Shown in pieces: positions 1 through 64,000 of a stretch of 64,000 nucleotides of DNA. Each line of letters starts with the position of its first letter. Positions within the stretch are counted from its first letter, which is position 1. The notes under the pieces are model-generated. The model ran no database searches. It saw only the letters and a list, made by a program, of their open reading frames with translations, and had not been told where the DNA came from. Both the position numbers and the translations under genes were made by a program. Origin of the DNA: Piromyces finnis finn (Eukaryota > Fungi > Neocallimastigomycota); assembly GCA_002104945.1 (NCBI GenBank), contig MCFH01000049.1:186001-250000 (forward strand). The letters are read 5' to 3'.

Positions 1-1592
1 GTAGTGGTTCATACACTAGTCCTGCTGATTGTACTACAGGTGTTATTGATAATTATTGTACAAAAGGAGAATATATTTTTGGTGTTGTAAGTGGTGAAAC
101 TTCATGTGTTGATGTTATTAAAAATGAAGTTGCTGTATTTGAAGGAAACAGTAAATTAGATTTATCTACAGGTGAAATCGCAAATGTAAGTGATGTCAAA
201 GTTTTTGATTGTGATAAAGCAGGTAAATGTACTGAAACATTTGGATATATCAAAGTTGATACAGATTACTATGAAGTACCAAACGGTGGAAGTGTCGCTA
301 AATTAGAATCAAGTGATATGACCACTAAATCTAGTGGTAAATTGTATACTGGTGGTTTACTTTATGTAGATGAAGTAGATGTTCACGCCATTGATATTAA
401 TACTGGAGATGGAAACTATTATGTTCTTAAGAATTCTGATAGTGTATTCAGTGGTTCTGTTGGTGATGTTGTTGTAAAATCTGGAACTAATGCTTTAACT
501 TTTGTATCTTTAACCTCAACTTCAAGTTATCTTGTAAAAGATAATGCAGGAGAAATTGCATCAACTGCTGGTGATACTATTGTTATTAAAGGTAGTGATT
601 ATTCCATTGATACAAGTATTAATGGAAATGACTATTGTGTTGATGATAAAATGCAAGTTTGGGAAAGAAAAGATGGTTTATGTAAATCATATATTGTAGA
701 TAGCGAAGATTGTTCATTTTATTACGGATGTGGATCTGGAGAAAATTGTGTAAAATCGGACAATAATATGGATCCAAGAGCACAACAACAAGTAGATTGT
801 ATTCCAAATGCTGAAAATAGTAATGATTGTAATGGCTATTACCTTACTAACAGTGAAAATAATGCTTTAATAAAATCCACAGGAGATGGTACTTATAATT
901 TATGGAATTGTAGTACTGGCAGATGTGACGATGAAACTAATTCCCATCCAATAGGTTATTTGAAAAATGCAGGTACTCCCAGTGATTACCCATACATTGA
1001 ATGTAATTTAGAAAAATGTATAATTGCCACTATTGCCGAAAGTAATACTGGTTGTGTTGATTCAGGCCCAACAACTGGACAAGTCACCTATGGAGGTTTA
1101 TATAAAAGTAATAGTAATTACAAACTTTGCAAAGTTTACCAAACCGCTACTCCTTCTAATAATGAAATTATTACCAGTGAAGATGGTGTAGGAAAATACT
1201 TTATTGATATTGGTACTAAGAGCATATTAGGATTACCTGTTAAGAATGATCATTTCATTGCCATTGATATTGATGGGGAAAATGGAAATATAAAGATTGT
1301 CAACGGTTAGTAAAAAAAATGGAAAAGTAAAATAAATATAATATTTCAAATAAATTATAATATATAATTTATTTTTTACAATTTTAAAAAATAATATATA
1401 GATAATGTCAGATATAGATATACTCTTAATGGTGAATATTTAATTCATGAAAGAAGTACTGCAAAGGGTGAAACTAGTGGTGGTCAAATATGTGAAAGTG
1501 GAGTAACTCCATTTGAATATATTTTAAATCAATGGGATACTATTGAAGCAGGAGGCAATGAAGTAAATGCCAACTACTATATTCAAGAATAA
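1..1592 (+). CDS. 3' part of a large Cys-rich repetitive extracellular protein, fungal scaffoldin-like; 5'-truncated by the window
   Basis: Frame is open from base 3 (SGSYTSPADCTTG...VFDCDKAGKCTETFGYIK) through ORF 318..1310. Donor GTTAG at 1306 and acceptor TAG at 1401; the last exon 1402-1592 reads in frame (DNVRYRYTLNGEYLIHER...YYIQE*). Repeated C-x3-5-C...GY(L/I)xN motifs (LWNCSTGRC...PIGYLKNAG...YIEC) resemble, from memory, Neocallimastigomycota scaffoldin repeats. Family call not confirmed by HMM. Confidence 0.6.
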
Positions 1593-1939
1593 TAAGAAAA
1601 TTAAATTAATATTAATGTACGAATAGTAAAATATAATTCATTTAATATTATTTCGTATTTATTAAATTCTACGATAACTATTGTATAAAAAAATGAATTA
1701 GAAATTATATAGTAAAGAATTAAGTATATTAATATTTAAGTTTTTTTTAATAATTTTATTGTAAGTATTTTATTAAAAAAAATAAAAGTTATTTACATAA
1801 ATGTAATTTTAATTTTCTTTTTGATTATTTGTATCATTCAAATTGAAATAAAGATGAATTTTATTAATTGAAAAAATTAAAATATTCATTTATAAAGCTG
1901 AATTAATAAAAGATGTTGAATAATAGAATAGATAGTAAA

Positions 1940-4900
1940 TTAATAGAATAATTGATGAAATAGTAATAATAAATTAAAATTATTTTTATTTATATCTGCA
2001 TTATATTCAATTAAAAGTTCTACAATTTTTTCATTTCCATTTTTACATGCCTCAATTAATGGTGTATTGCCATCCTTATTTCCTTCATCAACAACTTTAG
2101 GATCTGCAGATAATATATTTTTAACTTCGCTTCTGTTCCCATTCATACAAGCTTTGATTAATTTGGTATCTCCATATCTGTTTTTCTTATTTATATCGGC
2201 GCCATGTCGAATTAAAAATTGAATCAAATCTGTATTTCCTTTTTTACATATAATACTTAGTGGTGTTTCACCATATTCATCTTCTTTATTAATTTCATCA
2301 TATCCGTTTTTTATTATCGATTTTGGCTTTATTTACAATTTCTTCAACTAAATATTTAATGATATTTTCACTACTCTTATAGCATGCAAAAATTAAAGTT
2401 GTATTTCCAAAATTGTTTTCTTTATTAATGTCAGCTCCTTTTTTAATTAAAAGTTTAATAATGTAAATATCTCTTTTTCGACAAGCAAAAATTAATGGCG
2501 TATTACCACTTTTATTTTCTTTATTGATGTCAGCATCATGATTAACTAATAACTCTATGATTTTTGAATTTCCATTTCTACATGCTTCAATTAATGGCGA
2601 ATTTCCATCTTTATTTTCTTTATTTATTTCTGCCATACTAATTATATTTTTAATGATATTTATATTTCCTTTTTCTGCATGCTTCAATTAACGGGGTATC
2701 ACCTTTTCTATTCTCCTTATTAATATCAGCCTCATTTTTAATTAGATATTCCATAATATTTTCATATTCATTTCTACATGCTATTATAAGTGGGGTGTCA
2801 CCATCATCGTTTTCTCTGTTAATTTTTTCATAATCTTTTTCAACAAGCAATTTTACTATATTAATATTACCACTTCTACAGGCTTCAATTAATGATGTAT
2901 TTCCATTTTTATTTTTTACGTTTATCTTTACATTATGCCTAATTAAACATTTTATAATATTTTTCATTTCCTTTTCTACACGCTTCGATTAACGGGCTAT
3001 CTTGATCTTTATTTTCTGCATTGACATCAGCACCTTTTCAATTAAATAATTGACCACTGCTTCATTTCCTTTTTTACAGGCTTCAATTAACGGTGTATTT
3101 TCATTTTTATTCCTTATATCAATAGTGGCATCATAATCCACTAAACAAGCTACAACTTTTTCATTTCCAATTCTGCATGCATCGATTAATAAATAATTAC
3201 ATTTTTAGTTTTTCCATTTAAATCAATTTTGTTGTTAACAAAACATTTAATAATACTTTCATAATCACAAGTTTTATCTTTACATGCATTGATAATGATT
3301 TGATTGGCATCACAATTATTAATAATAAAATTTAATTTTTTTTTCATTCTTTGTAATTAGGTTCGCTCCACATTCCACTAAATATCTAGTAATTTCAACA
3401 TTCTTTGATTGGCATGCAATAAATAATGGCGATTCATTATTCTCACCATTATTATTAATAGTCGTTTTATTTTCAATTAAAATTTCAACTAGTTTCATAT
3501 TATTTTCCCTACAAGCTATAGTTAATGCCAAATTGCCATTGTTACTTTTTTCATTAACATCTACATTCAATTTTATTTACATTTCTAGAATATTGATATT
3601 GCCACTTTTACAAGCTTCAATTAATGGAGTATCACCGTTGCTATTTTTTTTATTTATATCTGCACCTTTTTCAATTAAATAGGATACAATTTCTTCATTT
3701 CCATTTTTACAAGCTATATTTAATGGGGTATTATCATTATACAGTTTATTTATTTCAAATTTAAATTGTTCAACTGAACATTTTACTAAATCCATATTTC
3801 CTTCTTTACATCCCCTTATGAAAGGATGCTTTATATTTTTTTTATTTTTACTAATATTATATTCTTCAATCAGTTTTTTATTCTTTTCCATATTTTTCTC
3901 CTTTTCATTTGATTTACATTGATTTTCTTCAGCCATCATTAAGAAATTTATAATTTCTTTATTACAGCTTTTTCTTGCTTTGGTCAATGGGGTATTACCA
4001 TCATTATTTTTTTTATTTATGTCGGCACCATTTTCAACTAAACATTTTATTATTTTTAAATTTTCATTTCTACATGCTATAATTAATAGGGAATTTCCTT
4101 CGTCATCAAACTCATTGACTTTTGCACCTTTTTCTCTTAAAAATTTTACAATTTTTTCGTTATCCTTTTCGCATGCTATAATCAATGGAGATTTACCAAT
4201 TTTGTTTTTTCTATTTATGTAAGCACCCTTATCTATTAAAAATTTTATAATTTCTATGTTTTCACTTTTACACGCTTCAATTAATGAGGTATTGCCCTTA
4301 CTATTTTCTTTATTTATTCTGGCCTCATTTTCTACTAAATATTTTATTATCTCAAAATTTTTCTTTTTACATGCCACAATTAACGGAGAATTTCCTTTAT
4401 TGTTAGATTCATTTATATTGGCACCTTCCTCTTTTAAGAGTTTTACAACTTCTTCATTTTCATTTTCGCATGCGATAATTAATGGAGTATCTCCATGTTC
4501 ATTTTTTTCATCAATATTAGCAATAGTATCAATTAAACGTTTTAAACATTCCATAATACCTGTATTTCCTTTCTTACTATATTTACATAAATTCATTAAA
4601 AGTTTATTTCTATTACAATGATCTATTAAAAATGAGATTATTCCTTTATTACTTTTATCTATATCTATATTGGCTTCTTTTTCAACTAAATATTCAACCA
4701 TTTGAGAATTATTATTATAAAAGGCTTTATAAAGAGGTGTCAAACCATCATTTTCATCTTCAGCATTAACATCAGCCTTATTTTCAACTAAATATTTTAC
4801 TATATTATAATTATCTCCTTCACATGCAATAATTAATGGTGTTTTTCCATGTTTTCCTTTTTTGTTGACATTAGCTTTTAATTCAATTAAACATTTTACC

Positions 4901-5207
4901 ATATTTTCTTTATTGTTTTCTTTTTCGTCGTCTAAACAAGCTTGGCATAAAGGTGTATTTCCCTTATAATTAATTTTATTTATATCAGCACCATGTTTTA
5001 CTAATAATCTAATTATTTTTTCACTATTATTTTCATATACAATATCCAATGCTGTTCTATGTTCAGTATTTTGATAATTGACATTTGCTCCTTCTTCAAT
5101 TAACTTTTTAATTTTATCTACATTTTCTTACATGCATCAATTAGATCAGTATTTCCATTATCTTTTACTCTATTTATATCTTTGTTTATATTTTCTTCTT
5201 TACTCAT
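1940..5207 (-). pseudogene. Multi-ankyrin-repeat gene broken by a nonsense codon and several frameshifts
   Basis: Ankyrin motifs (G.TPL..AC..GN..IV..L...GADIN) run from ATG 5207 (MSKEENINK) to about 1940 across ORFs 3577..5049, 3319..3570, 2650..2967, 2298..2687 and 1940..2227. An in-frame TAA at 3577-3579 interrupts ILEM*IKLNVDVNEK. Frameshifts lie near 5130, 3330, 3215, 2965, 2670, 2300 and 2250; the last looks like a 2-nt loss outside a homopolymer. Confidence 0.75.
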
Positions 5208-5267
5208 TATTTTACCACGAGAAATAATTAGTGTTGTTATTGCTATTAAGTATTACTTTTTATTTTA

Positions 5268-5376
<109 letters not shown>

Positions 5377-6470
5377 TATTATTGCTTATTCAAGTAAATA
5401 AAAAATGGGTTAAAAATGAATGATAAATAAATATATGGTTACACAATTTAATTTATTATTATCGAATTTTATTGGTTATACCATGAAACAATAATTAAAA
5501 AAATGTTTGTTTTTTTAATTATTAGTAATGTTATATAGTATAATAGATTTTTTAAATTTAATGATAGATTTATGAATTTAAAAATTTTAATTAAAATTAA
5601 AGAAAAAATAAAAAAAAAAAATTGTAAATATGAATTAGTTTTTATACACTTTACACATACCATAGTATTTATATGTTACTCTGTTATTTTACTTTATTTT
5701 TATTTCATTATTTTCTTTTTTTTTTTTTTTTTTGTCCAAAAAAATATAACATTATTTAGATATTAATGTTGTTCAGCACATTTACAATGATTACTCTTAT
5801 ACTATATTTAGATGTATTTAGATATATTTTATATATCATTTCCTTTATTCAATATTAATATCATCTATATCATCTATATTAATATCAATCACTTCTAAAG
5901 TAGAAATCCATCAATTATCATGATTGTTATGTGTTATTTTATTTATTTTGTTTTTTTTTTAAAAAAAAAAAGAATGCAAAATAACTGTATTTATTATCTT
6001 GTATATTTATTATATTATATAAATATAAATGTATAAATTTATAATTTTACATATTTTAATATTATCATTATATTGTTAAGGATTGAATGTTGAGCATATT
6101 ATTAAACACTGTTTGATATTATTTTTTTAATATAAATTGGAAGTATTGCTTGATTAGCTAAAATTAATGAAAATAAAATAACATAATAGTTCTCTGATTT
6201 GTAGAAAGTAGAACAAATTAAGCATATAAAGTTAAATATAAATAATATTAAATATGCAATTTTAATTCCTTTATCAGCAACCATTTTATTATTATTTATT
6301 ATTTATTATTTATTATTTATTATTTGTTTATTATAATTAAAAAGAAATTTAATCAGTTTAAAAATATAAAATAATTTTTTATATCTTATTTATAAATAAA
6401 ATAAGAGAGGTTTTCTTTGGTTTATTTCCAAATAAGAATATGAATTGTTTAGTTAATTAATACTATAAAG

Positions 6471-6896
6471 TAGGTCAACTAATGGAATGAAATTATTGGA
6501 TAAATTAATTGATTACCACCAAATTTGCAATTTACATTACAATTCAAATAGAAATGATAATCAAATCGCTGATTGGATGGGTAATGCTACTATTAATTAT
6601 GTTGTTAATAAAGATATAAGCGATGCAAGTATACTGGATATTGAAGACAGAAAAGAACTAACTTCAAAATATTTAAATTTAATACATGAAAATTTTGAAA
6701 ATATAGAGATAATGAGTTAGAAATTAGAGGATGTCTTTGATATAAAAGAGGACTTTGTATTGCATACGCTGGAGCTGGAATTGGATGTCCAGTATTAGTA
6801 GGTGATGCAATACTATGTATTCCATGTGGTGTTGCTGGAGCTACATGTATTGTGATAATATATGGAAGTGATTTATATGCACGATCTGACTGCTAA
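6471..6896 (+). pseudogene. Possible decayed precursor of a Cys/Gly-rich hydrophobic peptide
   Basis: ORF 6487..6720 extends to a possible acceptor at 6470. A frame shift near 6700 continues as KYRDNELEIRGCL*YKRGLCIAYAGAGIGCPVLVGDAILCIPCGVAGATCIVIIYGSDLYARSDC* (TGA 6738-6740, TAA 6894-6896). GC content is clearly above the local background. Confidence 0.35.
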
Positions 6897-7577
6897 TTAG
6901 ATTAATAATTGTTATATAATTTTTATAATTTTTATAAAAAATAAAAAGATAAAAATTAAAATAAACATATAGTATATAGATTAATTTCATTTTTTTTTTA
7001 AAAAAAAAAAGGATAAAATCTCTAATACATTCATTCATACATACAATCATCACATATAATTATATGCCTAGTTTATCTTTTAAATTGATAATTGAATAGA
7101 ACTTTATTTAAATAGCAATGAAAAATTTATTTAGATTTTACATTGTATTCATTATATTGGTATTTATTTTTAAATTCACTATATTATCATGGTTTTATAC
7201 TCTATATATTTATGTATTTTTATGTAATGTCATTCATATAATATATAATAGATATTGATAAATCTATAACTATTTAATAGTTTAATAAGCAAAAAAAAAA
7301 AAAAAAAGAAAAAGAAAAACTATTGATGCATAAAGTATTAATTATTAATTATTTTAATTATTCTATTTTATTATAAATTCCAGTTTCGTCTCCAAAGGAA
7401 TTATGAAAATTTTTCCCAAAAACTATGGAAAGGGAGATTTTTTGGTTACACAATTCATTGACACAATCAAACTCCTTAAATTTAAAATTTTTTAATTAAA
7501 AATTCTCTTTCATTTAAATTAATAATTAAAAGGAAAATTTTTCCGCTACTCCAACCAACCCATTAAAAAAAGTAAAA

Positions 7578-7836
7578 ATACTACTACTACTACTAATACT
7601 ACTACTACTACTAATACTACTACTACTACTAATACTACTACTACTACTAATACTAATACTAATACTAATACTAATACTAATACTAATACTAGTACTAATA
7701 CTAATACTAATACTAATACTAATACTAATACTAATACTAATACTAATACTAATACTAATACTAATACTAATACTAATACTAATACTAATACTAATACTAA
7801 TACTAATACTAATACTAATACTAGTATTAATACTAA

Positions 7837-7840
<4 letters not shown>
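7578..7840. repeat. (TAC)n/(TAATAC)n microsatellite, 3' flank of the LINE
   Basis: Long TAATAC array abutting the poly-T at 7841-7870. Confidence 0.95.
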
Positions 7841-7873
<33 letters not shown>

Positions 7874-10800
7874 GGCATCAAATATTTTAAACTTTATTAT
7901 TAATTTAATTAAAATTATAATACATGAAATATAAAAATTAAAATAAAATAAAAATAAAAAAAATATGTTTAAATAAACACAAATGAATAAAAATTGGGTA
8001 TAATGTATTCTAGTAATTTTAATTAAAGTAAGAAAGCCACTATCATACTAAAGTATAATAATTGTATTTGACTTCCAATGGGACACCGAGCCAAAGATCA
8101 AAATTTTATCATGGGACAAAATTATGATCTCCATTGGTTGCGCTGGCCCTCCTGGCCTGTCTTACTGTTTCTTCAGCATTGACGCTCTTGGATGTTGCTT
8201 CAAACCTTTTGAACATTGACCATTGCTGGCCAATAGCAAAAGGCATGATTTTGGTTAGAAGTTCCGCGGTTACCGTCAAGAATGGTGTTCCTTCATTAGT
8301 ACCAGATTGAATCTGACGCTTACAAAGTTCTTTCCATTCCCTTGAATTGTAATTGATATTGTTAAAACTTCTTCCCCCAAGAAGGAATTTAAATATTTTA
8401 CTGCACACACTAGAATAATCATACACATTAATATTCACCGGATTATTAGAACTATTACTATCATTAACTAAATTACTATCTAAATTAGAATTATTATCTT
8501 CACTATTGCTATCATTACTAATATTATTATTTCTATTACTACTATTGTTATTATTACTATTGTTACTATTACTATTGTTATTATTACTATTGTTACTATT
8601 ACTATTAATATTATTACTATCTCTACTGATATTATCAATTTCATTATTATTGATAGGACTATTGGAATTACGTTGACTGAAAAAATTTAATAGCTGGACT
8701 ATGGAATCATAATGTTTAATACGGATATCTCTAAATGTTGGACAATCTAATAACCAATGTTTAATACTTTGATCTCCACACTTGCAACATGGACAGTAGT
8801 TAGGACAAACTGGATCAACAAATTTGGCAGCTTTGGCAACTCTAGCATCCAACTTGTATCCGCTTCTTGCTTTCAATAGCCAGTAGAAGCCATAGGCAAA
8901 CTCTGGGTACTCATAACATAATTTAATAAAATCTTTAGTATCAATAAACTTATTATCATCATAATATTGCGCTTTGATTGAATTCCCTTTGAGATCTTTC
9001 CAATAAAAGTTTTTAACTGCTTTAACATCTCCATGTTTCTTTAGTTTTTTATCAAGTGTCCTACTTGATTTGCACCACGTGTATTTTCTAAATTTAGGAA
9101 TGTAATTGACAAGGTATGAGATAATACAATTTGAGTTTTTCCATTTGTTAAAACATCTAACCTGAGCTAATGCACATTTGGCTGACAATGGAGGAATATT
9201 CAAATCTTTTGAAATAGAGTATAAAGATATAAACGATACAGCTTTATGAACTCCGGCAACCCATCGTATTCCTTTGTTAACATGCTTCTGTGCAATTCTA
9301 GACCTGGCTTTGTTGGATCCAAGTAATGGTGCAAAGTATGAAACTCTGCTAATCACTTGTGAGTTAAGTACTAGCTTTTTGAAGGGAATAGGAATATTAG
9401 GATTTCTTAAGAATTTACTGACTGAAAAAAGCCCTTTCAAAACCTTGTTATTAAGAGCTTTAATAACTGGTTTAAGGGACAGATTCTTATCAAATGGAAC
9501 ACCAAGATAAGTATAACAATCAGTAGTTGGAATGGGTTGTCCTGCTAAGTAAAATGTTGGATCTCTCTTGTTCTGATTTTCTATTGATTCAGGACGAATC
9601 ACCATCGTTGAACACTTCTGGATACCAAATTCCATTTCATTATACAAGGCCCATTCATTAACTCTTCTAAGCATCTTTTTTAAGCATCCTCTTGTTGGAG
9701 CACAAATAACTATATCATCTGCAAAAAGTCCACCACAGCATCGAGTGTCACCTAAACTGACTCCGAGATCTTCACACTCTTTAAATATATCATTAATAAA
9801 GAGATTAAAGAGAATAGGAGAAAGAGGGCATCCTTGACGGACTCCTTTCTTCACATCAAAAGATTTCGAGAATTGTCCATCTAATTTGACATTAGCCTTA
9901 GATGTTAAATATAAATTTTTGATGAATTGTAAACTCTTACCTCGGATTCCTAAACAATCTAATTTATGGAGAATATTACCGATTGGGACTGAATCGTATG
10001 CTTTCCTGAGATCTAAAAAGGCCAAATATGTCTCTTTATTATCTAATTGACGTCTACGGCATATTTCTTGGATTGAAATGAAAAGACTGATACTTTCTTC
10101 CTTTTTTCGAAAACCAAATTGTTCAGGTCTAATGAAATTATTCTTTAGACCATATTCTGAGATTCTAGTGGTGACAATTTTGGAAATCAACTTAATACCA
10201 TTATTGATAAGTGATATACCTCGATAGTTATCACAATCTGTCAAATCTCCCTTCTTAGGAATAGAAACAATACTGGATTCATTCCATGAGTTGGGGAAGT
10301 CTCCATCCCAAATACGGTTGAATAATTTAAGAATAAAATTTAAACCATAAGCATCATTATCTGAAGTGGTATTACCGGAAGAATTATTATCTGTAGCATT
10401 ATTAGAATCATTACTTGATGGAACTAATGCTTTGTAAAATTCAATTGGAATACCATCCGGACCTGATGCTTTATAATTCGGAGTAGAGAGGATAGCTGAC
10501 TTGACTTCATCAATACTAATATCTTGGTTGATATCCCATTCATCAAGCATAGGGAGTGAAAAACGTTTATTCGTTGGTTCTTCATACCAATGCTCCAAAT
10601 CAAGACTTACACCACTTGGATCTGATGCAAGCTTTTCGAAATGATCATGCCACACATCTAGTTGTTCTTCTGTAGCAACAACTAATTCTCCATTTTTGTT
10701 TTTAATTGGTTGAGCAATAAAGAAAGAATCTTTTCCAATTTTTGCAGTTTTCTTGATCCATTTCCAGGCCTTCTTAGGATTATGACTCTTCATATACTTA

Positions 10801-13403
10801 CATCCTGTTTTAATCCAATGAAGATATTCTTGTTTCCTAAATTCATTACATCTTTTGTGGATGTAATCAATGAGCTTACGGTAGATTTTAATTCTTTTAA
10901 TAAATTCATCTATATCATAAATTCTTTCTTTTTTAAATCTCTTATACAACTTCATTTTGATTTTTTGGAGATTAAAAATTTGTTGTGAAATATGAAATGA
11001 AGACTTTATAACATTATTTGTTGAGGTAATACTGAGCTCGTCTGCAATTGAAAAAACAGTTGAAGTAAACTCTTTGGAAAGTTCATCTGTAGAAACATTA
11101 GGATCGTTGAATTTTGCTGAAAGTATTTGGAATTTATTATGACTGAGAATAGATTCCTTTTCCTCAATACATTTTAATCTATTCCATTTCAGAATTTTCT
11201 TAGGAACAGTAAAGTCATTAGAAAAATCTTCCATAGGAATAATTTTACCATTAATAAGAAGTGGCTTATGGTCTGATACAGGATAAAAATTATTTATAAA
11301 TGATCCTGAGTGAATAAGATCTTTCATCTTCGAATTGATAAGAGCATGGTCAATGTCGGAAGATTGATCACCTCGAGTCCAAGAGATAGTAGACCCTCTA
11401 AGCGGAAGAATTTCCCAATCTCCTAATCCATTAGTTGATAACCAGTTGGATAATTTTACTTTAGACATATTAAAATCACCAACAAGAATCGATGGATGGG
11501 ATGAATGAGTTTGTAACCACAAGCGAACTTCTAACTTTGCATGATCAACATAGATGTTGTGATGACTATGAGGCATATAAACATTTCCAATCGAGCATTT
11601 GAATCTATTCCAGAGACTAAAAGTATAAATAGAAATAATATACTTTCCAGAGAAGTTTTCAAGTGAGGCTTGACACGAATTGTGAAAACCTAAATATAAA
11701 CCTCTCATTCCCGGAACTGATTCGTCAGCTTTCTTGAAAAAGTGTCTATAGTTTCGCAAAGTAACACGACAAGGATAATCTGTATTCGAACCAGAACCAT
11801 TACCAGTTTCTTGGAAACATAAAAATAATGGTTTGAAAATAGCTGTGAAATAGCTAATACTATCTCTCTTTTCATGATTCCACCCATTGGTGTTCCAACT
11901 AAGACAAAAAGAAAAGTTATCAGGCTTGTTGGATGAGGAAGAATCGTTGCTATTATTATTATTATTAAAGTCATCGTTATTAATGGATGATGCATCAGAG
12001 GAATAAGTAGAACTATTACTAGATGGCTGTGAAACTGAAGAACTATCAACTATTGAACTGTTATCAGAGTTGATAGAACTATTAGAATTAATTGTTGAAT
12101 GTTGAGATTGAAATTGTGTTTGCTGTAGATCTGGAATATTTTCATGATGGGAAACTTGTTGAAGATCCTGTTGAAGATCTTGTTGAAGATCGGATTGTTG
12201 ATGAGATTGTTGAACTGATTGTTGAACTGATTGTTGAAATGATTGTTGAATAGAATGTTGATATTTATTAGAAACTAAAATTTTACGTTTGAGAGTGGAA
12301 AAAGTGTATTTGTGATTCCTTCTACTACGAGCTGAAAAGGAAATTGAGGTAACTGAAAGTTTCTTCTTTAACATGTGTAAGATTTTAATACAATCTTTTG
12401 ATGAACCATGAACCTTGACTAAGAAAAAGTGATCATTGAAAGTTTGAAAATATTTAACACTAATAACTGAATTAAATTTATCTTCTAGAATAACCTCGAG
12501 TTTTTCCCATAGCATATTTACTGACCATGATCGAATACCACGGATAAAGAAGGAGCGAATATCATCTAAGGGGATACCATAAGACCGGGTACCACGTCTG
12601 ATATAATTCTTGTCTTTAATATAAAGGACTGACATGATAATAAATTCTAATTAAAAATATTGAATATAAAATAAATACTAATAAAAATTATAAATATAAC
12701 GTATATGGAAAAAAAATCTGTCTCTCTCTCTCTTCTTAAAAGTACTGGATAGTACAAAAATTGTTACGATGCTTTGTTTAAAGTTTCTTTTTTTTGAATT
12801 CTAGTTGTAAATTTTCTTTAAAAATTCTAGTTTTGGTTTGTTGTTAGTAAATTCGAATCGCTTTTTGACACTAAACTTGTTTGACTTTACTTTTCATTAA
12901 ATATTTAAATTGGTAAAAAATTTGAATCAAGAATGTCGACACCAGAAAGCTTGTGAATAGTATTTTTACATGATGTAGAGTGAATCAGTCTCTTACAAGA
13001 AACAATACAACAATAGCTACATGAATATAAAAATACAATGCAAATGCTAAAGTTGACTACATTGGATTCTTACAAGAGAAGAGTAGTACTACATGAATAC
13101 ATGAATAAAAGAAAAAAATACAGCAACAAAATGTATTACTCTTCTAATTAAATACTATACAAACTTACCTGAGTATCAAACATTCAACTTATTCATCAAA
13201 TACTTAAATTCGATGAATAAAATGTTTTTTAATCGCTCAGTACCATGAGCTTAGTCCTAATAATTTTCCCTTAAAGACTAACCAAGCATCCATTGCGCAA
13301 TGCTTGGATTTAATTCTTTCTACTCTCTCAGTACCATGAGCATGAGTAGACCCCCTTGATAAACTACATTTATTAAATAAATGAAGGCACGTTCCCAAGA
13401 GGG
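7841..13403 (-). mobile_element. Apparently full-length non-LTR retrotransposon (LINE) with single ORF and poly(A) tail
   Basis: About 770-nt leader (13403-12636), intact 1508-aa ORF, about 240-nt 3' UTR ending GATGCCGTT, then A30 (plus-strand T run 7841-7870). Both flanks are the same TAATAC repeat. Confidence 0.93.
8109..12635 (-). CDS. LINE polyprotein: N-terminal extension, apurinic-like endonuclease, reverse transcriptase, C-terminal CCHC zinc motif
   Basis: APE motifs SWNTNG, CFQET, VYMP, LVGDFN, DIDHAL and SDHKPL. RT motifs SGPDGIP, IPKKGD..DCDNYRGISL, QFGFR, FLDLRKAYDSV, GVRQGCPLSPILFN, LFADD and YLGV. C-terminal CPCCKC...HWLLDC. Confidence 0.96.
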   Translation of the reverse strand: MSVLYIKDKNYIRRGTRSYGIPLDDIRSFFIRGIRSWSVNMLWEKLEVILEDKFNSVISVKYFQTFNDHFFLVKVHGSSKDCIKILHMLKKKLSVTSISFSARSRRNHKYTFSTLKRKILVSNKYQHSIQQSFQQSVQQSVQQSHQQSDLQQDLQQDLQQVSHHENIPDLQQTQFQSQHSTINSNSSINSDNSSIVDSSSVSQPSSNSSTYSSDASSINNDDFNNNNNSNDSSSSNKPDNFSFCLSWNTNGWNHEKRDSISYFTAIFKPLFLCFQETGNGSGSNTDYPCRVTLRNYRHFFKKADESVPGMRGLYLGFHNSCQASLENFSGKYIISIYTFSLWNRFKCSIGNVYMPHSHHNIYVDHAKLEVRLWLQTHSSHPSILVGDFNMSKVKLSNWLSTNGLGDWEILPLRGSTISWTRGDQSSDIDHALINSKMKDLIHSGSFINNFYPVSDHKPLLINGKIIPMEDFSNDFTVPKKILKWNRLKCIEEKESILSHNKFQILSAKFNDPNVSTDELSKEFTSTVFSIADELSITSTNNVIKSSFHISQQIFNLQKIKMKLYKRFKKERIYDIDEFIKRIKIYRKLIDYIHKRCNEFRKQEYLHWIKTGCKYMKSHNPKKAWKWIKKTAKIGKDSFFIAQPIKNKNGELVVATEEQLDVWHDHFEKLASDPSGVSLDLEHWYEEPTNKRFSLPMLDEWDINQDISIDEVKSAILSTPNYKASGPDGIPIEFYKALVPSSNDSNNATDNNSSGNTTSDNDAYGLNFILKLFNRIWDGDFPNSWNESSIVSIPKKGDLTDCDNYRGISLINNGIKLISKIVTTRISEYGLKNNFIRPEQFGFRKKEESISLFISIQEICRRRQLDNKETYLAFLDLRKAYDSVPIGNILHKLDCLGIRGKSLQFIKNLYLTSKANVKLDGQFSKSFDVKKGVRQGCPLSPILFNLFINDIFKECEDLGVSLGDTRCCGGLFADDIVICAPTRGCLKKMLRRVNEWALYNEMEFGIQKCSTMVIRPESIENQNKRDPTFYLAGQPIPTTDCYTYLGVPFDKNLSLKPVIKALNNKVLKGLFSVSKFLRNPNIPIPFKKLVLNSQVISRVSYFAPLLGSNKARSRIAQKHVNKGIRWVAGVHKAVSFISLYSISKDLNIPPLSAKCALAQVRCFNKWKNSNCIISYLVNYIPKFRKYTWCKSSRTLDKKLKKHGDVKAVKNFYWKDLKGNSIKAQYYDDNKFIDTKDFIKLCYEYPEFAYGFYWLLKARSGYKLDARVAKAAKFVDPVCPNYCPCCKCGDQSIKHWLLDCPTFRDIRIKHYDSIVQLLNFFSQRNSNSPINNNEIDNISRDSNNINSNSNNSNNNNSNSNNSNNNNSSNRNNNISNDSNSEDNNSNLDSNLVNDSNSSNNPVNINVYDYSSVCSKIFKFLLGGRSFNNINYNSREWKELCKRQIQSGTNEGTPFLTVTAELLTKIMPFAIGQQWSMFKRFEATSKSVNAEETVRQARRASATNGDHNFVP

Positions 13404-13506
13404 AATACTAATACTAATACTAATACTAATACTACTACTAATACTAATACTAATACTAATACTAATACTAATACTAATACTACAACTACTACTACTAATA
13501 CTAATA
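13404..13506. repeat. (TAATAC)n microsatellite, 5' flank of the LINE
   Basis: Same unit and orientation as 7578-7840. Confidence 0.95.
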
Positions 13507-13961
13507 TAAACAAACAGATTTAACAAATATAAAAGTATAAACATATTCTAATACATCATTACTATACTTAGAATATGAATATAATAATTATATTTGTATT
13601 TACACAACAAGAACTTTTCTTCAAACAGCATCCATCATAACTATTAACACTTTACTTTTTTTATAAAAAGGGTTTGAAAAATATTCAATCATTTTTATAT
13701 AGAATTATTTTTTAATAAAAACGAAATAATATTTATTTTTTTATTTTTATTTTTGATATATTTATTCAATTCATTTTTCTTTTTAATAAATTTTACTTTA
13801 TTTTATCTTATTGATAATTTTATTTTTTTTTAATTATTTTATCATTTATTTTTTTTACTAATTCATTTTATTTTCTTTTTACATTTATTATTTTAATATA
13901 TACTAGTTAATTTTTTAATTGCAGATTAAAAAAAACAACTATTATTTTTAAACTAATCTAT

Positions 13962-16247
13962 TTAACAATTGGTTGGCATACCACACCAGTCACCGTTTTC
14001 AACACCCCATTCACCATCAGCATCGGTGTAATAGACTGTACCACAGGACTTACAGCATGGATAACCTTGGTTAGTAATAGCAACTGGACACTTTGGCTTT
14101 GGAGCTGGAGCAGTACCACATCCACACCATTGGTTGTTTTCAACACCCCAGTTACCATCAGCATCAGTGTAAACAGTTTGGCATCCAACCTTACAACACT
14201 TGTAACCTTGGTTAGTAATAGAAGCAGAGCAAACAGTAGTTTCATTGCTAGAATTGTTGTTGTCGTTGTTAGAGGAACCATCCTTTTGTAAACCATAAAT
14301 GGAAATAAGACCGTTAGCAACAGCAATTTCAGTTTGAGCCCAGAATCTGTGGTAGTTGAATTCTGGTGGGTTACCACCGTTAAGGTATTCTTCAACTTGA
14401 GCCCAATCTGGATCTTGCTTGTACTTTGGACGGATATCAATGAAGGTAACACCACTCTTAATGTTGGCACCTTGAGCATTCTTACCAGTCCAACCGGATG
14501 GAATGTAAACTTCACCACCGAACTTGTCGTAATCACCACGAGCTTCGTGGGAAGAGTAACCAAGATCATCCTTGTAGTTTTCAATGGCATCCATAACTTC
14601 AATAGAAAGGTTAATACCTTCTTGGTCACCATCTCTCATAGAAACCCACATTAAACCCTTAATGATAGAAGCAATGGAACCAAGATCAACACCTTCGGAA
14701 GAAACAGTTCCGTGAAGGGAACGGTTAAGGTTAGACTTGTTGAAGTTGGAAGAATTCCATTCATCTGGGTTACCAGACCAGTCAAGGTTAGTAGCGTGAA
14801 CAATTTCACCACCACTGACACGAGTAGTGTCCTTAACCCACTTGGCCCATTCTTGACAAACCTTTCCGGCTCTTTCATCACCAGAAACGTAGTATAAGGA
14901 ACAGACACGTTCCATACCCCAACCTTGCATACCAGTCCAGTTGTTGGATGGTGGGTCGTGGTAAACTGGTTGCCAGTCGTACCACATACCGTAGAAGGTA
15001 GTGATATCACTGGATGGTTGTTCGTAAGCACCTTGCCATGAGTTAGTGGCACCACCAGCAATACAACCTTCTGGAGTTTGTAACCATCTGAATAATTCTA
15101 ATTGACGGTCAAGAGAAGTAGCCCAATCCTTAGCACCAGTGGAAGACTTTGGCTTGAAGGCAGCTTGAGTAGAAAGAATCCAGGCAGCTAATGGGTTTTG
15201 GTAACCACTGTGAGTGTGAGAAGAACCAATTCTCCAGGCCCAGTCACCTTGTAAACCACCACCCCAGGCGAAGTACCAGGAGATAAGGTAGTGAGCAGAG
15301 TTCTTACCACGACCAGCGGAACATCTTTCAGCACCAACACAGTTACCAATCTTCTTGAAGTATTTATCGTATTGAGCGTAACGTAAGTAATCACCAAGCT
15401 TGGCAGCCTTAGAGGCAACAGAAGAAAGGTCAACACCATCTTCTTCAGCCCAGATGTAGGCGAAGTAAGCAGCTTGAATAGCACGAGCATCAGCATCTGG
15501 AGCAGCAGTGTATCTCCATTGCTTAGCGTAGGAGTTATCAACAGTGAAAAGATCTAAGAAACCGTTACGACCACCCCACTTCATGGCTTCCCAACATGGG
15601 TGTGGAACAGTCTTCCAAGTAGATTCGGAAGCACCACGTTGGAAGGTGTTAATGAAAGATGGCTTAGTCTTACCATCACCTTGTTGACCGTAACCGTACC
15701 AGTTATCACCATCAATAATCCAGTGCATAATGTAAATATCCCAGTTACCGTAGGCTTGTTGAAGTTCCTTAGCAATTGGATCTTCACCAACAAGACCATC
15801 TTGGAAGATAAGTTTAGATGGATAATCATCAATATTATCGTGTTCAGCAGCATAAGTAGCTGGAGAAGATGGGTTGTATCTACTGTTACCTGGTTGGTTC
15901 TTTGAATCTGGAATAATATGCTTTTCTAAGTAATTCCAGGCTTCTTCAACACCGTCGTAGTTACCAGTAATCTTACCGTTAACAGCTTCTAACCAAATCC
16001 AGAAAGAGAAGGTTTCAGAGACAGATTCGTGACCGTGATCTGGAGCTTCAACCATAAGAGTTTCAACAGAGTGGTATGGAACCTTTTCAGCAGAGAAGTA
16101 TTCAGAACTGTAAGAACCATTACCAGTCATAACATCATAAAGATCAGTAACACGTCTACCGTATTCATCGTTGGCACGCTTTTGCATTGGAGCAGCAATA
16201 GCGGCAGTAGCACCAAGAAGAGCAAGAGCAGATCTAATAGATGGCAT
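13962..16247 (-). CDS. cel48A: Cellulosomal GH48 cellulase: signal peptide, GH48 catalytic domain, two fungal non-catalytic dockerin (CBM10-like) domains
   Basis: 761-aa intronless ORF. GH48 motifs VPYHSVETL..EAPDHGHESVSE, INTFQRG..ES.W, QWRYT.APDADAR, HYLISWY.AWGG, YHDPPSNNW.GMQ.W and YHRFWAQ. Two C-terminal QGY.CC...YTDADG.WGVEN..WCG dockerins. Strong codon bias; A-run before the ATG. Confidence 0.97.
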   Translation of the reverse strand: MPSIRSALALLGATAAIAAPMQKRANDEYGRRVTDLYDVMTGNGSYSSEYFSAEKVPYHSVETLMVEAPDHGHESVSETFSFWIWLEAVNGKITGNYDGVEEAWNYLEKHIIPDSKNQPGNSRYNPSSPATYAAEHDNIDDYPSKLIFQDGLVGEDPIAKELQQAYGNWDIYIMHWIIDGDNWYGYGQQGDGKTKPSFINTFQRGASESTWKTVPHPCWEAMKWGGRNGFLDLFTVDNSYAKQWRYTAAPDADARAIQAAYFAYIWAEEDGVDLSSVASKAAKLGDYLRYAQYDKYFKKIGNCVGAERCSAGRGKNSAHYLISWYFAWGGGLQGDWAWRIGSSHTHSGYQNPLAAWILSTQAAFKPKSSTGAKDWATSLDRQLELFRWLQTPEGCIAGGATNSWQGAYEQPSSDITTFYGMWYDWQPVYHDPPSNNWTGMQGWGMERVCSLYYVSGDERAGKVCQEWAKWVKDTTRVSGGEIVHATNLDWSGNPDEWNSSNFNKSNLNRSLHGTVSSEGVDLGSIASIIKGLMWVSMRDGDQEGINLSIEVMDAIENYKDDLGYSSHEARGDYDKFGGEVYIPSGWTGKNAQGANIKSGVTFIDIRPKYKQDPDWAQVEEYLNGGNPPEFNYHRFWAQTEIAVANGLISIYGLQKDGSSNNDNNNSSNETTVCSASITNQGYKCCKVGCQTVYTDADGNWGVENNQWCGCGTAPAPKPKCPVAITNQGYPCCKSCGTVYYTDADGEWGVENGDWCGMPTNC

Positions 16248-16313
16248 TTTTTTTTTTCAAAAAAAAAAAGTTTAATAATAATAAAAAATATTTGTTTTTT
16301 TTTTTTAAAAAAA

Positions 16314-16329
16314 GTTCGTTCCGGCGAAC
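16314..16329. promoter_or_regulatory. GC-rich inverted repeat about 70 nt upstream of cel48A ATG
   Basis: GTTCG-TTCCGG-CGAAC in an otherwise almost pure A/T stretch. Function is inferred only. Confidence 0.3.
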
Positions 16330-16591
16330 CAAAAAGTTTTTTTTTTTAAAGAAATATAAAACAAATAAATGTTTTAATTAAATAAAAATAAATGAGAAAT
16401 TAAATTGCTTTTATACTTTTTTTTTTTTTTAATATAATATAAAAACAAAAATATACAAATTTATGATATTCTTTAAAAACCAATTAAAAAAAAATATGAT
16501 GATAATTATTATAATATCATTTTTATTATTATTATTATTATTTATTGTATTTATTACTATTATTACTCTAATTATTATTATTATTATGCAA

Positions 16592-16702
16592 AGATTACAA
16601 TGGATAATATAATCATAATATATATTATTATATTATGATGTTATTATGAAGATTACAATGTAGTACCAGTATAATATATATATACTATACCAGATTACAA
16701 TG
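16592..16702. promoter_or_regulatory. Three exact copies of AGATTACAATG upstream of cel48A
   Basis: Copies at 16592-16602, 16650-16660 and 16692-16702, 345-455 nt upstream of the ATG. Function is inferred only. Confidence 0.35.
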
Positions 16703-19700
16703 CAATATTAATTAAAATTTATTAATATTTTATAATACACAATTTATTATTTAAATGATTTTTTTTAGTCATAGTATAATATTGGGGATAATTATCCTTT
16801 GAAATCCGATTACCCATTTAAAATTATTATTAATAAAAAAAAACATTAATACTTTATAATATAATCAATAATTAATAATAATGCTTTGGAACTACTATTT
16901 TATATTTTATAACAATAATAAAATACTATTAAAATAATAAACGGTTAATAGGTTACTACTACTACTTTATAATTATCCAAAAATACTATTGACTTTACCT
17001 TTCTTAACTTACAACATTTTATATTTATTAAAGTTTATAAGAATTTGACAAAAAAGAAATTTTAATTTAAAATTGTCATAATTAATAATATAATTTTCCT
17101 ATTGTAATTTAATCCTAATTGTTTTTAATAAATTAAATTTTAATAAAAAATATTAATAAATAAAGTTTTTTAATATTCTATGATTGATTTGTTTTTTTTT
17201 TATATATTTTTATATTTTTGAATTATTAAAGGAATAATGTATAGTATTAATATTATTAATAATGTCTATTATTATAGGGATAATGAATAACAGCACTATT
17301 ATTACTATTATGAAAAATAGACTATTATAGAATTATTATTATTTCATAAAAACTACTATTGAAATAAAATAAGATATAAAAAAATTTGGAGTATTTTCTA
17401 TTCTATTTAAAAAACAATCATTGAATAAAACCAAAATTTAAATGGTAATAATAATAATATCCAAAAAAAAAAAGAATTTGATATTTAAATAATTGTATTT
17501 AAAGTTTAATTAGAATAATCGTATTACTATTTACTTATTTAAAAACTAACGGAACCCAAACTTTTATGACAATAAAAAAAAAAGGAAAATTTTATATAAT
17601 TTCAAATTAGAAATTAAAATCTAATTTAGTCAAAATGTATCCCAACGAACAAATCCTAAGAAATAGTAATGAATAGTGTTGTAATAATTATATAGTATTA
17701 GATAGTATTATTAGTAGTAGTATTAGTAGTAATAGTAGTAATAGTAATAGTATTAGTAATAGTATTATTATTAGTAGTAGTAGTAGTAGTAGTAGTAGTA
17801 TATTTATAGCTATTATTAAACTTTTTATAAAAGATGATTATTATGTCTATTAAAAGTTTTTAATCTTTCTTTTTAATTAATTTAAAGGCTACAAATTGAT
17901 CATATTATGTTATATACAAAAAATTTATATATTATTTTATATTATATATTAAATTAAATAATATATAAAACCATTTCCAATAGCTTTATTCAACATGCAT
18001 CAAAAATGAAATAAAATATGTATAAAAAAATAAAAAAGTATATTTATAATAAAATAAAAATATATTATATTATATAATATTATATTAAATATAAAAATGA
18101 AATTAAAAATGAAATTCATTTATATTACAATTTTATTATTAGTATTATTTTTTTTTGGGTAATATCTTTATTTAATAAATTATTATCAGACGATTTTCAA
18201 TTAAATAATCATAAATTTAATAAAATTCAATCTGTTGTGTTTTATTTCTATAGAGATAGTGTATAGGTATATAGATTATATATTTATATATAAATATATA
18301 TATTTACTTTTAGTTATATTTTTATTTATACTTTGACCTATTGCATCATAATATAAGGTTAGTATATTGGTTCCTTTCAATATTGAATTTTTTGTTTGTT
18401 TTTTTTCAAACATTCTTCTTATTATGCTTTTATTATTAGAAAGGCATTTCTTTATTAATTTTATTTCGTTATTTCAAACTTGGATGAGTCAATTTCCTCT
18501 TATTAAATATTATTTTATTGAATGATGTAATATCTTTTATTATTTATTTTTATAGCCTAGTGAGTTAAAAATGAATGATTTATTCTAACATTTTTATTAG
18601 AAATAACATATTTTGTAGACTATTTTTATTATATTATTATTCTATATAGAATAATTTATAGAATTTATACTTTTTTATAACTAACTTTATTTTCTATATT
18701 TATAAAAATGAAATAAATTAAACTCAATTATGTGGATTATACATTTACATTATTTTACATTAATTTAATATGTTTATGTTGTTGTTTTTACATTGTTCTT
18801 ATTTAACAATAGAAAATATTTTTGTTATTATGTTTTATTGCTATTATGTTTTATTGTTATTATGTTTTATTTATTAAAAGGGTTCGGTCTTTTATTTAAT
18901 AAAAAAATTTATTTTATGTTTTATAAAGGTTAGAATAATTCATAATTTTAGTAGTGTATTAACTATTTTTTTTTTATTTTTTATTTTAATATTCAAATGG
19001 TTAATGTTGTACTATTAATAATTATACCTTATTACTATTTTAATTCTTTATTTATTATTATTAACATCAATATACTTTAAATAATTATTATTATTAGCAA
19101 AAAATATAAACATATAATATAAATATAATATAGTATTTGACAATAGAGTAAAAGAAAAAAAACGATAATGTAAATAAAGATATTTCAAATATTTAAATAA
19201 TGTAATTTATGAATAAACTATTGTCTTTCTTTATTAAAAAAAAACTTATTAATAGTATTTAAAAAAAAAAGTTACAGAGCATGATGATATATAATTAATA
19301 TAATTTATTATTTTATTTTATTATATGGTATTTGGTGTTGAAATGATTATAGATATGTTAAATTTACTTTGGTAAAAAAAAAAAAAAAAAGAGGATTATC
19401 CTTTTTTTTAATAGTAACATATTAAATAATTTGAAAAGATAATCATTTAATTAATATACATATTTTGGTAGATTTTACCAATGAATTTTATATTATTTGG
19501 TTAAAATTTAATGGTGTATCAAAGGAAAATAAAAGATATTAATTAAAAGTCTAAGAAACCAACCTTACATTTATATTTTATATTTATATGATGGTATGTA
19601 ATATTTACAATACAAAATAATATTTAAATATATATATTTTCTATAAATGAAATAAATAAAAGAGAAAAGAAAATAATTATAAAAATATCCTTAATTTGTT

Positions 19701-20066
19701 TATTTATTTTTTTTTTCAACAGTACTTTATAAAATAAAGTTTTTTTTTTCCCCTCATTAATCCTTTAAAGATTACTTTATATCTTGGAATGAAAAAAACA
19801 AATTTATAACAGAGTAACTTTTTTTTTTTTGTTTTATTTATATATTTACATATATTTACATTGTATATTACTTAAAAAATTAATTTAATTAGGTATTTTT
19901 TTTTTTATAAAGTTAAAAAGAAAAAAAAAAGTAAATCTAAAGAGTTATAAATAATAATAATTCTCTCCTCTAAACTAACCTATTTAAATGATATTATTAT
20001 GCAAATAATATTAATATTCATTTTATATTCTATTTAATAATTAAAATATTTCTGTTCATTATGGTT

Positions 20067-22329
20067 TCATTGTGAAGTACTACTTGTGAAAGTACCATTA
20101 TTTAGAGTATTACTATTTTTACTATTTATTGATAGTCTATTTGATTCATTTTCTTTCCTTTTCTTATGTATTTTTTTTAAATTTCTGAATGCTGTTAGTA
20201 TTAATACAAATAATATAATGGCGATTACTATGATGACTATGTATAATATGCTAAATTTCTTCATTGACGGATTACCCATAACATTTCTTTTGAATAAAAA
20301 TATAAATTAATTTTTTATATGATTAATGAATACATTATATACATTATATATAAAAATAATTACATTGTTATATTTAATTTCTTGACTTCTTTTGGTATAG
20401 AACCACTTAATTTATTATTATTTAATAATCTTTTTTTTTTTTTTTTGAAGAAATAGGATAATTAGTAAAAAAGAAAATAAAATTACTTTATTATAATCAA
20501 TAATAGAATGATAAAAGCTAATTACAATGATTTTAAATTTGATAATTTTCCAAGTTCAGGCGGTATAGAGCCAGTTAATTCGTTTCTAGATAAATTTCTA
20601 TTTATGTAAAATGATTAAATAACAATAAAGATGATTCCAATAATAATATTTATTAAAATTAGATTTTTATATATAAAATATATAAGATTTTTATTTACAA
20701 TGTTTCTAATTTAGATAGATTTCCTAGTTCAGGTGGTATAAATTCACTAAATTTATTATCTGACATGTTTCTATTTCATTAATTCATATAGGAAAAAGAA
20801 TTCTTTAATAACCAATATCATTTCAGAGTTTATTATAATATTTAATACAATAGTTTTAAAGTTAAAAATTACAATGTTATTAGTTTCGTAAAATTCCCAA
20901 ATCCAGGTGGTATAGAGCCAGTTAATTCATTTCTTGATAAATCTCTATTTATAAAAAATATTTAATAATATTAAAATGATAATAATCAATAATCAATAAT
21001 CAATAATCAATAATCAATAATCAATAATCAATAATCAATAATCAATAATCAATAATCAATAATCAATAATTAATAATGAAATATTTAAGTAATAATTACA
21101 ATTCTTCCAAATTTAAAAGTTTTCCAAATTCAAAAGGTATTACATCACTTAATTTATTTTGATTTAACATTCTTTCAAATAGAAATAATAAATTAATAAT
21201 AAATATTATACATATATATTATAAACTGATATTTTAATTAATTACAAATGTTTTAATTTTGTTAAATTTCCTAACGAAGAAGGAATTGAACCTGTTATTT
21301 GACAATTAAATAATTCTCTTTTTTTTTTTTTTTTTTTTTTATAATTAAAATAAAAACTTATTAATAAAACAATACATTGACTATTCTTTAAATTAATATA
21401 TGATATTTAATAAAAATTATACAATTCTTCTAATTTAGACAAATTTCCAAGTTCAGGTGGTATTGGATCAGAAATAATACCATTTTGTATTTTTCTATTT
21501 CGTAATAACAAAAAAGAATGGGTTTAAATATGTATAATAAAATTTATTATTAATAAAAATAAAAAATATTTTATTAATTACAACTGTACTAAATTTGATA
21601 ATTTCCCAAGTTCAGGCGGTATAGATCCTTTTATATTATTTCCATTTAAATATCTTTTTTTTTTTTTTTATCAAAATAAATAAATGATAATAAAAACAAT
21701 AATAAAAACAAAAAATAATTAATACAATAATATTTAAAATAATAAAATGGTATATAATAGTTACAAGTATTCTAAATTTGTTAAATTTCCGAGTTCCGGT
21801 AGTATATAACTATTTAAATGGCATAATTAAAACTTTTATTAATATATACGATAATAGTAATAATGATAATAATAATTCATTACAAATATTTTGAGCTAAT
21901 TATATTTCCCAGTTCATTAGAGTCAGAAAGTATTAATTTATCTGTAGTTAATTGACTTTTTTTTTTTTTTTTAAAAAAATTGTAATATATTTAATTTAAT
22001 AATGTGGTAAATGAAATATCTTATAATTTATTTCAATTATGTTTCTTAACTACACAATTCTAGAATATAACTTGACAATTTTATATGATATCTACTCTAG
22101 ACTAATAAAATCTCTGAAATTGAATTAAGAACTAGTTTATATTTTTATTTAAAATCTTTTATTATTACATTTTAGAGACATGACCATTTGTACATGTAAT
22201 TCCTTTTTCTGAACAACAATCATCTGATTGCTTTTTACCTAATAATTTATTTATTACATCACAATCATTTTGGGCACAAGTAAATCTTAGTATGGTAATG
22301 ATATTAATTAATAAAATTAATATATTCAT
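20067..22329 (-). CDS. LRR receptor-like protein 1 (signal, Cys N-cap, 9 LRR exons, cap exon, TM, Ser/Asn-rich tail)
   Basis: Exon 1 22329-22169 reads MNILILLINIITILRFTCAQNDCDVINKLLGKKQSDDCCSEKGITCTNGHVSK. Then a divergent 72-nt exon (21955-21884), a 45-nt half repeat and seven 72-nt exons (e.g. YLNGNNIKGSIPPELGKLSNLVQ), a 66-nt cap exon, and a last exon overlapping ORF 20067..20279 (TM ILYIVIIVIAIILFVLILTAF). All introns are phase 2 GT-AG. Confidence 0.85.
20981..21070. repeat. (AATAATC)n heptamer repeat in an intron of LRR gene 1
   Basis: About 12 tandem copies. Confidence 0.9.
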
Positions 22330-22567
22330 TATTAAGTATTATTAATATTTATATAAAATAAAAGTGGAGGAATATTTATTTTAACATTTAATAGTTGTAA
22401 ATAAAAAATTTGGAAAAATAAAAAGTATGAAAGAACTCTTAAAGTTTAACCATTAAAATACTTTTTTTTTTTTTTTATAATTAAGATTAGAAAGAAAAAA
22501 GTTTAAATACTTTTATAAGACTTTAGTATTGAACGTTATTTATTATATTTTTTATTTATTACTTTTC

Positions 22568-22598
<31 letters not shown>

Positions 22599-23036
22599 TT
22601 TTAAAGTGAAAAAAAAAAACTTAAATTTTTATGGACAGTTTCAATAAAGATCATTACCATGGAAATATTAAAGTATTAATGTAGAAATACCAAAAGTTAA
22701 CCTGGGAGAAGTTAAAAAAAAAAAAGAAAACCAAAACAAAATCATTTTTTTATTAATAAAAAAAATTAATAATTTAAAATGAATACTTTTTTTTAAATAG
22801 ACTTGTAGACTTTATTTATCATATTCAATATTTACTTTTTGTATTTTATAGTTAGTTTACATTAATAGCATTTATATATAAATCATTGATAGAAATAAAT
22901 AATTTATAAAAGTATTTTAATTTTATGAATATTAATGTATTAATAGCATTAGTTGTAAATAAATTATTCAGATAATTAATTTATTATTATTATTATTATT
23001 ATTATGAATATTATTATGAATGATGTAATTAAGGAA

Positions 23037-25762
23037 TCAACTTTCACTAATGACAGATTCTTCAACATCAGCAAAAGTATTGACAAAAGCATGTCTTACA
23101 GAAACGGATACTTCATGATTATTGTTTATATACTTTTTTCCTTTTTTGTTTTTCCGGAATATTTTTATATATATTATTAATAGAGTTAACACTACAAATA
23201 TTATACTAATGATCAATAGAGTAATTAATAAGTTGTTATTATCCACGTTTAGTAATGGATTATTGGAAATAAACCTATCGAATAAAATAAAATTAATAAA
23301 ATAAATTATTATTAAAATATTGTTAACATATGAATAATAATGAATATTTAAAAATGTATTTCAACTATACTTGATAAATAATATTTATAAAATTATATGT
23401 AAATAGATAAGTATTATAAAGTTATATATAAAAAAGAAAATTTTAATACAATTTTATATTTAGATTCTTTATTTCTTTTGGAATAGAACCGCTTAAATTG
23501 TTGTTTGATAAAGAACTATTTTGAAATAAGAAATAAGATGTGTTAATATTTAAATAATCTATGATATATAACATATATAACATATATATATCTGTAAATT
23601 ATATGCAATTATAGATAAAAGTATGAATTAATATAAATATTGAAAAATTCATTACAGAGTTTTTAATTTGGATAGATTCCCAAGTTCAGGTGGTATTGAA
23701 CCCGTTAAATTATTATTATTTAAATATCTACAAGATGTAATGTGTAATATATTTTTAAAAAATAAAATTAAAAATTAGATAAATCGTAGTAATTATATAA
23801 TTATATATTTTGAAATAATATTTAAAAATAAATTCAATATATTGCTTATATACATTTTTTTTAAGTTAGACAAATTTCCAAGTTTAGATGGTATAGAATC
23901 AGTTAAAGTATTATTAGATAAATGTCTAGTATAAATAAAATGAAATATTTATGGTATTTTTAGTATTTATATAATAATTATTATAATATTATTTTACAGT
24001 TAGAGAAGGAACAAAATTAATTATTAATATTCATTACAAATATTCTAAATTAGATAAATTCCCAAGCTCAGGAGGTATGGAACCAGTTAGTTTATTATTA
24101 GATAAATCACTATTTTTTCAAAAAAAAAAACAGTAATGATATAAATGATAAAAGTTATTATGGATAACATATAATTTTTCATTATAATCATTAATAAATA
24201 GATTATTACAGAGTATTTAAATTTGATAATTTTCCAAATTCAGGTGGTATTGAACCCGTTAATTTATTATCTAATAATTTTCTATTTATATGCAAGATAA
24301 AATCCTTAATATTAATACTATACTACTACCATTACTATTATTAATAATAATGATGATAAAAATTCATATTTATGAAAATATATAATCTTTAAGTAATTAC
24401 AATATTTCTAGATTTGATAAATTCCCAAGTTCAGGTGGAATGAAACCGGTTAACGTATTAAGATTTAAATGTCTTTTTCAAATATAAATAATTAATATAA
24501 ATAATTAATATAAATAATTAGTTATTTAATATTGTTTATTACAAGATATTTTTAATTTTAATATTTATTATTTAAAAATAATTACAATGTCGTTAATTTT
24601 GAAAGATTTCCAAAAGAAGAAGGAATAGATCCTGAAAAATTACAATGACCTAAATGTCTTTTTTTTTTTTTTTTTTAAATAGAATAAAAAATAATTAAAT
24701 ATCAATAAAATAAATTTCATAATATTAACATTTGAAATTTAAATAGTATTTTAGGTTATTACAGCATTTCCAAATTAGATAATTTTCCAAGTTCAGATGG
24801 AATAGCACCCTTTAGATTTTTTCCATTCAATTTTCTATTTCGAAAAAATAAATAAAAAAAGAATTATAATAAATATAGAAAATAACTTTTATCTTTTCAT
24901 TAATATGATTAATTATAATAATTACAAATATTTTAAATTAGATAAATTTCCAAGTTCAGGCGGAATAGAACCAACTAAATTATTTCCAGTTATTTCTCTA
25001 TTTTAAAAATAAAATTAGCAATGATAATAATAAATTTAATGATTTTTTTTTAATAATTGTATTTATTATTGTTTTTACATATGTTCTAAATATGTTAAAT
25101 TCTCAAGTTCAGGTATTAAATAACTATTTAAAAATATATAATATAATTAGAATATTTATTATTTGATATAATAGATAATAGTAATTATAATGAAGTAGTA
25201 TTAAAGTATATTTGATTTTTACATATCTTTTGCTTTGACTATTTCTTCTGGATCATTAGTAATTCTATTATCTGTATAATAAATTCTTTTTTAATAAATG
25301 TTAGTAATAAATATTTAATTTATCTATAATATATATTATTTTGTTTTGGTATTTAAAATACAAAATTATAACAATTTTATATAGAAAATTTTCAATTTAA
25401 TTCTTAGAATTAATATGAACTTTTATTATCATTCTTTTTATGTTATTTTATTAATTCTTATGAAAAAACATATGTATATATCATTTAATTCAGAAATTTA
25501 TTTTGGTTATAATACACCAATATAATGATAACATGTATTTCTTAATGAAAAATTATATAACAAATTTTATAGTTCCAATTCATTACATTTTAATAATATG
25601 ACCATTCATACACACAACTCCCAATATTGAACAACAATCACTTGATAAATTTTCATTTAAAAATTTATTTACTATTCTACATTCTTCTATTATATTGTTT
25701 TGGGCAGAAATAATAGTTATTATTATTATAAGAATATCAATTAATAAAATAAATAAATTCAT
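23037..25762 (-). CDS. LRR receptor-like protein 2 (10 LRR-type exons, cap, TM, AFVNTFAD tail)
   Basis: Exon 1 lies within ORF 25583..25810 (MNLFILL...DCCSILGVVCMNGHIIK). Then 63- and 45-nt divergent exons, eight 72-nt exons between about 25.0 and 23.65 kb, a cap exon (SLSNNNLSGSIPKEIKNLNIK), and a last exon overlapping ORF 23037..23246. Confidence 0.87.
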
Positions 25763-26628
25763 TTTTTTTAAATTTTTAAATAATATAAATCGAAAAAATT
25801 TTATTTTCATTAAGCAATTTTGTATATTTAATATTATATTAAAAATATCAAAAATTTAAAAAACTTATATAAACTTTATCTTTACTATATTTATAAATTT
25901 TAAAAATATTTATTTTAAAAAGTAAAATTTTTATATAGAAAATTTAAAATTATGAATATTAATGAAATAGAACTATTTAATCTAAAATAAATAAAAATCT
26001 CCAATTATAAAATATTTCATTGATAAGTATAATGCTTAGCTCAATTAATAAGGATAGATGAATTAATATATATCCTAGATTTTTGGCGATTTATCTTAAT
26101 ATTACTTTTTATTGTTGACTATTAAGTGTGTAATAACAATAATAAGTTTTCTTATATAAAATAATATTTAATATTACAGGATAATTACTATAAAAACTTT
26201 CTTTACAAAGCATTTTATTATTTTTATATTTTTTTAATATTAATTATTCTTTATAAATTTAAATAACTTTCAATTGAAATTTATGAACTTATTGTGAAAC
26301 TATTACATTTTTAAATATATGTAAAATTTGATACTTTTATAGTATTTTATTGAATTTATAGTACTTTATATTTATAATAGAATAGTAAACCGAGAGAACA
26401 TATTTTTATTGTTATTATTATATTAATGCTATTTCATTTAATTTTGTTTTTCGAATTTTTAATATATGATTAAACGCATTTATGTTAAAAAAAACTAGTA
26501 TTAACATTAAATATTTTGAGAATATTATTTTGTGTTAAGGGCATTAATTGTTAATAATAATATTTCTAGTTTCTAGTTGTAAAGAATGTAATTCTCTTTT
26601 TATTTTATTATGGATATTGTATTCTATT

Positions 26629-28982
26629 TTATGGTATTTCACATCCACTAATCATCGAATCATCTGCAAAAGTATTTACATAAGCTTGTTTTGTTGAAAT
26701 ATGATTGTTATAATATGTATTTTTTCCCCCTTTTTTGTTTTTCCTGAATATTTTTAAATATATTATTGAAAATAATATAATAGCAAACGATATACTAACC
26801 ATTAATATTATAATTAATGCAGTATAACTATTTTCAGTATCCAATAATGGATTGTTTGATGTATATCTATTAATAAAATAAAATACAATATATAATAATT
26901 AAAAACGAAAGAATTTTAATTATATTACATAAACTTTTTATATATAAAAAATAATGTAATTACAAATTTATTTTTAATTTCTTTATATCTTTTGGAATTG
27001 AACCACTTAAATTGTTGTTAGATAAAGATCTATTTTAAATAGAAAATAAAATAAAAAAAAGTATGAGAATTAAATAATTAATATATTTCACTATTATTGA
27101 TATTATTGATAATATATAAATAATAACTAATTACAAAGTTTCTAATTTTGACAAATTTCCAAGTTCAGGTGGTATAGGACCAGTTAAATTATTATAAGAT
27201 AAATATCTATTCCCAAATTAAAATATTTTTTTAATAATTATTATAATAATTCCATATTTGTGTTATATTTTTATTAAATTAAATCATATAAAAGATAATT
27301 ACAATGATTTTAAATTTGTTAATTTTCCAAATTCAGGCAATATAGGTCCTGTTAGTGTATTGTTAGATAAATTTCTAATTTAATTAAAATAAAAACTTAA
27401 TAATAAATATAATTAAATCTACACAATAAATATATTATATAAAAAAAGATTACATATATTCTAAGTTTGATAAATTCCCAATACTTGAAGGTATATCATC
27501 ACTTATATTATTTTTATTTAATTGTCTATTTTAGATAAATATAGAAAATTTTTAATAAAAAAAATATTATATATATTTTATTATAATTAACATTTAGTAT
27601 TATAAATTTAATTACAAATTTTTTAAATTTGATAAGTTTCCAAGCTCTACCGGTATAGAACCATTTAATTTATTATTTAATAAGTTTCTTTTTAATGTAA
27701 AAATAATATATATTTAATAATATAAATAAAAAAATATTTAATAGCAGAATGTTTAAAATAATTTAAAATAGTTACAGTAACTCCAAATTAGATAATTTTC
27801 CAAGTTCAGATGGTATAAAATTGCTTAAATTGTTTCCATATAAATAACTATTTTAAATAACGAATTAATTTAAAAATTTAAAAATATGTTTAAGAATTAT
27901 ATGTAAATTACAGATTTTTTAAATTTGACAGATTTCCTAGAGAAGAAGGAATAGAACCAATAATATTACTACTATTTATATTTCTTATATATACATGAAT
28001 AATAATATTATTAATATGTGATATTTTAAATTTAAAATTATATTATACGAATTACAATTCATTTAATTTTGATAAATTTCCAAGTTCAAATGGTAAAACA
28101 CTACTTAAATGCTTTCCTTGTATAAACCTATTATAAATAATAAATTATTTATTTATACTACTATTACTACTATTACTACTACTAAAAATAATAATAATTA
28201 CAAATAATTTAAGTTTGTTAAATTTCCAATTTCAGGAGGTATATGACCAATTAACCCATTTCCACTTATATACCTATTACATGATATTAAATGATTATTT
28301 TTTATATTCTTATATATAAATGAATAATAATATATTTTTTTTATTACATAAAATTTAGATAAGTTATATTCCCGATTTCAGGTGGTATAGAGGCATAATA
28401 ATTTTCAATAATTAATTGTCTATTTTAATAAAATAATATAATATTAATAATGAACATATAAAGTAATATATACATGATTGTAAAATGATTATTTTAATTT
28501 TATTATAATATTATTAAGATATAAAACCATTATAATTATTATTTAAATTTATAATTCATATTATAATATGTATTTTATAGTATGAAAACATAAAATATTC
28601 ATAAGAAGTACAAACATAAGTGTTTTTATAATTGAAAACTTTTATTTTTTTTTAAGTTTATAAAAATATAACTATCCATTTATTGAATATAATTTATTAT
28701 CTGTATCCTTATCCTTATATATTTAAACCTTTAGAACTTTTTTATAAATATTATAAAAGCTTTATATTAATAAAATAAATAATTATCGATTCATTACAAT
28801 TTAATGATATGGCCATCACTTGAGCATACAATACCACTTTCTAAACAGCAATTGTTTGATTGAATATTTAATAATTTATTTACTATATCACACTCATTTT
28901 TGATATTATTTTGTGCAGAAATGAATTTTAAAATAAATATAGAATTAATGTGAAAAAAGAGTATTTTCATTTTCATTTTCAT
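26629..28982 (-). CDS. LRR receptor-like protein 3 (9 LRR exons, cap, TM, AYVNTFAD tail)
   Basis: Exon 1 is ORF 28794..28982. Nine 72-nt exons lie between about 28.4 and 27.1 kb, then a cap exon at about 26.96-27.03 kb and a last exon overlapping ORF 26629..26844. Confidence 0.87.
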
Positions 28983-29549
28983 TTATTATTATTATTATTA
29001 TAGTATTAATAAGATATTTTTTTAAAGATAAAAAAAAATTAAATAAATTTTAAAATTATACATGTTTTTTTAAAAGCACTTTAAAAAGTTTAATTAATCA
29101 AATAATTTTAAATGTGAAAAATAATGTTATGAATGAATATTAAATAAAATCAAAATATTTTAGAAAACGTATAAAACTAAAAAGTAACTAAATCCAAATA
29201 ATAATTCATAATATTTAATATGTCTATTTTTTAAAAAAATAATAATAATAAAAAAAAAAAAAAAAAAAAAAAAATCAACAAAAGAATTAATAATATTATA
29301 TATTAATATTACATAAATTAATATAATATTTAAAGTTCTAAAAATTTTAAGGAATAATTATTTATTTGCTATGAATATGAAAATAATAAAATCAAAGAAA
29401 AAAAAAACAATATTAATAATTAATCTTTTAAACTATTTATAATATGATATTTTAATTATTGACTATATATATATTTATTCTTGCTTTTTGGGCTTATAGT
29501 AGTGTAGGAAATAATTATAAATAAAAATATTATATGTGTTTTATTATTT

Positions 29550-30120
29550 TAGTAATACTAATAGGAGGATGCTTTTTTTGAGCTACAAGATATCATATTA
29601 CATTCTTATTCTTTTTTCAATTTCCTCGTTAATAATTTTCTTTTTATGTACTAACATATAGATAAAATTATAATATATACTCCTAAAATTGAATAATTAT
29701 TAATAACTTGGTATTATTTTAAATAGTGAGATAATAAATCTTTTTATATTTAATTTAAAAATAAAAGGCAATGATTTTTTTATATACAAAATAAAAATTC
29801 TTATTTACACTTGAATTCATTATATTTAAAGAAATTAGCAAAAAAAAGTAATTACAACTCTTTTTAAATATAAAAATAAAAATTTTAATGATGAATAAAC
29901 TATATAAACACATATTTTCTTCACAATGTATAATATTTATAGTATTTTTGATTTAATTCTGGTAACTTTCTAAGTTCGGGTGGGGTATAAGTCTAATTAA
30001 TTTATTTCAAAATAAATTAAACAATTTAATTATTAATATTAATAAGATATTTACTATATTTTTCTAATATAGATAAATCTCAAAGTTCAAGGAAAATAGA
30101 ACTTACTAAATAACTTTAAT
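29550..30120 (-). pseudogene. Decayed remnant of an LRR receptor-like gene
   Basis: Broken LRR exons near 30060-30120 and 29950-30000 (PPELRKLPEL). A frameshifted TM/tail exon at 29550-29730 ends in ISCSSKKHPP, homologous to SFGSKNHPP. Confidence 0.6.
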
Positions 30121-30452
30121 ATCAAACTAAACATTAAAATATTAAAATGAATATAAATAATAAAAAAGAGTAATATTTTATACTACAATTTAAAATAAAA
30201 TTATTAAACTTTCATATTATAAATATAATAATTTTATTCATTAAGGAAAATTTATCTATATATAAATATTATTACACTATTTATAATAAATGTTAAACTA
30301 TAGGGAGGTTAATAAAGAAAAAAAAAAGAATTATAAATGAAATAATATTTTTAAGTTTATATTTTACTTTGAAAAATTTTATCAATACATTTATTTATAA
30401 AACTTAGTACAATAGTAATTTTAATTCTACAAAGTATTGATTTATGGATAAA

Positions 30453-32361
30453 TTAAGTAATACAAACAGGAGGATGATTTTTTGAACCAAAAGATATTTT
30501 ATTTTTATTTCTACTGGAAATTTCTTCTTCAACAATTTTCTTTTTTGTTTTTTTATATGCTATTGTTATTCCTGTAGCAAGGATTAAAAAAAGTGCAATA
30601 ATAATCAGAATACTTATTACTGAATTATTATTACTTTCTGTTTCTAATAATGGATTATTTGATATATATCTTTTTATTATAATAGGTATAAAATTTAAAA
30701 TAAAATTAATATTTAAATGCTTTTATTATTATATATTTACATAAATAAATGAAAAGTAAAAAAAAATTTACAGTTTCGTATTTAATTTCTTTATTTCTTT
30801 TGGAATTGAACCACTTAAATTATTTCTAGATAAATATCTATCATAAATATTAAATTAGGTGTTTTAATAATAAATTAATCATAAAACACATATTTTCTTT
30901 TTATTTTATAATATTTATGATAAATGCATAATTCATTACAAAGATTTTAATTTTGTTAACTTCCCAAGTTCAGGTGGTATAGATCCAGTTAAATTATTCC
31001 CGGACAAATCTCTATTTATTTAAAAATAAAATATTAAATTTTTAACATAATCATTATTTTCATGTAATAATAAATAATAATTATCATTGAAGTAATTATC
31101 ATTGAAGTAGATTTAATTACAATATTTCTAAATTAGATAAATTTCCAAGTTCAGGAGGAATAGTACCATTAAAGTTGTTTCCATTAATTTCTCTATTTCA
31201 TATATTTAAAACGAAAATGAAAAGTTTCAATTATAATATATTGTAAATTTGAAAAATAAAAATAGATTTTGAAATGTTAATTACAATATTTTTAAATTAG
31301 ATAAATTTCCAAGTTCAGGCGGTATATTACCACTAAAATTATTATCCTGAATTTTCCTATATATGATTAAGAAAATAATTTATATAATTAAATAAAATAA
31401 TTGTAATATATAATAAAATATAATATTTAAATACAGCGATTCCAGGTTTAATAAATTCCCAAGTTCAGGAGGTATAAACCCGCTTAACTTATTATTTGAT
31501 AATACTCTTTTAAGAGAAAATAATAAATTATAAATAATATATTTTTTAATAATAATTATGAACTAATTAATTATAATTAATTACAATTCTTTTAATTTTG
31601 TCAAATTCCATAATGAGGAAGGAATTGAACCTTTAAAAATATTATTTGGAAGACTCCTATTCCAATGTAAAATAAATATTAATATATATAAATTTTTTAA
31701 TAATATTTTATTTATTATTTACAAATTCTCTAATTTTGATAAATTTCCAAGTTCAGTTGGAATTGTTCCATTTATATATTTTCCTTGTATGAACCTAATT
31801 AAAGATATAAATTAAATATAATTTTTCTTCTATAATAAAATAATATATTAATATAATTACAGATAAACTAAACTTGTTAATTTCCCTAGTTCAGGTGGTA
31901 TAGGTCCAATTATGTTATCTCCATAAAAATATCTTTTTCAAGTAATATATGAATAATTAATACGATATAATGTCATATTTAAAAATAATATATTTAATTA
32001 CAAAAACTCTAGATTACTCAAATTTCCAAGTTCAAATGGTATAGAACCACAATAAGATTGACTTTGAAAATATATTTTTCTTATAAAGGTATTTTTTTAA
32101 ATAAAATTTGATAATTGTATATAATATTATTAAAATTTAAATTATATAGATAATATTAACTATTCTTTTTATTCATTACATTCTAGTTATATGACTATTT
32201 AAACATGTAATTTTTTCATTTCGACAACAATTATATGATGATTCCTTATTCAATAATTTATTTAAATAAATACATTCTTCACTTTCTTCACTAGTATTAT
32301 TTTGTGAATAAATATATTTTACTGAAATAAAGATAGTAACTAAAAAATAAAGTATATTCAT
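30453..32361 (-). CDS. LRR receptor-like protein 4 (8 LRR exons, cap, TM, SFGSKNHPP tail)
   Basis: Exon 1 is ORF 32176..32361. One 78-nt and seven 72-nt exons follow, then a cap exon. The last exon reads YISNNPLLETES...KKIVEEEISSRNKNKISFGSKNHPPVCIT*. Confidence 0.87.
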
Positions 32362-33286
32362 TATTTATTTGGGGGTTTATAATTATAAAATTAATTATAA
32401 AATAAATCAAATTAAAAAAAAAAAAAACATAAAATTATTTTTATTATTATGTAAAAATTAAGACTTTTAAAGTTAATGAAACTCTTTTAAATATTCCTTT
32501 ATGTAGAATTGAAGAAAATAATAAAAGTATTAAATATAAAAAACAATAACAGTAAAAAGAAAATATAAAAATAAAATATAGTTATTATAAAGATATTTTT
32601 ATTAACATAATTATTATCATACATATTTATCATAACGAATAATTATCATTTCTATTTAAAAAATTGTAATAACTTTAAAAATTATAATACATTATACTTA
32701 CACTTAATATTACTTTGCAAAAAATATAAACCTTAATATAGAAATGTAATATGGAAAAAAAATATATATAAATAAAATAGCATTTTATAAATATTAATAT
32801 ATTTAAACTATTTTAATTTTTTTTTTTTAATTCTAAAATGCATTAAAAATAATTGTTTCTTCAAGAAAGAATTTAAATTAAAATAAAGAAAGAATCTATA
32901 ATTTTTAAATAAATATTTTAAAGGTACAAAAATATTCCTCTGATTTATCTTAATAATAATAGATAAATATTTATTTAAAAATATTGAAAAACTGTAAAAT
33001 TAAATATAAATTATAATAATAAACTACAAACTAGTACTTGAGTATATTATAAAAATTTATTTTATATTTTTAAATAATTTATAATAAATAATTTATCTAT
33101 ATATAAATATCATTATTCTATTTACAAAGTTAAACTATTAAGAAAATAAATAAATAATAAGAAAATATAAATGAAATAATATTTTTAAGTTTATATTTTA
33201 CTTTGAAAAATTTTATCAATACATTTATTTATAAAACTTAGTACAATAGTAATTTTATTTCTACAAAGTATTGATTTATGGATAAA

Positions 33287-35285
33287 TTAAGTAATACAAA
33301 CAGGAGGATGATTTTTTGAACCAAAAGATATTATATTTTTATTTCTATTGGCAATTTCTTCTTCAATAATTTTCTTTTTTGTTTTTTTATATGATATTAT
33401 TATTCCTGTAGCAAGGATTAAAAAAATCACACCAATAAATAAAATAATTAATACTGAATTATTGTTACTTTCTGTTTCTAATAATGGATTATTTGATATA
33501 TGTCTATTTATTTTAATAAAATTTATAAAATGAATATTTATTAAAAATAAAAAATTATATATTTATTTAGATTTTAATTATATATTTAAATATATGTAAA
33601 AAAAAAAAAAAAAACAAATTACAGTTTCGTATTTAATTTCTTTATTTCTTTTGGAATTGAACCACTTAAATTATTTCTAGATAAATATCTATCATAAATA
33701 TTAAATTAGGTGTTTTAATAATAAATTAATCATAAAACACATATTTTCTTTTTATTTTATAATATTTATGATAAATGCATAATTCATTACAAAGATTTTA
33801 ATTTTGTTAACTTCCCAAGTTCAGGTGGTATAAGATCCAGTTAAATTATTCCCGGACAAATCTCTATTTATTTAAAAATAAAATATTAAATTTTTAACAT
33901 AATCATTATTTTCATGTAATAATAAATAATAATTATCATTGAAGTAATTATCATTGAAGTAGATTTAATTACAATATTTCTAAATTAGATAAATTTCCAA
34001 GTTCAGGAGGAATAGTACCATTAAAGTTGTTTCCATTAATTTCTCTATTTCATATATTTAAAACGAAAATGAAAAGTTTCAATTATAATATATTGTAAAT
34101 TTGAAAAATAAAAATAGATTTTGAAATGTTAATTACAATATTTTTAAATTAGATAAATTTCCAAGTTCAGGCGGTATATTACCACTAAAATTGTTTTCCT
34201 GAATTTCTCTATGAATAAAAATAAATAATACAATTAAATATTAATAAAAATAATATGTAATATAAAATTAAATCTTATTTGCTATAAAATATCAAATTTA
34301 AATACAGTGACTTCAAGTTTAATAAATTTCCAAGTCCAGAAGGTATAACACCACTTAATTGATTATTTGAGAGTTTTCTTTTTAAATATATTAAAAAATG
34401 ATTAATACATTATTTTTTATATTATTAATTATTAAATTAGAATCTAAAATTAATTACAATTCTTTTAATTTTGTTAAATTTCCTAATGAAGAAGGAATTG
34501 AACCTGTCAAATTAGTATTTAGAAAACATCTATTTTCAATTTATAGTTAAATATGATATATTTCAATTATTTATTTTCTTATATCAAGATACTTAATTTT
34601 AATAATATATATTTATCAATTATATATATATTACAATCTTTCTAATTTGAATAGACTTCCAAGTTCATTTGGAATTGGTCCATTTATATTGAATCCCTGT
34701 ATATTTCTATTAAAAAAATAAAATTTATATTCAATTTTTTTTTTATAAAACAATATTATTGGGATTACAAATTAACTAAATTTGATAATTTCCCAAGTTC
34801 AGATGGTATTGGTCCAATTAAATTAGCTCCAAGTAAATATCTTTTTCAAAAAAAAAAAATATTAAATGAATTAATACATACAATATAATGATATATTTAA
34901 ATAATATTTTTAATTACATATTTTCTAGATTAATTAAATTTCCAAGTTCAATTGGTATAGAACCACTATAAGATATATCAAAAAGATATCTAATAATGAA
35001 TATATATATATATTTTAATAATAATAATAATTATTATTTTATATAAAATATATTATATACTAAGTTATATATATAACAATAATTATTTTTTTATTTTTTT
35101 ATTCATTACATGATAGTTACATGACCATTTAAACATGTAATTCCATCATAATGACAACAATCATACGATGGTTCCTTTTTCAATATTTTGTTTATATAGA
35201 TACATTCTTCATTACTATTGTTTTGGGCATAAATATTTTTTATTGAAATAGTGATAAATATAATTATTAAATTTAATATTTCCAT
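33287..35285 (-). CDS. LRR receptor-like protein 5 (8 LRR exons, one with a +1 frameshift; TM; SFGSKNHPP tail)
   Basis: ATG 35285 (MEILNLIIIFITISIKNIYAQ...DCCHYDGITCLNGHVTI), then eight LRR exons. The last has GGTATAAGATCC where gene 4 has GGTATAGATCC (extra A near 33832). The last exon ends IISFGSKNHPPVCIT*. The indel may be real or a sequencing error. Confidence 0.8.
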
Positions 35286-36221
35286 AATCTATTGACCTTT
35301 TAGTATTGAAGTAATTTAGATTTTGTTTCAAACTATCATTCAATAATTCTTTTAGTTGCAAAAAAATGGTTTTAATTAATTGTTTTATCTTTTAAGTTTG
35401 CAAGTGAAATAAAAAAAAAATTATAAGTAATAGACAAACAAAAATAAAAAAAAAGGTAAAATATATTTAAAATAAAAAATATTAAAGTTCATTATATAAA
35501 TATTTTTAAAAAAACTAATTTTTATTTAAAACATATAAAATTATTAATATTGAAATTATTATTAACATTTAGTTTTTAAAGTTTTTATAAACTATTTAAT
35601 GGAATAATAGGTATTACTAATTTATTCGGTAAATTTTATTTTATTAATACTATATATATTGGATAATTTTTTTTTTGAAACTTTAAGTATTTAATTATTC
35701 CTCTAGCTACAATTTATCAATTGTAATATTATCAATATTTTTTTTTATTTTAACATAAAGATGCATCTAATATTTAATATATTTTATTTTAAATATTATC
35801 ACTACAATAATGATTAAGTATTTATAAAGATCCATAAAAAAATTACTTATTTAAAAATATGATAATTTCTATATGAATATATATATACATTATACATTTT
35901 AAATATCTTATTAATAATATATTCTAAAAAAAATAAATATGATTATCAATATAATTATTAGTAATGCGTTAATTCTATTCTCTATATTGTATATATTAAT
36001 ATACTATCATATACTTAATAATCAGTAATAAAAATGTAATAAAATAATATTATAAAGAAAAAATATAATATCTTACATTCGGAAAATAATATATACTACT
36101 TAAACTTTAATAATGTAAATATCTTTATTATTTTAAAGAATTATACAAACTTCTACTACCTTATTGAAAGTTTTTTTTTTTTTTCCTAATAAAGAAAGAT
36201 TCAATTATATTTAAATCAAAA

Positions 36222-36771
36222 TTTTTTTTTTTTAACTTCCGAGTGCATTTCTCCCATCGATCAGAGTTAGCTCCAATGGTGGTTCTTAGAGAAACGTTGG
36301 CTCATTCCTATTGCTAGGTGGTTGTGACCCTCCTGGTCTGTCATACTGTTTCTTCAGCTTCGACGCTCACTTAATCCATGTACATTAGATGCATGTCGTT
36401 GTACGATATTTCACAACTACAATGCTAAGCCTCTTATAGTCAATTTGATCACGTGTCAACCGCCCCCTAATGTTTACACTTAAAAAATTGATTAAGGAAT
36501 ATTATGTGTTTTTGGCATAGCCTAAGTCACCACTTATTAAGTTCTAATTTGGAATGTACCATGTACACTAGACCCTCTCAGGCCGGCTAGACGAGTGTTA
36601 TTATCATAGTAGTAAATTAGAAAGTTCATTTATACTTACCTGAATATCATAACCCAACCCATGGCAAACCCAGTGGGAAAATCCACAGGCACTGACATCT
36701 GCGGGGTCGAACCAGAAGCCTTATGTATGCTAAGGAAACGCCTTAACAACCAGGATAAAAACTGGAACGAC
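36222..36771 (-). mobile_element. Non-autonomous SINE-like retroelement with Pol III-like head, LINE-related 3' block, poly(A) and 13-bp TSD
   Basis: GC-rich 550 nt. TSD ATTTAAATCAAAA at 36209-36221 and 36772-36784; poly-T at 36222-36233. B-box-like GGTTCGACCCC (36713-36703) and A-box-like TGGTTGTTAAGG (36752-36741). Segment 36325-36368 matches LINE 8144-8187 at 39/44 nt. Confidence 0.8.
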
Positions 36772-37038
36772 ATTTAAATCAAAAAGGAATAATTAAAATA
36801 ATTCTATTTTAAAGTTTTTAAAGTTTTTAAAGTTTTTTTAAATTTTTTTTTAATTTATTTTTAATTTATTTTTAATATTTCTATACTTAATAAGGTTTAA
36901 TAGAAATTTTTTATTTTTCTTATTAATTAAAGTTAATTTAAAAAATTTATGTTAATGTAATGTAACGTATTGTATTAACTCAAAAAATTGTAATAAAATT
37001 AAACTCTTCATCAAAAAAAAAACGACACACTTTTTTAG

Positions 37039-37190
37039 TTTCATGCATCTAATTTACATGGATTAGGTGAGCGTCGAAGTTGAAGATTCAGTATGACAGA
37101 CCAGGAGGATCACAAACACCTAGCAATAGAAAAGAGCCAGCATTTCTCTAAGAACCACCATTGGGGCCTCAGAAGTTAAAAAAAAAAAAC
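37039..37190 (+). mobile_element. 5'-truncated copy of the same SINE-like family
   Basis: Matches the 3' about 140 nt of the 36222-36771 element and ends GAAGTT(A)n. Flanked by the imperfect TSD A(n)CGACAC(A)CTTTTT(T)AG at about 37013-37038 and 37179-37203. Confidence 0.8.
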
Positions 37191-38055
37191 GACACCTTTT
37201 TAGATTTTCAATAATCCATTATATTTAATATTTAAGTATATATATATATGAATTATATGTAAAAAAAAGTTATTAATATACTAATGTATAATATAGTTTT
37301 AGTGAAAATAAAATATAAATTATATATATATATTTTTCGTTTAATTAACAATATAATTTTAATAATAAAATATAAAAAATATATTATTTCAAGTATTGTT
37401 ATAAACATAATAAATTTCAATTTTTATAAGAAATATTTGAAAAACCAAAAATATACTTTTTTATTTATGTATAAATATTCTTTTTACAACAATGATTTTT
37501 TTCATTGTTTTTAAATATTTTAATATTAAATAATAATTAAAATGCTTTTAAAATGAAAAAGTGAAATTCAGTAAATATAAATAATATATATATTTTTAAA
37601 AATAAAACTATGTATTCAATTATAATATTCAAGTGGAAGAACCAATAAAAAAATATATGAAAGCATTTTATTTACAATAGTAACAATATAAATGTTCTAA
37701 GCTTGATATATTTTTCAAATTTTGGATACTAGAGAATTATTTATATGGTATTTATAAGTTATTATTTATTAAATATATAATTTGTTAAAGATAATTATTA
37801 TATAATTTTTTTTAAACTATTATATATAATATATAATAGTTTAAAAATTTTATAATATTTACATGACAATATATGACAAGATAGAATCGATTTGTTATAA
37901 TATATTATTATACTATTATAGATATTATAGTTTATAAAATTTTATTTGCAGTATTAACTTTTAATGAATTGATACATTATTTTATAAAATTACTTCATTT
38001 TATACAATTAATTGTTTATATTATATAAAATTATAAAATTAATGGGAAAATGTAT

Positions 38056-40303
38056 TCATAAAAATATTATATTTCTATTTTTGTTTTCATTTTCTTTAGA
38101 AAATTTCTTTTTACTTTTTATATATGTTAGTATTATTGTTATAAAAATAGTTATAAAAAAAATCCCCACAATAATAATTAATAATTTATTATTTTTATTT
38201 TTTGTCTTTAATAATGGATTATTTGATATATCTCTTTGTTTTTAATCAAAATAAAAGCAATAAATTTATTAGTACTAAAATATAAATTCATATTTATATT
38301 TAATTTTATAATAAATTTATATAAATTAGAAAAGAAAGATTAATTACAGATTCTTCAAATTTAATTTTTTAATTTCTTTCGGAATTGAGCCATTTAAATT
38401 ATTATTTGATAAATATCTTTTTTTTTTTTTTTTTTTTTTTTTGAATATAAAATAAAAAATAATATATATATTATGTTATAATGAAATATAATAAAATAAT
38501 AAATACTATAATTTAATTACAAATATTTTAATTTTGATAGCCTTCCAATTTCAGGTGGTATGGGTCCAGTTAAATTATTTCTTGATAATTCTCTATTTAT
38601 TTAATAATAAAAAATTTATTTATTATTTATTAGTATTATCTATTTTTATTAGCCTTTTTTAATTAAAATATTACAATAATTCCAATTGAGCTAAATTCCC
38701 AAGTTCTGGAGGAATATAACCTTCTAAATTATTTTCAGATAATTCACTATAAAATAACAGTTAAACCTTAATAATATACCTATACAAACGAATATAATAC
38801 AATTTATTTATTGTAATAATTACATAAATTTTAAATTAGATAAACGCCCAAGTTCAGGTGGAATAACTCCGTTTATCTTATTTGCATTGATTTCTCTATT
38901 TAAAATGGAATTGAAAAGTTTTAGAAATAAATGGTATAATTTACAAAAAGGGAATCAATATTAATTAACTTACAAAGATTTTAAATTTTTTAAATTTCCA
39001 AGTTCAGATGGTATAGAACCATTTATAGTATTATTGGATATATCCCTATTTTATATTTAATATAACTTTAATAAAAATAATGATTTTTTCAATAAAAATA
39101 AAATAAAACACAATAAGACAATATTCAAATTAAATACAATCTCTCTAGGTTTATTAAATTTCCAAGTTCTGGTGGTATTGTACTATTTAAATAATTATTA
39201 TCTAAATTTCTTTAAAATGAAAATAAAAAAAAAATTAACAATATATTTTTTACTAATTATAATAAATGGTATTATTATTTTAATTAAAATTACAATTGTG
39301 TTAATTTTGATAAATATTTTAATGATGGAGGGATTGAACCTGTTAAATGATTTCCAGATAAATATCTTTTTTTTTCAAATTGAAATACTATTTAATTAAT
39401 AGATTGAATTTATATTTTTAATGATAAATAATATTTAAGCAGTTACAATTCTCTCAAATTAGATAAATTTCCAAATTCAGGCGGTATTAAACCATATATT
39501 TTTTTCCCTTTTATATATCTATTTAAATGTGTAAAAATAAATGAAATATGATAAACATAAAATCGTTTATTATCCTCTTTAATATAAATAAGTATTAATA
39601 ATTACAAATATTCCAAATCCGATAGATTCCCGAGTTCAGGTGGTATAGAACCAATTAATTTACCACCATATATATATCTATTTTATATTATATTAAAAAC
39701 AAATTTTAATATATATATTTTTTTATTATATCTATAATTTAATACTACAAAAATTTTAGATTAGTCAAATTTCCAAGTTCAGGTGGTAAATAGCTATCAA
39801 TTAATGTATTTAAAAATCTTTTTTAGCCAAAAAAAAAATGCATTAATATAAAGTATAATGAGTATTTTATTGAATTAAAATAGACAGAATATGTGAAAAA
39901 TTAATTTTATTTTAAATAAGCAAATTTTAAATAGTAATATAATTTTTTAATAATTCAACGATACTGAAATATTTAGGAATACTAAATAAGCAATTTGCTT
40001 AATTTTCATAATTTTTAATAATAATTATTCATAATAATAATTATTTTATTTTATATATTTCTTTTGAACTTTTTTTATTATTAACAATATTACTGAATAT
40101 TGTTAAACAAAAAATTGAGTAATTCATTACATTTTAGTGATATGGCCATTTGAACATGTAATTCCTTCATCATTACAGCAATTGTTTGATTTTTCCTTAT
40201 TCAATAATATATTTATTGGATAACATTCCTCATTAGTATAGTCTTGTGCAGAAATATACTTTATTAAAATAATGATAGTAATTAGTAATTTAATAATTAT
40301 CAT
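38056..40303 (-). CDS. LRR receptor-like protein 6 (9 LRR exons, cap, TM, truncated tail)
   Basis: ATG 40303 (MIIIKLLITIIILIKYISAQ...NCCNDEGITCSNGHITK). One 69-nt and eight 72-nt exons, then a 69-nt cap exon. The last exon stops at RNIIFL*, where paralogues continue SFGSENHP. Confidence 0.85.
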
Positions 40304-40863
40304 TATTTATTAAATTATATAATACTAATATAATTTATTTATATATAAATCTATAAAAAATTTGTTTAAAGTAATATTTTTTTTTATTATTATTATTATT
40401 ATAAAAGCAAACTTTTAATAAAGTATTTTTTAAAAGTATTTAAGAAAAAATTATAAAAATCTATCTCTAATAAAAAAAAATTAATTTTAATATAAAAGCT
40501 AATGAAAATTAACATTATTTTTTATAGAATATTTATCAATATAATACATATGTATTATAATATTAACCTACTATTTTATTGTTATATATAATAATTTGTT
40601 TATAGAAATATAATACATTATATAAAATATTGCATTATATTTCTCTATTGGTATCATTTTATTCATTAATATAATATAAAAAAGTAAACTTTAAATACTT
40701 TAATGATTCTTTTCTAAGATTAAATATGAAACTATAATTAATAATGATTTTTACATTTCATATAAAGTTTTATTTAATATATAATGTTCATGCTTATTAA
40801 CTTTATTATTAATGTATTCTTTTTTTATACATAAAATTTGTATTATATTGAAAAATATACATA

Positions 40864-42428
40864 TTAATTAATAAAAATAGGAGGGTGATTTTCTGAACCG
40901 AAAGATAATATATTTCTATTTTTTCTTTCATTTTCTTCTTTATTGATTTCCTTCTTAGTTTTTATATAAGCAAATAATAAAATTATTATAATGATTATAA
41001 TGCATGCTACTACAACAAAAATAATTAGTAACTTTTTATTATTTTTAGTTTTTAATAATAGATTATTTGATATATCTCTTTACATAATGAAAGTAAAAAA
41101 TTAAATAATCATTAGAAATACTTGAATATATTTTTATTTTAATGTTATATAATATTATTTTTATAAGAAAAAAGAATAATTACAGATTCTTTAAATTTAA
41201 TTTTTTGATTTCCTTTGGAATTGGACCACTTAAATTATTATTTGATAATATTCTATTTTGAATATGAAAATAAAAATTTCAATATTTGAAAAAAAAGAAA
41301 AACATACATTCTTCTACATATATATATATACGAAATATAGAATTAATTACAAAGTTTTTAATTTTGATAACTTTTCAAGTTCAGGTGGTATAAATCCAGT
41401 TAAATTATTTCCAGATAAATCTCTATTTATTTAAAAATAAAATATTAAATTTTTAACATTAAGATTTAATTTTTATTATTATTATTATTATTACTAAATG
41501 TATTTTTATAATTTCATGTTAATTACAAATTTTCCAATTTAGACAATTTCCCAAGCTCAGGAGGAATAAAACCTACTAAATTATTATTTGATAAATCTCT
41601 TTATATCAAATTAAAAATGAATAACAAAAAAAATTATTTATATTATAATTTAATAGATTATATTAGATAAAAAGGTACAGATATTTTAAATTAGATAAAT
41701 TTCCAAGTTCAGGAGGTATAGAACCAACTATGCCATTTCCTTCAAGCTGTCTATGTTAAATAATGTTAAAATTACTATTCATTTATATAATATGAAATAA
41801 CTAACGACAAAATATTTTTAATAATTACAAATATTCTAAATTAGTTAAATTTCCAAGTTTGGGAATAAGAAGTACATTATTATATTCGTAACTAATACAT
41901 CTTTATAAAAAAAAGTATAATATTAATAAATAATAGATATTTAAATATTTAAAAATAAATAAAATCTTGTGGAATAATTTATAACAGTTATATGATTTTT
42001 CATTTTAATATAATATATATATTATAATAAATATTTAAAAAACATTTTTTGCATAAAAATTGAATTATTTAAGAGTTGTAACATAATAATCCTATTTTTT
42101 TTTATATTTCCTTTTCTCTATATTTTTATTTTCTTTTATAAATTAAACGTGTGTTGTTTCCTATAATAGGATATCAATCAATATTATCACCAATTTTTTA
42201 AACATCTATGAAAATTTATAATACTATCAACCTTATTTACATTTTTGTGATATGACCATTTACACATACAATCCCGTTTTCTAAACAACAATTATATGAT
42301 TGTTCCTCTTATAATAATATATTTACTATATTACATTCTTCACTAGTATATTTTTGAGAAGAAATAAATTGTATTATAGTTGTGAAATTAAATAATAAAA
42401 AATATATGTAATTACGATGCTTTATCAT
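40864..42428 (-). pseudogene. LRR receptor-like gene 7 (4 LRR exons) with nonsense codon in exon 1
   Basis: Exon 1 from ATG 42428 has an in-frame TAA at 42311-42309 (NILL*EEQSYNCC). The four 72-nt exons, cap exon and TM/SFGSENHPP exon are intact. Confidence 0.78.
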
Positions 42429-42781
42429 TATTAATAAAAAAAAAAACAAATTGTTAATTACATAAGAATATATATAAATATGAATAAAAAAAAATAAAAA
42501 AATAATAAAAAAAAAAAAACATAAAATTAAGAAGAAATATAAAGTAATTGTAATAATTATTCTAAATAATAATTTTTTTTTTTTAAATTAAAAGTACTTA
42601 AAGAAGTATATAAAAAATAAAGTTTCCAATCTTTAACGATTCAAATATTTTAAATATTTCAACTACTAGTAAAAAAAAAAATAAAAAAATAAAAAAAAAA
42701 GTATATATATGATTTACTCTATCTTTAAATAGTATTATATAGTTATCTTTAAAAAGTTAAGAGTTAAATTTTAAGCTTTTA

Positions 42782-42824
<43 letters not shown>

Positions 42825-42959
42825 ATTACACTTGAAAAATATAATATTAATAATGAGATTTTATTTGACATATACATTGTTTAATAAGAAATTTTTTTGA
42901 TATATTTTTTCTTAATTTATAAAAATAAAGTAATAATGATTTCTTCAAAGTATTGATTT

Positions 42960-45064
42960 TTAAGAAATGTATATATCAGGGTGATTTTCTGAACCAAAAG
43001 ATATTTTATTTTTACATCTTTTTGCATTCTCTTCTTCAATGATTTTCTTTTTAGTTTTTAAATATGATATCAGTATTATTAAAATAATAATTACAACGCA
43101 TATTACAATAATAAAAATAATTAATAATAAGTTATTATTATTTTCAGTTTCTAATAATGGATTATTTGATGTATTTCTTTAAAGTTATAAGCATAAACAA
43201 AGTATTAAATTTTATATATTATAATAAACATTAATATTTGAACATTTATATTTATATTTTTAATAATTTATATATAATATACAGTTTTATATTTAATTTC
43301 TTTATTTCTTTTGGAATTGAACCACTTAAGTTATTATTAGCTAATGTTCTATTTTTAATAACAAAACAAAGATATTTAAGAAAATACAATATTTATAAAA
43401 TGTAATAATTAATTATTTATAATAGAATAGTTACAAAGTTTTTAATTTTAACAAATTTCCAAGTTCAGGCGGTATTGATCCTGTTAAATTATTTCTTGAT
43501 AGATCCCTATTTTGTATAAGTATTAATATTGAAACATATTTTATATTTATTTAATAATGTATTATTTACAGTCTTTCTAATTTAGATAAGTTTCCAAGTT
43601 CAGAGGGTATAGGACCATTTAAATGACTTTCTTTAATATCTCTATTATGATAATGAAAAAAAAAAATTAATAAATTAATTATTATATATGCAAATAGATT
43701 ATTAATTATGATATAACATTAAATATTACAGGTTTTTTAAATTTGATAAATTCCCAAGCTCGAGAGGTATAGTATTAATTAAAGTATTCCTTGATAAATC
43801 CCTAAAATATATTATGTTTTTAATATATTTATATTATTTTTATTATTTAATAATATAATCGATTAAAATACAATTTTTCCAAATTTATTAAATTTCCAAG
43901 TTCAGATGGTATAGCACCACTTATATTATTATTATCTTGTATAACTCTTTCATATATAGTCAACATATTTATAATTAGTATTAAACAAATTAATGTTTAA
44001 TATTTATATATTTTCTTTTTAATTACAATTCTTTTAATTTTGATAAATTTCCAATGGAAGAAGGAATTGAACCCGTTAAATTACATTGGGATATAATCCT
44101 TTAATTAAAATAAAAATATTGGACTTGTTTATAAATATATATATATATATATATATTTTTTTTCCTAATATAATATTAAAAAATTACAAATGTTCCAGAT
44201 TAGATAAATTTCCAAGTTCCGATGGTATTGAACCATATATATTTTTTCCTTGTATTTTTCTATTAAGTATTACATAAACAAAATATAATATTTTTATTTT
44301 TTTATTATAATATTATAAATTATCAATAATAAGAACAATAATAATTACAAATTTACTAAATTTGATAAATTCCCAAGTTCAGGTGGTATTGAATCATTAA
44401 AACCTTCACCAGTTATATATCTATTTTAAATAATATTCTCAAATTATTATTATCATAATCTCTAATAATTATTTTAATATAAAATAAAACATTTTTAATT
44501 ATTACAAGTTTTCTAAATAAGTTAAATTTCCAAGTTCAGGAGGAAAACTAAGAGTATATAACGGTAAATGAAAATATCTTTATTTTTGATGAAAATGATA
44601 TAATATTATTAATAAAAAATATATAGTATTTTTTATTACAATTGAGTATATTATTGAATGAATTTAAATTATGAATATAAGCTAGATACTATTCTAATTA
44701 ATTTGATGTTATACAAATAATAAAATAAATATAACATTGATTTCTTTTTATATTTAGAAATAAATAGTTAAAGTTTCAATTAAAAATAATACTCATTTTC
44801 AATTATATATATATATATTTTCATATTTTATTTTTTATTCTTTATTATCTAATTTATTAACTCAATATTTCAATTAATGAAATATTACATTATCGTGATA
44901 TGACCATTTGTACATATAACTCCTTCATTTTTACAACAATTGTTTGTTTGATCTTTTAATAATATTTTATTTATTGGTTTACATTCTTCATTAATATCAC
45001 TTTGAGCTGAAATAAGTTTTATTATGAAAAAGGACGTAATTGATAAAATAAAAAGTATATTCAT
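42960..45064 (-). CDS. LRR receptor-like protein 8 (8 LRR exons, cap, TM, SFGSENHPD tail)
   Basis: ATG 45064 (MNILFILSITSFFIIKLISAQ...NCCKNEGVICTNGHITI). Seven 72-nt exons and one 75-nt exon, then a cap exon. The last exon ends KISFGSENHPDIYIS*. Confidence 0.87.
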
Positions 45065-45702
45065 TTGCTTGTAACTCTTATTATTATTAAGAAATATTAA
45101 AATATAGAAACAATTTTAGTATTAATCATAGATAAAAATTAGAATGAGATTTCTAAAAGAAAACCTTTTTTTTTATACTCGCTTATAAATATAGAAATAA
45201 AAATGTTTATAATTCCAAAAATATCCAATTTATTAAAATTAACGCGTATAAAGATATTTCAATCCAAGAAATAATTATGATTTATATTATTAAACTAATT
45301 AATGCTTTAAAGTATGCTAATAATAAATTTTGTAATAATTAATTATTATTATTTTGGTAATATTTTTCGAATATCATATACATTCTTTAGTTTATATATA
45401 AATTGCTATATTGTTAATATTATGTTTATTACTATTATATTTCATGTATTTTATATTTTTAATTCTATTTTTTTTATAAAAAATGAATAAAATATTATGG
45501 AATATTTCAATTTTAGTACTAATAAATTATGATTAAACTTTCTATAATTTCCAATATTATAAAGAACATCTTATTTCATTAATGTATTACATTATTGATA
45601 ATGTAACGTACAAAAAAGGAGCTCAAATTATTTCATTTACATATTTATAATTACTTTAATACTATTTCAAGAATTTCAATTTCTTATATAAAGTAATTAA
45701 TA

Positions 45703-47371
45703 TTAGGTAATGCAAATAGGTGGGTGATTTTCCGAACCAAAAGATATAAAATTTTTATTTCTACTTGTATTTTTTTCCTCAGCAAATTTCTTTTTTGTTT
45801 TTAAAAATACCATTATTAATAATATAGAAATGATTAAAATACATGCTACCACAATAAGAATAATAAATAATGTACTATTATTTTTAGTTTTTAATAATGG
45901 ATTGTTTAACGTATGTCTTTATAATAAATTTAAAATATAAATAAAAAGTGTTAAAATACATACATATTGAAGTAAAAAAAAAAAGTTTATATTTAAATTA
46001 TAATTATAATTTATATATAATGAATTTTCTTATTAATAATTAAAAAGATAATCACAGTTTTATATTCATTTTTTTTATTTCTCTCGGTATTAAGCCACTT
46101 AGATTATTATTAGAAAGGTTTCTTTTATTATTAATAATATTATTATTTAATATAAAATTAGAATAATTACTAAAAAATATTACATAAATTGGGATATAAT
46201 ATAATTATTATTATAACTTAATTACAAAACTTTTAATTTTGACAAATTTCCAAGGTCAGGTGGTATAGTTCCTGTTAAATTATTTTTAGATAAATCTCTT
46301 TTATGCATAAAAATAAAATATTTAATTATAGTTAACATTATTTATTTGTATTTTATTTTAATTAATTACAATTTTTCTAAATTGGTTAATCTCCCAAGTT
46401 CAGACGGAATAGAGCCTATTAAATCATTATCAGATAAATTTCTATTAAATTATAATTAAAATAACATTATTTTAGTAACAAATATAAAACAATGTACTAT
46501 TAATTGAATAATAAAAGTTACAAATATTTTAAATTTGATAAATTTCCAAGTTCAGGTGGTATAAAGCTCTGTATTAAATTACTCTCAATTTCTCTATTCA
46601 TAATTAGTGGAATAGCATTAGTAATACATACATTATACAATATATTATTCGCTTTAAATTTATAAATATTACAGATTTTTTAAATTTGGTAAATTTCCAA
46701 GTTCAGGTGGTAAAGAACCAGTTATATAATTAAAAGATAAACATCTATTTTATAACGAAATTACTTTTAATAAAAAAATAATAAATATATTATTAATGAA
46801 TATTTAATTAAATACATTCTTTCCAAGTTTAATGCATCTCCAAGTTCAGATGGAATAACACCACTTATTCTATTACTCTCTATAATTCTTTCAAATAAAA
46901 ATAATAAGTATAATAATTCAATAATAAGTATTTAATTGTTTAAAATATTTAATGGTTATATATCTACAAATTACAATTGTTTTAATTTTGATAATTTTCC
47001 AAAGGAAGAAGGAATTGATCCGGTTATACTTGTTTTAGTTAAATATCTTTTTTAAATAAAAATATTTTATTAGCAAGTAAATTAAATTAATATATTTTTC
47101 ATAATATATTATTTATTCTATTACAATTCTTCCAAATTTGACAAATTTCCAAGTTCAGATGGTATTGTACCATTTATATTCCTTCCATTCAAATGTCTAT
47201 TTAAAATAAGAAAAATGTTTAATATAAAAAGCTTTTCTTTTATATATTGTGTTCTTTATATATTTTAATAAATTTACAAATATTTTAAATTTGATAAATT
47301 CCCATATTCAGGTGGAATAGAATTAGTTAAGTTATTCCCATTTAAATGTCTATTTAAGGAAGTTCGGAAAA

Positions 47372-47409
<38 letters not shown>

Positions 47410-48104
47410 GAACATCTTTATGCCTTCATCTATGAATTTTTAATAATATTTAATATAAAGATTACAGATATCTCAAATTCGTTAATTTCCCAAGTTCAGG
47501 TGGTAATGAACCAGATAATTCTTTTCCTTCTATATTTCTGTTAAAAATATATATATATATTAAAATCATTGAAATGGCTATTATAAATAAATATTTTAAT
47601 AATTCTACAAATATTCCAGTTTAGTCAAATTTCCAAATTCAGATGTTATAAAACTAGTTTTAAATATATTCAAATTTCTTTTCGAGAATGATAATGATAA
47701 TAATAATAATAATAGAAATATATTAACATAAATATGTTATATTTAATTCAATATAATACAATAGTTATTTAATTTTCATAATTAGAATAATAATTATTTT
47801 ATTTCTTTTAACTTTATCTTAAAAAAGACTAATGTATTATCTTTTGTAAAATAAGAAATCTTTTTAGTTAAGCTTTTTATAAAATATTTCTTTGAAAAAA
47901 AAAACCATATTAATATAAAAACGAAATTCATTACATTCTATTAATGTGTCCATTTGAACAAATAATTCCACCTTGCTGACAACAATTTTCTAACTTTTTA
48001 TTTAAAAAGTTAGATATTACTTTGCATTCTTCATTTATACTACTTTCTGCTAAAATAACCTTTATTAGTAAAATGATATTGATAATAATATTATATATTT
48101 TCAT
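45703..48104 (-). CDS. LRR receptor-like protein 9 (10 LRR exons, cap, TM, SFGSENHPP tail)
   Basis: ATG 48104 (MKIYNIIINIILLIKVILAE...NCCQQGGIICSNGHINR). One 69-nt and nine 72-nt exons, then a cap exon. The last exon ends FISFGSENHPPICIT*. Confidence 0.87.
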
Positions 48105-48806
48105 TTTATATAAAATATAAAGTCGATATCAAACAACTAAATTATTAATCATACTAATATATATATAATATTTCTAAAAGTTAAAACCTAAAAATAATAT
48201 TTTTTAAGCAATAAAAAAAAAAAAGAAACGTATAAATTAACTGAATTAAAATATTATGAATTATTCTTTTATTTTAATTATAGGAATATCTCTTAATAGG
48301 AATAATTATGTTTCTTTTAAAATTTTTATATATAAAAAAAAAAAGGAATGATTTATTCGGTAAATTTTAGAATAGTATTTAGAGTTTAAAAGTATTTAAA
48401 AAGATATAGATTAATTGTAATTGAATGGAATATCAATATTATTTTTAGTTTAATGGGAATATTTTATTTTTTATTTTTTAATATTAATATTTAAAGTAAT
48501 TCATTAAAAAAGAATATCAATAATAACAATGTTTCTTTTATAATAATTATTTATTTTTATTTGTATATTTCTCAAGTTAATCTTTTATTTTAAAAGAATG
48601 AAGAATTCAAGGATTTATTAAACTATTAATTGCTTTATTATATTCATTATAAAAGTAACAAATAAAAAAAAATTTTCAAATACATCTATTATTCATCCAT
48701 TTTACATTATTATTTAGTGTAATTTTTTGTGGTGGTGGTTAATCAAAATGTATATAATATATGTTACGGGTTTCTTATTATAAATTAAGTTTTTATCTAC
48801 AAAGTA

Positions 48807-51412
48807 TTAATTAATATATACAGAAGGATGATTTTCTGAACCAAAAGATATTTTATTTTTTTTCTTTCTTTCCTCTTCTTCTTTTATAATTTCCTTTTTT
48901 GTTTTTATATAACCAATGACTATTGTTACAAGTAGAATTATAAAACATACTCCAAAAATTAGAATAACCATTAATTTAGTATTTTTTTTCGTTTTTAATA
49001 ATGGGTTATTTGACATATCTCTTTATATTTAATTAAAAAAAATTAATTTTTTTATATATATTAAAAAATAAAAAAATTATATTTATAATCCTATTATCTT
49101 ATTTATAAATAAATATAAAAAGATTAATTACAAATTCTTTATATTTAATTTATTAATTTCTTTTGGAATTGAACCACTTAAATTATTGTTAGATAAAGAT
49201 CTATTTAAAAAAAAAATACAAAAAAATAAATAAAAAATAAATTAATTAATTATATATAAGAATAATATATATATTTTTCCTATACATTTTATATTGAGGA
49301 TTAATTACAAGGTTTTTAATTTTGACAGCTTTCCAAGTTCAGGTGGTATAGAATCAGTTAAATTATTATTTGATAAATCTCTAATTTATTTAAAAATTAA
49401 ATTTATCGATTTTTAAAAATAATTGTTATTCTCATGTGAAAATAAATATTATATAATTGGTATTTTCAACAAATATTTGGTTTATAATTAATTACAGTCT
49501 TTCTAATTTAGATAAATTTCCAAGTTCCGGAGGAATGGAACCTACCAAATTATTATGATATAAATCTCTAACAATTTATAATAAAATAATAATAATTAAT
49601 ATATGTGTTATAGTATAATATAGTGAAAATGTTATATAATATATTATTTATGCTATTAACAGATATTTTAATTGAGATAAATTTCCAAGTTCAGGAGGAA
49701 TGGAACCACTTAAATTATTTGTATCTAATTCTCTATTCAAATAATTATGAAAAGCTTTAATAATAAATAATATAAAGTAATAATTGCAACAATAAAAAGA
49801 TAAATATTAATTACAATGAGTTTAGATTTAACAAATTTCCAAGTTCAGGTGGAATAGTACCAGTTAATTCATTCATGGATAATTCACTTTTTCAAGGTAA
49901 AATAAAACATATGTTAATAATTTGTAAAATTATTATTATTAAATATTATAGAAAATTATAAAGTACAGTCTTTCCAAGTTTAGTAATTTTCCAAGTTCAG
50001 CTGGTATTGGACCATTCAAAATATTTTGATTTAACATTCTTTTTTTTAGAAAAATAAAAAAATTAAAAAGAAATACAGTTTTATTCATATATTTAATTTT
50101 TAAAAGGTATATATATATTTTAAAGTTTATTACAATTGTTTTAATTTTTGTAAATTTCCAAATGATGAAGGAATTGAACCTGTTATATTACTTACAGGAA
50201 ATCCTCTTTTATTGAAATGCAAATTTTTATTAATATAAAAAAACTAATACACTTTCATATATTACAATGTTTAAATAATTACAAAAATTCCAAATTAGAT
50301 AAATTCCCAATTTCAGTGGGTAAAGGGCCATTCAAATTTCCAGCTATAAATCTTTTATATATATATATAATGAATATAAACTTTTTTCTTTTTTTTTTTT
50401 TTTACAATAATATTGTTTACTTTAACTTTAAAATATTTACAAAGTTTTTAATTTTGTTAAATTACCAAGTTCAGAAGGTATTGAACCAACTATATTATTT
50501 CCTGATAAATATCTGTTTTAAAAATTTTAAGAATTGAATATAATAAATATATTTATAATTATTGCTTTATTTATTATTATATTTTAAATAAAATTTAATA
50601 ATTAATTACAAATATTCTAAATAAGATAATTTTCCAAATTCAGGCATAGACCCTTTTAAATTTATATTATTATCTGAATGATAATAATATCTATTTAAAT
50701 AAAAATTATAGGTAATATTAATATAAAATAAAAAGGACAAATAAATCAATTAAAAGATTTTAAAAATATTTAAATTTATGGTTAATAAAATAATACTGCA
50801 ATATCATAAGGTAATATTAAATAATAATTAACTAGTTGTCATCATTGTTTGATTTATAACATTTAATAATATACATAAAGAGATGTACTATAAATTTTAT
50901 AATTTTATAATTGTATATTGAAAGGAAATTTTATTGTGTTAAATTACAAAATTACAATATCCAATATCTTAAAGTTTTATTATTTTTTGTTTAAAAGGTA
51001 AAATATATATATATATTTTAAAATAATAAATTTTATTATGAACTATTATTTTGATAACCTTTAAAAAAAAAAAAGTAAAAATAACTATAAGTAGATGGTA
51101 TAAAGGATAAAAGCTTTCTTCTTTTTAAAATTTGCTCTAGTACTACTATTCATAAAGAAATATACAAACAATAAACTTATATATTTTTTTTAATGATAAA
51201 TAACAACAACAATAATAAAAAACTCTTTACATTCTAGTTATATGGCCATTTAAACATGTAATTCCTGAATATTGACAACAGTTATACGATGGTTCTTTAT
51301 TCAATATTTCGTTTATATAAATACATTCGTCACTAGTATTATTTTGTGCATAAACAAGTTTTATTAGAATAATAATGATAGTAATTAATAAAGTTAAAGG
51401 GTTCATTATCAA
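48807..51412 (-). CDS. LRR receptor-like protein 10 (9 LRR exons, cap, TM, SFGSENHPS tail)
   Basis: Exon 1 is ORF 51227..51412. Exons of 81, 72, 69 and 6x72 nt, then a cap exon and a last exon overlapping ORF 48807..49016. Confidence 0.87.
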
Positions 51413-52577
51413 TTTATTACTAAAAGATAATAACTTTATTGTTTTAAAATAAAAATATTTCTTTTTTTTTTTGTTATTTATATAACATAAATAAGGTTTC
51501 TAAGGTTAATTATAAATTATTTATTTATAGTAATTTTTTCATATATATAAATATCAACTTAAAAAAAAAAAAACAAAGAAATAAAGTAGAATTATCAAAT
51601 ATTCTTTTTCAACATTCCTTTTCTTCCATATTATATTTATTATTAATATTTTCCCTTTTGAAATATATTAAAAAAAAAAAAAGCTATAAAGATGATAAAT
51701 ATTTGAAATATAATAAAAATTCCTTTAATTAAAATTAAACTTTTTGCTTCATTTAAAGGGAATTTTATTTAAAGTTCTTACTCTACCATCAAAACCAGAG
51801 AAATTGTTCCTTGGAAAAACTGTACTTAAAATTCAGAAATTTACTCAACCATAAAAAAATTATATATTTATTGATATAACAAAAATAAAAAATAAAATAG
51901 TTTTTATTCATATATTCATAAACAGCTTTTTATTACTATTTTTATAATAATAAAATTATATATTAATTATTAATGAATATAATTATTAATCTCTATTTTT
52001 TTTTTCTTCTTCTTATTTTAACTATTAATTTATAATATTATATAATGTTATTCAATTTCTATGAAAGTACATTGATTTTTATTTATTACAAAGTAAAATA
52101 TTAAAATATTTACTTCATTTTAATCTATACTATACAATATTAAGATTTCTTATAACATAAATTATTTTTTAAAAAATTGCTTTTTTTAAAAACATAAACT
52201 GTATATCATGAAAAAATAACTATATTAAATAACAATTAATTCATAAAAGAGAAAAGTCATAATAATTTTTAATAATTTAGTTTTAAAAAATATAGAGATT
52301 TATATAATAAATCTCTATATAATATCAAAGAAACGTTTTTTTATTAGAATCTATTTTATTAATACTAAATACCTATATTCTTTATAAAATAGGAAATAAA
52401 AAAAAATTATAAATAATAATATTGATAAAAATATATAATAGAACATATTGAATAGGAAAATAATTTAAAATGCTTATGATTGTAAATAGATTTCTTTAAA
52501 TTTTATTTAAAGTAATATTAAAAAATAATTAGTAGTTATTTTTTTTTTTTTTCAATTTTCGATAGTTTATAAATATT

Positions 52578-54563
52578 TCAATGACTATTAATTATAATAT
52601 TACTAATTACTGGAGTATTACTATTATTATTTGTAGCATATTGTTCTGAAGAAATTGCATTACTTGTACTATTTTCACTATTAATATTTCTATTATTTCT
52701 ATTATCTCTATTATTCAAATATAAATAGAGTTTTGCAAAAATAACTAAAAATATACATATTATAATTGGAGTAATAACAATAAATATATTGCTCGATTTA
52801 TCATTTAATAATGGATTATTATATGTGTATCTATTTGTTATATACAAGTTTATATTATTAAAATTTTAATATACTATATTATTAATATTATAAATATAAT
52901 TACAATTTTATATTTTTTTTCTTAATTTCTTTTGGTATAGTACCACTTAAATTATTATTAATTAATCGTCTAATTTAAATATAGATACATAAATTACAAT
53001 TATTATTATAAAAAATATAACCTATAAATATATAATATAACGTATATGAAATTATGAAATTATTACATGGTTTTAAGTTTTGATAAATTTCCAAGTTCAG
53101 ATGGTATAGGGCCGGTCAAGTAATTATTAGATAAATCTCTATTTTTATACGAAAAGAAATATTTAGTCATGTCATATGTATTAATATAATGTATAAAAAG
53201 ATAATGTTTATGTTTGATATATTATAACTTAGTACAGTTCTTCCAAGTTTAATAAATTTCCAAATTCATGAGGAATGGTACCATTTAATACATTTTGATA
53301 TAAAAATCTTTAAAAAGTTGAAAATAAAAAAAAATTAATAAACTACCAATAACTATATATTATTATTGATTATTTTTAGAAATAATTTGTTAACTATTTT
53401 ACAATTGCTTTAATTTTGATAAATTTCCAAGGGATGAAGGAATTGAACCTGTTAAATGATTTTCAGATAGGTTTCTTTTTTTTTTTTTTTTTTTTTTTTG
53501 AAATAAAATATATATTAATAAAGTAAATAAATACATTTTTCATAATACAAGTCTTTTAATATTTACAATTTTTCTAAATTAGATAAATTTCCAAGTTCAG
53601 GAGGTATAGAACCAGTTATATAATTTCTACTTATTTTTCTATTTCAAATAAAAGTTAAAATATTAATAAATTTAAGTTTAATAAAATAAATGGAATATAC
53701 ATAGGATAATCACAAATTTTCCAAGTTGACTAAATTCCCAAGTTCAGGTGGTATTGCACCTTCAAGTATATTTTGTTCAAAATTTCTTTCAAATGAAAAT
53801 ATTTTAATTATTATTAAATTGTGTATTATAATTTTTCATTTTTTTTTTAAAAAAAAAAGTTATCAACATTAAATTACAAATTCTTTAAATTCGACAAGTT
53901 TCCTAATGAAGAAGGAATTGAACCTGTTAAATAGCATCCATGGACTTTTCTTTTTTTAAAATTATGTAATAAAATTTAATCATTAATGAAGAAAACAAAT
54001 ATATATATTTCATAAATAATATTTAAACAATTACAATTCTTCCAAATTAGATAAATTTCCAAGTTCAGGTGGTATTGAATCATATATATATTTTCCTTGT
54101 ATATATCTATTTAATAATATTAAAAGAGAAATATAATAAATATATAAACTTTTAAAATACTACTTTTATTTAAAAAAAATAGTACAAATATTTTAAATTC
54201 GATAAATTGCCAAATTTAAATTTAACTATTTTTTATATATAAAAGAACCCACTTCAAAATATATAAAAATATCTTTTTTTTTTCTATAAAAATTTAACAT
54301 GGTATTGATTCGCATAAAATAAAATATTCGTCATGTTTATAACGTAATTATTTAAAAAGTTAAATTCATTACATTTTAATGATATGACCATTTGAACATT
54401 CAATTTCAGTATCTGAACAACAATTATATGAAGGATCTTTTTTCAATAATTTATTTATAACATCACATTCTTTATTATCTCTTTTTTGCTGTTGCTGTTG
54501 TTTTTGGGTATAAACACATTTTACTATAATAATAAAACTAACGAGTAAAATTAATATATTCAT
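52578..54563 (-). CDS. LRR receptor-like protein 11 (7 intact LRR exons, cap, TM, Asn/Ser-rich tail)
   Basis: Exon 1 is ORF 54369..54563. A damaged second exon lies near 54185-54250. Seven 72-nt exons between about 54.1 and 53.07 kb, a cap exon and a last exon overlapping ORF 52578..52847. Confidence 0.83.
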
Positions 54564-55079
54564 TAAAATTTTAAATAAGTATTAAAACTTTAAAATGTTA
54601 TTTTTTATAATATTATTAATATAAAAAAAAAAAAAAAAAAAAAAAAAAAGATAGAAAGATTTTTTAAAGGTTATTTTTAGTAACATTTTTATTTTTAAAG
54701 TAGTAATGATTTGATTAAAAATTAGATATAAACTATAATAATAGAAATATGCTATTCTATTTTTTTTTTATTTTATTTTTTGATTTTTATTAATATTTCT
54801 AGGCAAAAATATTAACAGAAGATTAATGTACTATATAATATTATATAATATAATATTTTTTTTAAAAAAAAAAAAATATAAATTTTGTATAGTAATGGAA
54901 TAATTATTATTATTAATAATATTTGGATTAAAAATTACTGTTTTTAATTGAATAATTCTTATTTTTAATGATTTAAAATAAATATTGATTTATTAAAAAT
55001 AACCATCTTTATTAAAAGTTAGAAATTCACTATTCTACTTAATATAATAATTGTATTTGATATCCTTTGTAACTAAAAG

Positions 55080-55870
55080 TCAATTATGATCTTGATGGCT
55101 TGTCTTTGTATTACTTCCGATTTAATCCTTACTAAAAATTGACCATTACTTCTGTTATTAATAACCTATTTATTAACTATATGGAATTCCACAATAACAC
55201 TAATGATAATGGTTATTTTTGATTTATTTACCATTTTTAAATGTAATTCTAATTCTATTGTATAATTATTTATTTTTATATATTTGTGTAGTTGGAGTAA
55301 ATACCTAGGATTTTAATTTATTTTACTATCATTTTATTATTTAAAAACATAAATGATTCTTAATAAAATAAAGATTAAAGTTTTAAAGTTTTTAAAAATA
55401 TTTAATAAAAATAACTTTTCTTCTTTCCCTTTCAGAGGAATAAATAATAATTTGATTCTTATATTATAATATGTTATCATTTTAAAATGGATAAAAAGAT
55501 TGTCAAGAAAGCAAAGTGAAATTTTTTTTGTGTAGAATAAAGGAAGAACATTATAAAATCCATTGAAACTGATGAACAAATAGATTGTTCATTAATTTCT
55601 GTAACATTACACGTACATAAAGATAGTCAGGAGTAACCCTATTAAACCAAATTTTAGAAATAATTTTAATACCAATATTTAAGAGAAATATACCACAATA
55701 GTTATTACATTCTTAAAGATCATATTTTTTTGAAATTGAACCAATGGAAGCAGATATTTGTTGGATGATTATTTTCTATTTAATATATTGAACACATAAA
55801 GAAAATCTTTTTTTTTCAACAACATCTGAAAAATCTTTTATAATGATCTAGGATCAGACATATCACATAA
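55080..55870 (-). mobile_element. Fossil LINE reverse transcriptase fragment
   Basis: 55754-55650 translates SASIGSISKKYDL*ECNNYCGIFLLNIGIKIISKI, against ESSIVSIPKKGDLTDCDNYRGISLINNGIKLISKI in the intact LINE. SLCFLD in ORF 55337..55579 corresponds to YLAFLD. Confidence 0.65.
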
Positions 55871-56157
55871 GGCAATATAGATCATTTTTTATTAACAAAC
55901 ACTTTAATATATAAAATATTTAAATTTATCAAATTATACTTTATATAAATATTTTATAAAAAAATTAATTATGAACTATTTATTTAAAAAAAGGAAATTT
56001 TTCATTATTATAAAGTATTTAATTGTAAGGTTTATTAATAGATCTTTTAAAAGTACATATATTAACATAAAAAAATGGATAAAATAATATTAAATAAAAA
56101 AAAAAGATTACGTCTATATTATAATCATAGACGTAGTCCTTATTATCATCATTATTA

Positions 56158-59100
56158 TTAATTCCAACAAATACCATATTTTCTTTGACATTTTTTATTG
56201 TGACTGCAGTAACTACTAGTAGTTCCACAGAATCCTTCTTTACTGCAACATTGACCTTCAGGACATGATCCCCATGATCTACCACATCTCAATTCACATT
56301 TATTTTTTTGGACACTACCAGAACATGTTCTTTCAAGTACGAATACATTTTATTTTTAGAATATATTATGTTTATATTAATATATTTTTATATTGAAATT
56401 AAAATATATTCAGTTATAAAAAATTAGAATATTATAAAATTTAGTACTATTCTCCAGAAAATGAATAAATTTTTTTATATTGACTTACATTTCATTTCCA
56501 TTTTGTAAACTCTTATCTTTTATATTTTCACAGTCAATGCAATTATAAGATACATCACTAATTATATGTTATTATTTTTTTATACATATTTTTATAGTTT
56601 AGTCATGATATTTACTATTAATATTAATTTATAGTATTATAATTTATTCTACTAATTTATATTTACAATGTAGTAAAATTAGTTAGATTTTCAACATCAG
56701 GAATAGGTCCACTTAAATTATTATTTGATAAATCTCTATATATTATTATAATTTATTTAATGTAAAAAAATATATAGATAGATTATTATTAAGATATATT
56801 ATAAATCCTTGTTAAAATTATGATAGCATAAAAATTTTTCTCTTACAAAATGATAAGTTCAGACATTTTTTCGATAGTTGAAGGAATTTTACCAGTTAAT
56901 TGATTGTTATTTAAATATCTATTTAATTTAATTATTCATCAATAAAATAGTTAATAAATAATAATTCTATTTTTATTTTAACTCTATAAATTATGAATAT
57001 ATTTAATATTTACAAATATTTTAAATTAGTCAAATTTCCAATTTCCGAAGGAATTTCACCAGTCAATTGATTATCTTCCAAAAATCTATTTAATTCATTT
57101 ATTAATTAATATTTAAAAGTCAAAATTATTTTTAATTTTAATTATAAAACTTTTTTAAATATTTTTAATATTTACATATCTTGTAATAAAGATAATTTTC
57201 CAATAGTTGAAGGAATTTTACCAGACAATTGATTCTCCATGAAATATCTATTTAGTTTAATGAATAAAACTTAGTTATTTTAATTTCTTATTTCAATTAT
57301 TGATATTTTTAATAATTTCAATATTTACGAATGTTGTAATGAAGATAAATTTCCAATGGTTGAAGGGATGGAACCTTTCAATTGATTATTATTTAACCAT
57401 CTAATATAATTTATTTAATATTTTATGAATAAAATAATACTCTTTATTTTTATCAAATAAATAATAAATATTTTTTAATATTTACATGTCTCGTAATGAA
57501 GATAATTTTCCAATTTCTGAAGGGATTTTTCCAGTTAATTTATTCCAAGCTAAAATTCTATTTTAATTTAATTATTTTTTCATCAATAATTTAACAAGTA
57601 AAACTTTTTTTTATTTTTACTTTAAATATAAAGAATTTTAATATTTACAAACGTTGCATATTAGTTAATTTTCCAATAGTTGAAGGAATTTCACCGGTCA
57701 ATTGATTATCGCATAAAATTCTATTCAATTCATTCATTAGTATTAAAAATCTTTTTTTTTAATTTCATAAATAAATATTTATAATATTATTAATATTTAC
57801 AAAACTTTTAAATTAGATAAATTTCCAATAACAGAAGGAATAGTTCCTTTTAATTTATTAGAATTTAACCATCTATATAATATAGTTATTCATTAATATT
57901 AATATGTAAAAAAGTATTTTTTTTATTTTTATTATTTTAATTATAAATATTCTTACAATTCTTGTAAATTTTTTAACTTTCCAATAGCCGAAGGAATTTC
58001 ACCAGTTAATTGATTAAAATTTAAATATCTATTTAATTATTCATTAATATAATGGTTAATAAGTAATGATTCTATTTTTTATTTTACCTCTATAAATTAT
58101 AAATATATTTAATATTTACAAATATTTTAAATTAGTTAATTTTCTAATAGTTGAAGGAATTTCACCAGTTAATTGATTATCATCTAAATATCTATTTAAT
58201 TCATTCATTAATTCATAATTTAGTAAATTAAAAATTTATTTTAATAATTATAAAAGTTATAAACACTCTTAATATTTACAAATATTGTAAGGCAGATAAA
58301 TTTCCAATTTCTGAAGGAATGGTTCCAGTCAGTCTATTTTTATCTAAATGTCTATTTATTAACAAAATATTTAATGAGTAAAAAAATTTTTAATTAATTA
58401 TATAAATATTTTTAAAATTTCAAATATTTACAACCAAACTAGTTTTTTCAAATTTCCAATAGTTGAAGGAATGGATCCTTCCAATTGATTAGAATTTAGC
58501 CATCTAATATATTAATTAATATTTAATGAATAAAAATTATTTTTTATTTTGATTATATATAAATTATAAATGTTTTTAATATTTACATTTCATATAATTC
58601 ATGAAGGTTTCCAATTTCTGAAGGAATTTTTCCAGTTAACTTATTCCAAGCTAAAGCTCTATTTTAAGTTATTTTTATTTTTATCATAATATAATAAGTA
58701 ATTTATTTTTTTATTTTTACTCTTTTTATAAATATTTTTAGTATTTTCAATATTTACGAATGCTGTAAATTGGTTAAATTTCCAATAGTTGAAGGAATAG
58801 ATCCAGTTAATTGATTACTATCTAAATATCTATTTTATTTATTTTGTTTAATAAGTAAAAAGTTATTTTTATTTCAATTATAAAAGTTTTAAATGCTTTT
58901 TAACATTATTAATATTTACAACCAAATTAATTTAGTTAATTTCCCAATTTCTGAAGGAATGGATCCAGTTAATTTATTACTATTTAAATATCTATTTAAT
59001 TTTATTTATTCATTAATATAATTAGAAAAAAAATTATTTCTATTTTTATTATAAATATTTTTAATATTTTTCAATATTTACAATTCTTGTAAATTTTCTA

Positions 59101-59633
59101 AATTTCCAATAGTTGAAGGAATGGTTCCTGTTAATTGATTACCACTTAAAAGTCTATTTTTATTTTGTAATAATAAATATTTGATAAGTAAAAATTATTA
59201 ATTAAAAAATTATAAATACTTTTATAATTATTAATATTTACAAAATTCTTAAATTGGTTAAATTTCCAATAGTTGAAGGAATTTCACCAGTTAATTGGTT
59301 ATCACTTAAGACCCTATTTAAATTTTATTTATTCATTAATGTTTATTGAGTAAAAATAAATTTTATTTTATTTTATTTTATATTATATTATATTATTAAA
59401 AAATATTTTTACATTTCGGTGATTCGACCATTCTCACATGTAATGTATTGATAATTATCACCTCTAATATTGCAACAATTAGCAACAGAATATTTTTGTT
59501 TCCATAAACTTTCAATAGCTTTACAATCGTTTGGTGCTGTTTCTTCATCACGTTTTGATAATTTGTCAATGGAATAAGAAAGTGAAGTGCTAGACACTGT
59601 CAAAACCAAACCTAAGAACCTAGACAGTCTCAT
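56158..59633 (-). CDS. Secreted LRR protein with C-terminal hevein-like chitin-binding domain (CBM18); 16 LRR exons, no TM
   Basis: Exon 1 is ORF 59409..59633. Sixteen 72-nt exons (consensus xLxxNQLTGxIPSxIGNLTNL), a 69-nt cap exon and a 69-nt exon (DVSYNCIDCENIKDKSLQNGNE) follow. Last exon 56329-56158 reads TCSGSVQKNKCELRCGRSWGSCPEGQCCSKEGFCGTTSSYCSHNKKCQRKYGICWN*, matching the hevein pattern CG...C...CCS..G[FWY]CG....YC. Confidence 0.88.
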
Positions 59634-61768
59634 TTTAAATGATAACTTACTTTTCGTGAAATTTTTTAATAAACTTTTTTTAAAATTTTAGAATTTATAA
59701 AAAAAAGAAAAATTAATAACAAAATGAAAATAGTTCTTTTCATATTTTTTGAATAAAAACTAAATATTATAAAATACTTGTCTTTTCTTTTTTTAAATTT
59801 TTATTATAGCAGAAATATTTTAAATCATTTTCTCTTTTTTATTATAGATCTTTTTTTTTTTTAAATTTCAATTTAATGTTTTCCATCTTTATAGGTTTAT
59901 TTTATTTTATTCTTTTTTTCTTATATTTTTTACATTTATTAAATAAATCCATTGAATTATAGTAATAATATAACATTAAAAGAAAAGAAAATATTCATAC
60001 CTTTTAACAACTCTTTGATTTTTTTTTTTTTTATTTTTTTTTTGTTTTTTTAGACAAAGAAGAGAAAAAGATTCTTTGAAGAAGAAATGAAGATTTAAAT
60101 TTGGAAAAACTCATTTAGGGATGATCCGTAAATTAATATAAATTAATTTATTGACATTATATATTAATTTATATTAATAAAATTTAATAAAATTTAATTA
60201 AATTAATTTATATTAAAAAAAAGATAATAAATCGATAAATTTAAAAAAAAAAAAAGTCTTAATTATTCATTTAATAATAGAATAAAATAGGTTTAATATT
60301 TTTTATTTCTTTATTATTAATCAATAGTGAATAGATATTTAAATACCATGATTATTATTGTTTAAATAGTATAGTTATTATTCATTAGTACTATCTTTAT
60401 CTTCTTTTTTTTATCTTTAGTTTTTAACCAATCAATTTCCGTCATCAAAATTAATTAATTAAAAATAAATTCTTTAATTTAAAAAAGAAATTCTTCAAAG
60501 AAGAGAAATTCTTGAAAAAGTACAATTCATTTTTAATGATAGCTGAGTTTTAAATAATATGAATAATAAAGAAATTATATTCATAATTATTCAAACGGTT
60601 AAGAATCATAAATAATAAATATTATTTCATTATTAAGAATACAGTATATTATTCTATATTCACTTTTTTTTATTTATGATATTTTATTTTTATTTGAAAT
60701 TTTGAACAATTCATTTCGTTAATAATATTAATTTTTATAAAATCAATAAAGATATTTTAAATGGATCTATACTACTCTAAATCTTGAAATTGAATAATTT
60801 TTGCAAATTGCTCATATTTATTGTAATTAAACTTTTTTTTAGTGTGGATTAAAAATATTTATTGTAATATACTAACTTTCATTTTTCATTAATCTTTCAT
60901 TTTCATTAGTATAAAAATTGAAATATAAACTATTTTTATACAACAATTAAATAATTGGAAATTCATTACCTGGTGGTGAATAGGCTTATAGAAACACTGT
61001 TACAAAGTAAATATTTTAATTGTCATTTAATTACTTGAATAATTTAAACATAGTAATATTTTACAGAAAATACAATCATTTGTATCACTTTTTTGGAAAA
61101 AATTGATAATTCTTTTAATAAAAAATTGAATTAATTCTATGTTATTTAAAAAGAAATTTCTTTTCAACTTAAAAAAAAAAGAAACCTTTTAAAATTGTTT
61201 TAAAATTTTAACAAATATTTAAAGGAAAAAATAATAAAATTACTAAACAACAGTTAATTATAAATATATATATATATATATTTATTTATTGTATTAATTT
61301 GAATTTTCAAGAAAATTTTATAAGATGGACTAATAATAAAATATGATTATTTTATTATTAAAAAACTTTATATTATAAAATTTATATTATATTTATTCAT
61401 AATCAAGTATCATAATGTTTTGTATTTTTTTTTCAGTTTTTTGAATATTTAACAAAAGTAAAATTTAATATATTCACCATTATTTTCATAATTCATTATA
61501 TTTTATTTAAAGTAATTTGAATTATATATATATATATAAAAGTATTATTTACTATTTACTAATATATTACTATATTATTAATTATTGAATTGGTAATCTG
61601 CATTACTTTCAAAATGGTGCTTTTTTTATGTTTATAGAATAATTCAAAAATAACAAATAATAGGAATACAGTATTTAAAATAACTATAATAATTCTTTTA
61701 TATTTAACTTCTTTATTTTTATTATTAAAAAGAATTAATAATAAAAAAATTATTAAATTGTAAAATAC

Positions 61769-61848
61769 AATATTTCCAAACTAAACAAGTTTCCTAATTC
61801 GAGTGAATAAATCTAACAATAAAAGTAAAGGAAGAAACTCGGTTTGAT
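61769..61848 (-). pseudogene. Orphan degenerate LRR exon
   Basis: AG...GT-bounded segment ending LELGNLFSLEI, with a frame disruption in its 5' half and no intact gene around it. Confidence 0.45.
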
Positions 61849-62197
61849 CTATTTTAATTCAATTGCTTTAAATAAACTCATTTTAGCTTAATAGTTTTGT
61901 GTTTATTTTTGTAGCTTATTCTACTATATATTATTTTTATTTATTTTATATACATTGTTTTACATTTAAATTCTGTATCTTTTAATTATTTAAAAAAGAA
62001 AATAGTTATCAAGTAACACTTTTCTTTTTTAAACTTTTAATATTATTATTTATTTTAATAATTAATTTTATTATAACAATACAATAATATTTCATTATAT
62101 AATAAATAAATTATTGAACAAAAAATATTCATTATTGTTTAAAAAAATATACATTATTAGAAATATGATAGTTTTGTATAATATTATTGCTAAAATT

Positions 62198-62470
62198 TTA
62201 ATTTTCACTTAATATTGATTCATCCTCAAATGTATTTACAAATGCATTTCCTGTGGAAATTGGTGCATTATTATTCATGTTATTAGTTCTTTTTTTGTTT
62301 TTCCTGAATACTTTTAAATATATTATCACCGATAACAGAATTATAAATACACTACCAACAATTAAAACGACAATTAATGAATTATAACCTTTATTAGTTT
62401 TTAACTGTGGATTATTAGAAAAATAACTTTTTATAAAAAAATATTGTTATGTACAAATTTTATATTAATA

Positions 62471-62551
<81 letters not shown>

Positions 62552-64000
62552 TAAATTTACAATTTTATATTTAATTTCTTGATTTCTTTTGGTATGGAGC
62601 CAGTTAAATTGTTATAAGATATAGATCTATTTTAAAATAAAAAACATATATAATTTATTAATTATTTTTTATATAATAGTTAAAAAAAAATCATATCAAT
62701 AATAAATATTTTTTTACAAAGTTTTTAATTTTGACAAATTTCCAAGTTCAGATGGTATAGAGCCAGTTAAACTATTATGTGATAAATTTCTTTTAAATAA
62801 CGACGATAATTAATATTATTAATTGAATATTATTTTTAAATAAATACATATTGATATATTAATTGAAAATAATTACAATTTTTTTAAATTATATAAATTT
62901 CCAAGTTCAGGTGGTATTGAATTGCTTAAATGATTTTCAGCTAAATTTCTATTTTTTTTTAGAAAAAAAAAAAATAAAATAAAAATATGACTTAATATTA
63001 AATATTATTAATTATTCTGTTAGAATAAAAAGTATAAGAGTATATAAAAGCAAATACAAATTCTCTAAATTTTTTAAATTTCCAAACTCAGGAGGTATAC
63101 CACCACTCATATTATTTGAATCAATTTCTCTTTAAATATATATATATAATAAATATATATTTTTAATATGTGAAAATTCGCTTTCAGAATAATTAATAAA
63201 ATATGTTAAGAATTGTTTACAAAGAATTTAGCTTCGAAAGTTTTCCGAGTTCAGAAGGTATTGAACCATTAAATTTATTTACAGATAAATCTCTAATTTA
63301 AAATAAAATAATAATAATAATAAATTAATAATTAATAAGTTAATATAAATGTATTATTAAATTAAATATATATTCAAATAATTACAATAATTCTAAATTT
63401 GATAATTTTTCAAGTTCAAGTGGAATAGGACCACTTAATTTATTTGCATTTAAATGTCTATTTCAAATGAAAATTAATAATTAGCAATAATAAAATATAA
63501 TCTTTTTATTTATTATTTCAGATTAGTTACAATGCTTTTAATTTTGATAATTTTCCCAAAGAGGAAGGGATAGTACCGGTTATATTACTAACAACAATTG
63601 ATCTTTTTAAAAAAATACATATATATAATTAATAAAGGTGAATTATATTTTTAATACGACAATATGTATATCTAGACAAACATACAATTCTTCTAAATTA
63701 GATAAGTTTCCAAGTTCTGGTGGTATTGAACCACTTATTCTCTCTCCTTTTATTTGTCTTTTTTTTAAATAAAAAAAAATTATAATAAATTTATATAATA
63801 TTTTCTAATATTTATGTAACAGTAATATTTATTATAATAATTACAGAAATGTTAAATTTGATAAATTCCCAATTTCAGGTGGTATAGGACCAAGTAATTT
63901 TAATGAATCAATATGTCTGTTTCAAATAATATTAAAATGGCCATTAATATATGTATTGATTTTTTTTTCTTTTTTCTTTTCTAATAATAAAAATATTTTA
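62198..64000 (-). CDS. LRR receptor-like protein 13, 5' part outside window (at least 8 LRR exons, cap, TM, AFVNTFED tail)
   Basis: Eight 72-nt exons between about 63.91 and 62.72 kb, then a cap exon. The last exon reads YFSNNPQLKT...LIVVLIVGSVFIILLSVIIYLKVFRKNKKR...GNAFVNTFEDESILSEN*. Confidence 0.85.
62466..62551. repeat. (AAT)n microsatellite in last intron of LRR gene 13
   Basis: About 28 AAT units. Confidence 0.93.

Follow-up and report, generated by a model that had tools for sequence, protein, structure and literature searches.

In a survey of 49 fungi, proteins combining LRRs with a transmembrane (TM) helix were found in only four, about one in each, the sample including no anaerobic gut fungus (Soanes & Talbot 2010, PMC2939053), and a 2022 review describes extracellular LRR receptors as seemingly lacking in fungi (PMC9119436). 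LRR abundance in anaerobic gut fungi was remarked on in 2018 (PMC6004548), and LRR receptor kinases have been reported as expanded in chytrids (PMC13618815). Secreted fungal sLRR proteins are predicted to resemble the ectodomains of plant LRR receptor kinases; these effectors include ZtLRR of Zymoseptoria tritici and have orthologs in early-diverging fungi, a chytrid among them (bioRxiv 10.1101/2025.08.22.671746). In Tetrahymena, LRR genes are described as arrays of exactly 90-bp exons (Xiong et al. 2019, PMC6564038). Alike in overall layout to the proteins reported here are the plant receptor-like proteins (RLPs; Cf-9, CLV2, TMM, RXEG1) and the ectodomains of FLS2, MIK2 and BRI1.

The window analysed is a stretch of 64 000 nucleotides from Piromyces finnis (GCA_002104945.1, MCFH01000049.1:186001-250000). 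A sequence-only reading of it had claimed an array of at least 13 co-oriented LRR genes and had noted that surveys of mostly Dikarya genomes reported LRR pattern-recognition receptors as absent from fungi. The latter statement agrees with PMC2939053 and PMC9119436, and the array itself is borne out by motif counts, DNA repeats and gene models: NxLxGxIP occurs 76 times in minus-strand frames (20416–63444) and 0 times on the plus strand, DNA-level repeat finding returned 105 copies of the LRR exon unit, and curated models place 13 genes, all co-oriented on the minus strand, in 20067–64000. Eleven of the 13 are intact, g07 carrying a nonsense codon in exon 1 and g13 being truncated at the window end; 11 models have an ATG-to-stop ORF, with lengths of 320–560 aa. 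Our preferred reading, to which we give a probability of roughly 0.7, is that the locus consists of tandemly duplicated genes for surface-displayed LRR binding proteins of an anaerobic gut fungus. Its features, in window coordinates, are:

g01, 20067–22329, minus strand: 12 exons, 355 aa; N-cap, 9 LRR-size exons and TM helix (open model, hydropathy); tail of 41 aa, S/N-rich, found in no other array gene.
g02, 23037–25762, minus strand: 13 exons, 387 aa; tail type B (KIFRKNKK...AFVNTFAD).
g03, 26629–28970, minus strand: 12 exons, 374 aa; tail type B.
g04, 30453–32361, minus strand: 11 exons, 342 aa; tail type A (KTKKKIxEEE..NKNKISFGSxNHP...).
g04/g05 identical tract, 30812–31311 in g04, minus strand: about 500 nt, with its counterpart at 33663–34163 in g05.
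g05, 33287–35285, minus strand: 10 exons, 320 aa; tail type A; one-base T insertion near 33833.
g06, 38056–40303, minus strand: 12 exons, 354 aa; type-A-like tail stopping early, at 23 aa.
g07, 40864–42428, minus strand: probable pseudogene with 5 LRR-size exons; type A tail intact.
g08, 42960–45064, minus strand: 11 exons, 345 aa; tail type A.
g09, 45703–48104, minus strand: 13 exons, 388 aa; tail type A.
g10, 48807–51406, minus strand: 12 exons, 370 aa; tail type A; RNA word share; model least certain at the first intron (540 nt).
g11, 52578–54563, minus strand: 10 exons, 337 aa; RNA word share; tail of 51 aa, N/S-rich, found in no other array gene.
g12, 56158–59633, minus strand: 20 exons, 560 aa; N-cap, 18 LRR-size exons, no TM helix; RNA word share; C-terminus of a Cys-containing cap exon and one hevein-like Chitin_bind_1 module.
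g13, 62198–64000, minus strand: 3' part, cut by the window end; at least 9 LRR exons; tail type B.

The genes share an exon architecture of one repeat per exon. LRR exons range from 66 to 81 nt, nearly all being 72 nt, and the introns between them are phase 2, since the AG/GT-bounded exons open with the base that completes a split codon. The curated models contain 139 introns (median 91 nt; GTAAxT donors, [AT]AG acceptors), their 5' ends being uncertain for several genes, above all in g10 (first intron) and in g04 and g05 (second exon). The number of LRR-size exons per gene runs from 5 (g07) to 18 (g12), against the 4–16 repeats claimed earlier. The four-cysteine N-cap that had been claimed is present in 11 first exons, where alignment gives the pattern C-x(11-17)-CC-x(5-11)-C-xx-G-(H/R)-(I/V) with all four Cys invariant and NGH nearly so. 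All 11 complete first exons can be read as encoding a hydrophobic N-terminus and then an (A/S/T)Q-type motif, a candidate signal peptide; by hydropathy, a Kyte-Doolittle window exceeds the threshold in 7 of the 11.

According to the Tetrahymena account (PMC6564038), the LRR genes of that organism likewise hold one repeat per fixed-length exon, with extreme phase-2 bias and tandem genes, and have grown by exon-plus-intron duplication and ectopic recombination; their exons are of 90 bp, against 72 bp here, and a layout of cap, TM helix and tail does not appear in the matching passages of that account. Because the Tetrahymena repeats are of a different LRR class and the host is a ciliate, the two exon systems are taken as independent in origin.

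The LRR consensus (position profile of 102 repeats), L(K/E)xLxLSGNNLTGSIPPELGNLSN, is of the plant-specific 24-residue class, and when the PDB is searched with a sequence profile built from relatives, the top 40 ranks go to plant receptor ectodomains. Evidence on the fold comes not from an array protein itself but from a relative, P0068, whose local alignments with most window genes show 45–51% identity. The ectodomain of its AlphaFold2 model has a pLDDT of 80–98, and the 50 best listed PDB matches of this model in Foldseek are all plant LRR proteins, for example MIK2, FLS2, GSO1, ERL, BRI1 and LRX8. Consensus, sequence profile and Foldseek thus all agree with the plant receptor-type repeat class proposed earlier, and the array proteins are, on the model of a relative, predicted members of the plant-type LRR solenoid fold class.

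Plant RLPs and the array, whose hosts belong to different kingdoms, have in common an N-cap ending CC..G(I/V).C..G(H/R)(I/V), 24-residue LxxLxLxxNxLxGxIPxxLGxLxx repeats, a single TM helix and a short tail that lacks a kinase. The resemblance of the N-cap to the plant motif is confined to its second half, whereas the first half (EC..IN.LL) is specific to gut fungi and unlike plant RLPs. The plant N-cap family LRRNT_2 (PF08263) gave no match at E ≤ 10 in 10 array N-cap exons, and none at E ≤ 0.001 in 6 full-length relatives. An island (loop-out) domain is absent from the array, its LRR exons being contiguous and without an insert. The TM genes lack a Cys-pair C-cap and an acidic juxtamembrane stretch, and their solenoids end in KEIKKLNIK-LxxSNNPLL with no Cys. 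GxxxG is absent from the 11 TM helices located by pattern search, which did not capture the helix of g11. Hence, of the proposal that these are genes of Cf-9/CLV2 type, the architecture and the repeat class hold; membership of that family is not supported, LRRNT_2, island domain, Cys C-cap and GxxxG all being absent. If their tails engage a cytosolic partner, the array proteins may be called 'receptor-like' after the RLPs of plants, which have no kinase either.

A census with the N-cap profile points to a different circle of relatives. Only 129 proteins were matched among 1.84 billion; the named matches are strong in gut fungi (three species of Neocallimastix, Pecoramyces, two species of Piromyces, and Anaeromyces; E down to 1e-22), weaker in three chytrid species, and include a single named plant protein. 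The 'L domain-like proteins' deposited in GenBank for Neocallimastix, Anaeromyces, Pecoramyces and Piromyces make up the family that holds the array genes; other members end in an EGF-like Cys-rich cap with a GPI-like tail, in MATH_2, in long disordered tails or in dockerins (PMC12421816). The locus had also been called undescribed: the family is indeed uncharacterised, but its relatives are on deposit under this name and LRR abundance was noted in 2018 (PMC6004548).

LRR exons of 72 nt and phase 2 also occur in loci of Anaeromyces and Piromyces sp. E2. In the locus of Chytriomyces sp. MP71 compared here, the gene for KAI8615718.1, an uncharacterised LRR-TM-SAM protein, has LRR exons of 72 or 144 nt, phase-2 introns in the same repeat codon (position L4) as the array genes, and a cap exon with the same end point. 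The protein shares with the array the N-cap pattern, plant-type repeats, a single TM helix and tandem units; the chytrid LRR-TM-SAM proteins have a C-cap with a Cys pair and, on the cytosolic side, a SAM domain, whereas the array genes have the 'SNNPLL' cap and tails of 23–51 aa, and the GC content of the Chytriomyces locus is 50% against about 16% for the array. The array genes show the features of a zoosporic-fungal LRR-TM family, namely the N-cap, the 72-nt phase-2 exons and an anchor after the LRRs. Because N-cap, intron position and phase match those of the chytrid gene, the array family is most likely an old zoosporic-fungal one, passed down vertically and not imported from plants.

A recent horizontal acquisition from plants or rumen bacteria, with subsequent amplification, is by comparison improbable. 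It could draw on the LRR region of P0068, which is 40–59% identical to plant LRR kinases as well as to Por_Secre_tail, SLH, Big_2 or fn3 proteins (putatively bacterial, on Mb-sized contigs), and on the GH48-dockerin gene next to the array, which has no introns and a GC content of 44%, a putative mark of bacterial import. However, repeats so close to the consensus give raised identity with plant-type LRRs of whatever origin; the array is intron-rich and lies at the GC level of its genome (15–18%); the N-cap profile reaches three chytrid species and only one named plant protein; and intron position and phase are common to the array and the chytrid gene.

The stretches containing g10–g12 are transcribed, as the share of their 31-mers found in four RNA runs is close to that of their exons: 0.11–0.20 for g12 (exon-only expectation 0.32) and 0.12–0.30 for g10 and g11 together (expectation 0.25). 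A further sign of transcription is a homolog, P0046, which is intron-free on JGI contigs of about 1 kb from two samples. Decay is visible in places. An in-frame TAA at 42311–42309, in the N-cap exon where paralogs have K or N, makes g07 a probable pseudogene, and the T insertion of g05 lies in its copy of the g04 exon 31011–30940, so that this exon is dead or skipped, or else the insertion is a homopolymer assembly error. It is nevertheless scarcely credible that the array as a whole consists of decayed, untranscribed repeats or contaminating plant DNA, a view that could cite the one nonsense codon, the one frameshifted exon and the one truncated tail. At the level of the present analysis it is refuted by 11 ORFs that stay open across 10–20 exons each, by the RNA words, and by the composition and introns of the host genome; the flanking genes, moreover, are hallmark gut-fungal ones.

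Duplication and, possibly, exchange have also left traces. The g04/g05 tract is 100% identical, introns included, save for a one-base indel, between flanks of about 70–78% identity; it is either a gene-conversion tract or an assembly collapse. In g12, and only there, successive exon-plus-intron cassettes are still alignable at the DNA level, with a tandem unit of about 160 nt. Overall, paralogs are 45–70% identical.

An anchor follows the LRRs in every gene: a TM helix in 12 and Chitin_bind_1 in g12. As had been claimed for twelve genes, one strong hydrophobic helix (Kyte-Doolittle 2.9–4.15) is followed by a short kinase-less tail, of 23–51 aa. The helix runs into a K/R-rich stretch, with 3–6 K/R within 12 residues, which by hydropathy suggests type I topology. 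A separate cap exon, as proposed, exists in g12 only; in the other twelve, cap ('SNNPLL'), helix and tail form a single last exon. For the g12 module the score is 28.2 bits, the cut-off being 27.8. The tails sort into two motif classes, A and B, which have been conserved among paralogs otherwise only about 50–60% identical. In a Pfam scan of the last exons of g02, g04, g10 and g13, no family rose above its cut-off, and the tails matched no known domain or motif, neither kinase nor TIR; Toll-like receptors, in contrast, have a cytosolic TIR. Among relatives, cytosolic MATH_2 occurs in two proteins (above the Pfam cut-off) and SAM in others, while Cys-rich caps with GPI-like hydrophobic ends were read by eye in P0034 and in the Neocallimastix proteins P0071 and P0073.

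The occurrence of the LRR module on GPI-like tails, chitin-binding modules and dockerins as well is no less compatible with a general role in binding or adhesion than with a receptor. Adhesion is therefore to be taken seriously as a rival to sensing, though it is less probable than the reading preferred here: the solenoids would be non-signalling adhesins or scaffolds by which rhizoid or zoospore attaches to particles of plant material, to the wall or cellulosome of the fungus itself, or to microbial partners, and the TM helix would serve as an anchor only. The chitin-binding domain of g12, the GPI-like ends of P0034, P0071 and P0073, the fusion to two dockerins in P. finnis A0A1Y1VM89 (PMC12421816), and tails that are short and free of known signalling motifs speak for it. 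Conservation of two tail classes, however, would be needless for a mere anchor, and the MATH and SAM relatives point to cytosolic partners.

The same anchors bear on the idea that the proteins are PGIP-like or decoy inhibitors of competitors' chitinases, proteases or glycosidases, or mimics of plant receptors in the manner of sLRR effectors, which we consider unlikely. The fold is of the class seen in plant LRR ectodomains, secreted fungal LRR mimics with chytrid orthologs exist (bioRxiv 10.1101/2025.08.22.671746), and g12 on chitin could shield the wall. Yet secreted inhibitors of PGIP or ZtLRR type are soluble, whereas 12 of the 13 array proteins are membrane-anchored and g12 has its chitin-binding module. 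The sLRR effectors, likened to the array here by description, are single- or few-copy, soluble proteins of plant pathogens; the array holds 12 membrane-anchored paralogs in a gut saprotroph. A gut fungus lives on ingested plant material, and suppressing plant immunity would be of little obvious value there.

Variation among the paralogs concentrates on the concave face, the convex face being nearly constant. Entropy exceeds 3 bits at x3, x5, x7 and x8, against 0–2 bits on the convex face, and the mean pairwise amino-acid difference over aligned columns is 0.71 for concave, 0.49 for convex and 0.23 for core positions (Mann-Whitney p = 6.5e-4). In five pairs, non-synonymous differences are more frequent relative to synonymous ones at concave sites than at other sites (Fisher p = 4e-5 to 0.03); when concave and convex x positions alone are compared, only the g02/g03/g13 group shows a significant excess. 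Within that group dN/dS at concave sites is 1.6–1.8. Throughout, site counts are small and dS, in a genome of 16% GC, lies near saturation. As evidence of recognition the pattern is weak, because any LRR family holds its scaffold and varies its exposed x positions.

For the sensing or immune function proposed by the sequence-only reading, the concave-face variation, the conserved tails and the MATH or SAM domains of relatives are circumstantial evidence. The variation would be expected if the array were a signalling pattern-recognition repertoire, whose paralogs sense different non-self (rumen bacteria, methanogens, viruses, other fungi) and, through a co-receptor or adaptor bound to the tail, trigger a defence or symbiosis response. 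Besides the concave-face excess and the subgroup with dN/dS above 1, such a repertoire would account for duplication, conversion and pseudogenes, as in immune receptor clusters, and for the MATH or SAM domains of relatives; a Pecoramyces sp. F1 gene annotated 'LRR receptor-like serine...', a candidate family member only, is among the ten most down-regulated with a methanogen (PMC6414434). We regard it as doubtful, since the four last exons scanned contain no kinase, TIR, death-fold or other signalling domain, and the paralogs are old (45–70% identity), unlike the near-identical, fast-turning copies of an arms race.

On the reading that we prefer, that of surface-displayed binding proteins, the array proteins would enter the secretory pathway and fold into a predicted plant-type LRR solenoid closed by the four-cysteine N-cap. 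They would be retained at the surface by the single TM helix (twelve genes) or, in g12, by the CBM18 module on chitin. Ligands would be expected to bind the concave beta-sheet face, where paralogs differ most, and the short tails, which fall into two conserved motif classes and for that reason suggest a cytosolic partner, may engage it for signalling or sorting. Gene structure, fold class, transcription, distribution and the way the paralogs vary are shown by the analysis; surface location, concave-face binding and any signalling are what we infer for these proteins. The family would have grown and changed by gene duplication, exon-plus-intron cassette duplication (g12 only), gene conversion, and the death of genes and exons.

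The array shows that some fungi hold an expanded set of LRR proteins of predicted surface location. Rather speculatively, zoosporic fungi may possess an old, expanded LRR receptor system, with one-repeat exons and modular signalling through SAM, MATH or motif tails, which in gut fungi would discriminate microbial partners from antagonists. If true, this would be a third independently elaborated eukaryotic system of LRR surface recognition, beside those of plants and animals.

Between 20416 and 63444, minus-strand frames contain 76 copies of the motif NxLxGxIP; the plus strand has none. Read from the DNA, each LRR repeat corresponds to a single exon, nearly always of 72 nt; since the first base of an LRR exon finishes the codon opened by the last two bases of the preceding exon, the introns are phase 2 throughout. 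In the DNA, the exon unit can be recognized 105 times. Gene models were obtained with a splice graph trained on LRR exons, with penalties, and were then curated by hand. This gave 13 minus-strand genes (g01–g13), 11 of which are open from ATG to stop over 10–20 exons and code for products of 320–560 aa. The number of LRR-size exons per gene varies from 5 to 18, and the 139 introns of the models have a median length of 91 nt, GTAAxT donors and [AT]AG acceptors. In g07, a TAA (42311–42309) is found in exon 1 where the paralogs have Lys or Asn, and there are only 5 LRR exons; g13 is truncated at the end of the window.

Exon 1 codes for a hydrophobic N-terminus followed by a cap in which four cysteines are invariant and an NGH is nearly so (alignment A1). 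In twelve genes the last repeat is shortened (66 or 69 nt) and is followed by one final exon, which codes for a cap without Cys ('SNNPLL'), a single helix of strong hydrophobicity, a lysine-rich juxtamembrane stretch and a tail of 23–51 aa. This is the layout expected of a type I membrane protein with its LRRs outside. An array of co-oriented genes with putative signal peptide, N-cap, LRRs, transmembrane (TM) helix and short tail, as proposed by the sequence-only reading, is thus recovered; the separate cap exon of that proposal is found in g12, whereas the twelve other genes hold cap, helix and tail in one exon. Two tail types recur: type A (KTKKKIxEEE..NKNKISFGSxNHP..) in g04, g05, g07, g08, g09 and g10, with a truncated version in g06, and type B (KIFRKNKK..A(F/Y)VNTFxD) in g02, g03 and g13; the tails of g01 and g11 are each unique. 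No Pfam family scored above cut-off in the four last exons scanned (g02, g04, g10 and g13), and a protein homology search with the last exon of g10 returned no matches. The helix-less g12 has 18 LRR-size exons, its Cys-containing cap exon and a single hevein-type chitin-binding module (Chitin_bind_1, 28.2 bits; cut-off 27.8). Its exon-plus-intron cassettes can be aligned as a tandem DNA repeat of ~160 nt, so that cassette duplication appears to be fairly recent.

Features of the window accompanying the LRR exons
318–1310, plus strand: ORF without Pfam match, 330 aa
3577–5049, minus strand: ankyrin-repeat ORF, 490 aa
8109–12635, minus strand: reverse-transcriptase ORF with RVT_1 domain, 1508 aa, LINE-like retrotransposon
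13962–16247, minus strand: Glyco_hydro_48 ORF with two CBM_10 dockerins, 761 aa, intronless, 887 bits
20981–21077: microsatellite (AATAATC)n, ~14 copies, in an intron of g01
62462–62551: microsatellite (ATA)n, ~30 copies, in the last intron of g13

The GH48, ankyrin-repeat and reverse-transcriptase ORFs are all placed upstream of the LRR array. The GC content is 14–18% across nearly all of 16–64 kb; a patch of higher GC (22%) lies at 36000–38000, within the long gap between g05 and g06. The Glyco_hydro_48 ORF, by its domains a cellulosomal cellulase, lies in the window's single block of 44% GC, a composition sharply unlike its surroundings. The pairing of GH48 with fungal dockerins in a genome of ~16% GC identifies the host as an anaerobic gut fungus (Neocallimastigomycota). 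No tRNA-like genes were found by ARAGORN in the whole window. Plant contamination was ruled out by composition, introns and flanking genes.

Expression was assessed from the share of sampled 31-mers present in sequencing runs of the same organism. For the g12 stretch, 97% were present in one DNA run. In four RNA runs the share was 0.11–0.20 for the g12 stretch and 0.12–0.30 for the g10 + g11 stretch, where exons alone would give 0.32 and 0.25, respectively, according to the gene models. The RNA runs therefore carry roughly the exon share, which fits transcription and splicing of g10, g11 and g12 as predicted. For a homolog of the family (P0046), intron-free coding sequence is present on JGI contigs of ~1 kb in two samples, and these contigs are read as spliced transcripts of the gut-fungal LRR family. 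A dead repeat array is ruled out by the open frames and the RNA.

The 86 repeats of the TM genes yield the consensus L(K/E)xLxLSGNNLTGSIPPELGNLSN, that of the 24-residue plant-specific LRR class. Structure was approached through P0068, the closest full-length match to a profile built from the N-cap exons; it shares 45–51% identity in local alignments with most window genes and 39–41% with g03, g06, g08 and g09. The ectodomain of its AlphaFold2 model has a pLDDT of 80–98, and the best 50 PDB matches listed by Foldseek are all plant LRR proteins, including MIK2, FLS2, GSO1, PSKR, ERL, BRI1 and LRX8. Similarly, the top ranks for a sequence profile made from eleven relatives are 40 plant receptor ectodomains, with some alignments extending into the latter half of the N-cap. 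Since plant LRR proteins come out best by both fold and sequence profile, 'plant-type', as the repeats had been called from the sequence, is apt for fold and repeat class. Assignment to the Cf-9/CLV2 type did not hold: the window genes resemble receptor-like proteins in layout, yet are not members of that family. Pfam LRRNT_2 gave zero matches for ten N-cap exons at E ≤ 10 and for six full-length relatives at E ≤ 0.001, the island domain is absent, the TM genes have no Cys-pair C-cap, and GxxxG is absent from all 11 helices captured by the pattern search. The repeats of P0068 are 40–59% identical to plant kinases and equally so to proteins read as bacterial surface proteins, because they are consensus-like; when full-length P0068 was the query, the result was crowded with plant-type LRR proteins, bacterial or plant to judge by their domains and names, and it does not decide the question of origin.

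Family analyses were based on the N-cap profile, which was searched against 1.84 billion proteins, and on the relatives that it found. Only 129 matches were obtained, several of them full-length. The named ones are from Neocallimastix californiae, N. lanati, N. 'constans', Pecoramyces ruminantium, Piromyces sp. E2, P. finnis and Anaeromyces robustus, and the gut-fungal matches carry the database names 'L domain-like protein' or 'hypothetical protein'. Weaker matches fall on the latter half of the cap, CC..G(I/V).C..G(H/R)(I/V), and include four chytrid proteins (one from Chytriomyces sp. MP71, two from Phlyctochytrium bullatum and one from Gorgonomyces haynaldii). A receptor-like protein from Solanum and a protein from Parabeggiatoa were also among the weaker matches. 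A homology search with the N-cap region of P0068 recovered the query alone.

In the Chytriomyces protein there are two units, and both combine the same four-Cys cap with ~7 plant-type LRRs, a C-cap with a Cys pair, a TM helix and a SAM domain. Its locus (MU614686.1) has a GC content of 50%. When the protein was mapped onto its gene, the LRR exons were found to be of 72 or 144 nt with phase 2 introns, which fall in repeat codon L4. The window genes have their introns in that codon too, and the end of the cap exon is likewise identical. Loci of Anaeromyces and Piromyces sp. E2 also have 72-nt phase-2 exons. That the cap and the position and phase of the introns are held in common with the chytrid argues for vertical descent among zoosporic fungi, against recent import from a plant or a bacterium. 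The deposited 928-aa Chytriomyces protein joins the two LRR-TM-SAM units in one gene model, probably a fusion of two tandem genes. Directly upstream, on the same strand, lies a third LRR gene, so that small tandem arrays exist in chytrids too; together these genes take up 218–1608 and 3001–6551 of the locus.

Paralogs within the window are 45–70% identical, and single repeats are recognizably orthologous from gene to gene (e.g. 'IQGK' and 'C..TGSIPSS'), which points to whole-gene duplication with some exon gain and loss. Between g04 and g05, ~500 nt including introns are 100% identical while the flanks are at ~70–78%, a signature of gene conversion or assembly collapse. One extra T in an exon of g05 inside this tract means either that the exon is dead or skipped, or that there is a homopolymer error. 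Taken with the nonsense codon of g07 and the short tail of g06, the tract looks like a product of birth-and-death evolution.

Variation along the repeat is uneven. Entropy exceeds 3 bits at x3, x5, x7 and x8 of LxxLxLxxN (the concave sheet) and is 0–2 bits over GSIPPELGNLSNL. In aligned columns, pairwise amino-acid differences average 0.71 for concave sites, 0.49 for convex x sites and 0.23 for the core (Mann–Whitney P = 6.5e-4), and in five gene pairs the non-synonymous/synonymous ratio of concave sites is above that of the remaining sites (Fisher P = 4e-5 to 0.03). Only in the g02/g03/g13 group was the comparison of concave with convex x sites alone significant; pairwise dN/dS at concave sites is 1.6–1.8 in this group. 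With dS near saturation and few sites, the pattern suggests, but does not prove, that a binding face has diversified.

The relatives carry the LRR module on a range of anchors. In P0034 and in the Neocallimastix proteins P0071 and P0073, an EGF-like cap rich in Cys and a hydrophobic, GPI-like end come after the LRRs (read by eye); some relatives have long disordered tails. P0068 and P0142, on JGI contigs of 1.3–2.0 kb, have the same N-cap and an LRR-TM-MATH_2 layout (34.6 and 41 bits; Pfam cut-off 32), in which the TRAF-like MATH_2 domain, a low-confidence part of the model, is predicted to be cytosolic; this layout would be that of a candidate signalling receptor. P. finnis A0A1Y1VM89 is described as a leucine-rich repeat with two CBM10 dockerins (PMC12421816, Table 1), an LRR module addressed to the fungal cellulosome. 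TM, GPI-like, chitin-binding and dockerin versions would thus display the module on membrane, wall, chitin and cellulosome. The best-supported reading is that the family consists of surface-displayed LRR binding proteins that are expressed, resemble receptors in layout, have a long history in zoosporic fungi and have expanded locally. The same range of anchors makes a role as adhesin or scaffold a serious alternative. That the window proteins may signal we infer only from their conserved tail motifs and the MATH or SAM ends of relatives. A putative immune-like repertoire is possible; its sole hint is a Pecoramyces sp. F1 'LRR receptor-like' gene, among the ten most down-regulated with a methanogen (PMC6414434), but this gene could not be tied to the gut-fungal LRR-TM family.

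Soanes and Talbot (2010; PMC2939053) found LRR + TM proteins in 4 of the 49 fungi surveyed, as a rule a single one per fungus, with no gut fungi sampled; fungal-immunity reviews keep citing that survey for the absence of extracellular LRR receptors, and a 2022 review (PMC9119436) has fungi seemingly without them. The absence stated in the sequence-only reading matches the literature. Its description of the system as undescribed stands in that no published account of the gut-fungal LRR-TM family was found in the literature, but relatives are deposited, LRRs were noted, without description, among the most numerous domains of gut-fungal genomes (Kameshwar and Qin 2018; PMC6004548), and LRR receptor kinase orthogroups are reported as expanded in chytrids (2026; PMC13618815). 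Secreted fungal LRR proteins mimicking plant receptors are the subject of a 2025 preprint (bioRxiv 10.1101/2025.08.22.671746). In gene architecture, a close parallel is offered by Tetrahymena, where, according to Xiong et al. (2019; PMC6564038), LRR genes consist of exons of exactly 90 bp with phase-2 introns between them; after Tetrahymena, the array is a second natural case of LRR genes made from phase-locked one-repeat exons.

At the P. finnis locus, a single cluster of a fungal genome contains at least a dozen expressed LRR-TM genes. Since cap and intron positions are common to the chytrid LRR-TM-SAM genes, the absence of LRR-TM proteins in Dikarya looks like loss rather than the ancestral state. 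The genes are concrete candidates for the sensing of, or attachment to, plant particles, methanogens and bacteria by gut fungi, interactions that bear on fibre digestion and methane output.

Follow-up and report, generated by a model that had tools for sequence, protein, structure and literature searches.

A cluster of leucine-rich-repeat genes in Piromyces finnis

The window analysed here is a 64,000-nucleotide stretch of the genome of the gut fungus Piromyces finnis. Between positions 20067 and 63916 it carries 13 leucine-rich-repeat (LRR) genes, all in one orientation on the minus strand. They belong to a cluster that numbers 18 genes on contig C177; there is a second cluster, of at least six genes. 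Models were spliced locally to check frames, to compile exon statistics and for a single comparison with fetched proteins; searches were run with single exons or with public protein identifiers. The features are as follows.

20067–22329, minus strand: gene 12 (gene 1 of the first-pass annotation); first exon with signal peptide and Cys cap, then 10 LRR exons, of which one has 45 nt, and a last exon encoding the membrane helix and the tail; no internal stop
23037–25810, minus strand: gene 11; 12 exons, 10 of them LRR; tail of type '..AFVNTF..'
26629–28982, minus strand: gene 10; 12 exons, 10 LRR
30453–32361, minus strand: gene 9; 11 exons, 9 LRR (the first of 78 nt); tail end of type '..ISFGS.NHPP.CIT'
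30768–31340, minus strand: tract of 573 nt in gene 9 attributed to gene conversion; four exons with introns
33287–35285, minus strand: gene 8 (gene 5 of the first-pass annotation); colinear duplicate of gene 9, frameshifted
33791–33863, minus strand: 73-nt LRR exon of gene 8; one-base insertion at 33832
38056–40303, minus strand: gene 7; 12 exons, 10 LRR (the first of 69 nt)
40864–41900, minus strand: gene 6; 5 LRR exons and a terminal exon only
42960–45064, minus strand: gene 5; 11 exons, 9 LRR (one of 75 nt)
45703–48104, minus strand: gene 4; 13 exons, 11 LRR
48807–51406, minus strand: gene 3; 12 exons, 10 LRR, including 81 and 69 nt
52578–54563, minus strand: gene 2; 10 exons, 8 LRR
54188–54214, minus strand: relic of a decayed LRR exon within the first intron of gene 2; its sole acceptor leaves it out of frame
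56161–59633, minus strand: gene 1; signal peptide and Cys cap followed by 18 LRR exons of consensus G-x-IPS-x-IG; last exon with a hevein-type chitin-binding domain; membrane helix absent
62198–63916, minus strand: gene 0; 9 LRR exons and the terminal exon within the window, first exon outside it at C177:250387

Despite a G+C content of 16%, neither the ten complete models nor the incomplete genes 0 and 6 contain an internal stop. Gene 11 probably starts at its second ATG (25762). Gene 6 is probably a 5'-truncated copy, since no signal-peptide/Cys-cap exon was found upstream of it. Gene 8 would be functional only if splicing leaves out its 73-nt exon or if the additional base is an artefact of the assembly.

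One repeat per symmetric exon

The full gene models hold 128 LRR exons, from 5 to 18 per gene, and 105 of these are exactly 72 nt long. The other lengths are 66 nt (nine exons), 69 nt (eight) and 45 nt (two), with single exons of 75, 78, 81 and 73 nt. AG/GT borders are found throughout, with a phase-2 intron on either side: each LRR exon consists of one nucleotide, whole codons and two further nucleotides, and the flanking introns cut the first Leu codon of the xxLxLxx motif. The split codon is TT, CT or AT plus A or G, and mostly encodes Leu. A mechanical search for stop-free phase-2 stretches of the form AG–72 nt–GT with a G-x-I-P motif returned 94 on the minus strand, one on the plus strand and 0–1 in composition-preserving shuffles (n = 20).

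The introns are short (62–140 nt) and contain 11% G+C; the first intron of gene 3 reaches 540 nt. Their donors are uniform and close to GTAA[AT]T, and the acceptor is mostly AATAG or AAAAG.

The exon anatomy proposed in the first-pass annotation is thus confirmed: one LRR per symmetric phase-2 exon, mostly of 72 nt; an intron placed within the conserved Leu codon; the 73-nt exon, present in the assembly, as the lone frame-breaking length; and, the exons being symmetric, the possibility of gaining, losing or exchanging single repeats in frame. Its repeat counts per gene have to be revised: each was one too low, and that of the gene credited with 16 repeats two too low, terminal LRR exons of 66 and 69 nt having been omitted.

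Predicted proteins and repeat consensus

Nine complete models encode, in a single frame, a signal peptide, an LRR ectodomain, one membrane helix and a short tail, the signal peptide and helix being called by eye from the sequence. This receptor-like plan is not found in gene 1, with its chitin-binding end, in the frameshifted gene 8, or in gene 6, which has no first exon; gene 0 starts beyond the window. Terminal exons encode the helix and 30–60 residues without a kinase match, and the tail motifs had no Pfam match. At 56164–56328, gene 1 scores 29.2 bits for Pfam Chitin_bind_1 (hevein/CBM18), above the gathering threshold of 27.8.

Across 105 exons the consensus reads xLxxNxLxGxIPxELGNLSNLxx, to which the split Leu is added; it is that of the plant-specific (PS) LRR class, whose 24-residue unit is LxxLxLxxNxLxGxIPxxLGxLxxLxx. 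Five residues (I11, P12, G16, L18, L21) are fixed in 94–98%, and the entropy of positions 1, 3, 4, 6, 8 and 23 amounts to 2.5–3.7 bits; variation is highest at the exposed residues of the concave face. The contrast drawn earlier between some eight variable first residues and a fixed IPPELGNL is roughly right, but positions 2, 5 and 7 are conserved as L/I, N and L, and P13, E14 and N17 are fixed in just 49–72%.

In Pfam, single window exons gave only weak matches to LRR_1, and LRR families match relatives of the window genes. The plant N-terminal cap model LRRNT_2 (PF08263) had no match at E up to 1 in the four first exons searched; the conserved cap found there is of another kind, C..CC..C.NGH. 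The solved structures nearest to a family member, P0041, in a search with that protein, are the plant ectodomains of GSO1, FLS2, MIK2, PEPR1 and BRI1.

From their sequences, the products are predicted to be type-I membrane proteins of a receptor-like or adhesin-like kind, without a kinase, plus one secreted chitin-binding protein. They would reside at the cell surface and bind ligands through the concave face.

Distribution and origin of the exon layout

Throughout the P. finnis genome there are at least 1027 candidate LRR exons, and all 150 that were scored had E below 1e-6. Of the 283 repeats at 20 further loci, 207 occupy exact 72-nt phase-2 exons. The same intron place recurs in publicly available models from P. 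finnis (ORX42340.1), Piromyces sp. E2 (OUM56380.1) and Chytriomyces sp. MP71 (KAI8615718.1). The last of these species, a free-living chytrid, agrees with the gut fungus in its Cys cap, in its repeats and in having the membrane helix and the same intron place. Models deposited in GenBank as 'L domain-like protein' from Neocallimastigomycota (ORX42340.1, OUM56380.1, ORY54091.1) belong to the same family and share its exon layout, as unnamed paralogues or orthologues; our literature search found no paper on the family or its gene structure.

Outside the fungi, the closest likeness is to rice group 5 and to the ERECTA-type LRR kinase genes of 23–27 exons (Sun and Wang 2011, PMC3050792). In rice LRR-kinase genes the exons measure 72 nt, and phase-2 introns interrupt the first Leu of xxLxLxx; 81, 78, 75, 69, 66 and 45 nt occur as minor exon lengths (PMC3050792). 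The 24-residue repeat, the exon per repeat, the phase, the split Leu and the minor lengths are all shared with the genes of the window. We rely on this published survey for the plant layout because the two plant loci that we fetched, P0199 and P0203, are intron-poor. Plant LRR kinase genes also have the signal peptide, the Cys cap and the single membrane helix. In contrast to them, the gut-fungus proteins lack a kinase and end in tails of 30–60 residues, their cap scores below Pfam LRRNT_2, their host is a fungus, and their introns are of 62–140 nt with 11% G+C.

Plant LRR-RLPs and PGIPs share the extracellular plant-type LRR, and the RLPs also the membrane helix, the short tail without a kinase and the arrangement in tandem clusters. 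Introns are few in most RLP and PGIP genes, unlike in those of the gut fungus.

Could the family have been taken from plants by gene transfer, introns included, rather than inherited within zoosporic fungi? The repeat type is plant-specific, plant ectodomains are the nearest solved structures, rice LRR-kinases agree in the place and phase of the intron and in exon lengths, and the fungus lives on plant matter. However, bacterial proteins of the same repeat type score equal to plant ones: a word-index protein search with P0131 was dominated by long LRR proteins from bacteria (Bacteroidota T9SS) and from plants, returned no P. finnis models and yielded nothing usable on origin. The plant cap model, too, goes unmatched. 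The same cap, repeats, helix and intron place occur in a free-living chytrid, a shared design which suggests that the family arose earlier than the gut fungi. We therefore consider transfer from plants unlikely, while noting that repeat arrays yield unreliable trees. Inheritance within zoosporic fungi is the reading we prefer.

Germline evolution of the cluster

Several germline events can be read in the cluster. Gene 1 contains a duplication of a 7-exon block, and the introns of both blocks are also related. Genes 9 and 8 share a 573-nt tract that is identical but for one base, while the flanking exons are just 75–83% identical; we interpret this tract as gene conversion between the two. Diversification in the germline, as suggested by the first-pass annotation, is real as far as the events go (block duplication, a decayed exon, the conversion tract), but the events are ordinary and exon order is conserved. 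Of 192 reciprocal best exon pairs between paralogues, 166 (86%) are colinear, whereas 1000 shuffles gave 115 on average and 130 at most; the 26 out-of-order pairs (14%) may reflect either real exchange or noise, the sequences being just 72 nt long. Spare LRR cassettes were found neither in the introns nor in the spacers of the window, which hold three decayed relics only.

For these reasons, the idea of a cassette system built into the cluster did not hold up: the layout is genome-wide and extends to other fungi and rice, and no cassette reservoir exists here. We think it likely that the cluster is an ordinary duplicating gene family and not an exon-mixing system. The layout would have been inherited with the LRR gene type, being common to a chytrid and to plant LRR-kinase genes. 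With symmetric 72-nt exons, gain or loss of a single repeat would keep the reading frame, and since such changes would be harmless to it, birth-and-death evolution in the germline would follow from the layout. It would proceed through tandem duplication of whole genes, copying of exons together with their introns, decay of exons, truncation of genes and conversion between neighbours.

Selection appears to act on the proteins. Codons of conserved residues still vary synonymously (pS 0.14–0.39, pN at most 0.06), and because synonymous sites vary while pN stays low, we ascribe residue conservation to protein-level selection, not recent homogenisation. The dN/dS ratio is 0.84 at exposed positions versus 0.42 elsewhere and overall not above 1, in pairs picked by similarity and with an extreme base composition. 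This contrast is compatible with some diversifying selection, and to that extent counts against an ordinary family.

A more dynamic scenario would have exons shuffled rapidly in the germline, between and within genes, with the cluster as an evolving repertoire of binding surfaces. The model for it is found in the ROCO/LRR genes of Ectocarpus and kelp (Zambounis 2012, PMC3341825; Teng 2024, PMC11378527), which resemble the present genes in having an LRR per symmetric 72-nt exon, local exon duplications and a variable concave face. Exon numbers from 5 to 18, the block duplication in gene 1, the conversion tract of genes 8 and 9, the 26 of 192 best matches out of order and the peak of variation at exposed positions would all suit it. 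Yet exon order is conserved well above chance, the sole recent exchange homogenises instead of diversifying, a non-coding cassette reservoir is absent, and exon exchanges would be old, because best matches are mostly just 75–88% identical. In Ectocarpus, by contrast, recent duplicates have their exons in scrambled order and introns contain non-coding LRR exons (PMC3341825), neither of which is seen here. The comparison with Ectocarpus made by the first-pass annotation is less close than that with plant genes. The intron falls elsewhere in the repeat, the algal exon beginning at GxxP and the gut-fungus exon after the split Leu; exon order and intronic exons differ. Moreover, the Ectocarpus proteins are cytosolic ROC-COR GTPases, and ROC-COR is absent from the window proteins. 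Taken together, we give rapid shuffling little chance and retain the ordinary, duplicating family.

Transcripts and splicing

JGI contigs of about 1 kb, without introns, carry whole family proteins and represent spliced transcripts of family members. One metagenome scan found no relatives, another, with the cDNA-derived P0041, gave the same transcript form only, and in one further scan the alignment was too diverse. All exons of the window genes are assumed to be spliced constitutively.

Regulated skipping of single LRR exons would instead give several receptor isoforms per gene, as in brown-algal ROCO. Every internal LRR exon is symmetric in phase 2, so that any skip would stay in frame; leaving out the 73-nt exon would restore gene 8; and transcripts with alternative LRR exons are reported for Ectocarpus (PMC11378527). 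Against this, donor and acceptor sites are uniform and near one consensus, the repeat arrays run contiguously through the cDNA-like contigs of relatives, and the variant scan of one such transcript met the same form only. As a rule, plant genes of the same layout are spliced constitutively. Diversification by splicing thus strikes us as very unlikely, and constitutive splicing remains our reading.

Four sequencing runs from one organism contain 13–26% of the words of window positions 30453–40303; exon-only content would be about 22% by rough estimate, and that the runs are RNA is a guess.

Somatic diversification, in which LRR units would be rearranged as in lamprey variable lymphocyte receptors, or mutated in a targeted way, in the growing thallus, can practically be dismissed: nothing beyond the modular layout and the use of LRR modules as binding surfaces recommends it, the lamprey germline holds only incomplete genes, which flanking cassettes complete somatically, whereas 10 of the 13 genes here are complete and open in the germline and have no flanking cassette arrays but three decayed relics only, and the layout is common to organisms without any such process.

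Implications

The case for a diversity-generating device is weak; what is observed is ordinary gene-family evolution. In a 2010 survey of 49 fungal genomes, proteins combining LRRs with a membrane helix were almost absent, with five genes, gut fungi being then unsequenced (PMC2939053). Roughly a hundred such genes are present in the P. finnis genome, with as many as 18 per cluster, and a chytrid has the same design. With about 100 genes here and that design shared, plant-type LRR surface proteins would form a large family in zoosporic fungi at least.

If, against our expectation (we see only a slim chance of it), exons including the 73-nt exon of gene 8 were skipped, each of about 100 genes would offer several binding surfaces, a splice-diversified recognition repertoire in a fungus. 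Possible ligands in the gut include plant fibre, bacteria, methanogens, and self or mating signals. In Pecoramyces, an 'LRR receptor-like' gene ranked in the top ten for down-regulation in the presence of a methanogen (PMC6414434). Finally, the place of the intron, being identical between fungi and plants, may serve as a marker, distinguishing a very old type of ectodomain gene from a move between kingdoms.

Exon organisation of the LRR genes

Between 20 kb and the end of the window, a motif scan reveals about 100 minus-strand G-x-I-P-x-x-L-G repeats, one roughly every 160 nt. We then searched mechanically for 72-nt segments bordered by AG and GT and stop-free when read as 1 nt, 23 codons and 2 nt. 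The minus strand contains 115 of them, 94 with the motif; the plus-strand control gave 7 (one with the motif), and 20 shuffled sequences gave 1–8 each (0–1 with the motif). Completing these segments by gap filling and adding first and last exons produced 13 co-oriented gene models, here genes 0–12, with 128 LRR exons.

Lengths of the LRR exons (n = 128)
72 nt: 105
66 nt: 9
69 nt: 8
45 nt: 2
73, 75, 78 and 81 nt: 1 each

All 128 exons have AG/GT borders and phase-2 introns on both sides. After splicing, the ten complete models and the incomplete genes 0 and 6 have no internal stop, which in DNA so AT-rich makes a chance origin impossible. The first-pass annotation, which described one LRR per symmetric phase-2 exon of mostly 72 nt, is thus borne out. 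The single 73-nt exon, in gene 8, stems from a one-base insertion in the assembly at window position 33832.

Introns span 62–540 nt (median 91) with 11% G+C, the exons having 26%; donor sites are mostly GTAA[AT]T and acceptor sites mostly AATAG or AAAAG. One intron of gene 12 reaches 155 nt because it contains about 12 units of an (AATAATC)n microsatellite (20985-21075). The codon split at LRR exon borders is TT, CT or AT completed by A or G, mostly a leucine, and corresponds to the first Leu of xxLxLxx. In the established structure of LRRs, this places an exon junction within the coding sequence of each beta-strand, in agreement with the earlier proposal that it is assembled from two adjacent exons.

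Predicted protein architecture

Exon 1 codes for a signal peptide and for a conserved cap with four cysteines, C..CC..C.NGH (alignment A1), for which a Pfam search gave no match to the plant N-cap model; gene 6 lacks this first exon. In complete membrane-type genes, 8–11 LRR exons follow. The final repeat, encoded by a 66- or 69-nt exon, has the form '..NNNLSGSIPKEIKKLN..', and the terminal exon codes for 'SNNPLL', one hydrophobic helix and a tail of 30–60 residues with endings of several kinds, two of them recurrent. The LRR gene models of the window contain no kinase or other signalling domain, and their products are predicted to be receptor-like proteins, not receptor kinases.

One gene has a different end:
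56161-59633, minus strand: gene 1, 18 LRR exons, with a hevein-type chitin-binding domain at the end in place of the helix

This domain scores above the Pfam cut-off for Chitin_bind_1. A paralogue of gene 1 on another contig of the assembly, ORX42340.1, carries two hevein-type chitin-binding domains; both may be wall-bound LRR proteins. In a family member on a 1344-nt JGI transcript-like contig from a metatranscriptome (P0021), the membrane helix is followed by a cytoplasmic MATH (TRAF-like) domain (Pfam MATH_2, 34.6 bits, cut-off 32), which hints that some family members signal.

Distribution in the genome and in relatives

Database queries were restricted to single exons or public protein identifiers, and spliced models were compared locally only. 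A profile of 105 exon peptides (A2) finds 1027 candidate LRR exons, scattered over many of the genome's contigs; the 150 that were scored all had E < 1e-6. Of 283 repeats at 20 other loci, 207 occupy phase-2 exons of exactly 72 nt and a further 43 occupy exons of 66, 69 or 75 nt. In contig coordinates, the present cluster extends beyond the window to 272 kb, totalling 18 genes, and another cluster, with six genes or more, occupies 45–76 kb.

Searching 1.8 billion proteins with an exon 1 profile returned 136 relatives. Those named are 'L domain-like protein' models of P. finnis, Piromyces sp. E2, three Neocallimastix species and Pecoramyces, and one protein of a chytrid, Chytriomyces sp. MP71. 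Several relatives sit on JGI contigs scarcely longer than the coding sequence (P0041, for instance: 295 residues, a 1044-nt contig, four samples). Such contigs are spliced transcripts and show that, in family members, repeat exons are joined in the way the models assume.

One-repeat exons with introns placed as in the window recur in the P. finnis GenBank protein ORX42340.1, which matches its contig exactly, exon by exon, and in Piromyces sp. E2 OUM56380.1 when mapped to genomic DNA. The Chytriomyces gene has exons of 72 or 144 nt and the same intron position, within a CT/gtgagt leucine codon. Its product, KAI8615718.1, comprises two tandem units, each with a Cys cap, LRRs, a membrane helix and a faint SAM-domain match; here the annotation has probably fused two genes. 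The layout had been read as a built-in device of the cluster, a view that does not hold: it is found genome-wide and in public models of relatives, including a chytrid.

Duplication, conversion and decay

Between paralogues, 166 of 192 reciprocal best exon matches are colinear; in 1000 shuffles of exon order the colinear count averaged 115 and never exceeded 130. Identity between best matches is mostly just 75–88%, and together these figures indicate whole-gene duplication with exon order kept. Within gene 1, exon and intron similarity rises at a lag of seven units and all introns form one sequence family, showing that exon-plus-intron units were duplicated. Intron 1 of gene 2 contains a decayed, out-of-frame LRR exon; such decay is probably why several genes have a long first intron.

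Genes 8 and 9 are 75–83% identical in most exons, yet share a sharply bounded, near-identical tract:
30768-31340, minus strand: tract in gene 9, 573 nt
33619-34192, minus strand: tract in gene 8, 574 nt

The sole difference is a one-base insertion, and the tract marks a recent gene conversion.

A six-frame profile search of the whole window picked up just three short relics outside the models and no spare LRR cassettes. This absence speaks against a VLR-like donor reservoir. Two decayed fragments lie in intergenic spacers and are relics of lost exons or genes:
61774-61800, minus strand: decayed LRR fragment
29951-29983, minus strand: decayed LRR fragment

Variable and conserved repeat positions

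Exon-peptide positions 1, 3, 4, 6, 8 and 23 have entropies of 2.5–3.7 bits; they correspond to x in LxxLxLxxN and to neighbouring residues, on the concave face. I11, P12, G16, L18 and L21 are 94–98% fixed while varying at synonymous sites, and are thus kept by protein-level selection rather than recent copying. Exposed positions have a dN/dS ratio of 0.84 and the others one of 0.42, which suggests relaxed or diversifying selection without proving either.

Surroundings of the cluster

The first 20 kb of the window hold typical gut-fungus genes, among other features:
1940-5049, minus strand: ankyrin-repeat ORF run, interrupted by stops or introns
7546-7881, minus strand: (TTAGTA)n-type simple repeat adjoining the LINE-type ORF
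8109-12635, minus strand: LINE-type ORF, 1508 residues, endonuclease and reverse-transcriptase-like
13962-16247, minus strand: intron-less GH48 cellulase with two CBM10 dockerins, 44% G+C amid 16% G+C

The GH48 gene looks like a classic bacterial-derived cellulosome enzyme of gut fungi. From 16 kb onward G+C is about 16%, rising to 22% at 36001-38000, in the spacer of genes 8 and 7.

Comparison with known LRR genes

The brown alga Ectocarpus, proposed earlier as a parallel, also encodes each LRR in a 72-nt exon (PMC3341825; PMC11378527). Its exons, however, start at GxxP and belong to genes for cytosolic ROCO GTPases; even recent duplicates have scrambled exon order, and non-coding LRR exons lie within introns (PMC3341825; PMC11378527). 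Plant LRR-kinase genes are a much closer match: one short 72-nt exon per repeat, with phase-2 introns splitting the first Leu of xxLxLxx, other exons being of 162, 144, 81, 78, 75, 69, 66, 45 and 39 nt (PMC3050792), a layout that the window reproduces even in its minor exon lengths. By its consensus, the repeat belongs to the plant-specific class, and the solved structures nearest to P0041 are plant receptor-kinase ectodomains. G-x-IP-type 24-residue repeats, 45–55% identical to the fungal ones, also occur in the protein-search match list in many Bacteroidota proteins with T9SS sorting tails; the 'plant-specific' class is hence common in bacteria too.

Of the cassette system put forward by the first-pass annotation, what remains is slow germline change by unit duplication, decay and conversion. 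The one-repeat-exon layout itself is best read as inherited; it is plant-like and shared with a chytrid.

Literature searches found no description of this gut-fungus family. The one trace of it that emerged is a gene of Pecoramyces, annotated 'LRR receptor-like', which ranked among the ten genes most strongly down-regulated in co-culture with a methanogen (PMC6414434). In a 2010 survey of 49 fungal genomes, none from a gut fungus, LRR-plus-membrane-helix proteins were almost absent (PMC2939053). Altogether, the interest of the family is modest, and lies mainly in how large a family of plant-type LRR surface proteins occurs in fungi, and in its shared intron positions.

Follow-up and report, generated by a model that had tools for sequence, protein, structure and literature searches.

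The locus at positions 56158 to 59633 of a 64,000-nucleotide stretch of Piromyces finnis DNA (the window) raises the question of whether a plant-type leucine-rich repeat (LRR) ectodomain is joined there, within a single gene, to a chitin-binding module of family CBM18, and what such a protein would do for the fungus. Plants use extracellular proteins with plant-type LRRs as their main modules for recognition at the cell surface. To our knowledge, and in the papers that we found, such proteins are essentially unstudied in fungi. A first-pass annotation, made from the letters of the window, had proposed that the transmembrane (TM) anchor of the neighbouring LRR genes is replaced here by a chitin-binding domain, and it had named two findings that would speak against this idea: separate transcription of the CBM18 exon, and an architecture that is already common and characterized.

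The LRR-CBM18 gene lies on the minus strand (59633..56158) and consists of 20 exons, whose coding sequence of 1683 nt encodes 560 amino acids with no internal stop codon. All 19 introns (80-159 nt) have GTAA..AG boundaries and fall in phase 2, which preserves the phase-2 junction described earlier. Exon 1 (59413..59633, 221 nt) contains the start codon, the signal peptide, a short pro-region that extends to a KR site and a four-Cys N-cap (C37, C53, C54 and C66), and ends in phase 2. The KR site, which had been noticed after the signal peptide, corresponds to residues 27-28, with the first N-cap Cys eight residues further on. Sixteen exons of 72 nt follow (56847..59313), each encoding one 24-residue plant-type LRR (LxxLxLxxNxLtGxIPxxIGxLxx), and the introns between them (80-99 nt) are likewise GTAA..AG and phase 2. 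The earlier count of 16 LRRs, one per exon, holds for these sixteen exons but misses a 17th and last repeat on exon 18 (56667..56735, 69 nt; DLSNNNLSGPIP...), whose homologue in P0001, a paralogue described below, is likewise the last LRR. Exon 19 (56489..56557, 69 nt) encodes a C-terminal Cys cap, YNCIDC (CxxC), and the start of a linker, KDKSLQNGNE; it occurs once in the window, and P0001 has an almost identical exon, DLSNNCINCESIKDKSLQNGNE. Exon 20 (56158..56329, 172 nt) encodes linker sequence with two conserved Cys, one CBM18 (hevein-type) domain (56167..56289; exon-20 peptide residues R14 to C54, including eight of the eight family Cys) and a TAA stop codon at 56160-56158. The order of parts is thus signal peptide, KR pro-site, four-Cys N-cap, 17 LRRs, four-Cys cap/linker and one C-terminal CBM18, and the protein carries nine N-glycosylation sequons. 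Because 17 in-register 24-residue repeats and canonical splice sites are combined in one open reading frame at 17% GC, a chance origin of this model is excluded, and the gene is confirmed as real. Separately, a hairpin was observed in the 3' UTR after the stop codon; it is absent at P0001.

Spliced contigs derived from the gene were found in four runs (X1-X4) from three studies, with introns removed at CT..AC joints. These runs carry the label 'RNA?', and it is the removal of introns that argues for RNA. In contig record 6 of X2 (854 nt, spliced), LRR exons 10-19 are followed directly by the CBM18 exon, and the junction falls exactly at 56329, where the first-pass annotation had asked for cDNA. 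Window positions 57176-57247 correspond to positions 417-488 of this contig and 56329-56246 to positions 771-854, with no mismatches, and the four middle exons (positions 489-770) were inferred from length, the 282 nt being exactly 72+72+69+69. Since this spliced contig carries both parts, the LRRs and the CBM18 are encoded in one mRNA, and a separate transcript of the CBM18 exon is ruled out. With intron 19 left in, translation would end one codon later; such retention as the main form is also ruled out, as the depth over this intron in X2 is near zero (1.9) compared with 50 and 108 on its flanks. The exon-1 region is represented by contigs in X4 (59412-59559) and X2 (59568-59678), the latter extending the 5' UTR to 59678 or beyond. 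The LRR-CBM18 gene is expressed.

The 17 LRRs keep a strict 24-residue register, and the plant-specific LRR class is defined by a 24-residue consensus, LxxLxLxxNxLxGxIPxxLxxLxx. Searched against LRR proteins, the spliced model gave matches of 300-395 bits, plant GSO1-like kinases among them (334 bits for a GSO1-like potato protein). Domain assignments by Pfam and AF2 are based on pieces of the LRR-CBM18 protein and on relatives, and single LRR exons gave weak Pfam LRR_1 matches. For the relative P0138, the best solved structures were plant ectodomains of the GSO1, MIK2, FLS2 and HAESA type, and LRX2 and LRX8 matched its LRRs too, by sequence. In Pfam, exon 1 had no match to LRRNT_2 (PF08263) at E <= 1; its N-cap motif, CC-x(n)-C-xxG-x-[IV], is LRRNT_2-like by eye. 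At the predicted concave-face positions, Phe, Trp and Tyr account for 28% of residues, compared with 9% for the TM-anchored neighbours (Fisher p = 2.5e-4). AF2 returned a confident LRR solenoid for P0138, with the linker and CBM18 at pLDDT 40-65, values so low that the model fixes no domain orientation or tether geometry.

The terminal hevein domain reported earlier is borne out by profile, sequence and fold comparisons. Residues 14-49 of the exon-20 peptide match Pfam PF00187 (Chitin_bind_1) with 29.2 bits versus a gathering score of 27.8, and a PDB sequence search with exon 20 matched hevein, WGA and pokeweed lectins. Aligned with 46 CBM18 modules of gut fungi, the domain retains all invariant columns (eight Cys and three Gly) as well as the near-invariant G16, G20, S29 and Q48. 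The AF2 model of the exon-20 peptide has a pLDDT of about 90 over residues 11-56, and its best Foldseek match in the PDB is hevein 1wkx (TM-score 0.79, target-normalised; rmsd 1.8 A). All of the top 30 PDB matches are hevein-type; the weak Foldseek E-values are due to the small size of the domain. The eight-Cys fold, the CCS..G.CG core and a Tyr at the hevein-30 position are common to this domain, hevein, WGA and fungal CBM18 lectin-like proteins. The hevein contact positions Ser19/Trp21/Trp23/Tyr30 correspond to Ser/Glu/Phe/Tyr in the exon-20 CBM18, which thus differs from hevein in having Glu at the Trp21 position and Phe at the Trp23 position. Hevein-type domains, for example those of WGA, are general binders of GlcNAc oligomers. 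Given the weak avidity of one CBM18 module versus 2-8 in relatives, the predicted chitin affinity may be low. Known CBM18 modules are partnered with chitinases, deacetylases or tandem lectins, whereas the partner here is a series of LRRs.

Whether this domain has taken the place of a membrane anchor can be judged against the neighbouring genes. With the TM exon of a neighbour as query, tblastn identified 12 terminal TM exons in the window and none between 54563 and 59700; no TM exon separates this gene from the next. The LRR-CBM18 protein itself has no TM segment, in agreement with the first reading: its highest 19-residue Kyte-Doolittle mean is 1.26 and its C-terminus is not hydrophobic. An alternative TM exon downstream or within the introns was also ruled out by tblastn; the spacer at 54.6-56.1 kb does contain hydrophobic stretches, but these are AT-rich noise.

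The LRR-CBM18 gene and the 12 TM-LRR genes of the array (20-64 kb of the window) have in common their strand, the design of one LRR per 72-nt phase-2 exon and the Cys framework of the N-cap. However, the array genes end in an exon for a juxtamembrane segment (NNPLL), a TM helix and a short tail, which the LRR-CBM18 gene does not have, whereas the Cys-cap exon is present in the LRR-CBM18 gene and missing from the array genes. The LRR signature is IPx[ST]IGNL in the former versus IPPELGNL in the latter, and the KR pro-site of the LRR-CBM18 gene occurs in 1 of the 12 array genes. The N-cap had been described as the same as that of the neighbours; the Cys framework is indeed common, but identity to the TM neighbours is 30-48%, compared with 62% to P0001. 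In a tree of the N-caps, the pairing with P0001 is the only supported one (0.99); with 33-39 residues, the N-caps are too short for the tree to separate TM-type from CBM-type lineages. Four observations rule out a recent swap of the last exon from a TM neighbour: the LRR signature and the N-cap are divergent, a cap exon is present in addition, and a closer paralogue, P0001, lies on another scaffold. Judged by sequence comparison, the gene is a member of a separate LRR-CBM18 lineage and not a simple in-array exon swap. The idea of an anchor replacement therefore describes the locus correctly in that the neighbours are TM-anchored, but not the origin of the gene, which groups with P0001.

P0001 ('L domain-like protein [Piromyces finnis]' at NCBI; MCFH01000066.1) is a paralogue on another scaffold, with 46% identity to the LRR-CBM18 protein at both ends. 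In its gene, on L001, the cap exon ends in ...QNGNE and the terminal exon starts with TC..., as in the LRR-CBM18 gene; the boundary and phase of the terminal exon are identical between the two genes, each LRR again occupies one phase-2 exon, and the paralogy reaches into flanks and introns. Three other relatives, P0138, L002 and L003, are encoded on intron-less, cDNA-like environmental contigs, in which cap, linker and CBM18 are continuous. P0001 and these three proteins all have, like the LRR-CBM18 protein, a signal peptide followed by the KR pro-site, an N-cap whose Cys follow the pattern C-x(14-17)-CC-x(5-12)-C, LRRs of 24 residues that carry IPx[ST]IGNL, and an NC[IL]xC cap, followed by a linker Cys pair 8-10 residues apart and then CBM18. 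The copy numbers of the modules vary: the LRR-CBM18 protein has 17 LRRs versus about 4+2 in P0001, 7 in P0138 and 9-11 in L002 and L003, and one CBM18 versus 2 in P0001 and, by motif count of CBM18 cores, 1 in P0138, 8 in L002 and 6 in L003. Unlike the LRR-CBM18 protein, P0001 also has its LRRs divided between two modules, and an N-cap precedes each of them. These common features assign the predicted protein to a gut-fungal LRR-CBM18 family, as a member of its KR-site, plant-type LRR subtype.

When exon 1 was compared by phmmer with 1.84 billion representative sequences, P0001 alone was returned and not the gene's own protein. Word searches did not find an own annotated protein either, and exact look-ups of two other ORFs of the window were also empty; the LRR-CBM18 gene probably lacks public annotation. 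No paper describing an LRR-CBM18 fusion was found in open-access full text. The first-pass annotation, which did not know this architecture from fungi, was thus right in that no paper found characterizes it, but the architecture recurs in P0001, P0138, L002 and L003, with several members both in this genome and among environmental cDNA-like contigs. It is present in databases and uncharacterized in the literature found, and this gene is one more member.

Taken together, we favor, with a probability of about 0.6, the reading that this real and expressed gene encodes a secreted LRR-CBM18 protein that is tethered through its CBM18 to the fungus's own chitin wall and offers its LRRs as a binding surface. 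In this reading, the short pro-peptide is probably cleaved at the conserved KR (Kex2-type) site, and a disulfide-bonded N-cap would precede a solenoid of the 17 LRRs. The CBM18 would bind chitin non-covalently and hold the protein on the wall of the fungus that made it, and the Tyr/Trp-rich concave face of the LRRs would be directed outward as the ligand-binding surface. The neighbouring paralogues would present a related ectodomain at the membrane, held there by a TM helix.

Such a protein may be a functional parallel to the plant LRR-extensins (LRX), with chitin binding instead of extensin cross-linking. LRX proteins (PDB 6qxp, 6tme) are similar in having a secreted plant-type LRR domain, Cys-rich caps and a C-terminal wall-fixing module. 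However, the LRX anchor is cross-linked extensin (Ser-Hyp), whereas here it is a hevein lectin module with no Pro-rich region, and nothing points to a RALF-like ligand. We regard the resemblance as analogy and not orthology, the kingdoms being different. PGIPs and the GSO1, MIK2 and FLS2 ectodomains also belong to the 24-residue plant LRR class, but without a CBM; the repeat number in PGIPs is about 10, and the kinases GSO1, MIK2 and FLS2 contain both a TM segment and a kinase domain, in contrast to the 17 repeats and missing TM segment of the LRR-CBM18 protein.

Alternatively, the protein could be released as a soluble bridging lectin or adhesin, whose hevein module attaches to GlcNAc polymers of other organisms (other fungi, peptidoglycan or methanogen walls) and whose LRRs attach to the fungus or the plant substrate, thereby associating partner microbes. 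Binding of GlcNAc oligomers is general to hevein-type domains such as WGA, and one CBM18 would give the weak, reversible binding that suits this role. In addition, Brown et al. 2021 found that no class of genes was more strongly up-regulated in co-culture of fungus and methanogen than the non-catalytic CBM18 genes, and proposed that CBM18 has a role in physical association (PMC8665504). However, this induction is reported for CBM18 genes as a class, the nearest chitin for a secreted fungal protein is its own wall, and relatives with up to 8 CBM18 modules resemble high-avidity wall anchors, which makes bridging rather unlikely. A role on the fungus's own wall could instead be defensive, with CBM18 coating chitin against rumen chitinases, a function proposed for such proteins in other fungi, and a PGIP-like LRR domain inhibiting wall-attacking hydrolases. 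The LRRs belong to the class found in PGIPs and plant ectodomains, and a Verticillium CBM18 protein is described as protecting from chitinases (bioRxiv 10.1101/462499). We consider this role quite doubtful, as PGIP orthology was not found, the N-cap has no LRRNT_2 match at E <= 1, the repeats number 17 rather than about 10, and a single CBM18 module would be a poor shield.

Finally, the fusion could be an artefact of annotation or assembly, with LRR and CBM18 exons that come from two genes or with a decaying copy that is not translated. The absence of the own protein from word and representative searches, and so of a public gene model, would fit this explanation, as would the end of the frame just after the cap exon upon retention of intron 19. 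It is nevertheless highly improbable: in the spliced X2 contig the two parts meet at the predicted acceptor without a mismatch, the frame is open across 20 exons, and the same junction is annotated in P0001 and continuous in P0138, L002 and L003.

Tethering of the LRR binding surface to the fungus's own wall is therefore the reading that we prefer. More broadly, a gut-fungal protein with LRRs and two CBM10 modules has been listed (PMC12421816). We tentatively raise the hypothesis, which we hold to be unlikely as it stands, that gut fungi use one family of plant-type LRR ectodomains with interchangeable anchors (TM, CBM18 and possibly dockerin/CBM10) as a cell-surface and wall recognition repertoire. 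Its CBM18-anchored members might then be wall-resident sensors or adhesins for partner microbes (such as methanogens) or plant-derived ligands, and would play the part in fungi that LRX and RLP proteins play in plants.

Anaerobic gut fungi have large families of extracellular plant-type LRR proteins, and at this locus a plant-type LRR ectodomain is made in a form that is predicted to be anchored by a wall lectin, beside a dozen membrane-anchored relatives. In at least one gut-fungal genome, no CBM family is larger than CBM18 (PMC8665504). If LRR-CBM18 proteins are wall-displayed binders, they would give the CBM18 expansion a concrete and testable role, and they may provide a handle on how gut fungi sense, and attach to, their partners and substrates.

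By reading the minus strand and delimiting exons with GTAA..AG borders, we obtained for the LRR-CBM18 gene (59633..56158) a 20-exon model with a single 1683-nt open frame, which encodes 560 aa. Exon 1 (59633-59413, 221 nt) carries the signal peptide, the KR site and the N-cap; exons 2-17 (59313 to 56847), each 72 nt, carry one LRR each; exon 18 (56735-56667, 69 nt) carries a 17th LRR, exon 19 (56557-56489, 69 nt) the Cys cap, and exon 20 (56329-56158, 172 nt) the linker, the CBM18 domain and the stop codon. The 19 introns span 80-159 nt and are without exception phase 2. The protein opens with a signal peptide, the KR dipeptide (residues 27-28) and an N-cap with four Cys; 17 LRRs in a strict 24-residue register (LxxLxLxxNxLtGxIPxxIGxLxx) follow, and a YNCIDC cap, a linker containing two more Cys and a hevein-type domain complete it. 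It has no TM segment: hydropathy averaged over 19 residues peaks at 1.26, and the C-terminal end is polar. The gene model and domain tests thus confirm the first-pass annotation in its LRRs, KR site, Cys linker, terminal hevein domain, lack of a TM segment and phase-2 junction. Its count of 16 LRRs holds for the 72-nt exons but misses the repeat on the 69-nt exon, the sole adjustment needed.

Several further features of the gene were observed. In repeats 5 and 14 (junctions 58758/58658 and 57329/57247), the split codon TC|A puts Ser in place of the hydrophobic core residue, usually Leu, of the remaining repeats, so that both begin with LQHS. LRR exons 2-17 (56847-59313) show a weak seven-repeat periodicity, with exons seven apart 75% identical versus about 68% at other offsets; their introns follow (76% versus about 72%; pairs 6/13 and 9/16 reach 85-87%). 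The pattern suggests a seven-repeat block duplicated long ago. At 56110-56134, 24 nt past the stop codon, lies a perfect 8-bp hairpin (ACGTCTAT, 9-nt loop, ATAGACGT) in an otherwise AT-only 3' UTR; no such hairpin follows the stop codon of P0001, a P. finnis paralogue on scaffold MCFH01000066.1 (fragment L001).

Four tests demonstrate that exon 20 is a CBM18 module. It passes the Pfam Chitin_bind_1 threshold (29.2 vs 27.8 bits), its sequence matches in the PDB include pokeweed lectins, hevein and WGA, and alignment revealed all invariant residues of 46 gut-fungal CBM18 modules. Moreover, its predicted fold (pLDDT about 90) is hevein-type in 30 of the 30 best PDB matches. At the four hevein sugar-contact sites the module has Ser, Phe (at the Trp23 position) and Tyr, but Glu at the Trp21 position.

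Transcription was assessed in four public runs from one organism and three studies; their RNA label is a guess, and the case for RNA comes from the introns missing from their contigs. Of the words sampled from the LRR-CBM18 stretch, 11-23% occur in these runs, a low share that is expected for a spliced transcript because few 31-mers fit in 72-nt exons. Contigs placed on the locus jump over the predicted introns, with CT..AC at the borders. One of them (run X2, record 6; 854 nt, depth 72, mRNA sense) starts at 58028, carries 57176-57247 at its positions 417-488 and 56329-56246 at positions 771-854 with zero mismatches. The 282 nt between these pieces equal 72+72+69+69, exactly the four predicted intervening exons, whose presence rests on this sum. 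Intron 19 has a depth of 1.9, against 50 and 108 in the adjoining bins. Exon 1, together with 45 nt of 5' UTR, is represented in further contigs. Therefore, LRR and CBM18 exons lie on one mRNA, joined at 56329 as the first-pass annotation expected, and it is very unlikely that the fusion is an artefact. In three runs, contigs at a depth of about 24-31 connect 58927 with 56317; these joints lack splice-like ends, and the shorter arm spans only 38 nt. One further contig deviates at 56238-56241. Most likely these are cross-matching transcripts of paralogues with fewer repeats rather than an isoform.

A phmmer search of 1.84 billion representatives with exon 1 returned a single match, P0001, named by NCBI 'L domain-like protein [Piromyces finnis]'. 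The two proteins are 58% identical over signal peptide, KR site and N-cap, and 46% identical across the aligned ends, which also take in the last LRRs, cap, linker and first CBM18. The genes share a terminal-exon boundary, with ...QNGNE closing the cap exon and TC... opening the final one, and their DNA is 66-71% similar through the 5' flank and introns at both ends. P0001 departs from the LRR-CBM18 protein in carrying a pair of short LRR modules and a second CBM18 domain; in its public gene model, each LRR has its own exon. On the same scaffold, 8 kb away, lies a small gene of 122 aa (L001:20924-22041) that encodes CBM18 alone. A region-restricted word search yielded more proteins with LRRs and PF00187: P0138, of the same design with one CBM18, from a 1065-nt JGI contig that is cDNA-like because it is intron-less, and four of a different LRR subtype (P0127, P0133, P0140, P0142). 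Among JGI metagenome records, the last exon found two intron-less contigs, L002 and L003, each with signal peptide, KR site, N-cap, 9-11 LRRs, NC[IL]xC cap and two-Cys linker, and with eight and six CBM18 cores by motif count, respectively. The environmental contigs bear no taxon name. P0001, P0138, L002 and L003 all share with the LRR-CBM18 gene a KR site 6-10 residues ahead of the first N-cap Cys, the signature IPx[ST]IGNL and a four-Cys cap/linker module.

The gene lies within a same-strand tandem array of plant-type LRR genes (20000-64000, minus strand), of which it is the only non-TM member. In twelve terminal exons of the array, near 20237, 23264, 26865, 30668, 33493, 38223, 41067, 43172, 45915, 49010, 52829 and 62425, an NNPLL motif is followed by a TM helix and a short tail. 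These neighbours share its exon design and N-cap Cys framework, but lack a Cys cap exon, carry the signature IPPELGNL, and have N-caps only 30-48% identical to its own; all but one lack the KR site. The exception, directly downstream (54373-54563, minus strand), has KR between signal peptide and N-cap (…QQQKRDNKEC…), as in CBM18-type genes. The earlier proposal that the membrane anchor is replaced is fair at the superfamily level, but this was no recent exon swap within the array, as the cap exon, LRR signature and N-cap differ and the closer paralogue, P0001, sits on another scaffold. The gene is a member of an established LRR-CBM18 lineage sitting inside a TM-type array.

GC content is about 16% across most of the window, as in the genome. 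An intron-less gene at 13965-16247 (minus strand) couples GH48 to two CBM10 fungal dockerins, a signature combination of anaerobic gut fungi (Neocallimastigomycota). It occupies a 44% GC island and looks like their known cellulosome GH48 of bacterial origin; its exact product has no entry in the gene index. A LINE-like retroelement ORF of 1508 aa with a reverse-transcriptase domain lies at 8112-12635 (minus strand), and 94% identical copies (L001:4007-6259 and L001:12935-14933) flank the P0001 gene on both sides. These copies, like the closest relative being a P. finnis protein, agree with P. finnis as the source of the window.

The LRR-CBM18 protein bears the features of a secreted protein with identified domains and a conserved pro-site, cap and linker. 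We hypothesize that a Kex2-type protease cuts the KR site, that N-cap and Cys cap are disulfide-bonded, and that the hevein module binds chitin, most likely that of the fungus's own wall, so that the LRR solenoid would be displayed there. Tyr, Trp and Phe occupy 18 of 64 predicted concave-face positions, whereas the TM neighbours have them at 19 of 212 (p = 2.5e-4); this enrichment fits a dedicated binding groove and points to no particular ligand. Functionally, the nearest analogue is plant LRR-extensin, whose C-terminal anchor fixes an LRR domain in the wall; the LRR part of P0138, for which alone its AF2 model is confident, matches LRX2 and LRX8, with higher scores for plant receptor-kinase ectodomains. 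CBM18 genes are reported to be induced in co-culture with a methanogen (PMC8665504), which favors a soluble bridging lectin or adhesin, an unlikely alternative on balance; a PGIP-like inhibitor or chitin shield seems more doubtful still.

Searches of the open-access full-text literature returned no description of an LRR-CBM18 fusion, and to our knowledge CAZyme surveys tally such genes as CBM18 only. The architecture is already in public protein sets (P0001, P0140). The gene's own protein was absent from the phmmer (exon 1) and word searches despite many 5-residue words in common with the queries, and it is therefore probably not in public annotation in its present form. With P0138 as query, the nearest ESM Atlas clusters by language-model features were eukaryotic LRR-CBM1 (cellulose-binding) fusions with 63-98 members, a lead only, which hints that an LRR joined to a wall-polysaccharide-binding module is a recurring design. 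Taken together, the gene adds a further well-supported member to its family, a secreted plant-type LRR protein whose lectin module would serve as its wall anchor.
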